Source: Bilabrum cf. latius
Taxonomy: Eukaryota
Direction: 5' to 3'
Assembly: GCA_965178125.1 (NCBI GenBank)
Contig: OZ237747.1
Span: 124,001-188,000, forward strand
DNA: 64,000 bases
The first letter of the stretch is position 1. Every line of letters begins with the position of its first letter. Below, in pieces: positions 1 through 64,000 of this stretch. Both the position numbers and the translations under genes were made by a program. The notes below the pieces were generated by a model that was given only the letters and a program-made list of their open reading frames with translations, had not been told where the DNA came from and ran no database searches.

Positions 1-2
1 CT

Positions 3-3000
3 CACCGCCGCTTCAGCCCGAGGTTCGTCTCGGTCAAGCACGCGCAGGGCCGCGTGTTTGCACTCACGAGCGGCGGCACCGTGGTCTGGTGGCCCGACGT
101 GCGGCACGCGCAGCTGGCGCGGGCCAGCAGTCGCTCTCTGTCTGGCGAGCGGGCGCCAGGGGGAGACCCCGGGGCCCGAGGGAGGGGCGGGGAAGGTGCA
201 ACGGGACATGGGGGGGAGTCCCATCGGTTCGCGTGCCGCATCGCGGGCGCGCCCCGAGTGGTGGCCAGGAAGCTGCCGCTGGCTGGCACCGCGCTGCGGG
301 TGCAGGGGCGGCCGCCCGTTGCCTGCCTGCAGCCAGGCGACTCGCTGCATGGATATCCCGTGACCACCACCTGGGCCAGCATGGCGGACGCGCCCAGAGC
401 CTTTCCCATCTCGCTGGCCGATGGGAGCCAGGGAAGACAGGAGAACACGGCGCACATATACGGGAGCCGCGGGAAGGCGGCCCTTGCTGTGTCCTAGTCT
501 TCCAGAGGGATTTCTGCCGAGGCGGCGCTGGTGCCGCTGCGGGGCACTGGCAGGGACAGGGGGGCGCAGGGAGGCGCGGGCGGGGGCCCAGCCAGGCATC
601 CGGGGCTGGAGCAGGTACCACCAGGGAGCCAGGGGGCGGGCGTGGGTGTGGCCCCTGACGGGAGCTCTCACCGTGTGTCGAGGGCAGCCACAGCGGCGGT
701 GGTGGAACACACCGGGGACGAGGCCGGTGTTGGTGTTGGGGTGGGGGAGCTGACCGGGGCGGGGCAGCGCGGGGAGAGCCCTGCTCTGGAGGAGGGGGGC
801 GTTGGCAGCGGGGCTGATGGGTCCTCTCCTCTGAAGCGGCGGTCGATCTTCGCTGGGATCGTGTCCGCAGTGGGCAGCGCGTTCGGGAGCGGGTCCAGCA
901 GTAGGAGATCGGCCGCCATCGGCCAGGCGCAGCAGTCGTCCCCTGCCCGTGCCCTCGCCGCGGCCTCGGGCTAGAGCGGGCAGGAGGGGGGGGCCGAGGA
1001 TAGCCCGAAGAGGACCCGCTCCTCGACCGGCTCGGACGCACGGCCTCCCTCGGGGCAGAGCCCGGAGGGCACTCCGGCCAGGGAACAGCGCGGAGGGCCA
1101 GGGGTAGGGTCCCGGTCTCGATCGCGAGGTGGCTCCGAGGGAGGCAGCCACTCTTCGGACGGTGGCAGAACGCCTGAACACGGGGAGAGAGAGAGGGTCC
1201 GCAGCGACGGGCAGCGGCCTCACCAGGCCGGGCGGTCACCCTCAGCTCCGTCTGCTTCCTCGATGCAGGCGGCCAGGCAGCCCGCGAGGAGACCGTGCGT
1301 AGTTCCCTGTCCCTCGCAGCCCAGCCGCTCGCTGCAGCGGGCCAACGCGCTGGTGGTGCGGGTGCGCGACATGTTCGTGGCCGGGGGCAGGCTCGGGTGC
1401 GTGGCGCAGCTCCTGTCCAGCCGCACCAGCCGACGGGTCGATCTGCTCCTGTTCGCGTTCAGCGCAAAGGAGCTGAGGGCGGCGGCCGAGGCGCCGCACG
1501 GGCACGAAGACCTGTCCCCAGGGGGCGCCGGGGGAGAGAGCGGAGCCAGCAGCTCGGTGTTTGCCGGCAGGCCCTAGCTTGATCAGTTGGAGGAGGACCA
1601 GGAGTTGGTGCTTGTGCCCTGCCACGCGACTGTGAGGCAGCCAGTGGAGCAGGGGCAGGCGCAGGGGCAGGGGTCCAGAGCGGGCGGAGGGGGATCGGGA
1701 CAGGGTGCGAGAAGGCGATGGGTGCCTGGGCAACCAGCGATCGGGAGAGCAGCAGCGGACGCTGTGGTCAGGCAGGAGGGCGAGGAGGGGTCCGTAGGCG
1801 GCGGGGGCGCGCTGATGGCGTGCAGCAAGACTATGGGCGTGCTGGTGGCAGATGCTTCTGCTCTTCGCCTGTACTGGCACGCTGACGTTATGATGGCAAG
1901 GCGCCGGAGGGACTCGCCCTCCGCTGGCGAGTCCTCCAACCAGCAGGAGGAGCAGGAAGCACGGGAACGGGGCAGAGACAGAGACAGAGACAGGGACGGG
2001 CACGCGTCCCAGAGAGCGAGGCGGCCCCGTGGCTCCGCTGTGGTCCGTAGCACTGATCAGTGGGCGGGCGCCGGTGGATCCGGACCTCCCGCCCACGACG
2101 GCCCCCCCTCGTCCTCTCCCTCGGTCTCCTCTGGCGATGGAAGAACCCGCGCACCTGGGGACCGGCAGCAGGCACCGGTGCTGGCCGCCTGCCTCCCGCG
2201 CGTGTTCCTGCCCCTCCGAAGCCTCCGGCGTCCCTCCAACGGTGGGGAGACGGTGCTGGGGCTGGACGTGGCATGCGGCACTGTGGCGGCCACCACGCTC
2301 ACAGGGGAGGCCCAGGTGTGGCAGCCCGGGTGCGACTGGGCCAGGGCGGGGGCGGAGGCACTCTGGCGAGCCTGTCTGTCAAGGGGGGCCCCGGAAGCGG
2401 CCGCGGTGAGCAGGGCGGCAGAGGCCCGGTCCCGCGGTTCCCTGGGGGCGGCCTCCGTGGGGACCCAGGCGAACGAACTCCCTCTGTGGGTGAAGCCCCC
2501 CGTGGGGAGCCGCTTTGATGCCGCTGCGGTGGTGCCGCCAGCACCAGGGGCGGGTGCCGGCGCTAGCCCGTCGGTGTGGCTGTCGCAGGTGCCCAACACC
2601 ATGCGGGCCATCCTCGCGGCACACAGGGCGCCGGCACTCCCCCGGAGCCTGCTGCCTTGGACCCGTGCCGAGGGCGCGGCCATGGCTGCCTCCCTGGCGG
2701 CCTGCAATCGTCACATGGACCGGCGCCGTGCGCTGACCTCGGACGACCCTACGATCACGGGCCGCATGTCCCTGGCCGCACTCGCCTCCCTCGCAGACAG
2801 GATCGCACTGGGGCCCGCGAGCAGCGGGGGTGGTGCGCGCGGTGGCGGCCCGAGGGCACCCCACCCGGGGGGGCAGGCCACCAGCGGGGTGGGCCGCAGG
2901 CAGAGCGCCGTGGTGCAGCAGCAGCACCAGCGGCTGGCCTCCCGGCGGCAGTCGGGCGGGTGGACTTTGCACGGGGAAGAGGACGATGTGCCGGCGGGGA

Positions 3001-6000
3001 GGCGCCCCTGGCTGCACTGGAGCCGGTGCGCGGCCCCCATCGGGCTAGAGGCCAGGCGCAGCGAGCACGAGGCCAGCGAGGCAGACGTAGGAGGGGAGCG
3101 TGGAGGTGCTGGGGGGCCTCGCGAGGGTGGTTTAGGCAGCCGGGGCGCACCCATGAGCGGACATCCCAGCTCGATCTCAGGCAGTGGTGTCGTCGCTGAC
3201 GGCCCGGGGGTGGACAGCGCCCTTCGAGAGCGCCTCACGAGGTCTGCTCACCTGGCCAGCATGTCTGCCAGCATGCTGGAGGCAGCGCGGCAGATCTATG
3301 AGAGGGTGGGGCTGGAGCCCGCGCTGCGGCCCGGCGTGTGGGCAGTGGTGCTGGACCTGAAGCTGTGCCTGCTGCGGCACGATGCTGCGCTCCGGAGGGC
3401 CCGACTGCAGAGGGCGCGGGCGAGGGCGAGGGCGCGGGGGGCATCGAGGGGGTCCCAGGGGGGCACAGGGGGGGCCGGGCCAGGTGAGCCGACTCGAGGA
3501 GGGGATGGCGGACGTGATGTTGAGGACGAGGACCAAGACCAGGGCGAGGACTAGCAGAGGGGGTCGCGGCCCATTGCCATTGGCGGGGGGAGGGAGGGGA
3601 CGAGTGCAGCGAGGCAGGCCTCCCCGTCAAAGCCGCTCTAGTCCCAGTCCCAGTCTCGATCATCGGCCTCCCCGGGCGGAAGCAGCCCGGCCCCCGCCGC
3701 GCCCCTGCACCTTTCCGGAGACGACCCCAGCAGCTCCCTGGTGCTGGGGGGCCCGCAGTTCGCGCGCCTCTCCCGAGTGGTCAGCCGCAGGGCGGAGAGA
3801 CTCGTGCTTGCCGCACAGGAGGCGCAGTCCGAGGCGCAGGAAGAGGAGCTATTTCCCGGGTCTGGGGCGGCGGCGGCGCTGTCCACCTCGGAGCGGGCCG
3901 CGGCGGCCGGCATGTCCGAGGGCGTGCTGCACTTCCTGGTGGACTGCGTGGGCATGCGGGACGCCGCAGACCCGGTCTGCGAGGCCCAGCGGCTGCTGCC
4001 CGAGGCCTTCCTCTCCTCGACCCAGGGAACGGGGTGGGGCCTCCCGGGGAGCCCCGGGCCCACGAGCCCCCTCATGCCATCGCCCCACGTGGGTCCCATG
4101 GCCCCCGCACCGGCCCTGCCGCCCCCCGCGCCCATGGCCGGCCTGGGCGTGCAGGCGCGGGCAGGCACTAGCGTGGACAGCAGCAGCACGTCGATCGCGG
4201 GCTCGAGCCTGGCCACGGGCAAGGGCACGGCCGGCAAGGGGCCTGCAGGGCTCGACGGCTGGGACGCGTTGGAGGCGGAGGGGCTGGGCGTGGGGCAAGG
4301 AGGGGCTCGTGCCGGGGCGGGGCGCAGCCAGCAGCTCGTGTCATCTATCCCTCGGGCGCAGCAGGGCGTGGTCTCCGGCGGGGGCCTGGGGGCCATGGGC
4401 ATGGGCATGGGCATGTTCGGGCTTGGCCTGGGGCTGGCAGGAGGGCAGCACACCTCTCGTCCCAAGGGCCAGTCGCCCTACAGCGCCACTGCCAGCGGGG
4501 TGCAGGACGACACCGCCCTCGCGATGAGGGTGGTGCAGATGACGAGGCAACGCATGGCCAGCGCCGCCGTGTCGGGGGCTGCGGGCCGGGGCGCAGCGGG
4601 CGACATGCGCGGGGCATGGATTAGGACGCCGACCGGCAGCCCGCAGCGGGCGAGTGCCCGGTAGCAGCAGCAGCATCAGCAGCCGCTCTCGGCCAGGGGT
4701 GCCGCGCGCCGTGTTTCCAGCGGTGGTCCTGCCGGCAGGGGTCCGCTTCGAGCAGCCCCCGAGGACCCCCTGGGGATCGGGCCCCCAAGTGGGGGACCCG
4801 GGGGTCTGCAGCGCGCCGCCACGCACTCTGCCCTGCTTGGCTCCAGGCGGCAGGGGGATCCAGAGGACGCAGCGGGGTCCAGAGCGGGGGGCGGGGGAGC
4901 CTTCGGGTGGAGGCCAGCGCTGGATCGCGGGGCCGCAGGGGAGCGGCAGGGGCCCAGGGTGGGGCTGCACCGGGGCCCAATGGGTGCCGGTGGCCTGGGC
5001 CGACTGGGTCAGTCGATGCCTGCGGACCGGCCAGGCGCGCTGCAGCGGTCCCGCGCCCTGGCAGTGATGCCCGAGTCGGTCGTCGAGGAGCATGAGGGCG
5101 AGCATGCGGACGGAGACGGGGGTGGCGGCGGCATTTAGGGTGATGTTGGCGGTGGTGTTGGCGGCTCTGGAGGACGTCTGGGTGGCGGGAGGGGGAGAGG
5201 GGGGGGGGCACTGCGGATCGGCGGTACCAGGAGCAGGACAGGCGACGGTATGTCTCCTGTAGGCAGTGCCGCGCGGGCGCAGGCCATGAGCAGCGGAAGC
5301 GAGAGCGGCAGCGAGGAGGAGGACGAGGAGGAGGAGGAGGAGGAGCACGGAGACAGGCAGAGCGACGGGAGGGCGAGCGGCAGCGAGGAGGAGGACGAGG
5401 AGGAGGAGGAGGAGGAGCACGGAGACAGGCAGAGCGACGGGAGGGCGAGCGTGGGCATGGGCAGCGGGGAGGATCAGGGGCACTAGGGTGACGAGGCAGT
5501 CGCTGGAGATGCCTCCATGCTGGAGGCGGAGGCAGAGCGGAGCACAGGTGGCGCGCTTGGGTCCAAGCACGGACCGCAGGATCAGGACGGGATGGGCACG
5601 GGGATCGGGGCGGATGACGCGACTGCCACTGCGTCTCGGCCCGGGAGAGGTGGAGTGGACGACGACGGCGCCTCGGTGGCCGCCACTGCCGTGCTGGGAC
5701 TGCAGGGACTCAGCCGGGACGATGACGGGAGCGGTGAGCTCATGCATGGCCCCGGCCCCAGTAGCAGTGGCAGCGGCAGTGGCAGGCAGGGCGCCTCTCC
5801 GCTGCGCAGGTCCGTGTCCGCACTGGGGATGGGAGACCTGGCCCGCGTGCGGGATGCCTCTGTCCGGTCTAGTGTGGAGGTACTGCGCATGCGCCGTGTG
5901 GGCGGGGGGGACGGCGACGAGGCCCTCCGTCGCATGGCCCGCACGCTGTCCGAGGACCTGCCGCGCACCTTCCGACCCATGGGTCTCTTCCACTCCCCCG

Positions 6001-6974
6001 AGTGCCCTTTCTTCGGCCGCGTGAAGAGGACACTCCTCGCCCTCGCGGTGTGGGACCCCAAGACGGGGTACGTGCAGGGCCTGCACTTCCTGGCCGCGCT
6101 CACGGCGGTGGCCACGGCCAGAGGCACGGACGCGGAGAGCTTCCGGCTGCTCGCGGTGCTGACGAGGGAGCCGGTGCTGCGGGGGCTGCTGCGCGTGGAG
6201 TTTTCCGTGTTCCAGGGGCTGTGTTCCTTGTTCGACCGCCTGCTGGCGGAGACCCAGCCTGCGCTGGCCAAGCACCTGGGGGGCCTTGGCATCACGAGCG
6301 ACCTATTCCTCTTCGCCTGGGCCTAGAGCCTGTTCCTCAAGGCACTCCCCATGCACGCCGCCCTGCACGTGGTGGACGCCTTCTTGGTGCACGGGCCCAG
6401 GGCACTCCTGGCTGCAGCCGATGCGGTGCTGCGGCAGCTCGCTGCCCTGCTGCTGCGGAGCGACTTCGAGGCGGCGCTGAGAACGCTGACAGTGGGGGCT
6501 GCGAGCCACGCGATGCTGCTGGGGGACGGGGACGGGGGGGCTGCCGCGGGGGAGGAGGACAGCCCCAGTCCCGGGGGTCACGAGTGGGCCTCGATCGACG
6601 GGGTGCTGCTGCAGGAGAGGCTGAGGTCGCTGCACCGGTGGATGCCGGGCTGGGCCGTGGACGAGCTCCGATCGATCGAGGAGAGCCAGATGCCTCACGA
6701 TGGAGCGGGTGCGGGCGCGTCCGGAGAGGGCGAAGGAGACGGGCCTGACTCGCACTGGCTCGCGGAGTTTGGGGTGCGTGTGGAGCGAGTGGTGGTGCAG
6801 GCCGCCTGCGAGGGGCTGTGGGAGGGACTAGGCGCGGGGGCTGCCGCGGGGAGGGCAGGGGGCCAGAGCAAGGCGAGTCCGGGAAAGGGACAGGGAGGAC
6901 GAGGCAGTCAGCGGGAGCCGTCGGGTGATGCGGAGACTGCAGGTCTGGACCTGATGATGGCTGCCATCTCGTGA
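3..6974 (+). CDS. Very large low-complexity protein with C-terminal TBC (Rab-GAP) domain; 5'-partial, >2,300 aa with TAG=Gln
   Basis: ORFs 54, 531, 1263, 1587, 3741, 5250, 5517 and 6351 share one frame, broken only by TAG (495, 972, 1575, 3552, 3639, 4662, 5136, 5484, 6324); ends TGA 6972-6974. TBC motifs LSEDLPRTF, GYVQGLHFLAA and FAWA[TAG]SLFLKALP...VVDAFLVHG run straight across the TAG at 6324. Confidence 0.85.
5304..5450 (+). repeat. In-frame 72-bp tandem duplication (2 x SGSEEEDEEEEEEEHGDRQSDGRA)
   Basis: Identical units start at 5304 and 5376 inside the TBC gene. Confidence 0.9.
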
Positions 6975-7072
6975 CGAAGGCGACTCGGAATCACGGCCGA
7001 CCGGCCAGCCCTGGCTTGACCCTATAGATCTCAACACACATTGCACGCAACAGTCAGGCAGCTATCTCTGAA

Positions 7073-8424
7073 ATGCTGCGAATCGTCTGTCTCTTACCCG
7101 CACTTTTCATGGCGTGCATAGCCGTGGGCAACCCAATTCGCAGCCGCTACTTGTGAGAGTGCGCAATAACATGTACCTCAAGACTTTCAGACTACCTTTC
7201 TTTCCGTACGCAACAGCTATTCTATATCGTACACCTACACTGCAGCGAGTAGCTGTTTTCTTTCGGGGAAGCCCGCCGGGATTCGGCAAACGGGACCTTG
7301 GAGATGCTGTTCGGGGTGCCAGTCTTTCGAATCAATATTAAGGCATTCGGTATCGAGGAAAAAGCATTCAATCAGTAGTTAGCAGCCATTATTATGCACA
7401 ACTACAGGGAAGTTATTATAGTGAGCCGGTTGCGGTGTGGTGATCTGTCGTCTGTGCGATCTCGGAATCAAGTGCTCGCCTCGTGGTCGCTTCGATTTTC
7501 GGTGCGCAGAGATAGTCACAGGCCATCATGGAAAAAGCAAATGAGATTGAAGAAGAGGACAACATGCGACGACGGGGCCCTCCGATTGACGGATCGATGG
7601 CCTTGCCGGCCCCGCAGGCGAGGGGAGACTACTTCGGTTCGGTGCACCGCGGGCAGGCCGTGTCTAGCATCGATGACGACGAAATCGAAAGCTCCGTTGG
7701 TCTAAATAGGAGCAATGAGTCGTCTGTTGCCAATATTAATGATGCCAGCGCTCTGCCGTCTGGTGAGGACCCCACTGCCAGGCTCGGCGGCGACAGGTCC
7801 AAATTCAACGACGCTTTCTTCCACTGGCAATCCGACGGAGGGTTTCGCAAGGTATTTTCAAAGTATAGGGCCTTCAAGAAGCTAAAGTACCTGCAAGCAG
7901 TGGCCGCCGACACTTTCATGGACGCCCTGGGCTCGACCCCCATGTTTCGGGGGACTACTCGCCGCACCATGCCGGACTTGCAGTCCTGGGCCACGGTGCA
8001 CTCGGACTGCGTGTTCCATGGGCCACACAACCACGGAGAGATCCTTCTCTCCGGTGTGTACTACGTGAGGGTGCCGCCTGGGGCAGGAGACCTGCAGCTG
8101 CATGACCCGCGGGGCCCGCACGGCCCCTTTTAGACTCGGCTCAGCCTGCAGCCGAGGGCGGGCGACTTCGTGCTGTTCCCCTCTTACCTCGTGCACCAGG
8201 TACAGCCGAGCCAGTCCAGCGCGGATGATCCGCGCATCTCGGTCGCGATGAACGTGGGCGAGTCTGGCATGAACGAGCAGGACACGGTGCCCAAGGAGTT
8301 CATGGGCTGGCCCGTGCGCATGCCCACGGCCATCGAGAAGAAGGGCACCGTGGGGCGGGGCTTGCGCTCTTTGGAGGGGATGAAGGCGCTGCTGCGAGAG
8401 GGGGGCATCCCGGATGCGATGTGA
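7073..8424 (+). CDS. Putative 2OG-Fe(II) oxygenase (TIGR02466-like) with signal peptide; join(7073..7152,7246..7420,7510..8424), ~389 aa
   Basis: Hydrophobic N-terminus MLRIVCLLPALFMACIAVG; motifs LFGVPVFR, SWATVH, PHNHGEILLSGVYYV, LHDPR, FVLFPSYLVHQV, RISVAMN. Two GT-AG introns (93 and 89 nt) restore the frame. In-frame TAG at 7250, 7376, 7513, 8131; stop TGA. Confidence 0.8.
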
Positions 8425-8731
8425 TGTGATGTGCTACTGCTGGCAGTGGCAGTCCCACTGCCTTGCAGTACAGAGGTGTCCGGGCCATTCGCTGCACTTG
8501 AAGCGAGCGGCTGCGCGTTGCAAACGGTCACGCCGTAATTAGGCGCCTATTTGCTCATGCACCAGGCCCTTACCGTCAGTTCTTGCTCGAGGGTCTAGTT
8601 TCTTGGTGTTTTGTAGCGTGTAGTTATTCCGTTTCCTTGGATCCGTAATCGTGCAGGAACGGACATTCAATCCTGACTGGTGTCCTACAGGGTCGATTGC
8701 CCCAGTCCTTTCCGGTGTTAACTGCATACAC

Positions 8732-11700
8732 ATGGGATAGGGTGTTGCTGTGCCAGGACAGCCGGGTGGTTCGAGTCAGTCAGGTGGGAGCCAGGCCCCG
8801 CATGGCTCGTAGCAACCACCGTCGGGGCCGCAATCGGCCCCATCAGACGCTCAAGGCTTGGTAGGCGACATGATCATGCGAATAAGTGCGGACATGCGGC
8901 CGCCGCGCGCTCGTAGATAGACGAGTGGCCCACCACCAGGCGGCGCTGCTGCAGATTTAGATGCCATGTTGCAATCGCGTGTGGAGCGCTTGGAGCGTTC
9001 GCGTAAGTGGCAAGTTGATTGTGCAGGTAATTATATTGCTTTAAGTACTTAGCTTTGGAGGTATGTATGTACATGAGCCGCTTCATTCCCACCGCAGGTG
9101 CCAGACGAGGTTCGGGTCGGCGCTCGCCTGGTCTCGGCGGCAGCGACGACGAGAGAGCGGCTCGCCGTAGAGGGAGCAGCTTGCGGGGCCCGACTGCGGA
9201 ACACGCAGACTCTGAGGGCTGGGTTCTTGTAGCCCCAGGAGACGAGGAAAGACCTCAGGAGGGTGGCAGTTCAGCGGCCAGGGGCCCACCAGCTGAGTTT
9301 GGCGGGCGCGGGCGTCGCCGGAGCCGAGGCGGGAGTAGCTCGGAGAGGGGGCGCGGGGGTGGTCGCGGACGCGACCGTAGGGACCGCGGGGGCCTCGTTG
9401 TGGAGGAGGCCGGTTCTGACCCTGGGGCCGGTCGTGAGGGCAGCGGCAGGGGCAGGGGCAGGGGCGGTGGACGCAGAGAGAGACGAGGGAGTAGAGGTGG
9501 TACGCGGGGTCGATACAAGCCGCCAGGGCGCGGCCGTGTGCGATTTGAACGTGCCCCGTCTTCATCATAGACTCGAGCTGCCCTCCTGCAGTCGATCCAA
9601 TCGAGGGAGTTAGAGTCGCCTTGGGCAGGTGGGGCCAGCGGCGGTGAGGAGGAGGAGGAGGAGGAAGCGGGGCAAGGAGAAGAAGAGGACCCAGCGGCGG
9701 TGCGGCGCGCAGCTCGCAGGGCAGAGCGCCTCCGCAGGGAACAGGAGCGCGCGGCCCGGAGGCAGGCCGCGGAGGCCCGCGCCAAGGCCCGGGCAGTTGC
9801 GAGGGCGGGCCGAGAGAGGGTAGAGAGGGACGCTCAGGAGGCAGAGGCGCGCATGCGTCGTGAGAGAGAGCACGAGCGGGCAGCTGCACTCCGCGCCGCT
9901 CTCTCCTCTCGGGTGGGCTCGCGCTCGGGCTCGGGCTCGGGTTCGGGTCCGAGTCACCGGCCCAACCCCGGGGAGGGCTTCCGTGAGTTCATGGAGCGCA
10001 TGCAGGCCATGCGTGCGGGGAGTGGGTCTGGGTCTGGGTCTGGGTCCGACGGGAGCGGTGCTTCAAGGAATAGCGAGGACGACGGTGGCATGGCCAGTCA
10101 GCTGCGGCGGGCCATGGAGAGGCACCATGGCAGTAGGGGCGGGGGCATCGGCAGCAGGCACGCGGCAGCCATCGCGGCGTAGGAGCAGGCGATGCTGGCG
10201 CAGGCGCTGGCGGCATCTGCCCGGGAGGCAGGCACCTCTGTGGACCTGTCTTCCCTGGGGGGGCGGGGCCAGGGCGGGCGGCCTCCTCGGCTGCCCGGCA
10301 TGATGGCGCAGGAGCGGGTGCTGGGTCGGCTGCAGGCCAGCAACTCGGGGCTCATGGGCCTCTTCGGCGGGCCGTCCTCGCCCACCGCAGTGGGCCCCGG
10401 GGCGCACCCCTCCTCCCGGGACGGAGCCCCATTGGGCGAGCTGGCCACTTTCACCCGCAGCGGGGTGGCGGTCAAGGGGAGCCCGGCGGCCACGAGGTCC
10501 AGGGGCCGCAAGGACGGGCCCTCCCCCGCGGCCAGCACCGCTGCGTCCGTCGGTGTGGATGCACTGGGCGGGGATCAGGCGGGTGCTGGAGGGGACGATG
10601 AGTCGGCGGAGGACGCCGTGTGGCTGAAGCGCATGCACTCGGACGGTGTGTGGCGCTGGGAGCGGTACGTGGATGCCGAGGAAAACGGGGACGAGGACGT
10701 GGACGGGGGGAGCGGGGAGGATGCCAAGGGAGAGGATTCGAGCGGGGCTGGGTCTGGGGCGGGGACAACAACCAGCGGAGGAGGAGGAGGAAGCTCACCT
10801 GACAGCACAGACCCCACAGGGGCTGCAGCCGTACTGGCAGCGGGGTACGTGCGCGGCATCCGCGCGGACGGGACGCTCTGCTGGGTCCCTGCCGACGAGT
10901 ACGGCGCCTTTCAGGCGGCCGAGTACGAGAAGGCGAGGGAGGGAGCGAGCGAGGGGGGGGCGGCAAAGGCCAAGGCCGCGGGAGGAGCTGCCGCAGGCGG
11001 GGCGGGGGCGGGCATGTCGGCGGAGGAAGCGGCAGCGGCGGCCCGGTCAGCTGCCCTGCCCACCCCTGCGACGATGGTGCGGCAGGAGAGCGTGGAGCGC
11101 AAGATGAGCGGCATCTCGAGCTCCAGCTTCGACCGAGCGGCCTCACTTCGGTTCGAGGACAAGGTGTCCTGGTTCCGGCGGCAGGTGCAGCAGCTGCGGA
11201 TCAAGTACGAGGATGGGCGCATCGAGGTGCACGCGGACAGGGAGAGGCCGCTGCAGTCCGTGTTCGAGCGATTCAGGAGCCTGGCCCCGCGGGACATGCG
11301 CCGGACCTTCCGGGTCAAGTACAAGGGCGAGAAGGGGGAGGACGCGGGGGGGCTCCTGCGGGAGATGATGACCCAGGCCAGCGCAACGCTGTTCGACGTG
11401 AGCTCCGGACTGTTCACGCAGACGGGTGCGGCGGGACAGGCGTACTGGATCAACCCGCAGTCGCAGTTCGCGAACCCGTCTCACCTGGAGTACTTCTACT
11501 TCGCGGGGCGACTCATCGGTAAGGCGTTGCTGGACGGTGTGCTGATCCAGCCTCGGCTGAGCCCCGTGCTGCACAAGCACATCCTGGGGATCCCCGTGAG
11601 CCTCTCTGACATGGAGAGGGAGGACAGCGCGCTCTTCCGCAGCATGGTGAACGTGCTACGGATGGACCCTGACGACCTCGAGTACCTCTGTCTGACCATG

Positions 11701-12330
11701 AGCTTCGACGAGGAGGTATTCGGGCAGAGGAGCAACGTCCCCCTGGTGCCTGGGGGTGCGGACATCGAGGTGGACGGGTCCAACCGAGCGCAGTACGTGC
11801 AGCTGCGGCTGAGGCACCGGCTGGTGGATTCCATCGCGAGGCAGCTGAGCCACATGCTGGCGGGCATCTACGAGATCGTGCCCGAGCGGCTTCTAGCCGT
11901 GTTTGACCACGTCGAGCTGGACCTGCTGCTCAGCGGGCTGCCCACCGTGGACGTGTCTGACTGGAAGGCACACACCAAGTACGACAAGTGCGCGGCCAGC
12001 TCCAAGCACGTGCAGTGGTTCTGGGAAGAGGTGGAGGCCATGGACGGGGCGGAGCGAGCCAAGCTGCTGCAGATCGCCACGGGGTCCTCCCGCGCCCCTG
12101 CTGGCGGTTTCGCCCGCATGACCAGCTACGACAACAAGCCGTGCAAGTTCACCATCCGCAGCTCGGGGGAGCCGATCGGCGAGGGGGCGGCGGCTGTGCC
12201 ATTCCCGACTTTCTCGACGTGCTACTTGCGCTGCTACCTGCCCGTGTACAGAACCAGGGAACAGCTGAGGGAGAGGCTCCGGGGCACGCTCAAGCTGGAG
12301 ATCCGCAAGGCGGCCTTCACGGAGGACTGA
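8732..12330 (+). CDS. HECT-domain E3 ubiquitin ligase; join(8732..9002,9098..12330), ~1,167 aa
   Basis: HECT motifs VKYKGEKGEDAGGLLRE, YFYFAGRLIGKAL, VQWFWE, LLQIATGSSRAP, catalytic region PTFSTCY, C-terminal FTED-TGA. Intron 9003-9097 (GTAAGT...CGCAG). In-frame TAG at 8738, 8810, 8918, 9568, 10180. UIM-like [TAG]EQAMLAQALAASA. Confidence 0.88.
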
Positions 12331-12526
12331 TTGGTGCAGCGAATTGAAATGGATTGGAAAAGCTGTGTTTGTAGCGGCATAAAGAGGGCGCCTGTCTCCG
12401 CGGGTCCGGATTTACCGATTCCGGAATCCGGACCAATCCGCACGTTACTACAATTCCGAATTTTTGATCAGCTGATGCCACGGCGCTTGTCGCTGTGAGA
12501 TTATCCCGCACAACTAGCATCACAGA

Positions 12527-13849
12527 ATGAGCCAAACAATGGATAGAGTTGTTGCAGTCGGATCCCAATCTGAAATAGCATCGGAGTCATCCAGAGAGCT
12601 GTGCGAAACCGGAGCAAAGGCAGTTCGCGTCGACATGGACGAGGCAGCGGACGTGGATGCAACGGAAGGCTACTACTCTGATAAACTTGGCAACGACGCC
12701 CTGAAGACAGGTGCAAAAGATTCTAATTCAAAGCAAGAAGTGAATAACGCTGTTTCTGATGTTGCCATGCGATCAGTGTTCGCCATTCTGTCAGGGTTGG
12801 TGTTCGGAGTTGCCCTCGTAAAGTCAGGCGTCCACCGAGCAGACGTATTGCGCGGCCAGTTCGTGTTTGACAACTGGATCATGATGCTGGTATTTTTGAG
12901 TGCGACAGCCACTAGCAGCATCTTAATGAACGCGATGTACGAGCTAAACGCCACGAAGGACCTAGCTATGCAATCTGGAGGCAAGAAGCACCTAAAGTCT
13001 GGTGCGATGGGGCTTGCGTCTGTTTCCACGGGCGCTTTCTTATTGGGCTGCGGTATGTCGATTGCGGGTGCCTGCCCTGGCACATCGTACGCGCAGCTTG
13101 GAGGCGGAGCCTACGGTACTCTAGCAACAATCGCGGGCGGAGTTTTGGGTGCGTTTGTTTTCGGCTGGAGCTACGACTCCCTGATGCTTCCATTCATGCA
13201 GATGTGGTCAATTGAAAACAGGTCCTTGCCTGACATGCTGGGTATGCCTCGCTGGGTCCTTGCTGGCGCGTTTTCTGCCTTGCTGTGGGGAGTCATCGGC
13301 ATCGTCCTTGCGTTCGGCTACGAGCCGCTCGAGCAGAGAAGCACCGAGCCCTCGGTGATTCTGATGGAACACTGGCACCCAGTTGTGGCGGGTGTGCTAA
13401 TTGGGAGCGTCCAGTTGCCGCTGATCCTCGGTGTGCGGAAGAACCTCGGCGCCTCGACCTCGTACGCCGTGGCTGCCTCTGGGATCAGCGGGCTCACCGG
13501 GGCCTTGGGGTTCGGGGACAACGACTACACGAAGAAGTTCAGGGAAAGCTTCGAGCAGGTCTGGCAGGTCGTGTTTGTGGTGGCAGCGGTGGCCGGCGCC
13601 GCCCTGGCCGCGGGGACGAGCGGTGTGTGGTACAAGGAGAGCGATTACCAGGCAGACGTGCACCCGGCCATGGCCGTGATCGGGGGCTTCCTCATCGTGT
13701 TCGGAGGCAGGCTGGCGGGCGGGTGCACCTCTGGGCACGGCATCAGCGGCGCGAGCCACCTGAGCCTGACGAGCTTCGTGAGCCTCGCCGCCATGTTCGC
13801 GGGCGCGATCGGGAGCGCGTTCGTGATGAGGGCGGCCGGGGCTCTTTGA
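12527..13849 (+). CDS. YeeE/YedE-family (sulfur-compound/thiosulfate transporter-like) membrane protein, 440 aa
   Basis: Multiple TM helices; Cys motifs GMSIAGACPGT and FGGRLAGGCTSGHGISG; no internal TAG; stop TGA. Confidence 0.88.
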   Translation: MSQTMDRVVAVGSQSEIASESSRELCETGAKAVRVDMDEAADVDATEGYYSDKLGNDALKTGAKDSNSKQEVNNAVSDVAMRSVFAILSGLVFGVALVKSGVHRADVLRGQFVFDNWIMMLVFLSATATSSILMNAMYELNATKDLAMQSGGKKHLKSGAMGLASVSTGAFLLGCGMSIAGACPGTSYAQLGGGAYGTLATIAGGVLGAFVFGWSYDSLMLPFMQMWSIENRSLPDMLGMPRWVLAGAFSALLWGVIGIVLAFGYEPLEQRSTEPSVILMEHWHPVVAGVLIGSVQLPLILGVRKNLGASTSYAVAASGISGLTGALGFGDNDYTKKFRESFEQVWQVVFVVAAVAGAALAAGTSGVWYKESDYQADVHPAMAVIGGFLIVFGGRLAGGCTSGHGISGASHLSLTSFVSLAAMFAGAIGSAFVMRAAGAL

Positions 13850-14233
13850 GCGTGTACAGACTGTGACATACGATTTGTATTATTGAGCGCTTGTGCCAGT
13901 ACGAACACACGACAACGAAAAGAATCAAGGTTGTTCAAAACCGAAAGATGAAGATACGAAACGCAGCCTTCTCGCGAGTTTCCCTGGTTCCCCGCAATCA
14001 CAACTGGTTCCAGCAACAAGGTGCTCCGACACGTTCGCAAACTTTTAAGCCACCCATTTGCGCGTTCCAAAGGCAGCACTCTTCGCCAGGCTCTAGTGGT
14101 CCGGTGCAAACAGCAAACAGTGCTCTCGCGCAGATTCGCATCTTGCACGGCAACAAACTTCGCATCGGCAGACCACGATACGTGGCACTACCCATTACCA
14201 CCTGGACATTCAGATCACTCTCACGAGTTCGAG

Positions 14234-15214
14234 ATGGCCGCTTCTGCTCCTGCCGATACCAGCAGCGCAGTCGATCCCAGCAAGATCATTGATGGGAAGT
14301 CTACCGCGTCTACCATCCGCAAGGAGATTGCAGAGCGGGTTGCAAAGCTGAAGGAATCAACTGGGGTTACCCCTGGCCTTGCCGTTGTGCTCGTCGGCGA
14401 GCGTCCGGACTCCAAGGCGTACGTGCGAATGAAGAAGAGGGCGTGCGAGGAGGCCGGCATTGATCGCTCGGGCAGCATCGACATGCCCGCCGATGCCACC
14501 GAGGACGAGATCGTGGCAGTGGTGCAGAAGCTGAATGAAGACCCGTCGGTGCACGGCATCCTAGTCCAGCTGCCTCTGCCAGCCCACGTCAAGGAGGAGC
14601 GCGTGCTGGACGCCATCTCGTTCGACAAGGACGCCGACGGGCTGCACCCCCTCAACGCAGGGTACCTCGCCCTCAGGGGCCGCACCCCCGCCGCGGTGGC
14701 GTGCACCCCCAAGGGCTGCATGGAGCTGCTGAAGCGGTACGGCGTGGAGCCCTCGGGGAAGCGGGCGGTGGTGATCGGGCGCAGCAACATCGTGGGCATC
14801 CCCATGGCCCACCTGCTCAACGAGGCCTCCGCCACGGTGACTATCGCGCACAGCAGGACGCCGGACCTGCCCGGGGTGGTGAGGCAGGCAGACATCGTGG
14901 TGGCAGCGGTAGGCCGCCCCGGGATGGTCAAAGGCGACTGGATCAAGGAGGGCGCCGTGGTGATCGACGTGGGCATCAACCGAGTGGACGACCCCTCCGC
15001 CAAGAGGGGCTACCGCCTCGTTGGGGACGTGGACTACAAGGAGTGCGCCGCCAAGGCCAGCAAGATCACCCCCGTCCCCGGTGGCGTGGGTCCCATGACC
15101 ATCGCCATGCTGCTGTCCAACACGGTGGACGCGGCGGAGAGGGCTGCTGCAGGGGGCAAGGAGGCGGGGGCCGCCGAGGGCGGGGCTGCCAGCGGTGATG
15201 GCAAGTCGTCATGA
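14234..15214 (+). CDS. folD: Bifunctional methylenetetrahydrofolate dehydrogenase/cyclohydrolase, ~326 aa
   Basis: [68 protein letters not shown]; start placed at ATG 14234; stop TGA. Confidence 0.96.
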
Positions 15215-15457
15215 TTTGAACATAGGTGGATACATGGGTCGATGTGCACAGTGCTGACCCCCCCCGGCGAGCTGCCGAGCCCCTGTGTGCTCGGGGCCAT
15301 GCCAGCTCGGAGCTGTCGGTGGGCGCGGATGGTTTTACAGTCTTTTTTTGTTTTTGCTTTGATACCTACGTTCCGTGTGTGTGATTAAGCGGATAGCTAG
15401 CACAAGAAGATGATCTTGTCTACACCCCGCCGGCATCCCACCAATCGCAATTCGCGA

Positions 15458-16697
15458 TCAGCTACTGCTCCGGATGACCACCTCAGGGAAGTTGACCACC
15501 AAGTGCTTTGGTGCGGTCGAGGTCGCCGAGTCCACCTGTCCGTTCGACACGGAGAAGGCCGTCCGCTACCCACGGGTCACCTCCGAGTAGAGGAACTGCA
15601 GCGTCTCTGGCATGGACACGTTCATCGCAGCCGAGGGCTCGCTGCCCAGGGGCACCGGCACGCCGCCCTCGTGCGCGAAGCCCAGACGGGCCGCCACCGT
15701 CCTCAGGATGTTCGCCCGGTTGGTCGCAAAGTCCAGCTGCGCGCGGGCCGCCGCCTCCGCCCTCAGGATGGTGGCCCTCTTGGTTGTGTTGGAGTTGATC
15801 TCGGCCACGCGGCGGGCGGCCACCGCGTTGATCTCCCGGATCTTCTGACGCTCGAGCGTGCTGTTGCGCCTAAACGTGAGCGCCACGCGCTCCACATTGC
15901 GGATGACCTTCTCTCGAACAGCCTCCTCGAAGCGCGTGGGCACTCGGATCTCCAGCATGTGCAGCTGCGCCACGGTCACCCCCGGCAGCTGCGCGTTGAC
16001 CCTCTCATCGATGAGCTCCTTGATCCGCTCGTCGATCGCCTGCCGCGCCTCGAAGAAAGCGATCGTGTCGAACTCGGTGGCAGTGTCCCGGATCGCGTTC
16101 ACAGCGACGTCCTAAAGCACCGCGCGCCACCCGTTCCGGTGCCGCCTGTACACGGGCAGCACGGACGTCTTGGGCAGCCTGAAATACATGCCAATATCGA
16201 GGTCTACCTCTTGTCCGTCCCTGCTCCACGCACGCAACGGCCTGAGGCTCCTACCGCCGTCGGCAGAATTAGAGAACTCGATATAGATCAATTTGCGCGG
16301 AAACCTGCGACGTTGCACGGGGGGAGTGGGCGCCAGCGGATTCGAAGGGTCAGCGTGAGTTGGGTTGCTGGGAACCCCTAAAGGCGAGACACCTGCCTTA
16401 CCGAATAAATTCATCAGCCGGTCCGATGGCGTGCCTGCCCGACTCGTAAATTTCATCGCGGAGCACCATAGGCGTCTTGGAAAGCCGAATGCCGTGCTCA
16501 TGGGGTGTCAACACGCTGAAGCTCGAGCCGAGCAACGACGCAAATGTAATCAATAAAACAACTGATAGACCACAGTAGCACACACACGCGCCCTCCCCAC
16601 CACGCAGAGCACGCTGGCAGCCCGTGAAGTCGCATTCCAGAATATCGTCTACGATGTCGCCTCCCCTTCCGGCTCCTCTCCCGGAACCTCGCCCCAT
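15458..16697 (-). CDS. SPFH/band-7 domain membrane protein; complement(join(15458..16304,16402..16697)), ~380 aa
   Basis: N-terminal TM segment, then IYESGRHAIGP..FIRFP, WSRDGQEVDLDIGMYFRL, FFEARQAI and a C-terminal coiled region. 97-nt intron 16305-16401. In-frame TAG at 16112 and 15566; stop TGA. Confidence 0.75.
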
Positions 16698-17047
16698 TGT
16701 TGCCGCGCTTCGGGCTTATTGCAGTCCAGTTCGCAATGCAGCCAAGGTACCACCCCTTGGCTCTACAGATACCAAAGTTATTTACTGTTTTTCCCAGAGC
16801 ATGTCCAAGCAATTCTGATTTTGTCAAAGGTGCACATTTCAATAAACTCCACCGCGGTTTGCGGGTCAACCAAGACAAGACAAGACAAGACGCCGTCGCA
16901 GCAGCGCTGGCAACCCCGCATGCTCTCGATTCCCGTACAGTCAATTGTCTGGCGCAGTGCTGCGAGTCCGTGGACCCGAAGCAATGCAACGAGACTCAAA
17001 AACCTGGCTGGAAATCGATTGCTCGCCTTCCTCCAACCCTCCTGACA

Positions 17048-18758
17048 TCACTTACCCCCCGCCGCCGCCTCCTTCTCCGCCCTGGCATCTTCCTCCTCCA
17101 CCTCCTTCAGCCGGGCCCCTCCGTCCGTGACCCTCCGCAGCGCCGCCCGCTCGTGCGCCCGTAGCCCCTCGATGCGCGCGAGGGCCGCCGCGTCCTGCAC
17201 GGCCCCCTGGAACTCGGCCGACCCCGCGAGTGCCTCATCCGATCGGAGCCAGGTCCTCACCCGCAAGAAGGTGAACACGCTGAGGCCCCCCGTGTACCTC
17301 CCAGTCCCGCTCGTGGGCAGCACGTGGTTGGGCCCAATCCCGTAGTCGCCCAGCACCTCTGCCGACCTGGCCCCGATGAAGAGCCCGCCGTAGTTCTTTA
17401 GGCCCTTGGCGAACTCCTTGGAGTCCTTGGTCATCACCTCCAGGTGCTCGGGGGCAACCACGTCGCTGACCCCTGCGGCCTCCTCCATCGAGGAACACAC
17501 CACGGAGAACCCCTTGCGCACAGACACGCCCGCAGTTTCCCGCGTGGGCAAAATAGCCAGCTGCCGGACGATCTCCGCGTCCACCGCGTCTGCCAGAGGG
17601 GCGGAGTCGGTCACAAGCACAGGGAGAGCGTCCGTGTCGTGCTCGGCCTGCGCCAGCAAGTCGGCCGCCACCAGGGCAGGGTCCGCTTCCCCGTCGGCCA
17701 GCACCAGGCACTCTGAGGGTCCCGCCAGCATGTCGATCCCGCACCTGCCGGAGACGAGGCTCTTCGCAGCCGTCACCCAGCGGTTTCCAGGACCCACGAT
17801 GACGTCACAGGGATCCACCTGGCCCACCCCGTACGCCATGGCCGCGATGGCCTGCGCCCCGCCCACACGCAGCAGGGCGTCGGCCCCCGCCACGTGGGCG
17901 GCCGCGATGGTCGCCGCCGCCGGCCTGGGAGACGCGACCCAAACCCTCTCGACCCCCGCAACCCGGGCGGTCACGGCCGTCATCAGCACGCTCGAGGGAA
18001 GCGGGTACCGCCCGCCGGGCGCGTAGCAACCCGCCACGCGCACCGGTGATACGGTGTGGCCGGCAGCTCCGCCTGGCACGGCGACCTCCACGTCCCTGAT
18101 CGCGTCCCGCTGGGCCTGCGCAAAGACCCTGATCCTCTCCGCGGCCCGCTCGAGGACACCCTGCTGGTCCTTCGGCAGCGCCTCGAATGCCGCCTTCATC
18201 TCATCCTTGGTGATCACATAGTCCGCACCTGCGAAACGGACAGAATAAATTCGTTTGGTGCAAGAAATGGAAGCGCGGGTGCGCTGGAGGATTGCGCATC
18301 GCTAGCTGCTTGGGCAACTTTCTTGCGCAAGTGACGTGTTGGGGACTGAGCCGAAACCTTGGCCTCAGCAGCAGCCAGGCTGAAGAACAAATCATGGCTG
18401 CTGTTTAGCTACAAAAGAAATACACCTCTAATTATGCATGCGCGCGGGAGACATCGTGCTGCAGCTTGCCCTGACGTGCGGATCCACGTCTCCTAGTTGC
18501 TTGGGCGACAACGGTCTCTGCGGCGGCCATTCGATCCATGATCAGCGCCTCACCCTCTTCTAGATCTTTAAACTTCAAAGAAATGTCTACGAGCGCTTTC
18601 TCTCCTCCATCACGAACCTAATTAACAATTGCGCCGGCTTGGGCCCTTGTCTTGTCATCCACTGGATCAACAATGGCACCCTTGACATCAGCCGGTGCAA
18701 CTCGCTGCAACAGCCTCTCGCTTGACGGAGAAGCACCTGTTCCAGAGGCTGCAGCCAT
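17048..18758 (-). CDS. hisD: Histidinol dehydrogenase (monofunctional); complement(join(17048..18228,18554..18758)), ~461 aa
   Basis: GCYAPGGRYPLPSSVLM, GGAQAIAAMAYG, IVGPGN, IDMLAGPSE, DLLAQAEHD, APEHL, GDYGIGPNHVLPT. Exon 1 supplies AIVN[TAG 18618]VRDGGEKAL. 325-nt intron; stop TGA. Confidence 0.93.
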
Positions 18759-18897
18759 ATCGAATCGATCCGGTCAGGAGTGACCACCGGCGGGGACGCC
18801 CTTCTTGGGCCTAGTGTGACGATCCTGCGCTATCGCGCAATTAAAGCAAGATTCGACCCTACGACCCCCAACCCCCAACCCCCAACCAAAGCAAGCA

Positions 18898-21246
18898 TCA
18901 ACCCCTGCGCCTACGGCCCGCCCCGCCGGCCGCTGCTCTCCTGCCCCGCCCCGACGATCGACGGCTCCCGGCAGCCCCATTCTTCGCCGACGCCCTTGCT
19001 CCTGCACCTGCACCTGCCTGCCGCGCGGCCGGCAAAGCCACATCAGATGCGTAGTACTTGGCCCCTTCATCCCCGAAGAAGAGCCACACAGCGGCTCGCC
19101 AGGTCACAACCCGACCATCCATCATTGCCTCCAATCCTGAGGGCGACCTTGAGGACGAGGACGAGGACGAGGACGACGACGAGGCAGCCGTGCTGCCGCT
19201 GCCCTTCCCCGTGCCCTTCTGCTCCCGATCGCCACCCTTCTCTTCCTCTCCCTCCTCGTCTAGATCCACCACCGCAGTCGCCCCAATCGACTCATCTGTC
19301 AGCTCGGCACTACCGCTGCCTCCACTCCGCTTGCCTGCCACTGTCCCCTTGGGCCGCCCAATGGACCAGCTGCCGCCCCGCTGCCGCAGCTTCCATTTGC
19401 CGCCACCCCCGCCATCGCCCACTCCCACCCCTTTGATCCGATCATCCGCCCACTCCAGCATGAGGTCGTGCCAGCGAAGCAACGCAGCAGCCTCCTTTTC
19501 TTCTCCTTCCAAACTGCCCACACTTCCCCCGCTCTTGCCACTGGCCTTGCCGTCTTCTTCGCTGTCGCTAGGGCGCACGTGGATCCCTGCCAGCAGCCGA
19601 CCAAAGGTTGACAGCCGCATGCCCACGTCTGCCATGGCCTCCATGTGTCGCCCCTGCAGGCGGGTGCGCAGCTCCTCCCGCGCCTGCACGCGCTACTATT
19701 CCAGCTCCGAGTCCTCTGTCGCGCTGGAAGACCTCAGCCTCGACCGTAGCCTGGACCAACTACTGGACTGGGAGGCCCGACCTCCCCCACGGCGGGGGGA
19801 GGCCCCGGAGCTGTCGGGGGACGAGGGGGGCACCATCACCGTATCTGCTTCCTCCGAGGGAACAGCTGACCCAGTCCTGTCCCTGGCCTCCCCACTCGTC
19901 ACGCTCTCGCCCTACGCCTGCTCCCGCTCCAGCACGCCCTCGCAGTATGCATTGAATAGCACAGACAACTGCCAAGGTTCCCCGAACCCCAGGTCAGCGC
20001 CCTCGCTGCGAAGGAACTGAAGCAGCGTCACGCGGGGTCCGTCCGTATGCTCGGCTTTTCCTGACAGGCCAGCAGCGGCAGCGCCCCCACGCTCATCGCC
20101 CGCATCCTCAGGGGGGGGCAGCCGCCCCGCGAGCAGCCCGTCGATGGCCTCGTCCTCAAGCTCGGCGAGCCCGTTCGAATCCGCGAACGCTCGCATAGAT
20201 GACCGGTCGATGATCGCTCGCTTGCCCTGGTCGATGTCCAGGAATGGCTGCAGCACCTCGGCCAGCTCCAGGGGGTGCAGCGCCTCGTCCAGCGGGCTGC
20301 CGTCGGGCGCCGTGGCCACCTGAGGATGCCCTCCGCTATCCACTGCCCCTAACGGGCGAGGTAAGGGCGCGTCAGGACGTTTGCTTTTATGATCGTCGAT
20401 GGAGGTCTCCATTGGTTTGCTCTGCTCAGCCGAGCGACCTGGCGAATGTGGCAATGCTTCTGGTTCAGCACCCGCCGTAGAGGCTGCCCTTGCAGTATCC
20501 TTGACTGTACTATCGCGTGAAATTGAGTCGTTCGTATCATCGACCGGCTTCTAAGGTCCTGTAGCAGTAACCATACCAACAGCGACCAGGTTTGGCGACT
20601 CTGGTGAGTCCACGCGAGGTGTGCCTGCCAGTGTTGCTGGCTCTGCCGCCGCCTCTGTGGCTGCCTTGTGTGCTGGCTCGCTAGATTCTGGTCTGTCCCA
20701 CGTTGTTTCATCAGTTTCAGGGTTGTGGTAGTATTCATGCCCATTTGAATCATAATGGACCTCCCAAGGTGCAGGAATTATCTGCACCTGCTTGTCTTCG
20801 ATTTGCTGTTCAGGCTGTGATGTCTTGGTCTATGCAATTCCGTCGGGCTTCTCCCATTGTGTGACCCCTGTGCTAGCATTGAAGTAGTATGGCGTTCCAT
20901 CATCCGTCTGTAGCTCCTACCATTCGGTTTCACGCGCAGATTCACCAGCTTGTTCATCGTCCTAACCCTACTGTACAGACGGACGATCCCAGCTTGTGAC
21001 GCCTGTTGCTGGGCAGTAAAAGTACGATTGGCCGTCTTCAGTTTCAAGAATTTCCCATCCACTTGGTAAAGCGCTGTCGCTCATTTTTAGGGGGCTGGCT
21101 ATGGCTTTTTGTGCGGTCCACCCGTGGTTTTCGACCCGGCGCTGACGAGGCTCCGAATCGGCCAGCCTACCGGAGGTGTCCACGAATGCAGTGCCCAGGA
21201 GAGGTTGTTTCATCATAGAGGATAGCACAGCTAAGTCGTCATTCAT
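18898..21246 (-). CDS. Protein with three N-terminal WW domains, an EF-hand-like segment and a coiled coil, ~782 aa (start uncertain)
   Basis: WW repeats LPSGWEILETEDGQSYFYCPATGVTSWDRP, TEW[TAG]ELQTDDGTPYYFNASTGVTQWEKP and PAPWEVHYDSNGHEYYHNPETDETTWDRP. One frame with TAG at 20968, 20962, 20917, 20830, 20551, 19912, 19696, 19693; stop TGA. Confidence 0.82.
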
Positions 21247-21300
21247 ACCGCATTCGTGCGAACCCCTGCGGGCTATAACTCAGCTACTAGTACTACCTGC

Positions 21301-21467
21301 GGTTGGCCCCCCTGCCAGTGGGCGCCGTGCTTGGACGGCTGGTTGGCCCCCCTTCCAGTGGATGCCGTGCTTGGACGGCTGGTTGGCCCCCCTGCCAGTG
21401 GATGCCGTGCTTGGACGGCTGGTTGGCCCCCCTGCCAGTGGATGCCGTGCTTGGACGGCTGATTGGC
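21301..21467. repeat. 40-bp minisatellite, 4 near-identical copies plus a partial
   Basis: Unit GGTTGGCCCCCCTGCCAGTGGATGCCGTGCTTGGACGGCT at 21301, 21341, 21381, 21421, head-to-tail with no spacers. Confidence 0.95.
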
Positions 21468-21979
21468 AGCTGTGGGTGGCTCTGCTTGGCAGCGGGGTTT
21501 GGCTCCACATCCATTCGTGAAGCAATGGGTACACCCTCGCTACTCTTCCCCTGGCGGGCCTGTGCACGTGGCTCCACGTCGGACTGCGGACCGACAGCTC
21601 TGGGGCCCGATGCAGTCTAGCGCCCTCATGCTCCGGCAGATCCGGCTGCTGCCAGCAGTGCCTCTTCGAGTCCTTCCCTGCTGCTGCGAGGCGTTTACTG
21701 GAAGGTCCCGCTAGCTGGCCGATCTGTTTGTTGGAATACGAATGCAATCGCAAGCCGGCAGGGGAGGCGGCACTGTCGTCGCGGAACGTGCGACTCGCGG
21801 AAGAACCTGCATGATGACGAGTGCAGATATCCGGAGCCAATAATCGATGCTCGATGCGCTAACTATCAGCACAATCATTCCCGAATTAGTGAAGCATTCG
21901 TCGCAAGAAGAATTTTTCTGGGTATACAATAGTCTAGCTTCGGTTCAAGAGGCAACGTATCCGTCATCACATGTTCACG

Positions 21980-23270
21980 ATGCGCATCGGAGCTGTGTTG
22001 CTGCTCGCAACGGCTTCACAAGCAACCGAGCCACAATGCGTCTTCCGCACTGCTGAGGCAGTCTATGATTTGCGATCGTTGAAAGGAAGAGTATACACAG
22101 TTCCTTCGCCTTCCCGCATGTTTGATTACTCGGTTACAGTGTGTGGCAACGTGGATCCCCAGAAAGCAAACCCAAGCTGCCAGGGAATCGCGCAGACTCA
22201 CCCGGCCCCGATGTTGCAGCACTCCAACGACGGTTTTTGCTACTGGATAGGAAATGCGATGGAGCCGTATGCACAAGGCTACGACGGCTCGCCGTACTAT
22301 GGATTTGACCTCGTGTACAAGGGCGGTCAGCAATGCGGCGACGGTAGGCCCAGAGAAATGAGGTGAGTCGTCCAGAAATATCATTTATGTTGAAGTTATC
22401 TGACCTGATGCATACGAGTCATGTGTTGGCAAGCACGATACTGTGCTGGTGCATGTGCGCTCCTCACGACCTTTCTTTTCCAATGCGCCTCCTCGCAGAG
22501 TGCACTTCGTTTGCTCGCCGTACTATGGCGTAGATGAGGGCCCCAAGTACGTGACAGAGACCCCGGAGCGGTGCCACTACAACATCACGTGGCCCACATA
22601 CGCCGCGTGCCCCCGATCCTCCTGGACGTCCTTCCACGTGTTCGAGCCAGACGCCTCGAGGGGCTTCTTCGAGTTCCTCTGGGACGTGGGCAACTTCGCC
22701 TTCTTCTGGATGTTCATTATGGCCATGGCCTACTGCATGGGGGGCTGCTGCTTCCTGCACCACGCGCACGGTCGCAGGCTGGGATACGAGGCCATGCCCC
22801 ACCGCGAGTTCTGGACCCCGCACCTACAGAGGGGCCTGGCCTACATCCCCAGCGCCGCGCAGTCCATGGGCTTCCCGGTCCCCGTGCAGGCGAGGACGGG
22901 GGGAGGGGGCTCGGGCGGGCCCGGGGGGCTGGAGGACGACGACCTCGGGATCGGCAAGCTGCCCACCCGGACGGGGGGAGTGGCCGGGTCCGGAGGGGGG
23001 CGGGGGAACACGATGGGGGGTGCCTTCGGGGCGGGTGCCAGGCCGGGTCTTGCTTACGGGGGAGGGACGATGCCCTCGTTCACTGGGAGCGCAGGTCCCT
23101 CAGGGAACAGGAACGGAGGGGCAGCCCCGCGGTCGGACCAGGGTGCCTTCGCCGGGGAGGAAGAAGAGGAGGACGACGACCTCGACGCGTTCGCGGACCC
23201 GCTGGATCAGCGGCAGGGAGGGGGAGGAGGCAGGGGGCCCTCTTCACAGACCACGGGCCGGCGCAGGTGA
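21980..23270 (+). CDS. Mannose-6-phosphate-receptor/ATG27-like type I membrane protein (MRH domain); join(21980..22362,22499..23270), ~384 aa
   Basis: Signal peptide; YDLRSL, YSVTVCG, CYWIG, LVYKGGQQC..R...VHFVC, E..ERCHYNITWPTYAACP; TM helix followed by PHREFW. 136-nt intron; stop TGA. Confidence 0.85.
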
Positions 23271-23353
23271 GCGGCTCCTGTCCTGTCGGGCCGGGCATCA
23301 GATCCGAGTGTCTTCGGCAATGTCCTGTCAACAGCACAAACTATTGATGTATG

Positions 23354-23553
23354 TGTACTCCACGGCATTGGAATACGTTATCCTGCACGCATAGCCCGTG
23401 TCATGTACTCCACGGCATTGGAATACGTTATCCTGCACGCAGAGCCCGTGTCATGTACTCCACGGCATTGGAATACGTTATCCTGCACGCAGAGCCCGTG
23501 TCATGTACTCCACGGCATTGGAATACGTTATCCTGCACGCAGAGCCCGTGTCA
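23354..23553. repeat. 50-bp minisatellite, 4 copies, between convergent genes
   Basis: Unit TGTACTCCACGGCATTGGAATACGTTATCCTGCACGCAGAGCCCGTGTCA at 23354, 23404, 23454, 23504 (one mismatch in copy 1); no spacers. Confidence 0.95.
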
Positions 23554-25728
23554 CACCTGCGGCTGCTGCACCAGCAGCGACACGATGCTCCCGCCACCCC
23601 TCGCGTGGCTGGCGCTCTTGGGCAGCGCTGCCACTGTCTGGTCCTCCGTCCCCTCCCTGGTCACGTTCAGCAGCCACCTGTACCCGCCAGTCTGCACGAA
23701 GGAAGCCGTCAGCACGGAGCTCTCGTCCATCTGGTACACGGGCGTGCTGGCGTTGGTCCTGTCAACCGGGTAGTACAAAGAGCCCAGCACCTGCACGCGG
23801 GCCCCGTTGATCCCCCGCAGCACCGTGATGGGGCCCTCCGTCTTGTGCCCCAAGATCCACGCGCTGCACCCGTCGCAACTCAGGTCCCCAGGGACCTCGT
23901 GGTGGTTCTCCGTGTCGAACTGCCGCGCCCACAGCCGCTGTCCCGCGCGCATTCGCACCCCCGCGGTCGCCACGTTCTCCAGCATCACGTCGCCGGGCAT
24001 GGTCCCGCGGTCCAGGAGCGGCGCGTCGTCCCAGCTGCCCCCTCCGTGCTTGACCACCATGACCCGGCTCGAGTTAAGGACGAGCCCAGAGTGGTTCGCT
24101 GGATCGACCTGGTTGTTGTAGATGAGCATGGAGTGCAGCAGCAAGGGAGGAGGCACCGCGCACGGCTCCATACGCTCGCTTGCCAGGTGGCTCGAAGCCA
24201 AAAAGGATGAGTGCTGGGCTGGCACTGGCACTGGCACTGGCACAACGCGGTTCGGCGCCTCGTGCGCCTAGTGCAAGGCAGACCCCCGCAGGCCAGCAGC
24301 GGCGCACCTCGGGTCCTCCTCCCTGGCCCCGGGCTCGACGAGGACGAACGGCTTGCACGTCCCTCGGAAGGTGCCCTCGACGAACAGAGGGGCGTCGTTG
24401 AAGATCGCCACTCGCACGGATGCCGGGATCCGGATGGTGTCGTTGAAGGGGCGCCAGTCGTACGAGGAGTTGAAGCTCCCGTTGGGCGGGGCCACCCACA
24501 CGAACGGCTTCCCCTCTCGCATGGCTGCCTGCACCGTGCCCTTGCCCGGCCCGGCGATGGCCCAGTCGGCCAGGTCTGCCCCGGGCAGGGTGGGGTACGG
24601 CGTCTCTGGTGTCTCCACCACGGGCAGGTCCGGTGGCAGCGGACCTTCGAGAACGGTTGCGTTGAGCACGCCTAGCGAGGAGTAGGTCTCGATGGTGCCG
24701 GGCACTGGGATGAGGCCGGGGCTGCTGGAGACCGCGGAAGCATACCCAGTGACCCGCACCTGGCTTGCGAACAGCGCGGCAGGAGACTCCGGCGGTCCCA
24801 CCTGGGCTGCGACTGAGGACTGCGGGGAGGAGCTGAAGGGAGGGCGGGTCCAGTCGCCGGTGGTTTCCATGGAGCAGTTGCTCAGGACCGCGCTCCCGAT
24901 CGAGCTGCGGAGGAGCAGCCCAGGCGCCGAGGCGTTAGCAGTGATCGTCCGCATGCCACGCACGTGTACAGGATTGCCACCCGTGACCAGCCCTGCCTGT
25001 GTGAACCCTAGCAGCTGCAGGTGCTCGAAAGTGACAGAATACTGCAGCTCCCCGATGCACACGGACTGCTGGAAGCCGCGCACAGTCACGCGCCGCACCA
25101 GCAGAGGGCCAGGCCACGCGGTCTGCATCGACAGGCCGCACTGGCAGGCAGTCCCCGCAGATCTATTGCCTACGCTGCTCTCGTCCACGATCGACACGTT
25201 GAATACGCCGGCTATGTTGGACCCAATGAACTCGAGCCCGCGGGCACCGGGGTTGCCGGGACCCACGGAGATCGTCAGCGCGCGGAGGTAGGTCTAAAAG
25301 GCCACGTTGTCGCCCCCCTGCAAGTGTGACGTGCTGGAATGGGGCACTTGAATCACCGCCTGTGGATCTGACGCGTTCTAGAACGCAGGCGAGCGCGGTG
25401 CCAGGCGGATGGTGGCGCCGGCCTCCGACTCCCCTAGCATCTCGAAATAGGAAGCCGAGCTCCAGACAAGTGGCTCCGAGATCAGGTACGTGCCAGCAGG
25501 GAAAAAAATGTGACGACGTGCAAACTAGTGCCCGGCCAGGGCCACGGCAGCCTGCAGCGCTTCGGTATCGTCCGAGATGCCATCTCCTTTCGCGTTGAAC
25601 GGCGGATTCTTGACGTTCACCATGCCCAGTTCAGGTGGTATCGGGTCCCCGAGCCGCCTTGGTTCTGCGTGGGCAATGCCACTTAATACCACTGCTGCAA
25701 CAACGGTGCGCACATATTTTCTTGTCAT
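23551..25728 (-). CDS. Secreted beta-helix glycoside hydrolase (Pectate_lyase_3/GH55-like), intronless, ~725 aa
   Basis: Signal peptide MTRKYVRTVVAAVVLSGIAHA; VNVKNPPFNAKGDGISDDTEALQAA, IFFPAGTYLIS, IRLAPRSPAF[TAG]N, LTISVGPGNPGA, WPGPLLV, QRLWARQFDTE, WILGHKTE. TAG at 25525, 25378, 25294, 24268; stop TGA. Confidence 0.85.
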
Positions 25729-25812
25729 TGCGAATGTGCCACTCGCTCCCGATGGATCTGGATGATGAAGATCGCCCGGAGCGGTCGCAAACACGCAGCA
25801 CAATCCAAAATC

Positions 25813-26865
25813 ATGATGCGATTCTTCGGGAGACGTGCGCAGTCAGGGACTAGTATCCGTAGCTTTGCATCCTAGGCAAGTCGTGCCAGCGGTGCTGCAT
25901 CAATCAATCGAGAACGCCTCAAAGACAGAGTTGCAGTTGTATCCGGCGCCTCGACAGGGATCGGAGAAGCCATCGCAAGACGCTTTGCCCTCGAAGGAGC
26001 TGTAGTTGGTCTATTTGATGTTGACACAGACCGTGGAATAGAAGCGGCGAACCGGATCAATGGCTTGGCGGCGCTGTAGGGGGGGGCAGAGTGCGCGAGG
26101 TTCTGGCACGTTGATGTGTCGGACGCGGCAGCCGTACGTGCCGCTGTGAATAGCTGTGCATCTTGGGGCTCAGAATTGAAGCCGGTCGATGGGTACACGC
26201 TGCCGCGAATCGACACCTTAGTCAACAACGCCGCTGTATTTCGCTTCGCAGCCCCAGACACTGTCAGCGAGGAAGATTGGAACGTTTCTTTGGGCGTCAA
26301 CATCAAGGGATACTCAAACTGTTTGTAGGCTGTCCTGCCATTCATGCTGGAAGCGCCCGGCGCCAGAGAAGCAGCGGGCCTTGGAGAACCCGGAGGCCCA
26401 ATCCGAGCAACTGCCGGCGGCTCGGCGAAGGTCGAGGAGGGCGACTCCCCGAGAGAGGAGGACGAGGACCCCCGGTGGGTGCGGTACGGGGGCAGCGGCC
26501 CCTCCGTGGTGAACCTGTCCTCCATCAGCGCGGTCGTGGCGCAGGAGGGCTTCATCCCGTACTCGACCACCAAGGGGGCCATCCTGGCCTTCTCGAGGTG
26601 TGCCGCCCTGGATCTGGGCCGGCACAACATACGGAGCAACGCGCTCTGCCCTGGGCCCATCCACACGGAGGCCACCGATCGGCATGCGGATGCGCACGGG
26701 GTCTCTCTGGAGGAGATCGTGGCCGAGATGGAGCAGAGCCTGGTGCTAAAGAGGATGGGGGAGGCGGACGAAGTGGCCTCGTGCGCCGCCTTCTTAGCCA
26801 GTTCCGAGGCCAGCTTTGTGTCGGGGCAGGAACTGTTTGTCGATGGGGGGTACTGCAGGGTGTAA
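25813..26865 (+). CDS. Classical short-chain dehydrogenase/reductase with putative mitochondrial presequence, ~350 aa
   Basis: RLKDRVAVVSGASTGIG, IDTLVNNAA, VVNLSSI, YSTTKGAI, IRSNALCPGPIHT, FVSGQELFVDGGY. In-frame TAG at 25873, 26077, 26326; ends at TAA 26863-26865. Confidence 0.92.
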
Positions 26866-27033
26866 TATGTTCGGAATCACCCTAGCTTCTGGGTGCATCC
26901 CTGATTACGGCGCACGTTTCTGTCTCTCATGAACCTGCAGTGCGGCGCTTTCATCAGTTGCCATCGTCAGCTCGCGCACAATTTTTTCAAAAAGTTTCAG
27001 TGCTGCGGTGCTTCGGTAGAGGATGCTTTGAGC

Positions 27034-30000
27034 ATGGAAATTTTGGATCAACGAAATACTCTATTGCATCAGCTTGCAGCGGCAGTAGCACCCAATGCTG
27101 TCGTTTAGCAGAGAGCGACCGTTTCAAAGCTGTTGAATTCGGTTGATGTCGCTGCGACATCCCATGCAACTGTTGGAGCAGCCAGAGCGTGCGAATAGAT
27201 TGAACAGTAAGTAAATGTGTAAGATGTTCGCATCGGTTGAGCTTCCTATGTCGTCCATGCTTTGCTTTTTCGCTGCCGTGTCTATCCTGCCGCTCAGACT
27301 AGCAGACAAACTCGAGCAGAATGCTATGGATCACCGTGCTGGGCGGCTGCGGGAAGCCAAGCGGCAATGTTTGTTGCGCATCCTCCATTCCCGCTCTGCG
27401 CTGCTGCCCCGGCTGCGACAGCACGAGAAAGAGCAGATTCGTCGTCGTGCTTGTGAGCCCGCCTCACCGCGAAAGAGCGAGGATCGAGTCGCCTTTTTGT
27501 TTGGCACTCTCTTCGGCCTTGCCTCTCGTGTCAGTGCACCTATATCCGGCCCCATCACCCTGGATACGCGTCCTCAGAGCAAGCAGGACGCGGCAAACCG
27601 CCGAGACGCTGCCCTGCGAGAGGCCAGGGGGGGTCTCGAAGATCCCGACGAGGACCCCCAGGCGCGGCTGGACCGCACCCTGTCTCTGGATGACCTCGCT
27701 ACTGGGCTCTTGGACGGGCTAGGGGGCGATCTATCTCTAGATGCAGAGGACTTGGCGCCGCCAGAGCCGCTCCCGAGCAGCGGGCGGGTGACTGCCGCTC
27801 GCGAGCATGGGGGTGAAGGTGGGGGCCTCGGGGGGGCATAGGGCGGGGCCAGCGTGGGGTCTGGACCAAGGGGAACAAGAGAGACCATCGATGATGATGA
27901 CGGGTCGATGGACGAGTGGATGAGGGAGCGGCGAGGCGGGGATGACTCGGACAGTGGCACTGGCAATGACGACCACGATGACGACGATGATGACGACTCG
28001 ATTGCGTCCGGAACATCAAAGCCGAGGGACCAGTCGGGGCGAGCCACTCAAGATAGCAGCAGCGCAGGGGATGGGCAGCATGTAGGAGGGCCACTGCCAT
28101 AGATGGCGGGTACTGGCCTACCGCCTAGGCCTGGGCCTGCAGCTGCAGACGAGCAGCTGCTAGCGGTCTCCGCTGTCCCCGACCATTTCTAGCGTGGTGC
28201 CGCTGGGCGCACTTGTGCTCGCACGGTCACCCCATGGCACCCCGGACTGCATCGTGCCAGCCCGATACTGTCGCCCGTGGCTGCCTGCCGCGTGTCGGTG
28301 CCAGAGAGGAAGGATGGTGTGGAGAGGGTCTTGGTGCGTCCCGTGGGCGGGGTGTAGCCGCTGCGTGTGTCGGCGTGTGCTGCAGCAGACAGCCGACTTG
28401 GAGCGAAAGGATTTGCTGGTCTGCGATGGACGGAAGCAGGTCGTCAGGGGTGTGGCAGGGAGACAGCTATCACTGGGATGAGCATGGCTCGGCTGCGTTG
28501 GAGATGCCAGCAGTTCGATGTACACGCGGCTGCACCCATGGGCATTGGCTAGCTTCTGTTGCACGAGCTGGATCGCGACGAGAGTCTGCACCTTATTTTT
28601 CACGGGCTGCCCTCAAGGCATGCACGAACTGACAGACTGCCTCTGGACCCAAGGAACCGATGCAGCGCCATTCGGGTGCGAGCTGCCGTAGCCTGCGGTA
28701 TGTAGCGATGGGATGTCGGCTCAACATCTGAAGACATGCGCTCTGCCGGCCCTGTTCTGCTTGTGCCTGCGATCTCCACGATGCGTTCTGTTGAAACAGG
28801 TTCGGCATGGGAAAAATCTTCGGCCCGCGAGCTGCGGCGGGCATGCGTAGGGAGCAGCGCGCTTAGCGTGCTCAGGTGGCTGCTGGCGGTGGTGCTGCAG
28901 CCGGCCCCCATGTCACAGGCCAGCAGCAGCTCCAGAGGGCTCGCCGCGGCGGGGGGGCAGGAAGACGAAGGGCTGGGTCTATCGTGGAGCCTTGGTGGGA
29001 CGGCCCGCGCGGCGTGCTCGGCTCTGCAGCAGCACCTTTCGCAGTGGCAGCGCCGCGAGTGCAGGCTGGAAGCAGCGCGGTGGAAGGCTGGACGTGCGCT
29101 GCTCACATCGGGCGCGTCAGTTGTGCGGATTCAAGACTACCGTAGGGCTGCTCGAGCCGCGGCGAAGCACCGGAGCAGCTGCTGTCGTGCAGCCTCAGAT
29201 GTGTTGCGAGCCATGAGGCTGTGCCTCGGCGACCTCATCGATGCGGTGCAGTGGCCTAAGATGGGTGGCGGTACCGCAGCGGGATAGCCCCGGCCCAGTT
29301 TCGAGAGCAGCAGTGTGCGGTTGGAGGCCATGTGGTCCACAACGAGCCCACAGCACCACACGAGTGGAGTGGCAGCCGCCGTCCGGGAGCTGATCGGCGG
29401 GACTGTGCCCCGGCAGGGCTTCGTGGTCGTAGATTGCGACTCTGCTGAGCGTGGATCGGTGCCTTCGCCGAGCAGCAGGGCGGTGGCGTGTCTTGACGCC
29501 CTGCATGCGGCGCTGCAGAGACCACCCAGCGGGGGGAACGTGTCAGGCGCTGCCGTAGCACAAGAAGCAAGAAGGTCAGCATCCGGGGAAAGCCGCCTGC
29601 TTCGACTGACTCCACGAAGCACCGCCGATTCTCTCGGTGTCGACGTTCGAGAGGCGTGCAGCCGACTGGACGCAGCTGCAAGGGGCCACCCAGTCACTGC
29701 GTCCGCGAGCGCCCGTTTGATGCCTGCTTCTGGTGATGCTGATGCTGATGCCTGTGCGTATGCTGATGCTGAGGCTCGCCCAAGTGATGCATTCACCGCA
29801 AGCAACTATAGCACAAATGGCCGTGCTTGGGGAGCTAGTGCGCCCAAGAGCGAACTGGCACCTGCTGCACTGTTTGATGCATTTTGCGCTGGATTGGGCA
29901 GCTTCTCAAAGTCGCTGGACCGTGTTGCTTTCGATGGCATGGTGTCGCAGCAGAGTGTCACGATCAAGCGTGGCGGTGCAACTCGCGGGACATACTCCCC

Positions 30001-33000
30001 CTCCCCTGGCCGGGGATCTGCACTGGCTATGCGTTCAGTGCGCCGGCAGCTCTTGGCCGCAGCCAGGGCCCACCGCTCCCACGAGCGGCTGTGCACCAGG
30101 GAACTAAACGTCGCCAGGCTGCAGCAGACGGGCAGCGCGGCCCCTCAGCGATCAGGCGGCGGCGCAGGCAGTCCATCTCGGGGGAGGTACACCAGAGCCT
30201 ATGCGGTCGCCGGACGCCTTGGCCTGGCGGCTTCATCACACGGGTGGGCTGCGGCATTGGGTGGGCCCGTGCTGCGTGTGCCGGGGCTGCAAGTGCCCCG
30301 CGTGCCGGCTGGGGTGGGTCGCAGCGAGTTAAGCTGCGCGGAGGCCCGTTCCGTGCTGCCCCGCTTCATGCATGGCCAGCTGTCAGTGTTGGCGCGGGCT
30401 GTTGGTCTCGTGTCGCAGCTGCATGCGGCGGCTGGGACGGGCCAGCACCACCAGCAGCAAGCAGCCTGGGGCAGCCCTAGTGGCAGCGCTGCATCTATTG
30501 CCCGCGTCGGTGTGGCCCGGTCTGAGGTGCAGTCCATTGTAGCGCAACTGCGTGGGCATGCCTCACTTCCACACATGGTCATGGCTGCGTCCTGCCAGGT
30601 TATGCAAAGGGGCGCCTTCCAAGCGGGCCGCAGAGGAGGGGGTGCTGGTGGTATGGGCGCGGACCGGGCTTCCCGGTCCGTGTCATCTACCACACAGCTC
30701 GAGGTGGTTCCGAATGCCGTTGCGATGCAGACTCCGCTGCAGGATGGCAGCGACAAGGAGTTGCGGGCAGTCGACGAGGCACTCGGCGAGGCGCCAGACC
30801 AGCTTTCTGCAGCCTCTGCTGATACCATGCGTCCGTTGGACGATGCAGGAAAAGGCGTCATCGAAGACACAATCATGGAGGCGCGTGCTTCTTCGATCGA
30901 AGTGATCAGCTTGGTGAGCGATGGGGAGGGGCAGCCCGGTGGCGACGCTCTGCCTACCCTTACTGAGGTCGATGAAGACCGAAAGCGGCTAGTTGCCGGT
31001 CTGCTGGGTCGTGATTCGGCATCCAATGGCACCGCGATGATCAATGGGGATGATGCCGATGACGTGCCTGACTCCGCCTCCGACTTGGCGCGGCAGAGTT
31101 CGAGCCCAAGGCACGGCGCGGGCACTGACGGGGCCACGGGCCAGTAGTCCGACAGATGGGGCAAGGGTGACGCAACCGCTCGATTCTCCCGGCTGGATCG
31201 CGCCCAGCTTCCACTCGCGGCCATGACGGAGGGACTGAATGGCAGCCGCGCAGCAAGGGGGGGCATGGAGGGTCACAGGCACGGCTTTGAAGGGTGTGGA
31301 CCAGCTTGCCGCGGCCAAGGCCGGGAGGATGGCACGGGCAACGCGGCGAACGCAAGTCAAGATGCAGGCTTGCATGGCCTTACCATGCACGAGGCCTGGT
31401 ATGGGCTGTCGCTGTCTGGGAGCACGGGGGGTGCTGATGCAGTCATGCGAGTCACCGAGCAGGCCCTCTCGTGGCCGCTAGATGCGCAACTCGCCAGAGC
31501 GCAGGCGGCTTTGGCGCGACTGGCCTGTGAGCGGCTGCAGCTGGGTGCGCATTTGAGAGCCATGCGACGCATACTGCTGGGTGTGGACGGCCGGTTCATG
31601 GCGGCATTCGCCAGCGGCATGATTGAGCAGGTGAGGCGGCCAGGCGGTGGTGTCTGGCTTCTGGTTCCCGGGAGGCTGACCCGTCTGCTGCAAGATTCGA
31701 TCGTCGCCGAGCTGCCGAGAGAGCACACGATCTTGCCCGAAAAGCACGGGGTTCTGGAGGAGGCGACGACGGGGCATCGCGTGGCTGCATCGCACGCAGG
31801 GACTTCGGGTGCCGCACCTGGTACCGATGACGGCAACGAGCAGCAGACCGCCGACAGGATGGACAGCCTGATTGGCCAGGTATCGCAGGCAATGCATGCA
31901 GAGCGTGCGTTGGGACAAGCGGCCCACGAAGTGTGGCCGGCCTCCATCATCCCGTCACGGGGCGACGATTTGCCTGCCGATCGGGAGCCGCGACGCATGC
32001 CACTGAATGCGCTAGTGTCGCCAGGGGGAGCTATGTTCCCTGTCAAGGATGCCCTGGCCGCCAGCGGTGCATCAATCGATGATACTGTCGCAGCCAGGAG
32101 ATCTAGAGCCCATCAGGGAGCTCATGCGGCCCTGCTTCAGGCACTAGAGTCGCATTTTAGCCCTTACACCCGGCCGGCAAGCGCTGCTTCCATCGTCGAC
32201 GTCGGGTGCTTCGAGATCAGCCTGTCCGCCCCATAGGCAGGATCCCTAGGCCCTGCGCTCCTGCTTGCCCCCGCCAACGACCTGTCGGCGACTGGCGACG
32301 CCGTTCTGGAGCTTTGCAGGCGCTTGTAGGGCAAGTATGCAACTCCGGCGGGGCTCGAGGCGGTGCTTGGCCCCGAGGTGTCTAGCAGGTACGGCCGGTG
32401 CTTCTAGTACCTCCTTGGTCCCGCAGTCGTGCAGCTTCTCATCAACAGTGGCGCTCCGTGGGTGCGTCAGAGCCGCAACCAGCTGGAGATTAGTTTGCGA
32501 GCGATCCATGGTGCTGCGCTGCGGCAGTGGGCGGCCTACGACCAGCTGGCTCGCGAGTCCGCCATGCAGACGGCTGGCTGGGAAGGGCAGCGGCGGATCC
32601 AGAGCTTGCTGGGGCCAGAGGTTGGGACGGTCAGGGATGCGGGGGAGGCTAGCAGGAAGGTGTCGATGGCAGCGGGGCTCACCCTGGCGCTGGTGGTGGA
32701 GGCTCACGCTTGGTTCCACAGATTTGACGTAGCTGAGCGTGCTGCGAGGGCTGCAGTAAACGCGTTACGCACTGCGCTGTTGGGGGCAGCTGCGACCGGT
32801 GCCGTGCTGTGGAGAGCGTTGGACGAAGAGGTTTCCGCATCGATGTCGCTGGAGCGGATCGACTCGGCGCACATGACTGCGCTGCGGCACACTGAAAGAT
32901 CGCTCATGCTTAGCGACGGCTAGAGTTTAGAGGGCGGTGCAAAGAAGCTGGATAGGCTGCGGGCTCCCATGGGTGACGGGGCGCATGCTGCATCTCACTG

Positions 33001-33475
33001 GCGCATGCAAGGCAGGAAATCGTTTGCGGAGATCCTGCAGCGGGCCGTCGATGCCTGGCGGTGCGCATAGGATGGTAGGACGCGAGTCAAGAGAGCCGCG
33101 GCAGCAGCTGCTGTGTGCTTCCCCAAGCCCTCGCTCAAGAGCATGCGATCGAACGGTCGAACCGGTGGCCAGGATGACCTGGTGGAGACTACTGCGCTGC
33201 ACTCGATGTGGGCCGCAGCGCCCGGGGATCCAACAGAGGGCGGTGGTGAAACCGGTGACTTGGGTACGAATACGCGCCTGCTTGCAGGGGGTGCGGCAAA
33301 GCTAATCGAGCTAGTTGAAGCGGCGGCGCGCGGTTCAGACGCTGCCACCGCAGCGCGGGACAGGCTGCTACGTGAGGCTGATCGGATCAAGGAGCTGTCC
33401 AAGGCTGCCTCCTCAAGCGCGGATCCTGCAGATGCACCTTACGCGCTGTCTCTCTTCATACAAGCCTTGGGCTGA
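27034..33475 (+). CDS. Divergent gamma-tubulin complex component (Spc97/Spc98 family, GCP5/GCP6-like); join(27034..27206,27298..33475), ~2,116 aa
   Basis: Seven ORF fragments in one frame joined by ~15 TAG. GRIP2-like motifs LQLGAHLRAMRRILLGVDGRF, L[TAG]GKYATPAGLEAVL...RYGRCF[TAG]YLL, SLERIDSAHMTAL. Helical N-terminal exon via a 91-nt intron; stop TGA. Confidence 0.68.
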
Positions 33476-33668
33476 AAGTCTTTGTCCGACTGTTATGCCT
33501 TCGCTTTCTCGCTTTTTGTCGCCTAAATCCTTTGTACCAAAAAAAAACTCGTTCGTTTTCCTTAGTCCGCTAGAAATGAATTGGGTCAGACTGGATTGGT
33601 AGACTATAAACTGGGAAGTCAAATGGTATCACGTAACACGAACACACAGCCAATGGGGATCTCTCGAG

Positions 33669-36600
33669 TCAATGCTCCAAATCGCATCCGGGGAACTCTC
33701 GCCGCAGGTTGGCCACCTCAGTCTCATCCATGCGACCCGCACACACAGCCCGCAGCCTGGCGAGGCTCGGGCACCCTTGCATCAGCATGCGCAGACTCAA
33801 TGCAGAGCACTGGGGGACCCACGACACGTCCAGTTGCTGCAGCTTGGTGAGCTGCAACACGCAAGTCTCGATGGCCTTGTTGGACAGGCCGTGCCACCCG
33901 TGGACGGACAGATCTACTAGGCTGTCCTCCGAGCCGCGAATCAGCTTTGCTAGCGACTCATCCTGGTCGTGCTGCGTGATGCCACTAGCAGATGGATTAG
34001 ACACGTGCAATGACTCGAGGTTGCCCACAACCTCGAGCGCCCTACCAAGATCGTCCGCGGTAAGGAGGGGCATCTGTTCCGCGCGGAGCCTCCTGAGAGA
34101 GAGACAACCCTCAACGATGTGCTTGAAAGCGCGCGGCTTAATCTCGCAAGCGGACACATCCAGCTCGATCAGCTGCTCAGCGAAGCGACCGCTCACGATC
34201 TGCCGCAGGCCATGCTCCGGGTGCGCGGCGAACTTGAAGCCACGCAGGCTGATTGACTCGAGCAGCGGGCAGTGCTTGGCGAAATACAGCGGGACCGGTG
34301 GGTCGAGGAGATCACACCCGCTGAGATCCAGCTTCTTGAGAGTCTCCGCCGCTGCCAGCCTCCTCTCAAACAGGTCGTCCAGCAGGGCCTGCCCCCTCAC
34401 CTCGGTGCAGTCTGCCAGTGAGAGCTCCTCAAGAAGCGGCAGTTGCAGCAGCGGGCGCACGTCCTGAAGCTTGAAGGCACCAGCAACGCTCAGCCTACGC
34501 AGCAATCGCTGCGTGCTAGCGAGGTCGGCCGCCACTTTATCATCGACCTCGTGCGAGCACTGCTCCAGCACCAGCTCGGTGAGTCCGCCAGTCTTTGAGG
34601 TGCGAATGGCCGCGATCACGTCGCAGCGCAGCCCCGTTAGCCGCAATTTCTTGATGCTGGTGCATCGCTGCAGTGTGTCTGCCAGCGATTTGGTCTGCAC
34701 CATCTGCGCTGCTCTGCCCCCGACCTGCAGAGTCTCCGCAGAGTCCATCACCCAGAAACTCATCGCATTGCCGGTACTCAGCAGCCCCTGCTCCCGCATC
34801 AGCACTGCTGCCATCTTGTCTGCCACCTGCTGATGCGAGTCGCCCACCCGCACGCGTGTGGACGCGATCTCTTCGCCCTCCGCTGCAGAAGCAAAGTCCA
34901 CTGCCCGGCGAGGAACCACCGCTTCACCGAAGCCATCGCCATCCTCGCCGTCCGCCTCCATCGCACTGGAGGCGGCCGCGCTCGATGAGCCCAGCAAGCC
35001 TTCACCGTCTGCACGACCGCGCACATCCAGAACCGCTCCGACTGAGAACGGCCGGAACCTGGACACCTGTGCTTGCACTCCATCTACAGTATCTGAGCTA
35101 TAGAGCGCCTCCCCCATGCGGGCGATGCGCCTCGAGCACAGATTCTGCAGTGACGGGATGTGTGCCAGCTGCAGCGTTGAGCCTGCAAAGAGCCCATTAG
35201 TCGTGTAGAACTGAGTGGATGCGTCTTCAATGGTGACCAGCGGTTTGCCGGTACTCCCCCCTCCGGTCTACGACCCAGCCTTGGACTTGTCTGGCCGCTT
35301 CCGTTTCATGCCGGCAGTAAGAGGGGCGTCAGAGTCGGGCTCACCGAAAGGGTCGTCATCGCCTGAGGATTCATCACCTGCCAGCCCTTGCTCCTCGGCG
35401 ATCTGCTGCTGCGCCGCCTGGATGGCCTCGTCGCGCGCCTGCACCGCCGCCTCGATGTGCGCCTTGAGCTCCTAGCCTATGTTGTTGACGCACTACGTCG
35501 CCAGACCGTATAGTAGCCCCATCAACTGCATTGGAACAGCAGCCTGTCGGTTGTACTGATACACCGCCTGAAACGTCTGGATGATGATGCCCTCCAGGTG
35601 CTGCGGGCTCTTGGCGATGATCTTGAGGCTGGGATCTGTGCTAGAGAGAGCAGATTTGAGCCCCAACACTGAGTTCTCCAGGTCGTGCTTGATGTCGGAG
35701 AAGAGTGGGTTCCGGGCGGTATCCAGCATCGGGCGAAGCAGCCCGTGCTAAGCTGTCCAAGAGTCCGGATCGCCGGGCACCATCACGCCCTCCGGCATGG
35801 CTCGGGCCTGAGCCAGAGCGGAGTGCCCCGCTGACGCGCCCACGATCGCGGCAGCGGCGGCTCCCGTGCCGTCCCCCTTGTCAGCGCCAGCGCCAGCGGC
35901 ACCCGCCACACCGGCTGCCGGCCCCTCGGCAGCGGGACCATCCTGGCCCAACGCCGCTGCAATGGCGGCCTTGTTGACTTTGGAGACCCCGAGCATCGTG
36001 GTGTCGTCGTCTGCCTTGCGGCTGCGCTTGTCCAGCACAACCCGCATCAGGTCTCCCAGGCCAAGCTTGACCGAGACGGGGGGCGCATCCGAGAAGGCCG
36101 CAGTAGACAGCGCCATCTTGGTAGTCTTGAGAGACTACATGCGCTCTTCCACAGTGTTGAACGCAACGAAGCGCCACACCTGGCACGGCCGCGGCTGCCC
36201 CAGCCGGTGGCACCTGTCGATGGCCTGGTGCTCCAGGGAGGGGCTCCACCACTGGTCCACGAGGAACACGTGATTGGCCTCGGTCAGGTTGAGCCCGAGG
36301 CCGCCCGCCATGAGGCTGATCAGAAACACGCCGAATTCCGGCCTCGTCTAGAACTTGTGGATCTGGTCTTTGCGCACCTCCTCAGACATGCTGCCGTCCA
36401 GCCGGCAGAGCCTGACCCCCATCTTGCGGATGGCCGGCTCGATGATATCCATGAACGACACGAACTGCGTAAAGATGATCACGCGGCTGGACGGATCCTC
36501 TTCCCGCACGCGAGCCAGCTGGGCCAGCACAGCGCGCATCTTGGAGGAGTGGAACGGCACCTCCACTTCACCGCTGGCGCCGTACGTCATCATGGGCCGC

Positions 36601-39600
36601 ATCTTGAGCACGGACCGCCCTGCGCCCTTGAGCTCCACCATATCCAGGGCTTTCAGCAGCGGCCCATTGAGCAGTTTCTGCAGCTCGTCTCGCGGCATGT
36701 CCAGCCTCTTCTTGCGGATGTCTTTCAGCAAGCGAGCCAGCTGCGCAGACACGTTGGAGCCGGCAAAGTCCATCACCTTGTCTTGCAGCCGGGCCGCCGC
36801 AGCCTCGTTGGCCACGTCATCATTTCCAGCCGCCAGCTCGGCCGCAACCTCCCTCTCGTCTCCGTCGCCTATCTCGTCCACGCCGCCTGCGTCTTCCTCC
36901 GCATCACCATCCCCAGCGGCTCCCGCTCCAGGCCCGCCTAGCATGCTCAGCGCAGATTTTCCCCTCTTCTTCCTCAACCTGCTGCTGGACCAGCCGCCGC
37001 TGCTCGTGTCCTCAACCTCGTCTTCGTCGCTGTCCGACTCGACGGCGGCCCTGCTCTTCTTCTTCTTCCGCCGCTGCGGGCTGTCTAGGATATCTGCAGC
37101 ATTGGCCCACCCCGCATCCTCGTCGACATCCTCGTCATCGTCGACGATGAAGCCATCCAGATTGTCTTCATCCTCGTCGTCGTCCCTCATCGCGCCTACC
37201 AAGCGAGGCGCTTTGAATCCGCCGGAACCGACTGTGAATGCAGCAGTTCCCCCATGCCTGGCGCCCAGGAGCATCCGCCGCTCCCGCTGCTTCTGTCGCT
37301 GCAGCCGCGCCTGCGCCTTACGCTGCTTCTGCCGGCGTACGACCTGCAGGAGCTGGCTGTCGTGGAAGAGTGCAGGGTGGCAGCAGAACATGCGGAGTCG
37401 GAGGAGGGTCACGAGCACGTTCACCCACTGCGCCGCGTGGCTCTTGGAGTTCTTGAGCACCTTGTCCAGCTCGGTCTGCTCCCTCTTCTCGATCTCCTTA
37501 TAGGCAGCCATCTCCTCCTCGCTGAGTGGGTGGCACAGCAGGGTCTCTCGCTTAGGAGGCATGGCGACGAGGGCCTGCTCCATGACCCCGGTCCTGTCGG
37601 ACTTGACCCGCCGCAGGACGTGGGAGCTGAGCGTCTCCTGCAGCTGCTTGATGGACATGAGCACCTGCCTCTGCTTTTCGGTGGGGAGTGGCACCTTGCC
37701 GTCTTTGCTCTCCAGCGACTTGAGCACGTCATTGTCGATCTGGCTCACGAGATCCAGCCACACGTTGTGGAAGCACACTGGCTCGATGAAGCAGAAAGCC
37801 AAGAGGCTCTGCACGTCATCGAAGGTGTTGTGCACCGGTGTGCCGGTGAGAACCCACCTCCGTGAAGACTTCAGCAGAGAGGCCGCATGAAACCCTTTGG
37901 TTCTGGGGTTCTTCACCTTGTGCCCCTCGTCCAGCACGATGCGGAACCAGACAGTGCTCAGCAGAGGCCGCGGGCGGGAGGCAGACGCAGGCAGGTCTGG
38001 CACGCCCTTCTTCCGTCTCACGCGCTTGGCCGCGCTCCCGTCAGTTCGCGCTCGCTTCGCTCTTGGGCCTTCGTCCTCCTCATCACTGCTGTCCTCGCCG
38101 CTAGAGTCTACATCCCCGGCGGCATCTCCTTCGAGTCCATCAGTAGCCTGCCCGCTGGCAGCAACAGCTGCGAGCTGGGCCTTCTCCCGAGCCCGCGCTG
38201 CCGCTCGCTGCTGCGGCGTGAGAGCCAGGGAGCGAGAGCCGTTCATGAAATTGCGCCTAAAGTCCTGCATCTGCCTCGAGGTCATGTGCTACAGGGACTG
38301 CTCGATTCCGATCATACCCGACTCGTGGATGCGATAGCATAGCTCAGCATCCCTGTGATCCACTTCTGCCTCTCGGCATAGCAGCGGAGTGGGCAGGCCG
38401 TTGCTGGGATCCATGCCCACCGCTTTGCTGAGTCGGAAGAAGTTCACTTTGGAAAGCTTGGAGACTCTGACAAAGTACCGGCTGTGTGGATCGGCTAGCT
38501 CATCGGGCAGCTGTGCGAGGCTGCCTCGGGCTCGCCTCCCCCTCCTCTCCAAGGGCCCAGCGAACACGGGAGGCGCCTCCTCCCAGTCCTCGTCGACCAC
38601 CGCATCGTCGTCCCTGGCCAGCTGCACAGCGCTTACAACCTCCCGCCATTTGCCGGCCGTATCCTCCCATTCGCTGGACCCTGTTGCGGTCCTACCGCCG
38701 CCCTTCCGCCGCTTCTTGCCACCTTTTTCAGTCGGCCCGCTAGCCGCCATCTTGTCTTGCTGCCGAGCCCACCGCCCGAGCACGCGGATCTGGGCCTGTG
38801 CCACGTGGGCGCGGACATGCTCGGTGTACTCGGCCTGCGCTGACACCACGGCAAGAGTGGGTATCGGTCGGTTCTTGATGGTCAGCTGTTGCCCTTTCCG
38901 TGAGCTCTTTGATGCAATGCATGAAGTAGCGTAGACAAAGAGCTCACGAGATAGCGACTTGCAGGGTGCCGCCTCACCAGAGGCCAGCGCCTCGTCGGTC
39001 TCCTTCATCTCATCCCGCTGGATGGCTGTCATCATCTTGCCGCCCTTGCCCTTGGCTGTGATCAAACGGTCACTGGCCTTAACCGCGACAAAGTCGGCTG
39101 CATCAACCGGCTCGTCGTCGTCAATCTCCTGACCAAAAGCGTCAGGTGCCGAGTGGCTCGACTGGCTCAGCGGGCTGCTGAATCCGAGCTGCGCGTGACT
39201 GAGAGCACCTGCTTTGCGACCTCGTCGCCGCGGGGAGCCCATGGCGTCCTCCTCGTCCTCGTCCTCGTCCTCGTCCTTGTCAGATGCAGATTTCCCCCGG
39301 GCTTCCTGCTACCTCTCGGCTCTCCGCAGCACCTTCAGCTCTGCCTGATTCCAGCTCTCCTGCAGCACGCTCATCTTGCCCTCGCACACGTCGTGATCCT
39401 TCAGCTCGCCCATAGCCCTATCGACGTACGGCCAAATGTGTCGGTGCCGCAAATCGCCCTCTCTGAATGGTCGGCCCACCTCGTTTGCCAGCGTGCCATA
39501 GGTGGTGATGACCACGTCAGCCTTATCGAAGCCAGACAAGTCCCGAGTACCATCTCCATGGTATACGTGCACCCTCAGGGCGTGTCTCCTGCCGATCCTT

Positions 39601-40868
39601 GTGCCGATCTCGTGGACCCACTGGTGCAAAACCGAGAGGGGCACGACGATGAGAGTCTTGTTGGACTCGCCTTGTTCCCTGAAACGCATCTGATGACCCG
39701 CGACCTGGTGAGAGTGGTGGCAGAAATTAAAGTACTTGTGGTTCTGCTTGATCTCGCGCTCCCGCCGGAAGAGCTCAGCTGGGGCCTCTGCCTCTGCCCC
39801 TGCACCTGCACCTGCCCCTGCCCCTGCCCCTGCAGCTGGTACCCCGTTCGGCTGCGGCTGCGGCTCCGGCTGGGGCGGATCCGCCCGCGCCGCGTTCTTC
39901 TTAGCCCCGTCGTCGCCCGAATCGCTGTCACTGCCTCCCTCAGAGTCACTCAGCTCGATGAACCCGCCCTTGGCAGAGCCGCTGCCTTGCGGTTTCGAGG
40001 AAGGCGAAGCCGAGGCCGAGGCCGAGGAGGAAGACGAAGAAGAACTGGAACCTGGCTCTTCTGCGCCTTGGCCATTGCTGCTACTGGCCCCTTTCCAATC
40101 GAGGTCCAAATCGTCTTCATCGCCCATCATTCGGACACCCCGGTTACGGACAGCAGCCTGGATTGATTTGGTGCGGGCAAACGCAAGCGGGTTGTAGCGA
40201 GCTGGGACCATAGAGGGCCGCTCGTAGTCGTCCAAAAAGCACGATACAGCGTCTTGGCAGCCTCGTGGAATCACATGGGATTCGTATCGAGCCCGGTACG
40301 CTTGCGGAGTGTTGGCAAGCATGGTAGCGATGCAGGTAATAGTTTTGCCTAGGCCTTGGTCATCGGCTAAAACTCCACCCCCGCTGAGGTCCTCGTGTAC
40401 ACGCATCCATAAAAGTCCCTGGCGCTGGTGCGGGCGCAAGTCAACCTTCAGACTTGGCGGGATTCGCAAAGAATCTTCAAATCTAGCGAGCTCGCGTGTA
40501 ACCTGCTCGCGCTGGTTCCCAAGGATTTTATAGATGCCAGCGACCACCCCATAGTCAGTTTCATTTAGGTTGTCATCAGCCTGCTCCTCTTCATCCTCCT
40601 CCTGGCTTCTGGTGTCTGCTTGCGGACCCCCGTCCGTCACAGCACTTGCTTCGCCAACCTCGTTGGGCTCTCCGGACTGGACAGCAACTGATGCGGCAAC
40701 CTCACCCGCAATCATGCCATCGCCATCGTGCGAATTCTAAGGCTGCAAGTCTAGGTCTCGTGACATTGTCGATGCAGCCACAGCGCGTTGCTCCTCCTCT
40801 GAAACCTGTTTTCGTATCTAGTTGATGAATTCATCGTCGCTGTCGTCAGAGGAGTCAGATAGTTCCAT
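33669..40868 (-). CDS. RAD5/RAD16-family SNF2 ATPase fused to a RAD7-like BC-box + LRR module, intronless, ~2,399 aa
   Basis: Motifs in order: [86 protein letters not shown], then IPSLQNLC and Cys-containing LRRs. One frame with 10 TAG (40818, 40737, 39309, 38289, 36348, 36135, 35748, 35493, 35472, 35268); stop TGA. Confidence 0.85.
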
Positions 40869-41139
40869 TGTTTTCTTGATGCAATAAAGTGTATCGGACT
40901 AGAGACGGTTGCAGCGAGATGGGACTGCCAGCACGACTACTTTTCTTCCAATTCGGACCGAGCGAGGATGAGGACAAAAAATTGGTGGATCCGGACGGTG
41001 CGCCCCGGCAAAGTTGCAAACAAGAGAGATCTACAAATTATGCGTGTAAATTGGTACACATGCAGCAATGTGTCAGCTTCACAGTCATTGCTGGGCTCCT
41101 TGCATTACGCGGTCCACACGTTCCATCGCCCAGGTTCAT

Positions 41140-44100
41140 TCACAAGAGCCCGGCTTGCTAGTGCCTCCGACCCAGCTTCATGACCGCGCGCATGAGCACG
41201 GGCGGTAGGTGCGGCAGCCCTTGCCCCACGATGAAGCTGGGCAGCCGCACACTCTTTGTCTCCGCAGGCTTGCCCTCGCCCTCGCCCGTGCCCTACCCGC
41301 TCCCGCTCGCCCCTCCACCCACGGGCACCTCGGCCTGCAGCCCGGGCCCGGGGTGGAACACGAAGAACCCGCCATCAGGGCCAAGTATCTCGGCCAACTC
41401 GGCGTCACTCGCCGCACGAAGCGCAACCCGAAGCCCGGTGAGCGCAGTGGCGGCGATCTGCACGCAGTGCAGGTACACCCGCTGCGAGGAGAACCCCCTC
41501 AGTGCGAAGGGCGGCAGCCCGTGGCCGTCCGCGGATGCCTTGGCGATGCGCTCCAGCTGCTCCTGCTGCGGCAGCGCCAGGCCCATGTGCGCCGCCGCCG
41601 CTTCCTGCACCAAAAATGAAGTGGTCACCGCGAGCCCCTACCTGGTTCGAACCGAGGACAGCGAGTCCCTGGCCCCCGCGGCACTGCGAGCAACCACGGA
41701 GCCGGAGCCTGGCGTGGACGCGCCCGCCGCCGCCCCCGCAGTGCTCGCCGGTTGCAGGGTGTTGGGCGCGGGGAGGAGGCTGGAGGGCGCGGTGGTGCCC
41801 CGCGCCGATGGCCCGGTGCTCTCGATCGGAGGCACAGAGGCGGAGGACATGCCCGTCTCGTTGCGGCGTACGCCAGGCGGCGGCGAGTCCCCGACCCCGT
41901 CGCCATCCCGGTCCCTGTCCGGAGAAAGGATCGATGCCAGCCCGTCCAGCCCGTGCACGCCCTCCTTTGTCTTGCCCGCTGCCACACCGTACCACATAGG
42001 CAGCTCGTCCAGCGCCACTGCATCCCCGGGCACCTCCTGCAGCCACTGCTCCACCGACTGCTCGCATGCCTTGGTCAGCCGCAGGCGGGTCTTGCCGTGC
42101 GTTAGCAGCATCTTCACGAGGGTCTTGGTCCGCTGGGCCTGTCTCTTGATCATGCGCTGCATGGCCTCATTGCTGACGTGGACGCAGTCGGGCACGCCTT
42201 GGGACTCGTGCTCCATGGCCGTGGTGACGGATTGCCCGAACAGGTGGTACCGCGGGTCCTTGCTGCCAACGACGCCAGCGATCAGGCCTCCGCTGTGCAC
42301 GCCCACCCGCATGCGGATGGGCTCTCCAGAGATCTCCCGCACGGTGGGCATGTACCGCACCATTTCGAGCCCGGCGTTCACCGCGCGCTCTGCATGCCCC
42401 TCGTCCGGCTCGGGGCACCCGGACACGCCAAAGTAGGCGTCGCCGATGAGCTCGATCTTGGCCACCCCGAACAGGCTGGTCAGCTCGTCGAATCGGCTGT
42501 AGAGCTGGTTGAGGAAGGTGAGCAGCTCCTCCGGCCTGATCTTGGAGGCGAACTGCGTGAAGCCCTTCAGGTCCGTGAAGAGGATGGAGCAGGACTGCAC
42601 CGTGTCCGCCACCTGGTGCCCGTCCAGCAGCTTCTCGGCGACCGAGGGCGGCAGCAGGTTGTGCAGCAGTCGCCTGTTCCTCTCCTGTTCCTTGGTCACC
42701 TTCTGCCTCGCGTGGTCCATCTGGATGGACCGGAAGAAGTTGAGTCGGAGCGACATCTCTCTGGTCAGCACGGGGATGGCTTGCCCGATGAAGAACACGA
42801 AGAGGTAGATTCCGTCGGTGACGATCTTCTGGAACTGAATGGGCTCGAAAGCGCTGCAGTTCTGCACGAGGCACTGCTTGCACTCACCCTCCAGCGTGTC
42901 TTCGGTGCTCACGTCGCACCGGCAGATGTCGCCCACGCTGCCGTCGTCCGGGTGCGACGGGGGATCCGCCAGGCAGGCGTCGTAGGCTGTCTGGTTGGTG
43001 TTGCCGGCGGCCTGGCACTCCGACTCCGCGTCTCGATTGCGCAGTGACTCGGTCAGGGCAGGGATCAGCACCAGGTATGCCACCACGGCGAGGAAGAGGA
43101 CCAGGCAGCGGTAGAACATGGCCACCAGCGACACGTTGAGCGCAAACACGACGTACAGCGCCAGGATGCCATACCCGGGCTGCTGCCCCAAGAGGGAGAT
43201 CGCCACGATGCACAGGCCGATGAGGAACATGCCCGTCGCCGTGGTGCCCTCTGCCACGTGCAGGCTGCTCTGATACGCCTCAAGGTGCGACATGCCCACG
43301 TAGATGAGCGCGATGGGCAGCATCACTGCGTACCTCAAGATGCTCAGGTTGGTCCAGATCTGCAGGCAGTTGTCGCCGGGATCGTCGCGGCCGTACAGGA
43401 TAAAGTCGTAGAGAGCGAAGATCACGAGTACCGCGATGGCGAGAAGAGCGCTCCAGTAGGCGAACCTCCTCCACGTGTCCTTGTGCTCCTCGTGGTACAT
43501 GCGCTCCAGCACGGTCCCGGCGTCCTCGCCCCTGGTCCGCTCGCCCACGCACTGCTGACCGCACAGGGCACCGTCAACAGAGTGGAAGCACACGGCGCAG
43601 TACTGGCGGCGCTTTACCACCACCGTGTCTAGCTTCTTCCGGCGGCGCCTCGTGTCGTGATCGTGACCGCCACCGCGCCCCTGGCCCGCCCGCGGTGACT
43701 CAGGACCGCCCTCGTCTTCGCCGTCCATCGCTCCCGGCGGCTGCGCCACGTCCTTTCCGACACTGCTAGCCAGCGCACCGGCGTTGGCGGCGTGCAGCAG
43801 GTCGTCGTCAGTCGGTGCGTCACCCACGCCCTGCAGCCTGGGCACAGCCCCTGCCGCGTGATGCTGTTCATCGCCGCTGAAGGACACCCGCACTGAGGCA
43901 GAGCCTCCCGCGAGATCGGTGGAGGCCGCGTGCACGCGCTCTGCGCCGGCCATCCTGTGACCCGGTTGCGCCCCACCGGCGCCCTCCTGCCTCGAGTGGC
44001 CCTCCTGGCCCCCTGCTGACCGCACCACTACCACGCCCTGCGAGCTGCCACCCTCTGCCCCTGCCAAGGAGGAGTCCACGTCCACTGTGCGCACCCTCGG

Positions 44101-47100
44101 GGCAGGGGAGCGGGGCTCCTGAGAGGCACCCGCGCCGTCATGCCGAGGAGTCACGGCGGCGCCCGGGGCCGTGGCCTCGGAGGCGTGCTGAGTCCCAGAA
44201 GACCCCGCCGCCCCGCCGCCTCTCGACGACACCCTCTGCGGCATGGACATCTCGATGGCGGCAGCCTGGGCCCCTGACACCTCTGCGCCGACGGAGGACC
44301 TGCGCATTCTCTCTCCCTGCTTGCCGCGACTGGTGGTTGTCCCGTTCTTGGTCTGGAAGGAGTGAGTCTGCCTGAGCGAATGCTTCTCGACCTCGAGACC
44401 CCTCGAGCCGTGCGAGGACCCCTGGCTGCCGCTCCCCACAGCAGGCGAGGCTGTGTGCAAGTAACCGCCCCCGTCCTTCCTGCTGGCAGCCCTGGCCTTT
44501 GCGTCGATGCCAGCGCCCGTTCGCACCGGCACGAGCGCATTCCCAGCACTGGAAGCCGCAGCACCACCCCCGCAAGCATTGCCGACCCCCTTGCCGCCCA
44601 CCCCGCCCGATCCAGCTGCAGCCTCTGCCTCTGGATCTGGGTACTCGTTGCCCAGCTCGAGATCGTCGCAGGTCCGCTCCAAGAGGTCGAGCGCCCCTGC
44701 GGGTCCGAGCACCTGCCACACATCTCTGCAGTCCAGCCCCTGCAGCGTAACGAGGATGGCGCGGGCCTCGACCAGATCCCTGCCCTCTTCCTTCTTCGCC
44801 TTGGACCCGTTCTTCGCGGCGATCCCGTTAGCCGCGTCCTCGTCGGGAGCTGGCGGCAACGGGGGCGTGAAGGGCCGCACGGGCCGGGGGACGGCTCGCC
44901 CCTCGAGCAGCGCAAGTCGCCTGAGCCTAAGGAGGTGGAAGTAGGACTTGGCAGAGCGGGAGCGGGGCCTCCGCATCGGGCCGTTGTCCGTCACGGCCGT
45001 GGACACCCGGAATCCAGCGGGCGCCTGCACCGCCAGCACCGAGTTGCGACGGGTGCGTCTCGGTCCCGAAGACCGGGCCCGTCGCGAGCGCGACTTCCCC
45101 TTCCCCCTCTCTCTGCCCTCGCTGTTGGCTGCCTCCGCGGCAGCAGCTGCCTCAAAGGCCGCCTGTGCGGCATCGCCCGCCGCGGGGTTCTCGTTCTGAG
45201 CGAAGCTGATCGCCCTGGTGGCGGCGATGGCCCGCGTGTACCTGGACCGCTCGATCTCCTTCATGAGCGGGGGCGGCTCCACGGAGACAGGCGCCCCCGT
45301 GTTAGGATTGCGGAAAGGCCACCGCTCGGTGTCTGGCTCGAGCGGCATGGTGATGGGGTCCATCGTGTGGTCCGTCGCGTCGCTGAACAGGCCAGGGTAC
45401 TTTTTGTACTTCTTTGGCACCTTGGCAGGCGCCCGGGCCTCTATCACGCCCACTGGCACACGCACGCGCCGGAAGGCCCCGCCAGCCCCCGCGCTTCGCA
45501 GGGCCGCGCCCCCGCCTTGCGGGTTCTTGTGCCCATGCCGCGGCGGCTGCACCGACAGACTCCTGCTTGCGTGAGCCGGGGTCAGGTCCGTGGGACCATC
45601 CCCAATCAGCTCGTCCATGCCCGCCCCGATGTGACGAGTGGACATGACCATGCTGTGTTGCGACCCCTCCTCGTCCCCCTCCTCGGCGCCAGGCTCGCCG
45701 TCCTCGACACCCGCGCCGATGCCTACGGCGGCGTTGTACAACTCCTTGAGCTTCTCCGCGGCCCGCTGGAACTTTTGTGCGTTGCGCTTGTCCTGCTTGT
45801 CGTCGAACAGCCGGCGGCCCTCGAGCGCCTTTACGGCCTTGAGTGCCTGGGCCTTGAGCATTACGTTCTCCTCGTTCTGGGCAGCGCCGGCGCCGTTCTG
45901 ACCCGCGCCCTTGGGTTTCTTCGCCCTCCCACCATGAGAGCCACTGGTGCCCCGCCCGGGCCGACCTCTCCTGCGGCGGATCTCTTTCCGCCTGCTGCTC
46001 GTCTGGGTCTAGCGTACCACGCCCATGCCCTGCGGGAGGTGGTGCAGGGAGCCGGAGGGGTGGTGCACGGGCTCGCCGGGGAGCTTGATCGTCTTGTACT
46101 TGGCGATCGCGCTGCTGTCTTCCTCTCCATAGTGGCCAGCAGCACCGGGGTCGTGGATGCGGGACCTGCGCGGGGATCCGCGACGGGAGGGCGAGTTCGG
46201 CCCTGGGCTGCCCTGCTTGCTTCCATTGCCCCCGCCAGCAGCGGAATTGGCACCGACCGCTGACGCTGCGCCCGCCGAAGAACCTCTCGCGGCAGCCCCT
46301 GTTCTGGTGCGCCCGCTCTCATCGGAGCCCTTGGACGCTGGAGCAGACGACGGCGACTGGCCCTGGCCTGTCTGCGCGCTGGAGGGTCCATCGGCGCTGC
46401 TGCTGCCGGTCGCAGCACCCCCCGTGGCAGCCCCACCTGAGTCCAAGCCGTGGGCGGTCGAAGCCGAGGCCCCGCTCATCTTGAGCTCTCCCCCCAGCCC
46501 CAGCTTGGCACCTTTGCCCTTGTGCGCCGGCCCGTCAAACCGCACCATGCGCCGCTTCTGCAGCTCGCCGAGCCCCAGCTGCCGCGTGGAGTACCCCATC
46601 GTGGTCACGGAGCGGCGCCGCTGCCGCCGAGCAGCCACCCCGCCGCTGACCTTCTTGCCAGAGCCTGGCCGCTTGCCCGAAGCACCGCTTCGGTCGGCCC
46701 ACTGTGGCGGTGTGCCCACCCCGGGCCTCGGCAGGGACGCGGGCTTGGACGGCGGGGCCCCACCGATGCCGATTCCCGCCCTCTTGGGGTCCGCCGTGTG
46801 CCCCCTCGGGCGGTTCAGTCTGGACCGGCGGGGGGTCTGCGGGGGAGTGCCGACCCGAGGGCTGGCCCCGGAGACAGGCAGACGCACGGGTGCGAATTTG
46901 GGCTCGGGATCCCCGCCACCCGCTGCCACGGGTGACGGCGTGGCGGGAGTCAACGCCCCGCTGTACGACCTGCCCCCGGGACTGGCGCCGCCCCTGCTCC
47001 TGTCGCCATCCTCGTGCACGTCAGAGTCATCCGAGAAGCTCCCATGGGAGCGCATGGACCCTTCGTTGTTCTCCGCGTCGATCCAGGCCGCCAGGGCGTC

Positions 47101-50100
47101 CGACGTCACCGAGTTTGCTTCCAGGTGTGCAGTTGGATCGGACTGCTGCCCGGTGCCCCCGGAGGAGGTGTGGAAGAGACCACCCGATGTTGTGCGCGTG
47201 GACCCGGCGCCCTGGGCACCGGAAGGACTCTGCGGGTTATGCTGCACACCCTGCCTGCCGCGCAGGCTGGCCCTGCCTCCCGTCGATCCCGGGAGAGGCG
47301 CCTGCGCGTGAGCCTGGAGATCCTGGTGCACTGCGCCCCGCCCGCCCGCTGCCATGCCCGCATCATCTGAGGTGGGTGCCCGTCGCCTCGACTGCGCCAA
47401 GGTCATCTCGCCACCCTGCGCACCGCCGGCCCGCGGGTCCGTTGTGTTCGCCCTCTATCGCTGGAAGGCAGCGCTGACCCGCTGCTTGCGGATGTGGCCA
47501 ATCACAGCTGCGCGCGCCTTGCGGGCAGTTTGCGAGAGCTTGCTGAGCTTCGAAGAGGAGCCTCGCGGCTCGCTAACCAGCATGGCAGCGACGTCCCCGC
47601 TGGCAGCCGCCGCCTGCAAGCTGCCAGCGGCTATGAGCCCACCCGGCTGCGAGGCGATACGCTTGGGGCGGGGGCTCAGCACCATGACCGGGGTCGTGCT
47701 GCGGAGGGGGTCAGCGGGCGCGGCATTGGAGGCAGCGTTCGCGTCCTTGCCTTTGCTCTTGTTCTTGCCGCTTGCGCTGAGCTCGGACGGGTTGCCCGAG
47801 TAAAGCAGAGGGGCCAGAGCGGAGTGCACCGCTATGCCATCGCTGCCGCTGGGCTTGGAGGATAGGATAGCGGCCTTGAGGTTGGTGAACAGCGCCTCGC
47901 GGGCAGGGGTCATCACGCCCGCGGGATCCTTTAGGATGATGGCGCCGCTCGCCGCACCATCCGTCCCGACTGCCTCGTCGAATTTGCCTTGCGCAGACCC
48001 ACCATCTCCTGCCCTAGACCCGGCGAGGGAGACGCCACGTCCCGCAGACTCGCCCTTCCCCACCACGGGGTCCCCGGCGGCGCTGCCGCCCTCCCCGAGC
48101 GTGGTTTGCAGTGCCATTAGTACCTGCACGATCCGCTTCAGACGCGCAGCTTGCCGCTCGCGCGCCTGCTGCGCACCGGGAGCCGCCCCCGAGCTGGCCG
48201 CCGACCCCGACGCAGCCACGCTGCCGCTGCCCGAGCCGTGGCCGTGGCCCGTGTCGCCGGTTGCGCCTGCTTTCGCCTTCACCTGCGAGGACGATATGTT
48301 CCGCAGGACGTCCTGGAACGTGCCTTCCTTGGAGCCCCCTTGTTCCCCAGCACCGGAGGGGCCCTCCTGGATCGTGTCGAGGCCGCCAGGCCGGTAGGAC
48401 CCCGCGCCCGCCGCCGACCCATTGTCGCCGGTCCAGGCGCTCGCGGAAATCTACCCCCCAAGCATCACCGTGAAGGATGGGTTACGCAGCAAGGCCATGG
48501 TCCCGCCGGCGCCGGGCACGCGCACCACACCGCGCTGCCGGGCGCCGGCCCCTCTCTTGGCGTCGCCGGTCAGCCCCACGGCCTCGTCCTCGTCCTCGTC
48601 GTCAGCCACCTCCTCGTCAACCAGATCGTCGCCGATCGTCGCGTCCGTCCCCTGCCGGTTGGCAAAGGGGACCACCGCACGGCCAGGACCGCCACTCGGG
48701 GAGGAGGTGGTCAGACCTGGGCCTGCCGAGTCCTTGCGGGTGAGCGGGTCACTCTGCGGCTGGTCCAGCCCGAGCATACCGCTGAGCTGCACCGCAAGCG
48801 CGTCTGAGCTGCGACCCCCTCCGATCAGCCGGGCGAGGTCCTGCTCCTCCCTCCTGGCCTGCGTGCGGCTGCCTCCGGTCATGTGACGGTCGCTGCCCCC
48901 GAGCATGGTCCGCTGAACGATGTCGCGCTGAAGCTCCCGTCGGTTCACCACCGAGAGTCCCGGGTCCAGGATCTGCGAGACCTGCACCAGCTGGTTAAGG
49001 GGGTCCCACTGCAGCCGTTCGCCGCCATTGCCGTTGCCGTCACTGCGGGCCCCAGCGCTGGAGCGTGCGCCGGCGTCGGGACCGAAGGGGCGCCTGGCCA
49101 TGGACTGCTCCAGCGCACCGGCCGCCCTGCGCACCGCTGGAGATCCCAGCTGGCTGTCGCCCTCCAGCCGCTCCGACAGCACGGAGTCGGCCGCGGTTCC
49201 GATTGGGGACGGTGCGCCGGATACGGCCCCACCGAGGCCTCCCGCCCGCTCCTCGCTGGCCGCAGCCTGTGAGCCCGCATGAACCGCGTCGTCCGCTCCC
49301 TTCCCGTAGAGCCCCTCCACGAGGGCCTGATCCCTCTTCGTCATGCTGCCGAGGGAGGGCACCGAGCGGAGCCGCTTGGCGGGGGAGCCGCCCCTGCGGC
49401 TGCCCGACTCGCCGCCCGCAGACGCAAGGGTGGCGTCAGTGCCTGTCGTGGCGGTGGAGCGCAGGCGCTGGGCGGTGGGCGGGTCCGTAGCGCTCGCCGG
49501 CCCGATCTCCTGTTCCTGAGCCCCGGGCCCTCCTTGCTGCTCCTCCCCGTCCTCCTCGCCCTCTGCCAGCATCTGCCGCACGAAGTTTGCGATCTAGGGC
49601 TAGTCCTCGTCGTCCGCTCCATCGCCCGAGGCGTCGTTGAGGCCTTTGGCCTGCCTCTCGTCGTCGCACGGCATCCCATACTTGTCAACGAAACATCGCC
49701 CCAGCGTGGACTGCGCGCCTGTGGCCGACACACCAGCGTAGGCGATGGCCCGCATGGCGTCGAACTGGTGCTGCACCTTGTCGTGGTCGTTGCCCTTGGG
49801 GGCCTCGTACTCAAGCACGGCCAGGAGGTTCTCCTCCCCCTCACGGCCGTTCTCCACCAGCCCCAGCCCGCCACACGCGCCCCCTTGCAGCGGCAGTGAG
49901 TCCTCTCCGCCCTCGTCGTACCTGGGCCCGTACAGGATCGAGTGCCCGTCCTCACCTCGGGCGGCCAGATCCAGTCGGGCACGGTCCAGCAGAGTCAGTT
50001 CGAACCGGCGACGGTGCTCCTCGACCTCCTCTTCGTCGTCCTGGTCCTCTAAAAGCACCTCCGACTCGGTCAGGGCGTATTGTGCGCTGCCGTCTTCGTT

Positions 50101-52173
50101 CGTGTCCGTGCGGCCCGTCATGGCCATGGGGGACTGATCCTGCTCGCTGGCGGCCTTCTGCAGCTGCGCGTAGTATCGCTGCATGAGGAGGATCCGCAGG
50201 GCGGCAATGGACTTGCCGTCGTACCTGCGTGTCCTCCTAATCTGCCTGTAGTCCCACTGGTCGATGGTTGCCAGCATCGCGTTGGTGATCCTGTCCGGAG
50301 TCTCGTACAGCCGAGGCACCCCGTCTCGATCGAAGAACTGCTCCCTGCCCAGCAGCCAGAAGGTGTGCATCCACCCCTTGCCCTTAATGGGCACTCCATT
50401 CCTCGGCATGAGCGCGTACCTGTACACGCCTGACTCTTTGAGAATCCTGTAGGTGGACAGGTTCACCTGGATGCGGCCGGGGAGGCAGGAAGCCATCATC
50501 CTGGAGGACGTGTTCACCGCGTCCCCGAACAGCTTGAACCTGGGGTTCCTCGTGCCTACCACTCCCGCCATCACGCGCCCGCTGTTGATGCCTATCTTGA
50601 TGCGAAGCCCCTTGGCCGTGTGAGGGTCGAACTGCTGCTTGACCAGCTCACGAATGATGGGCATGGCGCGCTGCATGCCGATGGCCATCTCAGCCGCCCG
50701 CTCCGCGTGCAGTCGCGTCCTCTTGGGGCACCCCGCCGCCACGAGGTACTCCTCCGCCACCGTCTCCACCTTGTGTACTCCGGCCTTGTCCACCAGCTGG
50801 TCGAAGGCGGAGAACACCACGTTGAGCAGCTGCACCACCTTGGCGGGAGACATGCGCGCCGAGTACGCGTCAAAGTCGCAGATCCTGCAGAATACGATGG
50901 TCACCTCTTGGTACTCGTCCGCAATCAGCCGCTCCCCCTTCTTGAGGCGCTTCAAGATGTCCTCGGGCAGCATCGAGGCGAGCAACTGGTCGTACATCTT
51001 GCGCTCGCCCTTGAGGATCTGCTGGTCCACGATGATGCGGAAGCGGTTCAAGTAGGCGAGTCGCTGCGAAAACTCGAGCGTGTACCCGATGAAGCCGATC
51101 ACCAAGATGAAGAGCGCAAGAGTGCCGAAGAGCTCCCCGAAGACCGCCACCGTCGAGGCCTCCCGCTGCAGGTCCGACGCGTAGAAGGCTATGACATAAG
51201 ACAAAGTGAGCGTAACACACACCCCCGTGGAGTAGAAGAAGTCCACCGGTGAGAAGGAGTACAGGTACACGATGAGCAGCGCAAGTGTGCCGTAGCTGGG
51301 GTCCTCCCCAATGATGGCGTACGCGATCGTGCACCAACCGATCAACAGCCCAGGAAGAGCCAGCACCTACGAGTAAGGCTTGTAAAACGAGGTCAGGATG
51401 AACCCCAGGATAATCAGCGTGAGTGGGACGATGCCACAGAACCGAATCAAAAGAGCTGCGAGGGTGGAACCGATAGTGGCGAAGTGTAAGATGGCAGCAA
51501 TGCAAGTGCTGCAGGCACACAATGCGCACGCAGTACATATGCCAGCAAACTCACCCAACAACAGCTGGTTTCCGTCAAATCTGCTGAGGTCGTACACAAC
51601 AAGGCCAACATTGACGATCAGGAACACAACCGTGCTCAGCAGCACGAAATCCGTATAGTTGTGAGCGTTGCTACGAGCAAAGAGGTCGTTCAAATCGTTC
51701 AATAGCTCCGACGTTTTCTTGTCGTAGTACCGGAGAAGGTAAGGGGAGAGCTCTATGTCCCTGGGATTCGTGCTTGACGATATCTGCTGGAGCTCTCCGC
51801 TGCTACTGCGCTAATCTTCCCTACCACGACGGCCAGATCGGTTGCTTCCTGTGGAATCGCTTGATTCTGGGTTGCTCGACATGGTGCGGCGCTCTCTGGA
51901 AGCTCCTTGTCCAGACGCTTTCCGATCGGTTTTCACAGCTCGACTGCCAGAGTGCCGACTGTGTCGCTTCTTTCTGCTTCCTTGGCCAGATATACCTTTG
52001 TCTGTGATGAAATCAATTACATTTGGGAATGTACGGTATGGGGTGTTCTGCGGATGGCAGCGTGAGAGACGGCATTGGCGTCGCTCCGACCCGAACGCGC
52101 CCTCGGCCCAACCTGACACTTTGTTGAGCCAAGGAGCCGGTAAGAGTTCCCCTGAGGCATCGATATCAATCAT
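41140..52173 (-). CDS. Giant transmembrane class III nucleotidyl cyclase (two TM blocks, two catalytic domains; probable guanylyl cyclase); complement(join(41140..51455,51555..52173)), ~3,640 aa
   Basis: C1 (~50350-50920): VTIVFCRICDF, HKVETVAEEY, GINSG, RFKLFGDAVNTSSRM. C2 (~42150-42620): SILFTDLKGFT, KIELIGDAY, GVHSG, RYHLFGQSV. Eight ORF fragments in one frame joined by 10 TAG; stop TGA 41140-41142. Confidence 0.85.
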
Positions 52174-52513
52174 TTACAGCAATTGAACGTGAAACGCCAG
52201 GAAAATATGCAGAAAATGAGCAGCAGCCTCACCAACTGCTTCGGGGTGGACTCGAACTGCGCTTCCGTCCATCCAGTCGACCTTCAAAATAATATCCTGG
52301 CGAGTTGTGCCCACTCAGTGGTAGGCACAAATCTCAAGCCAGTCGAGGGGACAGGTTCAGGCGTCCCGTTTCCCTTGGATTGAAGTGCTTTTGGGTGCAC
52401 ACACGAATTATTTTGTGGCTGCTGGATTCGAGGTCGCATCTCTTGGTCGCAAAGATATGTCGCCCAGATTGCGGTGGGCTGACGGTGGCGTACACTGGCT
52501 CCAACGATTCGAT

Positions 52514-54604
52514 TTATCGAATTGAGCACAACTTAACGAGGTCCGCGAACGTCATGAGCGGCTCCTCCACTTTCACGCCCCCAAGTGTCCCCTCGCCTGA
52601 CCGCGGACTGCCTGCCGCTGTTCCGCTTGGGACCGCCCCCACCTCCTCGATGGCGGCCTGCGAGGCCCAGCGGCGGGCCAGCTACATCGCCTGGGGCAAG
52701 GTCACCGGGGGCAAACAGCCCGCTCTCCTCAGCCCCCATGCAAGTTCCGCAGCCGTGATCGCGCGGCGCCCCCCCCGGTCCATATCCCGGAACTGCTCCC
52801 TCAGCGAGAGGGGGTATGCGCCCAGGGACGAGGCGGCCCGCCGACGCAACTCCTAGTCGTGCCCCCCTGCTGCAGCCTAAGCACCTCCTCTATCTCCTGA
52901 GAGCAATTGCGCCGCCGCTGACGCTCTAGTGCCCCTTGCATCAGCCCAATCGTGGCCGAGGGAGCCTGAGTGCCCAGCCCCAGCCCCAGCCCCAGCCCCA
53001 GCCCCTGCGGCACGAAGCAGCTAGCTCGCGGTTGCAACCGCCCCACCATCCCTTGTCAGCTCACCAACCTCCCGCGCGAGGGCCTCTGCTTGTTCCCTGG
53101 AGGCGACCACGCCGTGCCTCCGCAGAATGTCCACCAGCTGGCCCGCCGTGGCCCGGCGGACCCCGCGGCTGTCAGCACTCGTCACATCGGCAAACGCCCG
53201 TCGCAGCGAGTCGCCTGTTGCACGGATAGCCAGAGCCTGCAGCAGGCCGGTCAAAGCCGTATCTGCACCGGCACGGTCTGCCTGTGCACCTTCCGCAGGT
53301 GGAGTCGGCGCGCTGGCGGGCTCCACTGGCGGTTGCAAACTAAGAGGCAAGCTTTCATTTGCGCCTGTGCCGGTTTCTGCTACTTTCTGCCGCTTCCATG
53401 TAGGGCCATCTGCGTTGCTTGTGCTTGGAGGTGGAACCGCGACGGCAGGACCCCATCGACCCCATCCTCGCCCGCTCGCCTCGGCCGGTCCCTACTCGGG
53501 CACAGCCTGCTGCATGAACCGGTTTAGCTCGCCGGGGGTGAGCAGCAGCAAGGGCACATCACCATAACCGGAATCTAAACCTTGTTCCCTCCCGGTCTCG
53601 GCCCGATCGAAGGGTGCCGAGAGGGTGCCACTGCCGCTGCTGCTGCTGCTGCCCCCGCCGGCAGTCGGCAGCTGTGGCGGCACGGCAGCACCCGACCCCC
53701 TCGGCAGCTGTGTCTTGGCGGAAGGAGTATAGGGCACGAGTATTCGAGCGAGGTCATGCAAATCGACCTGGCGGTGCATTCCCTCTCTCCGTAGACCGGC
53801 GGCCAGGTCCTCGAGAGAGAGGCGGGCATCGCTCCGGCGGCTGTACGAGAAGAAGACCTCCGCCGAGCTCGCATAGTGGCCCCGGAGCACCGACAGGACC
53901 TCGTCCAGCACGCCCGAGAGCTCTGCATCCTGCTCTCTGCGGGCACGAGCCCTAGACCGGATGGCATGGGACGACGTCTCTGAGCCCTTGGCGATGCGGC
54001 CTTCGCAGGTGTGGTACCGGCCCTCGAGCGCGCCGGTTAGTCCTGCGCACAGCTCCGTGTAATCGATTGCGCCTGCTGCTTGGGAGCTATACTTCTGCTG
54101 CATGGCCACTACTTCAGATGGCTACAGAAAAACGCCCGCATTTTGGGCGACATACGCGAAACAGCCTGCCGTCACGTGCCCAACCGACCTCTTGTCCACC
54201 CGTCTAAATGCTCGCGATGCTGTGGAGCCGAGACGGTCGTGCATTCCCATCCCAATAGCAACTTCTAGTGCGTAGATTTCTTGCTCACACAACCCCCTGC
54301 TGGCCTGTGAGCTTCGTTCCGGCGGCGAAAGCGTGTCAACTGCAACTGCCTGCAGCTTCAGGCCAGCCCCAGGCGCTCCACGAGAGTTATCCAGTTCGGT
54401 TCCAAGGCTCATATTTGTAGCAGGAAGTGACACAGGAAAATCAATTCGCGGTGCTGCAGAGCTTGCGATGAGTCGTAGCAGCCTCGACAGACAAGACCTG
54501 ATTTCTCGCGCAAGTATATGCGATTGCTCTGGGGTGATGTGGTACCGAGCGAGATCTCGCCGGAATCTAGTAAACTCCAGAACAAGTGGAGCATCGACAG
54601 ACAT
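52514..54604 (-). CDS. Multi-EF-hand-like (degenerate) protein, ~696 aa
   Basis: Segments AFRRVDKRSVGHVTAGCF, GAIDYTELC, LSLEDLAAGLRREG, LRRAFADV, LREQFRDMDRGGRRAITAAELAWGLRRAG. One frame with TAG at 54122, 53492, 53021, 52877, 52853, 52682; ends TAA 52514-52516. Confidence 0.65.
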
Positions 54605-55082
54605 GCGTACCGACTGCTGCAGCAGGCGACGCGGAGATTGGCAGGCCGATGGCACTCCGGTAGTGTGATCATGTTGCGACCGAGTGACTGGCAGATATGC
54701 ATGCCGCGGGGTGGCTGCAGGAGGCAGTCGGAGTGCATTGGTAGGCGATGCGTCAACACAGATGTTCGAAAGTATAATTGGACAACTTGAATCAAGCTCT
54801 CCCCAAGGGCACTTGGCCGGGGGTATACAGCCAGGCCGGCTGCGGTAGTCCGTTGCCTCGTGGCTGGGCCTAAACGAAACGTGCATGCTGCATCCTGCAA
54901 CCCGATGGCCCGCGAGTGTGACCTGCAGCAATGCACTTGAACGGATCATTCGAATCCTCCATCAAATAGACCCAGTCCCAGGCGGCGACCGCTTCATGCC
55001 GACCCGTCTGCCCCTTGTCACTCGTCCTGCTCGTCGCTTGCGGCAGACCAGAACCAGGCAAGTGCCCCGTGGGCGCGCATTA

Positions 55083-55131
55083 CATTGCATTGCATTGCAT
55101 TGCATTGCATTGCATTGCATTGCATTGCATT
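55083..55131. repeat. (CATTG)n pentanucleotide microsatellite, ~10 copies, just downstream of the Rab gene
   Basis: Direct reading of 55083-55131. Confidence 0.95.
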
Positions 55132-55167
55132 CGCTCTCTCTCTCGCCGCCTCCCCAGAACACCAACA

Positions 55168-56216
55168 TCAGCAGCACTTGCTGTCGGGCTCCGGCGGCCT
55201 GGTGATGAGCTTGCTGTCCCTCTTGGGCGGCGCCCTGGACCGCTTGGGCACCCTCCTGGCGAGCTCGGTGAACAGGTCCGTCACCTTGTCGCCCGTCTTG
55301 GCGCTCGTCTCCACGTAAAACAAACCGGTCGAGTCCGCGTACTCGCGGGCCTCGTCGGCTGATACCTTGCGGCTGTCTGCTAAGTCGCTCTTGTTCCCTA
55401 CCACTGCGCGCAGGGGGAGTGGGGATCACGGGCGTCCAGCGTGGTGGAGCATGCAGGAGGGTGCACTGCACGGCTGACTTGGGGAGGGCGCTGCCCGCAC
55501 ACCGATGGGATGCGCAGCAAAATGACTGATGGCAATAATTCGAGTTTTCTCACGCGCAATGGTCACTCCAGGCTCTGCGTGTCGTTCCAAATCCTGCACC
55601 CATCGCTTGGCCCCATCAAACGTTTGAGGATCCGTGATATTGAATACTACCGCAGCCGCGACGGCATTTCTATAGTACATTGGTGCAATTGATCTATATC
55701 TTTCTGCGAACCGAATGGCACACGAACGATTGAGGGTGGTGTGTTGACCGTTGCCACGCCATGGACCTGCAGGCGTGCAGCCGCCACGTCTCACCTTGTC
55801 CCGCAGTATCCCACAACTCTAGCTTGATTGTCGTTCCATCTTCGAGACCAACGTCGCAAGAATGGAATGCAGCTGCGAAACGAGGATAGCGACCGCAGCA
55901 TATGGCCAATAAAGTCTCCCACAAAGTACCCAAAGCAAGCTGCTTGCCAGGAATGGGATTCATGCTTACCTCCAATGGTGGGATCTGCGCACAAAGTAAG
56001 GAGTGAACATTTTAGAATTACTGTGTTGCTATATACCCTCCTGACAGATGACATATGTGATTCAATGGCAAGCCAACCGCAAGCCTTCAGACTTATCTTA
56101 CCCTGGTCTGGGTCAAACTCATCACGAACCATTCGTTGAACGAGGCAAGACTTTCCAACGCCGGCATTCCCAACAATCACCACTTTACATGAGAACGATG
56201 ATCCTGCAGCTGCCAT
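55168..56216 (-). CDS. Rab5-family small GTPase; complement(join(55168..55403,55554..55703,55795..55872,55970..55984,56102..56216)), ~197 aa
   Basis: [45 protein letters not shown], ETSAK and C-terminal CC; four GT-AG introns (117, 97, 91, 150 nt) with consistent phases; stop TGA. Confidence 0.9.
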
Positions 56217-56396
56217 GGTGTTTCGTACAATGTCCAACCTCGCCTCTCGGCTCGTTCTAGAACCACACGTTACAAAGTTGAGGCGGCCCAGATTGTATTC
56301 TGATCTCTGCAGACGGCCACTTTGCAAATATACCTCTCAACATGCGCTCAATCACGCCTCAAATCACACACGTCCGTGGGTACCCTGAAGACTCAG

Positions 56397-57362
56397 TCAA
56401 TCGCCGCACTCGTTGGCAGCCGGAAGGCTCTGCACCCCGTCCAAGCTCACGCTCCCTGAGCCATCAGGGGATTCATTCTCGCTCGATGCATCTTCCACTG
56501 GCCCGCCTGCAGAAACCTCCTCTTCCTCCCCTTCTTTTCCCCCTTCTCCTCCTCCCTCCCCCTCCAGTACCAGTGGAGCAACCCCCTCATCCAGCGACGT
56601 CCCAGGCTCACTCTCATTTTCACCTTCACTCTCACCCTCATCCTCACTCTCATCCTTGGCAGTTCCGCTGCCATCCGCTGCACTTCCCCGCTCCCCACGG
56701 GCCGCTACTGCTGCCTTCAGCTTCCCTAGCCGGGCCGCGGCGGTTGTCGCGTCCACGCACCAGCACACGGCCACACCCGACAACAACAGCAGCAGCGGCA
56801 GCGACACCATCAGCGAGATGAAGGCCCCGCCCTCGTCGCAGTAGGGCTACGACGCCAGCTTCTAGGTATGCTGCCTGCATGCATCGTTCAGCACAGGTGC
56901 CGCCAGAATGGTTGCCGCCAAAGCTAGAAACAGGACTGTTTGCGCCGTCGGCATGCGAATCAGGGCCACAGCCAGGGCGAGGATGACAACGTGGAAGACC
57001 AAGATACAAATAATGAACGGTTCCGTCCAATCGATGGCATGAATAAATGCCATAGCCTCGTCATACACGCCAGTCGTCGGTCCCTGATTGGAGAGCTTGA
57101 TGCCGTCCGGAGCACCTTGCATAATGTCTATCCCGGCGGGAATGCCAGGCACTGGCTACCCGTTATTTCTTCCAACGTCCGCTTTACGAGCCTGTATCAC
57201 ACCTGAAGGTACGAATGCCTGGAACAGAGCAGCTTTGGCCTCTTCATGCGCCTACGAGAGCGCATCCATCCAAGAGCTCGCTTCGGAGCCCCCATCCGCT
57301 GCGCTCGCCGCGACAGCAACACACGCGACGAGCAAGTATGGACTCATCCACCATCGAAGCAT
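56397..57362 (-). CDS. TMEM18-like membrane protein, ~321 aa
   Basis: AFIHAIDWTEPFI..ILVFH, LN...HT[TAG]KLAS[TAG]PYCDEGGAFISLMVSLPLL, matching the TMEM18 pattern DWxEP...QxYxDxxGxFIS. TAG at 57252, 57156, 56862, 56847; stop TGA. Confidence 0.8.
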
Positions 57363-57497
57363 GATTTGCGACGCCACGCTACGACTGTGCGGCAAATAGA
57401 ATCAATCGAAATGAACTTCTCGTTCGGCTGACGCATTAAACCGGAACCGCTACCACGCGCCTGAGCAACCTGAAAGAAGAATAGATCTAGTACTGGC

Positions 57498-60400
57498 TCA
57501 ATACGCACCCCGGTATCCCAGGTGCGATCCAGCACCGTGGCCCGCATGGCTCGCCAGGCTGGCAGTGCTGCTGGCCGCCGCACCGCCTCCCACCCCGCCA
57601 TTGCCACGGCCGGGCCCCATCTTCGAGCTGCCCACCCAACCCCTCCCCCTCCCCCTCCCTGCCTCTGCATCGCCACCTGCCCTGGTCGGGGCTCGGCCTG
57701 GGGCCAGTCCGAACCCCCTGGGCTACGAGTGGCGCGCTGCATCCACCGCTTGCCCCTCGCCCGAGCCTTGCTCTCCCCCCCTCCACCCCCGCCCCATGGC
57801 GCCTGTGGCACCACCACCGCCAGGGCCCGCGGGAGCTCGCTGCCCACCCACGGGCACGGGCATGCCAGAATTCCCCGCGCCTTGCGAACCAGAGCCAGCG
57901 ATGCCGCTGCGCCCAGACCGAGATGGAGTGTAGCCGTTGTGCCCAGGCTCCGCCACGGCACCGCGCACACGCCCCCCTTCACCTTCACCTTCCTCGTCCT
58001 CCCGCGGGTCCGTCTGCTGCTTCCTGCTCGGACTCAGGCTCGGGCTCGGGCTCCTTGCGGCCAGCACGCCCTCAGAGAACAACGAGCGATCCCTCTCTGA
58101 CAATGCCCACAGCTCGATCGACAGCGACACGGGCACACGAGCGGTACCACCGCGCGATGCACCCTCACCCCCACCCTCACCCTCCACCTCCACCTCCACG
58201 GCGGCCTCCAGCAGGACACCCCACTGGAAGGCAGCCTCCAGCCCGGCCCACGAAGAGGCAGCGGCACCGGGCGTGTCTCTGCTCTTTCTGCCGGCCTGTC
58301 TCTCGAGGAAGGACTCGGTCAGCCCTCCGGCCCCCTCGATGGCCGCCAGTCGAGAGAGACCCGCCAGCGGGAGCTGCCCGCGCACTGCCTTGCCGCCATC
58401 GCGCCCGGGCTCCTCCTCGGCACTCCAGCGCAGCACAGCCCCTGCCCCCGCCCCTGCCCCTGCAGAGCCAGAGCCATCTGCCACCGACACGCGCACCACC
58501 CTGGGTTGCTTGCTTCCGTCCTTGCGACCGAGGGGCGTGGACAGGGAGAGTCCGAAGGTTCGCCGCGCCGCCTTGGCTGCAGCCTTGCTCTTGCACCTCA
58601 CGCGGTAGTCGGTGCAAGCCATGAGCATACCGCCACGCATTGACCTCAAGGCCCCGGCCTCCGCTGAGTCCTCGCGCCCGACTAGTGCACCGCCGTCCCC
58701 ATCTCCAGTAGGCTGCTACCAGCCCAGCGCGCCACCATCGGCAGCAGGACCTGCTCCAGCCTGTGCTCGGCTGCTCGATCCGGGACTCAAGCCCTCGGGT
58801 CCCCCGCTCTCTCCACGCACCTTCCCCAGCGCCCCATCCCCCAGCCCGCCGCCGTGCACAGACTGCCTGGAGCCGTTCATGATTGCCTCCGAGGCAGCCT
58901 TCACGTTGGCCTCGATGGCTCGCAGGGCGCTGAGCACATCTCCCGCCGGGCTAGAGGGGCCTGTCTCCGCACCGCTGCCGGTGGTGCTGGGTCCCGCTGT
59001 CCCCCCCCCATGTCTCGAGGGAGTGCCCCCCCTAGGAGCATGGTCCCAGGGCAGCTCGGGCGCATGTGCCCCTGAGTGCCCCTCCTCCCCATGCTTGACG
59101 TGCTGCCCACGCGCAGGTGCAGGTGCATATTTGCTCCCTGGTGACGGCTCGCCCGCGCGTTTGGAGCGGGGAGAGGACACCGGAGAAGGAGACCAGGGCA
59201 GCGGGGATGCCCCGCGCTCGCTCGCCTACCGACCCCGGCTGTCGATTCCTCGGCGGCTCCCCGGTGTCTGAGCCTGGGCCTGTGCCCTGTCCCTGGCTCT
59301 CGCCTACCTGTTCGCCTTGATGCGTCGGAGCTGTTCCCTGAGCGCCCTCTCCTCCTCGCCCTCCTCGTCGTCGTCCTCATACTCGTCCGGACCTGCCCCT
59401 GCCCCTGCCCCTGCCCCTCGCTGCTCCATCATCGATGCATCAGGGCTGCCGCGCGACAGTGCACCGCTCCAGTCACGGCGCGACAATCGCTGTTCCTCCT
59501 CGGCAGAGCTGGGCCCCCACGGCCCCCGCCCGAGCTCCCTCTACCTCTCCCCGTCCCGCGCTCCGTGGTTATGCGCGAAGGACACCCCGGGAGAGGTGAA
59601 TGAGCCGAGGATGTCGCCCTCATCTTCGCCCTCGTCTGCGTCTTCACCGTCGCCTCCACCCTCGCCCATCCCCCCGAAGGCCCCCCCTCGAGATGCAGCT
59701 CCCGCCCCCCTCGAGCCCCGTGTCCCCGTCCCCGTCTCCCTCCTCGTCCTCCTGCCAGCCCCCCTCGCCCTCCCGGCGTCCGACTCCGTCGCATCCAGAG
59801 CAGACAGCGAGGCACCCAGGGACAGCTGCTCCGCCCGCGCTGCCCTCTCCTGCTCCTGGGCCTTCCTCAGCCTCAGGACCCTCAGCGCATCCGAAGGGGA
59901 CGCGCCCATGGAGGCCTCGCCCTCCCTCAGCGCCTCGTGCACGCGCCGCGCCGTAGCCGCGTCCTCGTCCTCACCCTCGCCCTCGTACTCGAGGTGGTCC
60001 GCGCCCGACACCCCCGCTCGGCGGTCCGATCTGCTGCCGGCCCGCCGCGACCGCGACCGCGACCTGGATCTCTAGCCTATCCCGGCCACTCGCTGCAGGA
60101 AATCTGCCGCGTCGTCGGGGCTGCTGGGGAACACGAGGAAGGTGTCTCCGAGCGGGGACACCGCGGCTGCTGCTGGGGAAGCAATGCCCAGGGCACCTTG
60201 CAGCCGGGCGTACCCCGCCGCTGAAGGGTGTGACGAGTGGACCACGGAAGCGGTGCCTGCCCCGTTCGGCTGCTGCTGCTGCTGATACTGCGGATGGTGC
60301 TGCGGATGGTGCTGAGCGTGGGGATGCTGTGCAGACGGGTCACCCCCGCGCGTACCCCACGGCCCTGTTTGGCTGGCAGAGTCACCCGCCCACAGGCCAG

Positions 60401-62015
60401 ACGCAGCCCCCACTGACAGTGCAGACGAGCCCCCAGCCTGGGGCACGAGCCCCGGGGTACCCCCCGGGCGATAACCAGGCTACCAGCTGCCGTGCACTTG
60501 CCCCTGCCCCTGCCCCTGCACCTGCAGAGGCCCACCAACAGCTGCACTGCCCGCATCGAAGGCAGACCCCACACTGGTGCCTCCTGCACCGCCTGTTCCC
60601 ACCCAGCTCCCGTGCGGCGAGCTTCCCTGCAGCGTCCCCGGCCCAACTCCACCATGGGGCACGTGCACCCTCAGGTTGCTGGTGCTGACTCCCTGACCGT
60701 TCTCCCCTGCACCAGCAGCAGCAGCAGCAGCAGCAGCCGGCCCTTGGCCTTGCAGGAACATGGGCTGCCAGGCACCGCCGGGCTGGCTCGAGGGCTAAAG
60801 CCGCTGCTGACCCTGACCCTGACCCTGACCCTGACCCTGCTCGTGTTGCTGTTGCTGCAGCATTGCGGAGGGAACAGGGACCATGACCCGCTCTCCACTG
60901 GCCGTGGTCGTGGGAACCATCACGTGCCCGGGCGGCAACTGGAACGAACCGTCGTGCGATGCACCTGGGGACGCAGATGGCTTCACCGTTGCTGGATCCT
61001 AGGTTGGGTTGCGCACCGCCGGCGGCTTGCTAGCCGGGGCGAGGGGGCCCATGGGCTCCTCGCTGCCGGCCTGATTCTGTCCCTGTCCTTGCGCCTGCGC
61101 CTGCGGGGTGCCCGGGCCCAGCACGGGGGGGGCCTAGCCGGCCGGAGGGGGGGGTGCTGCGGTGCTCCCCCCCCCTGCGGGCTACCACTGAGGAGCGGCG
61201 TCCTGCGCGGCTGGTACCGGCGCTGGCGTGGGCTTGCCCCCAGGAGGGGGTCCCTTGCCCCCCGGTGGCTTCCCGCGCTTGGGGGCGGACCCAGGCGGCT
61301 TGCCCTTGCCCTTGCCTTTCTTCTTGCCCTTCGGCTTGGGCTTGGACTTTCCACGGCCTGCCTTCTTGCCAGACAGACCGTCGGCCCCGGCCTCACCTCC
61401 CTTCCGCGATCGCTTGGAGCCCTTCGTCTTCCTGGGCGCCGGGGTTGGGGCGGGGCCGCCGTCGGAGTCATCGTCGCTGCTGCTCGCGGGGGGCATCCCG
61501 TCCGAGTCGGAGTCGGAGTCCATGCCAGCTAGCTTCAGCAATCCACCACCACCCATGGCATTCGCACCCGCTCCAAACAGATTGGCCTTGCCGTCTGCCT
61601 TGCCTGTGATGAGTCGGCTCGCATCCGTGTCAGCTTTCGGCGCCGGCGCAGGAGCGGGTGCTGGCGCTGGCGCTCCAAAAGAGATGGCCGGGGCATCATC
61701 CCCGAAGTCAAGCAATGGGGGCCCATCTTCCGTAAAGTCCAGAGTCCCCACTGGATCAGCAGCCGGAGCCTCGGCAGGCGTCTCATCTTCCTTCGGCTTG
61801 TCTGGCTTCTTGCTGCTACCAAAGAGACCAAATCCCCACCCACGAGACTTTTTTGCATCTGCCTATGCCTAATCTTTCTTTGCCTGCGCCTCGCTTGCTT
61901 TTGCGAGCGACGCCGCGTACCCACTAGTGTTTTGCTAGGCCGGTGCAGGCGCCGGGGCATCGCCACCAAAGGAAGGGGCATCATCCGTAAAATCCAGCAT
62001 GCCGAAATCCGACAT
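57498..62015 (-). CDS. Large low-complexity protein of unknown function with possible C-terminal PH-like domain, ~1,505 aa
   Basis: Eight ORF fragments in one frame joined by ~14 TAG; ATG 62015 preceded by an in-frame TGA; stop TGA 57498-57500. Segment VLRWS...RGQLPLAGL...LSIELWALSERDRSLFSEGV is PH-like (weak). Confidence 0.6.
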
Positions 62016-62210
62016 GAAAACTCACTTATCCTTTAGAGAGCTGCTTTGGTCTCGGCACCAAAAGCCAGCAAGTGTGGCTGGTCGGGAATGGGGTGGTTCG
62101 TTCAGCTCTTGGGTTCCTTCTAGGTTCGTTGGGTTCGCTCGCTTCTGTGCGACCGGTTGCGACCGCATGATAGAGGCGAGCACGATTCTAAGCCTGGCAT
62201 ACTGAGCGCT

Positions 62211-62717
62211 ATGGAGGAGGACAAAATGAAGGAGCACATAACAGGCTTAGAAGAAACTATCCAAAGCTTGCGTCTACGGCTTCGGCAAGCCCTTGGGCGA
62301 GCATGCGAGGCGGAACGCAACGCTCGCCTTGCAGGCGCCGAGCTGACAGCAGTCTTGGCCTACTGCGGTCCAGATCATCCAATTCACCAGATTTTTTCGC
62401 AGCCAATCGAAATAAAAGGGAACTTAGAAACGTAGATCCCGCGCAAGCTTACGTTTGACGAGGCTGTTGCAAGTTCAGGCCGGCAGCAGCTGCGTCCGAC
62501 ATCCAAGAAGCTCGCCGCCCTTGCTCGTGAGGTAGCCGTATCGCCTCGCAAGGTCGCGGCAGCCAGGGCAATGAAACATCGCGAGGAAATATTCTCTCCA
62601 AGCACGACCTCCGGATCTGGAGCTGGTGGCGGTTCGCCAGGGCTGGAGGCGAGCACCGCTGCATCGGTTGAGGTTACGGTGCACTCTGGAGTCGCAGAAA
62701 GCGTTGTTCCTGTTTGA
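62211..62717 (+). CDS. Small coiled-coil protein of unknown function, ~168 aa
   Basis: MEEDKMKEHITGLEETIQSLRLRLRQAL heptad pattern; one TAG at 62433; stop TGA 62715-62717; divergent from the previous gene. Confidence 0.5.
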
Positions 62718-62910
62718 ATATGCAATATTGGTCGACTGTAGGGGCATCGATAGATTCAAGAGGTCTTTGCAGCGCCGAAGGACGTCTCGTTGGCTGTAGG
62801 GAAGACTCGAGAGGACGAGCAACGATTGACACTGCGACTGAGACATCGTGGCTGAGTACTCTGCGTATTGATCATAGTGTGATATTAATGTCCTTTTATA
62901 TGCAAACAGG

Positions 62911-64000
62911 TCATGAGCCCCCGGCACCCCCTTTAGCTGCGCCACTGCCAGCCGATCCGGATGCGCCTTTCCCCCCGCGGAAGACTCTGAGACTGAACAC
63001 GTCGAAGGCGTTCACTACTATATGCACGTCGCCAGCCGCGTCCTTATGGAATTGTACGCCAGTCAAAGGGTGGTCGGACACTTCGCATCGGAAGGCCACG
63101 CTCAGCTTGACGCTGCCATCCGCGGCGGGGTCCACCCTCCATACGAGCAGGACGGCGTCCTCTGAAGTGGTCGCAAAAAGGGGCTCGCTGGGGTGTGACG
63201 TCACCGCTGTCACACACCTGCAGTGTGCATCGGCCTTGGCCAGCAGCTTGCCCCGCTTTGCACATGCCACGCGCACCTGCCCCGCGACGTCGGCCACCAG
63301 CAGCGTGCTCCCTTGCAGCGCCACCCCGGCGGCAGGCGCCCCCGTCGGGCTCTTGATGGACGCCAGCACAGAAGGGTGTCCGGCATCTACCATATTCCAG
63401 ATCGCCAAGGTGCCATCCTCGTCGCAAGACGCCAGCAGCTGCTGCCCCGACCCGTCCGTACCAGCTGCAATGCCAACCACTGGAGCCTCGTGACCGCCAG
63501 CCAATACCCGCTGCTGCTTAATCACCGGGGCTTCCCCGTCGCCAAATGCAACGGAAAACTCGAATACGCTGCCTGTGGAAGAGCCAATGTAGATCAAGCC
63601 AGCAGAGGCGTTGTACGCGATGCCGGCGCAGAATGCCGCGCGCCGGCCGCTCGCACCAGTCAAGCTTGCAGGAATAACGAAGGAGTGCGCAAGTCTGCTA
63701 TTGAGCCAAAACTATGCACCCTGGGACATCGCAACGACAAGGATGTTCTTGCCCCCGATCGGACAGAAGCACGTTTGGGAGACACCGCCTCTGTGCGGAG
63801 ACGACGGCAGTTTCGTAGAAGAGGCTGTTCGGCTCTCGTCCCCGATGTGCTCGCTCGAAATTTTGTGAACCTAATTGTCATGCACGAATGCCTGCGGTCG
63901 GTGCCATTGAATCAACTCAGCGCAGATTGCCTGTATGCGGCAGCGTGACTACAGTTGCACAGGTGGATTGACCCGACTTACCAGCTCTGAGTCCGATATT
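62911..64000 (-). CDS. WD40-repeat protein, WDR54-like; 5'-partial, intron 63892..63981
   Basis: ILVVAMSQGA[TAG]FW, AFCAGIA, IYIGSSTGSV, GHEAPV, LASCDEDGTLAIW, AHCRCVTAV, FATTSEDAVLLVW. TAG at 63871 and 63712; 90-nt GTAAG...CGCAG intron; stop TGA. Confidence 0.75.

Follow-up and report, generated by a model that had tools for sequence, protein, structure and literature searches.

Gene content of the window

The window, the 64-kb stretch of DNA analysed here, has a GC content of 64.5% (~80% at third codon positions), carries gene families of eukaryotic type and contains introns with GT-AG boundaries. When frames were bounded by TAA and TGA alone and every TAG was read through, we obtained 18 gene-sized frames, together ~24,000 codons long.

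The forward strand opens with a RabGAP-TBC protein (3..6974; Pfam PF00566, E 1.7e-25), the frame of which is open at the 5′ end of the window; it holds nine TAG triplets, one of them within the TBC domain (at 6324), and ends with TGA. A 2OG-Fe(II) oxygenase (7444..8424; PF13759, E 2.6e-18) follows, with one of its two TAGs in the domain (8131), the other upstream of the first ATG, and a terminal TGA. Next come a HECT ubiquitin ligase (9031..12330; PF00632, E 5.9e-71, matched to profile position 295/306), in which both TAGs lie in the N-terminal low-complexity part and TGA ends the frame, and a sulphur transport (YeeE/YedE-type) protein (12476..13849; PF04143), whose single TAG at 12515 precedes the first ATG and is probably part of the 5′ UTR. 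Bifunctional FolD (13952..15214; PF02882 and PF00763) has no TAG and ends with TGA. Further along the same strand are an ATG27-like membrane protein (21884..23270; a weak match to PF09451) with one GT-AG intron (22361-22496) and no coding TAG; a short-chain dehydrogenase (SDR; 25687..26865; PF13561/PF00106) with three TAGs, two of them in the domain, and a terminal TAA; and a gamma-tubulin-complex-like protein (GCP; approximate start 26900, end 33475; a weak match to PF04130, below the cut-off). In the GCP gene, a GT-AG intron (27207-27297) separates exon 1, with two TAGs, from a long exon with 13, and the frame ends with TGA.

On the reverse strand, an SPFH/Band7 protein (15458..16767; PF01145) has one GT-AG intron (~16303-16399) and two coding TAGs, at 16112 and 15566. 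Beside it lies a monofunctional histidinol dehydrogenase (HisD; 17048..18861; PF00815, E 2.8e-122), also with one GT-AG intron (~18226-18550); its coding TAG is in exon 1 (18618-18620), and another TAG, at 18302, is intronic. A three-WW-domain protein (18898..21279; PF00397, three stretches) carries eight TAGs, and a secreted GH55-like glycosidase (23551..25728; PF12708 and PDB GH55 matches) has TAG at 25525, 25378, 25294 and 24268; both end with TGA. The two longest genes, each closed by TGA, are an SNF2-family helicase of 2467 codons (33669..41072; PF00176 and PF00271) with 12 TAGs, ten after the first ATG, and a 3677-codon membrane protein (41140..52173; PF00211, E 6.1e-91, two stretches) that carries two class III cyclase domains and ten TAGs. 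Beyond these are an 815-codon frame without a Pfam family (52514..54961; six TAGs, ending with TAA), a TMEM18 protein (56397..57401; PF14770, E 4.7e-25; four TAGs, two in the domain, ending with TGA), a low-complexity frame of 1507 codons, again without a Pfam family (57498..62021; 14 TAGs, ending with TGA), and a WDR54-like WD40 protein cut off by the end of the window (62911..63999; PF21031, E 8.6e-11; three TAGs, one in the matched part).

TAG is the only stop triplet within the frames

The 18 frames contained 94 in-frame TAGs, no TGA and no TAA, the zero for TAA being partly built in by the use of TAA and TGA as frame boundaries. At least one TAG occurred in 16 of 18 frames, FolD and the ATG27-like gene being those without any, and 87 of the 94 lay downstream of the frame's first ATG. 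After splicing, HisD exon 1 contributes one further TAG and GCP exon 1 two, and the one located in the HisD intron is lost. The initial annotation had reported about 98 TAGs in 16 of ~20 genes; the 16 TAG-bearing genes stand, while the recount gives 94 TAGs and 18 frames.

With the standard code, no frame between stops exceeded 1456 aa, and the next longest were 715 and 661 aa. Reading TAG as sense raised the longest frames to 3677, 2467, 2323, 2086 and 1507 aa. Treating TAA as sense left the longest frames unchanged, and treating TGA as sense made frames generally longer, but none exceeded 1456 aa.

Many of the TAGs interrupt conserved domains. Thirteen lay within the best Pfam stretches of nine proteins when the WW protein was left out, and 17 in ten proteins when its four were included, the WW range having been set by hand for this count. 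The proteins concerned are the TBC, 2OG oxygenase, Band7, WW, GH55-like, SDR, GCP, SNF2 (Helicase_C), TMEM18 and WDR54 proteins. An earlier claim that TAGs fall inside conserved domains without frameshifts thus holds for SNF2, SDR, TBC, WW, GCP and the GH55-like protein, but not as stated for HisD, where the TAG in the unspliced frame is intronic and the coding TAG is that of exon 1.

In-frame TAGs occur in relatives of these genes as well. Three metagenome loci encoding SNF2 relatives (L001-L003) contained frames of ~1200 codons with 8-19 TAGs each, on contigs of 55-56% GC. A relative of the cyclase, 73% identical over the C-terminal 849 aa, has one TAG site in common with the window.

UAA and UGA as terminators

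TGA ended 16 of the 18 frames and TAA two. As every TAG was read through, a gene truly ending in TAG would escape notice, and several frames do have a TAG 5-75 codons ahead of their TGA or TAA. UAG could in that case have a dual meaning, glutamine within genes but termination close to the 3′ end of certain mRNAs; context-dependent codes of this type, for other codons, are known from Condylostoma and Blastocrithidia. We consider this unlikely here. The cyclase has a TAG only five codons before its stop, but TAG also occupies that site in the relative, where the residues beyond it are conserved and the stop falls at the same position. Moreover, in the seven of 18 genes whose conserved C-termini could serve for this check, backed by Pfam (HECT, SDR, HisD, FolD) or by relatives (GH55-like, SNF2, cyclase), all seven ended with TGA or TAA.

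Quite unlikely, too, is a code in which both UAG and UAA specify glutamine (NCBI table 6) and UGA is the sole stop, with UAA scarce merely because third positions are ~80% G+C. The predominance of TGA at frame ends would fit such a code, as would the rarity of TAA, the least frequent of the three triplets in the window when both strands and all frames are counted (278, against 677 TAG and 1383 TGA), and UAR reassignments are described in passages of PMC5304391 as far commoner than UAG-only ones. However, if TAA:TAG followed CAA:CAG (110:628), ~16 in-frame TAAs would be expected and none was seen, an argument that depends on the completeness of the frames as judged from domains and relatives. 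The relatives contained 11, 8, 19 and 6 in-frame TAGs and likewise no TAA, despite their GC content of merely 55-56% and CAA:CAG ratios of 0.3-0.65. TAA was also found where a stop belongs: in the SDR it follows a Pfam match that reaches profile position 235/236, and the relative's cyclase terminates with TAA at the homologous C-terminus, where the window's has TGA. Nor, as described above, did any of the top frames gain length when TAA was taken as sense. The evidence therefore favours UAG as the only reassigned triplet, with UGA and UAA both retained as stops.

UAG is best read as glutamine

To identify the residue, we used 43 informative sites in SNF2, the cyclase, the GH55-like protein and GCP, at which TAG, in either the window or a close relative, stood opposite an ordinary residue in the other sequence. 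The residues opposite TAG were Q 18, R 6, S 4, E 3, A 3, G 2, H 2, L 2, V 1, K 1 and N 1. Glutamine had the highest likelihood, with a margin of at least 34 nats: R and H came next, 34-40 nats worse, followed by E (42-46), with Leu 97-120 nats worse. In well-aligned context, Q stood opposite TAG at 16 of 27 sites, which matches the rate at which Q is conserved opposite Q in the same alignments (0.62). A residue other than Q at 25 of the 43 sites is expected at 52-80% identity, and single sites stay ambiguous.

Individual proteins agree with this picture. Relatives of the GH55-like protein, at 65-95% identity, show Q at three of its four TAG sites. In SNF2, a relative's TAG stands opposite the Gln of the 'HRLGQ' helicase motif (motif VI), a residue that we take to be near-invariant, and another opposite the Gln of 'DDQGLGKT'.

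Columns of distant homologues, by themselves, are indecisive and do not single out Q. The column of SNF2 residue 1575 supports it, with Q in 62 of 97 sequences. In that of residue 1646, however, 55 of 120 sequences had L and three had Q; at site 145 of the GH55-like protein, 58 of 140 had R and six had Q; and the HisD exon-1 TAG column held D 63, E 20 and Q 0 of 109. With a sequence-context classifier, Q could not be told apart from H, V, R, S, A, T or L. Some of these columns could be taken to indicate another residue, whether Leu (as in the rhizarian exLh), Glu, Ser or Tyr: L prevails at SNF2 residue 1646, D or E accounts for 83 of 109 in the HisD column, and the TBC-domain consensus around the window's TAG presumably reads as Leu. 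We nevertheless regard a residue other than glutamine as very improbable, given the likelihood deficits over the 43 close-relative sites and the Q that a closer relative has at SNF2 residue 1646.

Leucine was considered on its own and rejected, as L stood opposite TAG at two of the 43 sites, both in poorly aligned context, in addition to its deficit relative to Gln.

TAG persists in transcripts

We compared the window with four sequencing runs from four studies, and no differing letter was listed in any of them; the comparison was with assembled contigs, in which rare variants drop out. Four GT-AG spliced joints were present in runs X5 and X7 but absent from the DNA run X1: those of Band7 (16302>16400), HisD (18225>18551) and the ATG27-like gene (22360>22497), each in both X5 and X7, and that of GCP (27206>27298) in X5. 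X5 and X7 therefore represent transcripts, since they hold joints that the DNA run lacks.

The listed X5 and X7 contigs spanned 18 coding TAGs (Band7 2, HisD 1, WW 8, GH55-like 4 and GCP 3), with no other letter at any of them. A single X5 contig (19438-21099) covered all eight TAGs of the WW protein without other letters, another X5 contig covered all four of the GH55-like gene, and the contigs across the Band7 joint were equally free of other letters. In these assembled transcript contigs, then, TAG was unchanged and did not appear as CAG.

In-frame stops by default raise the suspicion that the TAGs are untranslated, being assembly or sequencing errors, mRNA sites edited to CAG, retained introns or decayed pseudogenes. 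No observation spoke for this possibility, which is negligible: the same letters occur in four runs of four studies, including spliced transcript contigs, only one stop triplet of three is affected, frames open for up to 3677 codons are kept in relatives at 52-98% identity, and those relatives have TAGs of their own at other positions.

A UAG-only glutamine code and its proposed decoding

Taken together, the data make it very probable that the window comes from the nuclear genome of a protist rich in GC and poor in introns, probably a stramenopile close to the bicosoecids, in which UAG is an ordinary glutamine codon and UGA and the rarer UAA terminate translation. UAG makes up ~11% of the glutamine codons of the window. 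The main claims of the initial annotation are borne out in this reading. A GC-rich nuclear genome agrees with the base composition, the GT-AG introns and the eukaryotic gene families; UAG as a sense codon, with its presence in spliced transcripts and inside conserved domains; glutamine, with the likelihoods over the 43 close-relative sites; and a change in TAG only, with the shortfall of in-frame TAA and the use of TAA as terminator by two frames and by the relative's cyclase. The proposed equivalence to NCBI table 15 is likewise correct, code 15 being defined as TAG=Q.

UAG would be decoded by a tRNA-Gln with anticodon CUA, presumably derived from tRNA-Gln(CUG) by a single anticodon change. 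In addition, eRF1 would have lost efficient recognition of UAG and kept that of UAA and UGA, a mechanism also proposed for other UAG-only lineages. An Rfam search of the window and of L001-L003 returned no tRNA genes, and ARAGORN made a single call in the window, a Thr-GGT without Rfam support; neither the window nor the relatives' loci contain an eRF1 gene.

Placement of the organism

The organism was placed from one gene, HisD; no rRNA occurs in the window. Named hits to HisD were nearly all stramenopiles (Cafeteria 68%, Bicosoecida sp. 67%, brown algae, oomycetes and Hondaea). In the HisD tree, the window's clade adjoins the Cafeteria clade, with SH-like support of 99 (FastTree) and 93-95 (IQ-TREE quick). 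On this comparison, the organism is probably a stramenopile near bicosoecids.

Cafeteria roenbergensis, in the neighbouring clade, is by HisD the nearest named organism (68% identical). Like the window, it combines high GC content (~70%) with few introns, in a heterotrophic stramenopile (described in parts of PMC6972860). Unlike the window's, its HisD is predicted full-length under the standard code, and passages of PMC6972860 mention a non-standard code for the mitochondrion only, where UGA=Trp.

Comparison with known codes

Nuclear code changes that split UAG from UAA are few; passages of PMC11687900 name Iotanema, Protocruzia, some phyllopharyngean ciliates, a rhizarian and Scotinosphaera. 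The same table as in the window (table 15: UAG=Gln, UAA and UGA stop) is described for Iotanema spirale (Fornicata), Protocruzia tuzeti and two phyllopharyngean ciliate lineages, on the same kind of evidence, UAG occurring in frame where conserved proteins have Gln (passages of PMC5304391 and PMC11687900). The window differs from these in lineage, its HisD grouping with stramenopiles, in its high GC content overall and at third positions, in having UGA and not UAA as the main stop, and in that the trait is spread over several related lineages, including metagenomic ones.

UAG also specifies glutamine in the UAR=Gln systems (table 6), which include many ciliates, Ulvophyceae, Hexamita, Streblomastix and Amoeboaphelidium protococcarum. 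Their likely origin, according to passages of PMC5304391, is a tRNA-Gln(CUG) turned suppressor, and the same is presumed for the window. Unlike in these systems, UAA is not sense in the window, given its absence within frames and its occurrence at conserved C-termini. The rhizarian exLh and chlorophycean and chytrid mitochondria resemble the window in that UAG alone is reassigned and UAA and UGA are stops (passages of PMC5304391), but in those systems the residue is Leu, whereas in the window it is Gln. Moreover, rhizarian exLh genes end mostly with UAA (56/71; same source) and those of the window mostly with UGA.

Implications of a code change shared by relatives

Judged from the sequences compared, UAG=Gln is a clade trait, common to several related lineages that include metagenomic ones. 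We found no report of a nuclear code change in stramenopiles in the open-access literature, and the UAG reassignment seems to be unreported for this stramenopile flagellate lineage. A broader proposal, which we regard as evenly balanced, is that this is the first stramenopile nuclear code change, and that a whole clade of GC-rich, bicosoecid-like heterotrophic flagellates, including uncultured members known only from metagenomes, reads UAG as Gln with UAA and UGA as stops, the change having arisen under GC pressure.

Stop-codon capture is usually ascribed to AT-driven codon loss. An origin under GC pressure would be the opposite case, since UAA would then be expected to become depleted earlier than UAG. 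Ideas on stop-codon capture can be tested against a further independent origin that lies on a new supergroup branch and in a genome of high GC content; the question it poses is whether the disappearance of codons under mutation pressure or an ambiguous intermediate, driven by a suppressor tRNA, is the more important. As the trait is common to relatives, these offer a means of dating the change and of finding the matching changes in tRNA and eRF1.

Gene callers that apply the standard code split these genes at TAG, which affects annotation, orthology and metagenome binning of the group. The effect is visible in public protein collections, in which the relatives' GH55-like and GCP proteins are present as fragments stopping at TAG: their predicted proteins end exactly at the window's TAG sites (117 and 145 in the GH55-like protein and 1674 in GCP), and the GCP fragments are 80-97% identical to the window protein.

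UAG runs through long, domain-bearing frames

The window has a G+C content of 64.5% (60.5% to 72.8% in 4-kb steps). Read by the standard code, no stop-to-stop frame in it exceeds 1456 aa, and the next longest have 715 and 661 aa; the top frames became 3677, 2467, 2323, 2086 and 1507 aa when TAG alone was treated as sense. Frame lengths were unchanged with TAA as sense. With TGA as sense, frames became longer overall, an expected effect given that this is the most frequent stop triplet of GC-rich DNA, but none exceeded 1456 aa.

When only TAA and TGA were used as delimiters on both strands, 18 gene-sized frames were obtained. They contained 94 in-frame TAG codons, of which 87 are preceded by an ATG in the same frame, and 16 of the 18 frames held at least one. 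The initial annotation, which had counted about 98 TAG codons in 16 of some 20 genes, was therefore essentially right. A Pfam family was found for 15 frames: RabGAP-TBC, 2OG oxygenase, HECT, sulphur transporter, FolD, Band7, HisD, WW, GH55-like, SDR, SNF2, a two-domain cyclase, TMEM18, WDR54-like and ATG27-like (a weak match). Two frames had no family, and GCP matched below the Pfam cut-off. Within the best-matching Pfam stretches of ten proteins there were 17 TAG codons, or 13 without those in the WW range, which was chosen by hand. The cyclase (41140-52173, minus strand) is a 3677-codon membrane protein in which two class III nucleotide cyclase domains are set apart by about 2500 low-complexity residues, and its frame is apparently free of introns.

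UAG is present in spliced transcripts

A run search found the stretch in 15 runs from 9 studies, and four of these (X1, X5, X6 and X7) were compared with the window over 12400-32399. Run X1 covered this region evenly and without joints, as DNA would. Runs X5 and X7, from two further studies and under other organism labels, gave contigs with joints whose skipped parts begin with GT and end with AG on the coding strand, at 16302>16400, 18225>18551 and 22360>22497; a fourth GT..AG joint, 27206>27298, was seen in X5 only. Neither run is recorded as RNA, and it is because of the spliced joints that we take their contigs to be transcripts.

No letters differing from the window were listed in any of the four runs over 12400-32399. 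The listed X5 contigs, which are assemblies rather than raw reads, cover 18 coding TAG codons (two in Band7, one in HisD exon 1, eight in WW, four in GH55-like and three in GCP), and none showed another letter. An error in the assembly, mRNA editing to CAG or a retained intron could each have accounted for these TAG codons, and all three are ruled out by the identity of spliced contigs with the window: UAG is present unchanged in the RNA.

The joints also corrected the HisD and GCP gene models. In HisD the TAG at 18302 in the unspliced frame proved intronic, and the coding TAG lies in exon 1 (18618-18620). GCP gained two further TAG codons in its first exon. Run X6, again under another organism label, showed short high-depth pieces of 90-95% likeness between 14450 and 17900, within FolD and HisD that are linked over long gaps; these look like conserved parts of other organisms' genes and not like variants of this locus.

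Close relatives favour glutamine at UAG

The decisive data on the residue encoded by UAG came from close relatives. An exhaustive protein search with the GH55-like protein returned fragments 58-96% identical, with Gln at sites 68 (in two relatives), 117 and 145, and Gly at site 487. The fragments of two relatives end exactly at window TAG sites 117 and 145, evidently cut at the relatives' own TAG by standard-code gene calling. GCP fragments (80-97% identical) had Gln, Arg and Arg at three TAG sites, and one ended at TAG site 1674.

A metagenome scan added three contigs of 55-56% GC (L001-L003), whose SNF2 is about 52% identical to the window's overall. Contig L002 also carries a cyclase, the C-terminal 849 residues of which are 73% identical to the window's; the minus-strand frame concerned had been considered as GCP, but it does not match the window's GCP and is the cyclase homologue. 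Frames of 849-1216 codons on these contigs held 11, 8, 19 and 6 TAG, and no TAA or TGA. Cyclase site 3672 is TAG in window and relative alike. The relative has TAG opposite the Gln of window SNF2 motif I ('DDQGLGKT') and opposite that of motif VI ('HRLGQ'), the latter a residue that we take to be near-invariant in SNF2 helicases.

Sites were counted in both directions, so that a TAG in either window or relative was scored by the residue facing it in the other, with the three contigs treated as one relative. At the 43 informative sites, TAG faced Gln 18 times, Arg 6, Ser 4, Glu 3, Ala 3, Gly 2, His 2, Leu 2, and Val, Lys and Asn once each. Where the alignment was good (at least 5 of 10 flanking columns identical), Gln stood opposite TAG at 16 of 27 sites, a share equal to the rate of Gln–Gln conservation in the same alignments (0.62). 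A likelihood comparison whose substitution frequencies were derived from the close-relative alignments (5549 aligned pairs) ranked Gln first; Arg and His followed, 34-40 nats worse, and Glu was 42-46 nats worse. The initial annotation's proposal of Gln is thus the best by likelihood over these 43 sites.

Leucine had been suggested by eye from TBC and from the SNF2 stretch after motif VI. It is rejected on the same likelihoods, at 97-120 nats worse than Gln. In the distant-homologue column for SNF2 residue 1646, Leu predominates (55 of 120, with Gln at 3), though the closer relative has Gln there. Other motifs, again by eye, suggested a polar residue at TAG.

Other approaches, taken as a whole, did not single out Gln. 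Among the remaining distant-homologue columns, Gln led at SNF2 residue 1575 (62 of 97) and was the commonest residue at GH55-like site 68 (12 of 47). Site 117 of the same protein had Gly in 43 of 141 and Gln in 30, site 145 Arg in 58 of 140 and Gln in 6, and the HisD exon 1 TAG Asp in 63 of 109, Glu in 20 and Gln in none. Rough summing by hand over all six columns (two SNF2, three GH55-like, one HisD) made Gln and Asp about equally likely. A classifier using residues up to four positions from TAG placed His, Gln, Val, Arg, Ser, Ala, Thr and Leu within 2.6 log units in held-out validation. PDB alignments of SDR and GH55-like gave few, mixed columns: one site in SDR had Lys, Lys and Gln, and the others fell in loops.

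Six more metagenome loci (L004-L009) matched nothing in the SNF2 query beyond residues 531-675, a part of Helicase_C, with an identity of 33-36%; we take these to be unrelated helicases of the SNF2 type, found through one peptide pattern. Gene order also differs between window and relative. In the window the 3' end of the cyclase adjoins the 5' end of SNF2, both on the minus strand (33669-52173), whereas on L002 (1-6306) the two genes are convergent, 3' end to 3' end, so an inversion separates the two lineages.

UAA and UGA as stops

The 18 frames end with TGA in 16 cases and TAA in two. The SDR TAA falls directly after position 235 of 236 in the Pfam profile, and the relative's cyclase stops with TAA where the window's has TGA, after a conserved tail that includes the shared TAG. 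Possible termination at UAG could be judged at the seven genes whose C-termini are verified (HECT, SDR, HisD, FolD, GH55-like, SNF2 and the cyclase), and each of these stops with TGA or TAA. If TAA stood to TAG as CAA to CAG (110:628), about 16 in-frame TAA would be expected; none was observed, although this is partly built into the way the frames were delimited. The absence gains its weight from the completeness of the frames, as judged by domain coverage and by the relatives, in which CAA:CAG is 0.3-0.65 and in-frame TAA is likewise missing.

The initial annotation's observation is confirmed, and its interpretation is supported: the code agrees with NCBI table 15. We consider it highly probable that UAG encodes Gln and that UAA and UGA terminate translation.

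Placement of the organism

HisD exon 2 had relatives at 98, 98, 90 and 71% identity. Among the hits that carry a name (61-69%), nearly all were stramenopiles: Cafeteria roenbergensis (68%), Bicosoecida sp. CB-2014 (67%), Ectocarpus, Ascophyllum, Phytophthora, Pythium, Saprolegnia, Hondaea and Tribonema. The rest of the named hits comprised a dinoflagellate record, a cryptophyte and a Planctomycetota MAG. When all 121 rows were analysed with FastTree, the window grouped with three relatives (support 100) within an 18-row clade that includes Cafeteria (support 99); a quick IQ-TREE run on 33 selected rows set the window's clade between the Cafeteria clade and the remainder. The Cafeteria genome, with about 70% GC and 1.7-1.9 introns per gene according to PMC6972860, fits the window. 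On the single gene HisD, the organism is tentatively, and quite probably, a stramenopile.

An aphelid (Amoeboaphelidium, UAR = Gln) was raised by the fungal SNF2 top hits, but HisD groups with stramenopiles and is monofunctional, and UAA is not sense. The best named SNF2 hits (fungi, plants and a mollusc, 38-40% over a quarter of the query) are uninformative for lineage, and FolD, matched only by bacterial FolD clusters in the protein atlas, gave no help. The nearest named full-length homologues of the GH55-like protein (23551-25728, minus strand) come from Planctomycetota MAGs and a Puniceicoccaceae bacterium, at 35-38% identity, and their bacterial names say nothing of the organism's lineage. 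The gene has four TAG codons and is transcribed; it may be an old bacterial transfer since adapted to the host's code.

Relation to known codes and putative decoding

PMC11687900 lists UAG-only reassignment to Gln in Iotanema spirale, Protocruzia tuzeti and two phyllopharyngean ciliate lineages, UAG as Leu in a rhizarian and some ciliates, UAG as Ser in Scotinosphaera, and UAR as Gln in many ciliates, Ulvophyceae, Hexamita, Streblomastix and Amoeboaphelidium. The Iotanema-type codon table is that of the window, so the kind of code is already known. The interest of the case lies in the lineage, the spread of the trait across a clade and the GC-rich setting. In the full-text literature open without subscription, including the available text of a 2024 stramenopile review, we found no nuclear code change described for stramenopiles or bicosoecids. 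Since subscription journals and supplements lay outside this search and the runs date from 2025, a description may exist or be in preparation, and we hold the chances evenly balanced that the change is undescribed for this lineage.

UAG accounts for about 11% of Gln codons (94 TAG against 738 CAG and CAA), some of them at conserved positions. By analogy with other UAG-only lineages, as presented in PMC5304391, decoding would probably involve a tRNA-Gln with anticodon CUA, one change from tRNA-Gln(CUG), and an eRF1 that would no longer compete at UAG. Such a tRNA would pair with UAG and not with UAA. No tRNA reached the Rfam gathering score in the window or contigs L001-L003, nor did any other Rfam family. 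The sole ARAGORN call in the window, a 94-base tRNA-Thr (GGT) at 61180-61273 on the plus strand, lies antisense in a 1507-codon low-complexity frame and, without Rfam support, is probably false.

FolD (13952-15214) and the ATG27-like gene (21884-23270), both without coding TAG, lie in bins of high transcript-contig depth. Contig depth measures expression poorly, so at most this hints that UAG may be kept out of highly expressed genes, a tendency reported for rhizarian exLh.

Follow-up and report, generated by a model that had tools for sequence, protein, structure and literature searches.

Genes and General Features of the Locus

The window, i.e., the whole 64-kb stretch of DNA that was analysed, has a G+C content of 64%. 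Under the standard genetic code its longest open reading frame (ORF) comprises 1456 codons. When TAG was read as a sense codon, ORFs of 3677, 2467, 2323, 2086, and 1507 codons appeared, and these gained at most 47 codons each when TAA was also set to sense. The ORFs of the window harbor eukaryotic Pfam domains of the HECT, WW (three copies), short-chain dehydrogenase (SDR), RabGAP-TBC, SNF2 plus Helicase_C, and adenylate/guanylate cyclase (two copies) types, and further domains of a 2OG oxygenase, a sulphur transporter, Band 7, TMEM18, and WDR54. Biosynthesis genes are represented by histidinol dehydrogenase (HisD) and a FolD-type THF dehydrogenase/cyclohydrolase. We counted 19 genes in total, with TGA as the stop codon of 17 and TAA as that of the other two; the first-pass annotation had listed 18 genes ending in TGA.

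The two genes ending in TAA are the SDR gene (25813..26865, + strand), with 350 codons, a Pfam adh_short_C2 domain and three in-frame TAGs, and an EF-hand-like gene (52514..54949, - strand), with 811 codons from the first ATG and six in-frame TAGs. The GCP-like gene (27215..33475, + strand; 2086 codons, 13 in-frame TAGs) and the SNF2-family gene (33669..41072, - strand; 10 TAGs past the first ATG, one of them in the motif IHKF-X-TRPE of the helicase C domain) both end in TGA. The ORF of 1507 codons (57501-62021, - strand) has 14 TAGs and long runs of the dipeptides GQ, RS, and GA, and no Pfam domain was detected in it. Three occurrences of W-TAG-P or W-TAG-Q were noted in it, next to a single W-CAG-P, which is an anecdotal observation.

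The SDR gene and a GH55-like gene (- strand, first ATG at about 25728) are arranged divergently, with about 85 nt between the start codons (25726-25818). Contigs from the sequencing run X5 end within a few bases of both ATGs. Together with the short gap, these contig ends suggest a very compact bidirectional promoter and very short leaders. In the intergenic region 21259-21973, between the WW-domain gene and an ATG27-like gene, the contig of a syntenic relative has 3591 other letters; this difference is an insertion or replacement between the two genes.

Introns are scarce and have GT..AG ends. One of them (22361-22496) is spliced out in an X5 contig, which shows the joint 22360/22497. The density of introns is very uneven: the gene for a Ras-family GTPase (55171-56216, - strand) has at least four exons separated by short, AT-richer introns, while neighboring multi-kilobase genes are without visible introns. 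The GTPase gene has a C-terminus defined by its family, ...KCC, followed by the stop codon TGA at 55168..55170 (- strand); the -CC end is presumably the prenylation motif. A (GCAAT)n microsatellite at 55100-55160 lies directly 3' of this stop codon. The HisD ORF starts only at position 45 of the Pfam profile, and its first exon should therefore be located within 18365-18897. An orthologue of this gene on a JGI metagenome contig (locus L001) has a GT..AG intron after the first exon (L001 379-722).

We concluded that the window stems from a GC-rich, compact, and intron-poor eukaryote. Ciliate genomes are AT-rich, and their macronuclear chromosomes are gene-sized or gene-dense. The window has a G+C content of 64%, canonical GT..AG introns and multi-kilobase genes. 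A ciliate origin of the window is very unlikely.

Occurrence of TAG, TAA, and TGA in Coding Frames

To our knowledge, UAA and UAG nearly always change meaning together. We compared the number of the three triplets in the coding frame to their number in the two shifted frames over 18 ORFs with 18,823 in-frame codons, the ORFs being delimited by TAA and TGA. TAG occurred 94 times in frame and 94 and 86 times in the shifted frames. TAA occurred 30 and 42 times in the shifted frames and never in frame, in agreement with the earlier statement that the modelled genes lack in-frame TAA, and TGA occurred 302 and 286 times in the shifted frames and likewise never in frame. TAA is avoided in frame as fully as TGA, and TAG shows no in-frame avoidance.

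To check whether this delimitation made the result circular, we examined ORFs that were bounded by TGA alone. In these ORFs TAA was present only at codon 3 of 1103, codon 25 of 2112, codon 46 of 3724, codon 815 of 875, and codons 104 and 497 of 510. All these TAAs lie outside of the coding body.

When counting was started at the first ATG, 18,236 codons remained, with 89 TAGs distributed over 14 of 17 ORFs and with no TAA. TAG thus makes up about 0.5% of the codons. The other 5 of the 94 in-frame TAGs are located upstream of the first ATG or within the HisD intron. On the model of the CAA/CAG ratio (105/615), 15.2 TAA codons were expected and none was observed (P(0) = 2.5e-7). Even with the lowest ratio of A-ending to G-ending codons as the model (CTA/CTG, 0.10), the probability of finding no TAA was 6.9e-5. 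At the scale of the window, in-frame TAA within conserved domains, which the first-pass annotation had named as an observation that would speak against UAA as a stop codon, was absent from all 18,236 codons.

TAGs were found inside the SDR, SNF2 helicase-C, and TBC domains. The stretches with the highest conservation (FolD, HisD exon 2, the two cyclase domains, HECT, Ras GTPase) are free of them, and they are common in low-complexity regions throughout the window. This distribution is in line with a codon that, though tolerated, is kept away from places where accuracy or speed is important.

The TAA at the End of the SDR Gene

The last six nucleotides of the SDR gene, 26860-26865, read GTG TAA, with the stop codon at 26863..26865 (+ strand). 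As originally counted, the gene has three internal TAGs, which are found at 25873-25875, 26077-26079, and 26326-26328. The ORF matched the Pfam profile adh_short_C2 with an E-value of 8.6e-47 and also adh_short, and the match extends to profile position 235 (of 236), which corresponds to residue 347 of the 350 residues.

The C-terminus was compared to those of homologous proteins. A syntenic relative, which is about 8% diverged (about 92% identical) and present in two metagenome runs, is represented by the protein fragment P0023 (181 aa, 87% identity, from a contig of 16,163 nt). It ends with ...FVDGGYCRV, identical to the SDR protein of the window. The homologues P0024, P0025, and P0026, with 59%, 53%, and 52% identity in the best local alignment, end with ...DGGYIIS, ...DGGYSAQ, and ...DGGGTAR, i.e., three residues past DGGY or DGGG and at the same position as the SDR protein of the window. 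The claim that TAA stands where proteins of the SDR family end thus held for the profile as well as for all four homologues.

The sequence 3' of the TAA was scored by the log-likelihood ratio (LLR) of codon usage under a coding versus an intergenic model, given per codon. Reference values were 0.32 ± 0.24 for coding windows and -0.44 ± 0.28 for intergenic sequence. The 12 codons between the TAA and the next in-frame TGA (26866..26904 including the TGA, + strand) scored -0.40 and look non-coding. The similarity to the DNA of the syntenic relative ends at 26861, two bases before the TAA, and resumes at 26999. An X5 contig spans 25817-26873 with 0 differences, leaving all three TAGs and the TAA unchanged. 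It ends 8 nt past the TAA, which is only a hint at the end of a transcript and not a proof.

The SDR protein contains an insert of about 45 residues rich in G, A, E, and D (26360-26500), which follows the LPxM helix, precedes the NLSSIS strand, and is absent from all homologues. The G+C content climbs sharply at this position. In the relative the insert is diverged and 8 residues longer. Possible explanations are an expansion segment and an unspliced element that stays in frame.

The TAA at the End of the EF-Hand-Like Gene

The EF-hand-like gene has in-frame TAGs at 54122, 53492, 53021, 52877, 52853, and 52682 (- strand) and the TAA at 52514..52516. The six internal TAGs and the terminal TAA were as first described. 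The designation as an EF-hand gene was not equally well founded: it goes back to a sub-threshold Pfam match (EF-hand_6, E = 0.0033; 17.5 bits, with the cut-off at 25), and the label is therefore weak.

The fragment P0144 of the relative (83% identity) ends with ...VKLCSIR like the protein of the window. A much more distant homologue, P0153, ends with ...VKLCSSS at the matching position, and another homologue, P0150, extends 9 residues further. The 59 codons between the TAA and the next in-frame TGA (52334..52513 including the TGA, - strand) scored an LLR of -0.19 per codon and look non-coding; among 309 coding windows, 3.6% scored -0.2 or lower. As judged from the aligned protein ends, both terminal TAAs are positioned at true, homologue-defined C-termini, to the residue. 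The relative was seen at these two C-termini in the form of predicted protein fragments and not by its stop codons.

One alternative is a code in which UAG and UAA both stand for Gln and UGA is the sole stop codon. TAA would then be rare because of the GC bias at third codon positions, and the two TAAs would be sense codons in short C-terminal tails. TAA is indeed the rarest of the three triplets on the + strand of the whole window (132, compared to 343 TAG and 684 TGA) and scarce in every frame, with 72 out-of-frame occurrences in the ORFs. Furthermore, the SDR protein would gain only 12 residues by reading through to the next TGA, an extension that should be tolerable, since PDB homologues have up to 10 residues past the last aligned position. 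This code is nevertheless very improbable. It does not account for 15.2 expected and 0 observed TAA codons, or for a triplet that is found out of frame and never in frame. The proteins of the relative and of more distant homologues end at precisely the residues where the two TAAs stand, the codon statistics 3' of the TAAs look intergenic, and the similarity to the relative breaks at the SDR stop codon. The same lines of evidence, i.e., codon counts, homologue-defined C-termini, non-coding 3' statistics, and the similarity break, bear out the initial proposal that UAA is still a stop codon while UAG is sense.

Another explanation would be a dual, context-dependent meaning of UAG, as a sense codon within genes and also as a terminator near their 3' ends, beside UAA and UGA. 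Dual meanings have precedents in Blastocrithidia, for UAA, and in Condylostoma, for all three stop codons. In the cyclase ORF, TAGs precede the TGA by 6 and 51 codons, and a gene truly ending at TAG would pass unnoticed, since the ORFs were defined by TAA and TGA. Against such a dual use, conserved coding sequence continues beyond TAGs, e.g., beyond codon 760 of the EF-hand-like gene, and no TAG is found at the C-termini of the SDR protein, the EF-hand-like protein, the SNF2 protein (which has the same EH end as the relative), or the Ras-family protein with its -KCC end. A TAG at a conserved C-terminus, the second observation named beforehand as contradicting the proposal, was not found among the C-termini that are independently defined, which number only about 5. 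We regard a dual meaning as quite improbable, though not to the same degree as UAA being a sense codon.

Evidence for Translation of the TAG Codons

In public collections the proteins of the syntenic relative occur as pieces of 93 to 621 residues. Two of these fragments end exactly at TAGs of the window, at codon 1674 of the GCP-like gene and at codon 703 of the EF-hand-like gene, and thus at least two TAG positions are common to the window and the relative. Sequence conserved in the relative runs on past TAGs of the window: at codon 760 of the EF-hand-like gene the relative has E, and the similarity extends from there to the common C-terminus.

The in-frame TAGs could in principle be untranslated, belonging to pseudogenes or to unrecognized introns, being removed by RNA editing, or resulting from assembly errors. 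Indeed, the 5 TAGs 5' of a first ATG or in the HisD intron do fall outside of coding sequence. For the whole set of TAGs the probability of this explanation is close to nil. Decay or introns would add TGA and TAA to the frames, and neither was present there compared to 94 TAGs. The TAG positions common to the relative likewise speak against it, and so does the presence of the window sequence in four independent runs at 0.99 of its words.

The contigs of run X5 are transcript-like, as judged from the GT..AG joint, the presence of gene-bounded pieces, and a depth varying from 8 to 183; the automatic rating of this run was 'RNA? (probably DNA)'. The run records suggest that DNA data plus probable RNA data are available, which should permit comparisons of tRNA and eRF1, although none of the runs that contain the sequence is recorded as RNA. 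The X5 contig that covers the SDR gene keeps the TAGs and the TAA unchanged, which speaks against removal of the TAGs by editing or splicing.

We also searched for further relatives. The search with HisD in JGI metagenomes resulted in 80 loci, and among the 22 that were tabulated (L001-L022) only L001, with 90% identity, was close. For most of L002-L022, the longest frames gained at most a few codons when TAG was read as sense, which suggests that their hosts use the standard code. The HisD ORF of L001 is closed by TAA, with a tail that exceeds that of HisD in the window by about 14 codons; the stop codons are thus not positionally orthologous, and this TAA is weak evidence. The C-terminal 482 residues of the SNF2 protein gave 597 pattern matches in JGI metagenomes, none of which encoded a relative. 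A protein atlas search with HisD retrieved only HisD clusters dominated by bacteria and thus provided no clue to the taxonomy. In the search with the SNF2 protein a single fragment of the relative was found; it lies 3' of all TAGs of the SNF2 gene in the window and has the same EH end.

The Amino Acid Encoded by UAG

The GCP-like gene was the chief source for direct comparisons between TAGs of the window and residues of the relative. Opposite its TAG codons 446, 497, and 691 the relative has Q, R, and R, and opposite the TAG codons 647, 695, and 760 of the EF-hand-like gene it has Q, W, and E. Fragments of the relative have five internal ends, which correspond to CAG, CAG, and GAG in the window and to the two TAGs mentioned above. 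The CAG, CAG, and GAG at the three non-shared ends are each one step from TAG. Altogether 9 informative close pairs were available, with Q in 4, R in 2, E in 2, and W in 1; in the direct comparisons of TAG to the relative, Q was present in only 2 of 6. Summing BLOSUM62 scores over the 9 pairs, done by hand, resulted in 24 for Q, 15 for E, 11 for R, 7 for K, -5 for S, and -20 for L.

More distant homologues were compared at single TAG sites. In the SDR column X173 (TAG at 26326), 107 homologues have K (45), R (35), Q (20), A (6), or H (1), and the three closest ones have K. None of the 107 has L, S, E, Y, or W at this position. The SNF2 motif IHKF-X-TRPE aligns with F-Q-TRPE in INO80 and has H in Rad5. 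The TBC site AWA-X-SLF aligns to L or F in all five PDB chains, and the SNF2 column X1645 contains M (14), L (2), V (1), and D (1). One distant homologue of the EF-hand-like protein has S at X760. The TAG sites of the GH55-like protein lie in stretches that are poorly aligned in the PDB comparison. In the PDB search the Band 7 protein had no match, and the C-terminal part of the GCP-like protein had no relevant match.

From these alignments, Gln would be the best single reading of UAG, and we consider it probable. It is unlikely that UAG, as a sense codon beside UAA as a stop codon, stands for Lys, Glu, Arg, Leu, or Ser, or that near-cognate tRNAs decode it ambiguously and without a fixed meaning. 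Points in favor of such a reading are R, R, E, and W of the relative beside two Q at TAGs of the window, K in the closest SDR homologues and the composition of the SDR column (K in 45, R in 35, Q in 20), and the presence of L, F, and M at the positions aligned with the TBC and SNF2-1645 sites. Moreover, codes with a reassignment of UAG alone are known with Leu (rhizarian exLh) and with Ser (Scotinosphaera). On the other hand, Q is the commonest single partner (4 of 9), internal stops of the relative twice fall on CAG of the window, which is one transition from TAG, K, L, S, and Y are opposite TAG in none of the 9 close comparisons, and INO80 has Q in the otherwise identical context F-x-TRPE. 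The absence of L, S, E, Y, and W from the SDR column points in the same direction.

Two specific assignments found no support. Leu, as in the rhizarian exLh, was present in none of the 9 close pairs and none of the 107 sequences in the SDR column, and hydrophobic residues were aligned to TAG only at the TBC and SNF2-1645 sites. Ser, as in Scotinosphaera, was equally absent from the 9 pairs and the 107 sequences, and S was present only at X760 of the one distant homologue mentioned above. Since the residues opposite TAG vary (Q, R, E, W), there is still room for decoding of UAG by a tRNA or in a manner that has not yet been seen.

Discussion

On the evidence of the window, UAG and UAA are likely to be uncoupled, with UAG as a sense codon and UAA together with UGA as stop codons. 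With UAG probably encoding Gln, the code behaves like NCBI table 15, i.e., the Iotanema type.

Decoding of UAG would require a tRNA whose anticodon is CUA, which should be unable to pair with UAA. Most simply, such a tRNA would have arisen from a mutated copy of tRNA-Gln(CUG). The release factor eRF1 is predicted to have lost or weakened its recognition of UAG and to have kept the recognition of UAA and UGA. Within the 64-kb window neither a credible tRNA gene (ARAGORN; 0 hits in Rfam) nor a gene for eRF1 was found. ARAGORN reported a tRNA-Thr(GGU) of 94 nt at 61180-61273 (+ strand), opposite to the coding strand of the 1507-codon ORF in which it lies. This tRNA was not supported by Rfam and probably represents a false positive caused by the GC-rich sequence.

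The code of the window would be a further case of the known but rare reassignment of UAG alone. It is possible, but for now short of probable, that it represents an independent and so far undescribed origin of a UAG-only nuclear code like table 15 in a GC-rich, UGA-terminating, non-ciliate microbial eukaryote, and that at least two sampled species, probably three, have this code in common (the organism of the window, the relative with about 92% identity, and the source of the JGI contig with 90% HisD identity). In the literature covered, i.e., main texts outside of subscription journals, UAG = Gln was not found to be described for any GC-rich non-ciliate lineage besides Iotanema.

Each lineage with uncoupled UAA and UAG is a natural experiment on how eRF1 discriminates the third base of stop codons, and such lineages also probe whether a CUA tRNA is sufficient for the capture of UAG. 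The reports used here name few nuclear cases, namely Iotanema, the rhizarian exLh, Scotinosphaera, and several ciliate lineages (PMC5304391, PMC8271138, PMC11687900). A GC-rich case with UGA as the main stop codon would give an independent data point under the opposite pressure of base composition. Since gene callers that use the standard code fragment the genes of this lineage, they should be annotated with table 15 and not with table 1 or table 6.

Comparison with Known Codes

The closest counterpart is Iotanema spirale (Fornicata), which is reported to have UAG = Gln and stops at UAA and UGA, with UAA dominant. A tRNA-Gln(CUA) plus an altered eRF1 with the substitution T32G in the GTS motif is the predicted mechanism there, and a tRNA with CUA anticodon reads UAG and not UAA, with a precedent in Tetrahymena (PMC5304391). 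As in the window, UAG alone is reassigned (in the window probably to Gln) while UAA retains its function as a stop codon, and the predicted mechanism is alike. Unlike Iotanema, with UAA as its main stop codon, the window uses UGA in 17 of 19 genes at 64% GC, and it encodes genes for histidine and folate biosynthesis.

In the rhizarian exLh, UAG encodes Leu, and the same source counts 56 UAA and 15 UGA stops (PMC5304391). This is another non-ciliate protist with UAG and UAA uncoupled; however, Leu lacks support in the window. The green alga Scotinosphaera sp. reads TAG as Ser, with TAA and TGA as stops (PMC8271138). It shares with the window the reassignment of UAG alone outside of ciliates and TAA as a stop codon, but Ser is absent from the close comparisons of the window. 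The non-ciliate precedents of UAG-only reassignment differ from the window in base composition, and their main stop codon is UAA, compared to UGA in the window.

Among ciliates, Protocruzia tuzeti and two phyllopharyngean lineages are listed with UAG = Gln (PMC11687900), and over both sources the UAG-only codes of Protocruzia and phyllopharyngean ciliates are given as Gln or Leu (PMC11687900, PMC5304391). One ciliate is reported to use UAA for Lys and UAG for Glu (PMC11687900, PMC5304391). The code with UAG = Gln corresponds to NCBI table 15 and is formally the same as in the window (TAG = Q; TAA and TGA as stops). The ciliates with table 15 differ from the window with its 64% GC, GT..AG introns, and multi-kilobase genes.

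Code 6, in which both UAA and UAG encode Gln, is attributed to many ciliates, some ulvophytes, hexamitid diplomonads, Streblomastix, and Amoeboaphelidium (PMC11687900). It resembles the window in the probable assignment of UAG to Gln and in UGA as the main stop codon, but the window is without sense UAA and has TAA at true C-termini. Finally, crAss-like and Lak phages are described as using code 15 with TAG = Gln and stops at TAA and TGA. Those are phage genomes recoded against their host, whereas the window belongs to a eukaryotic nuclear genome.
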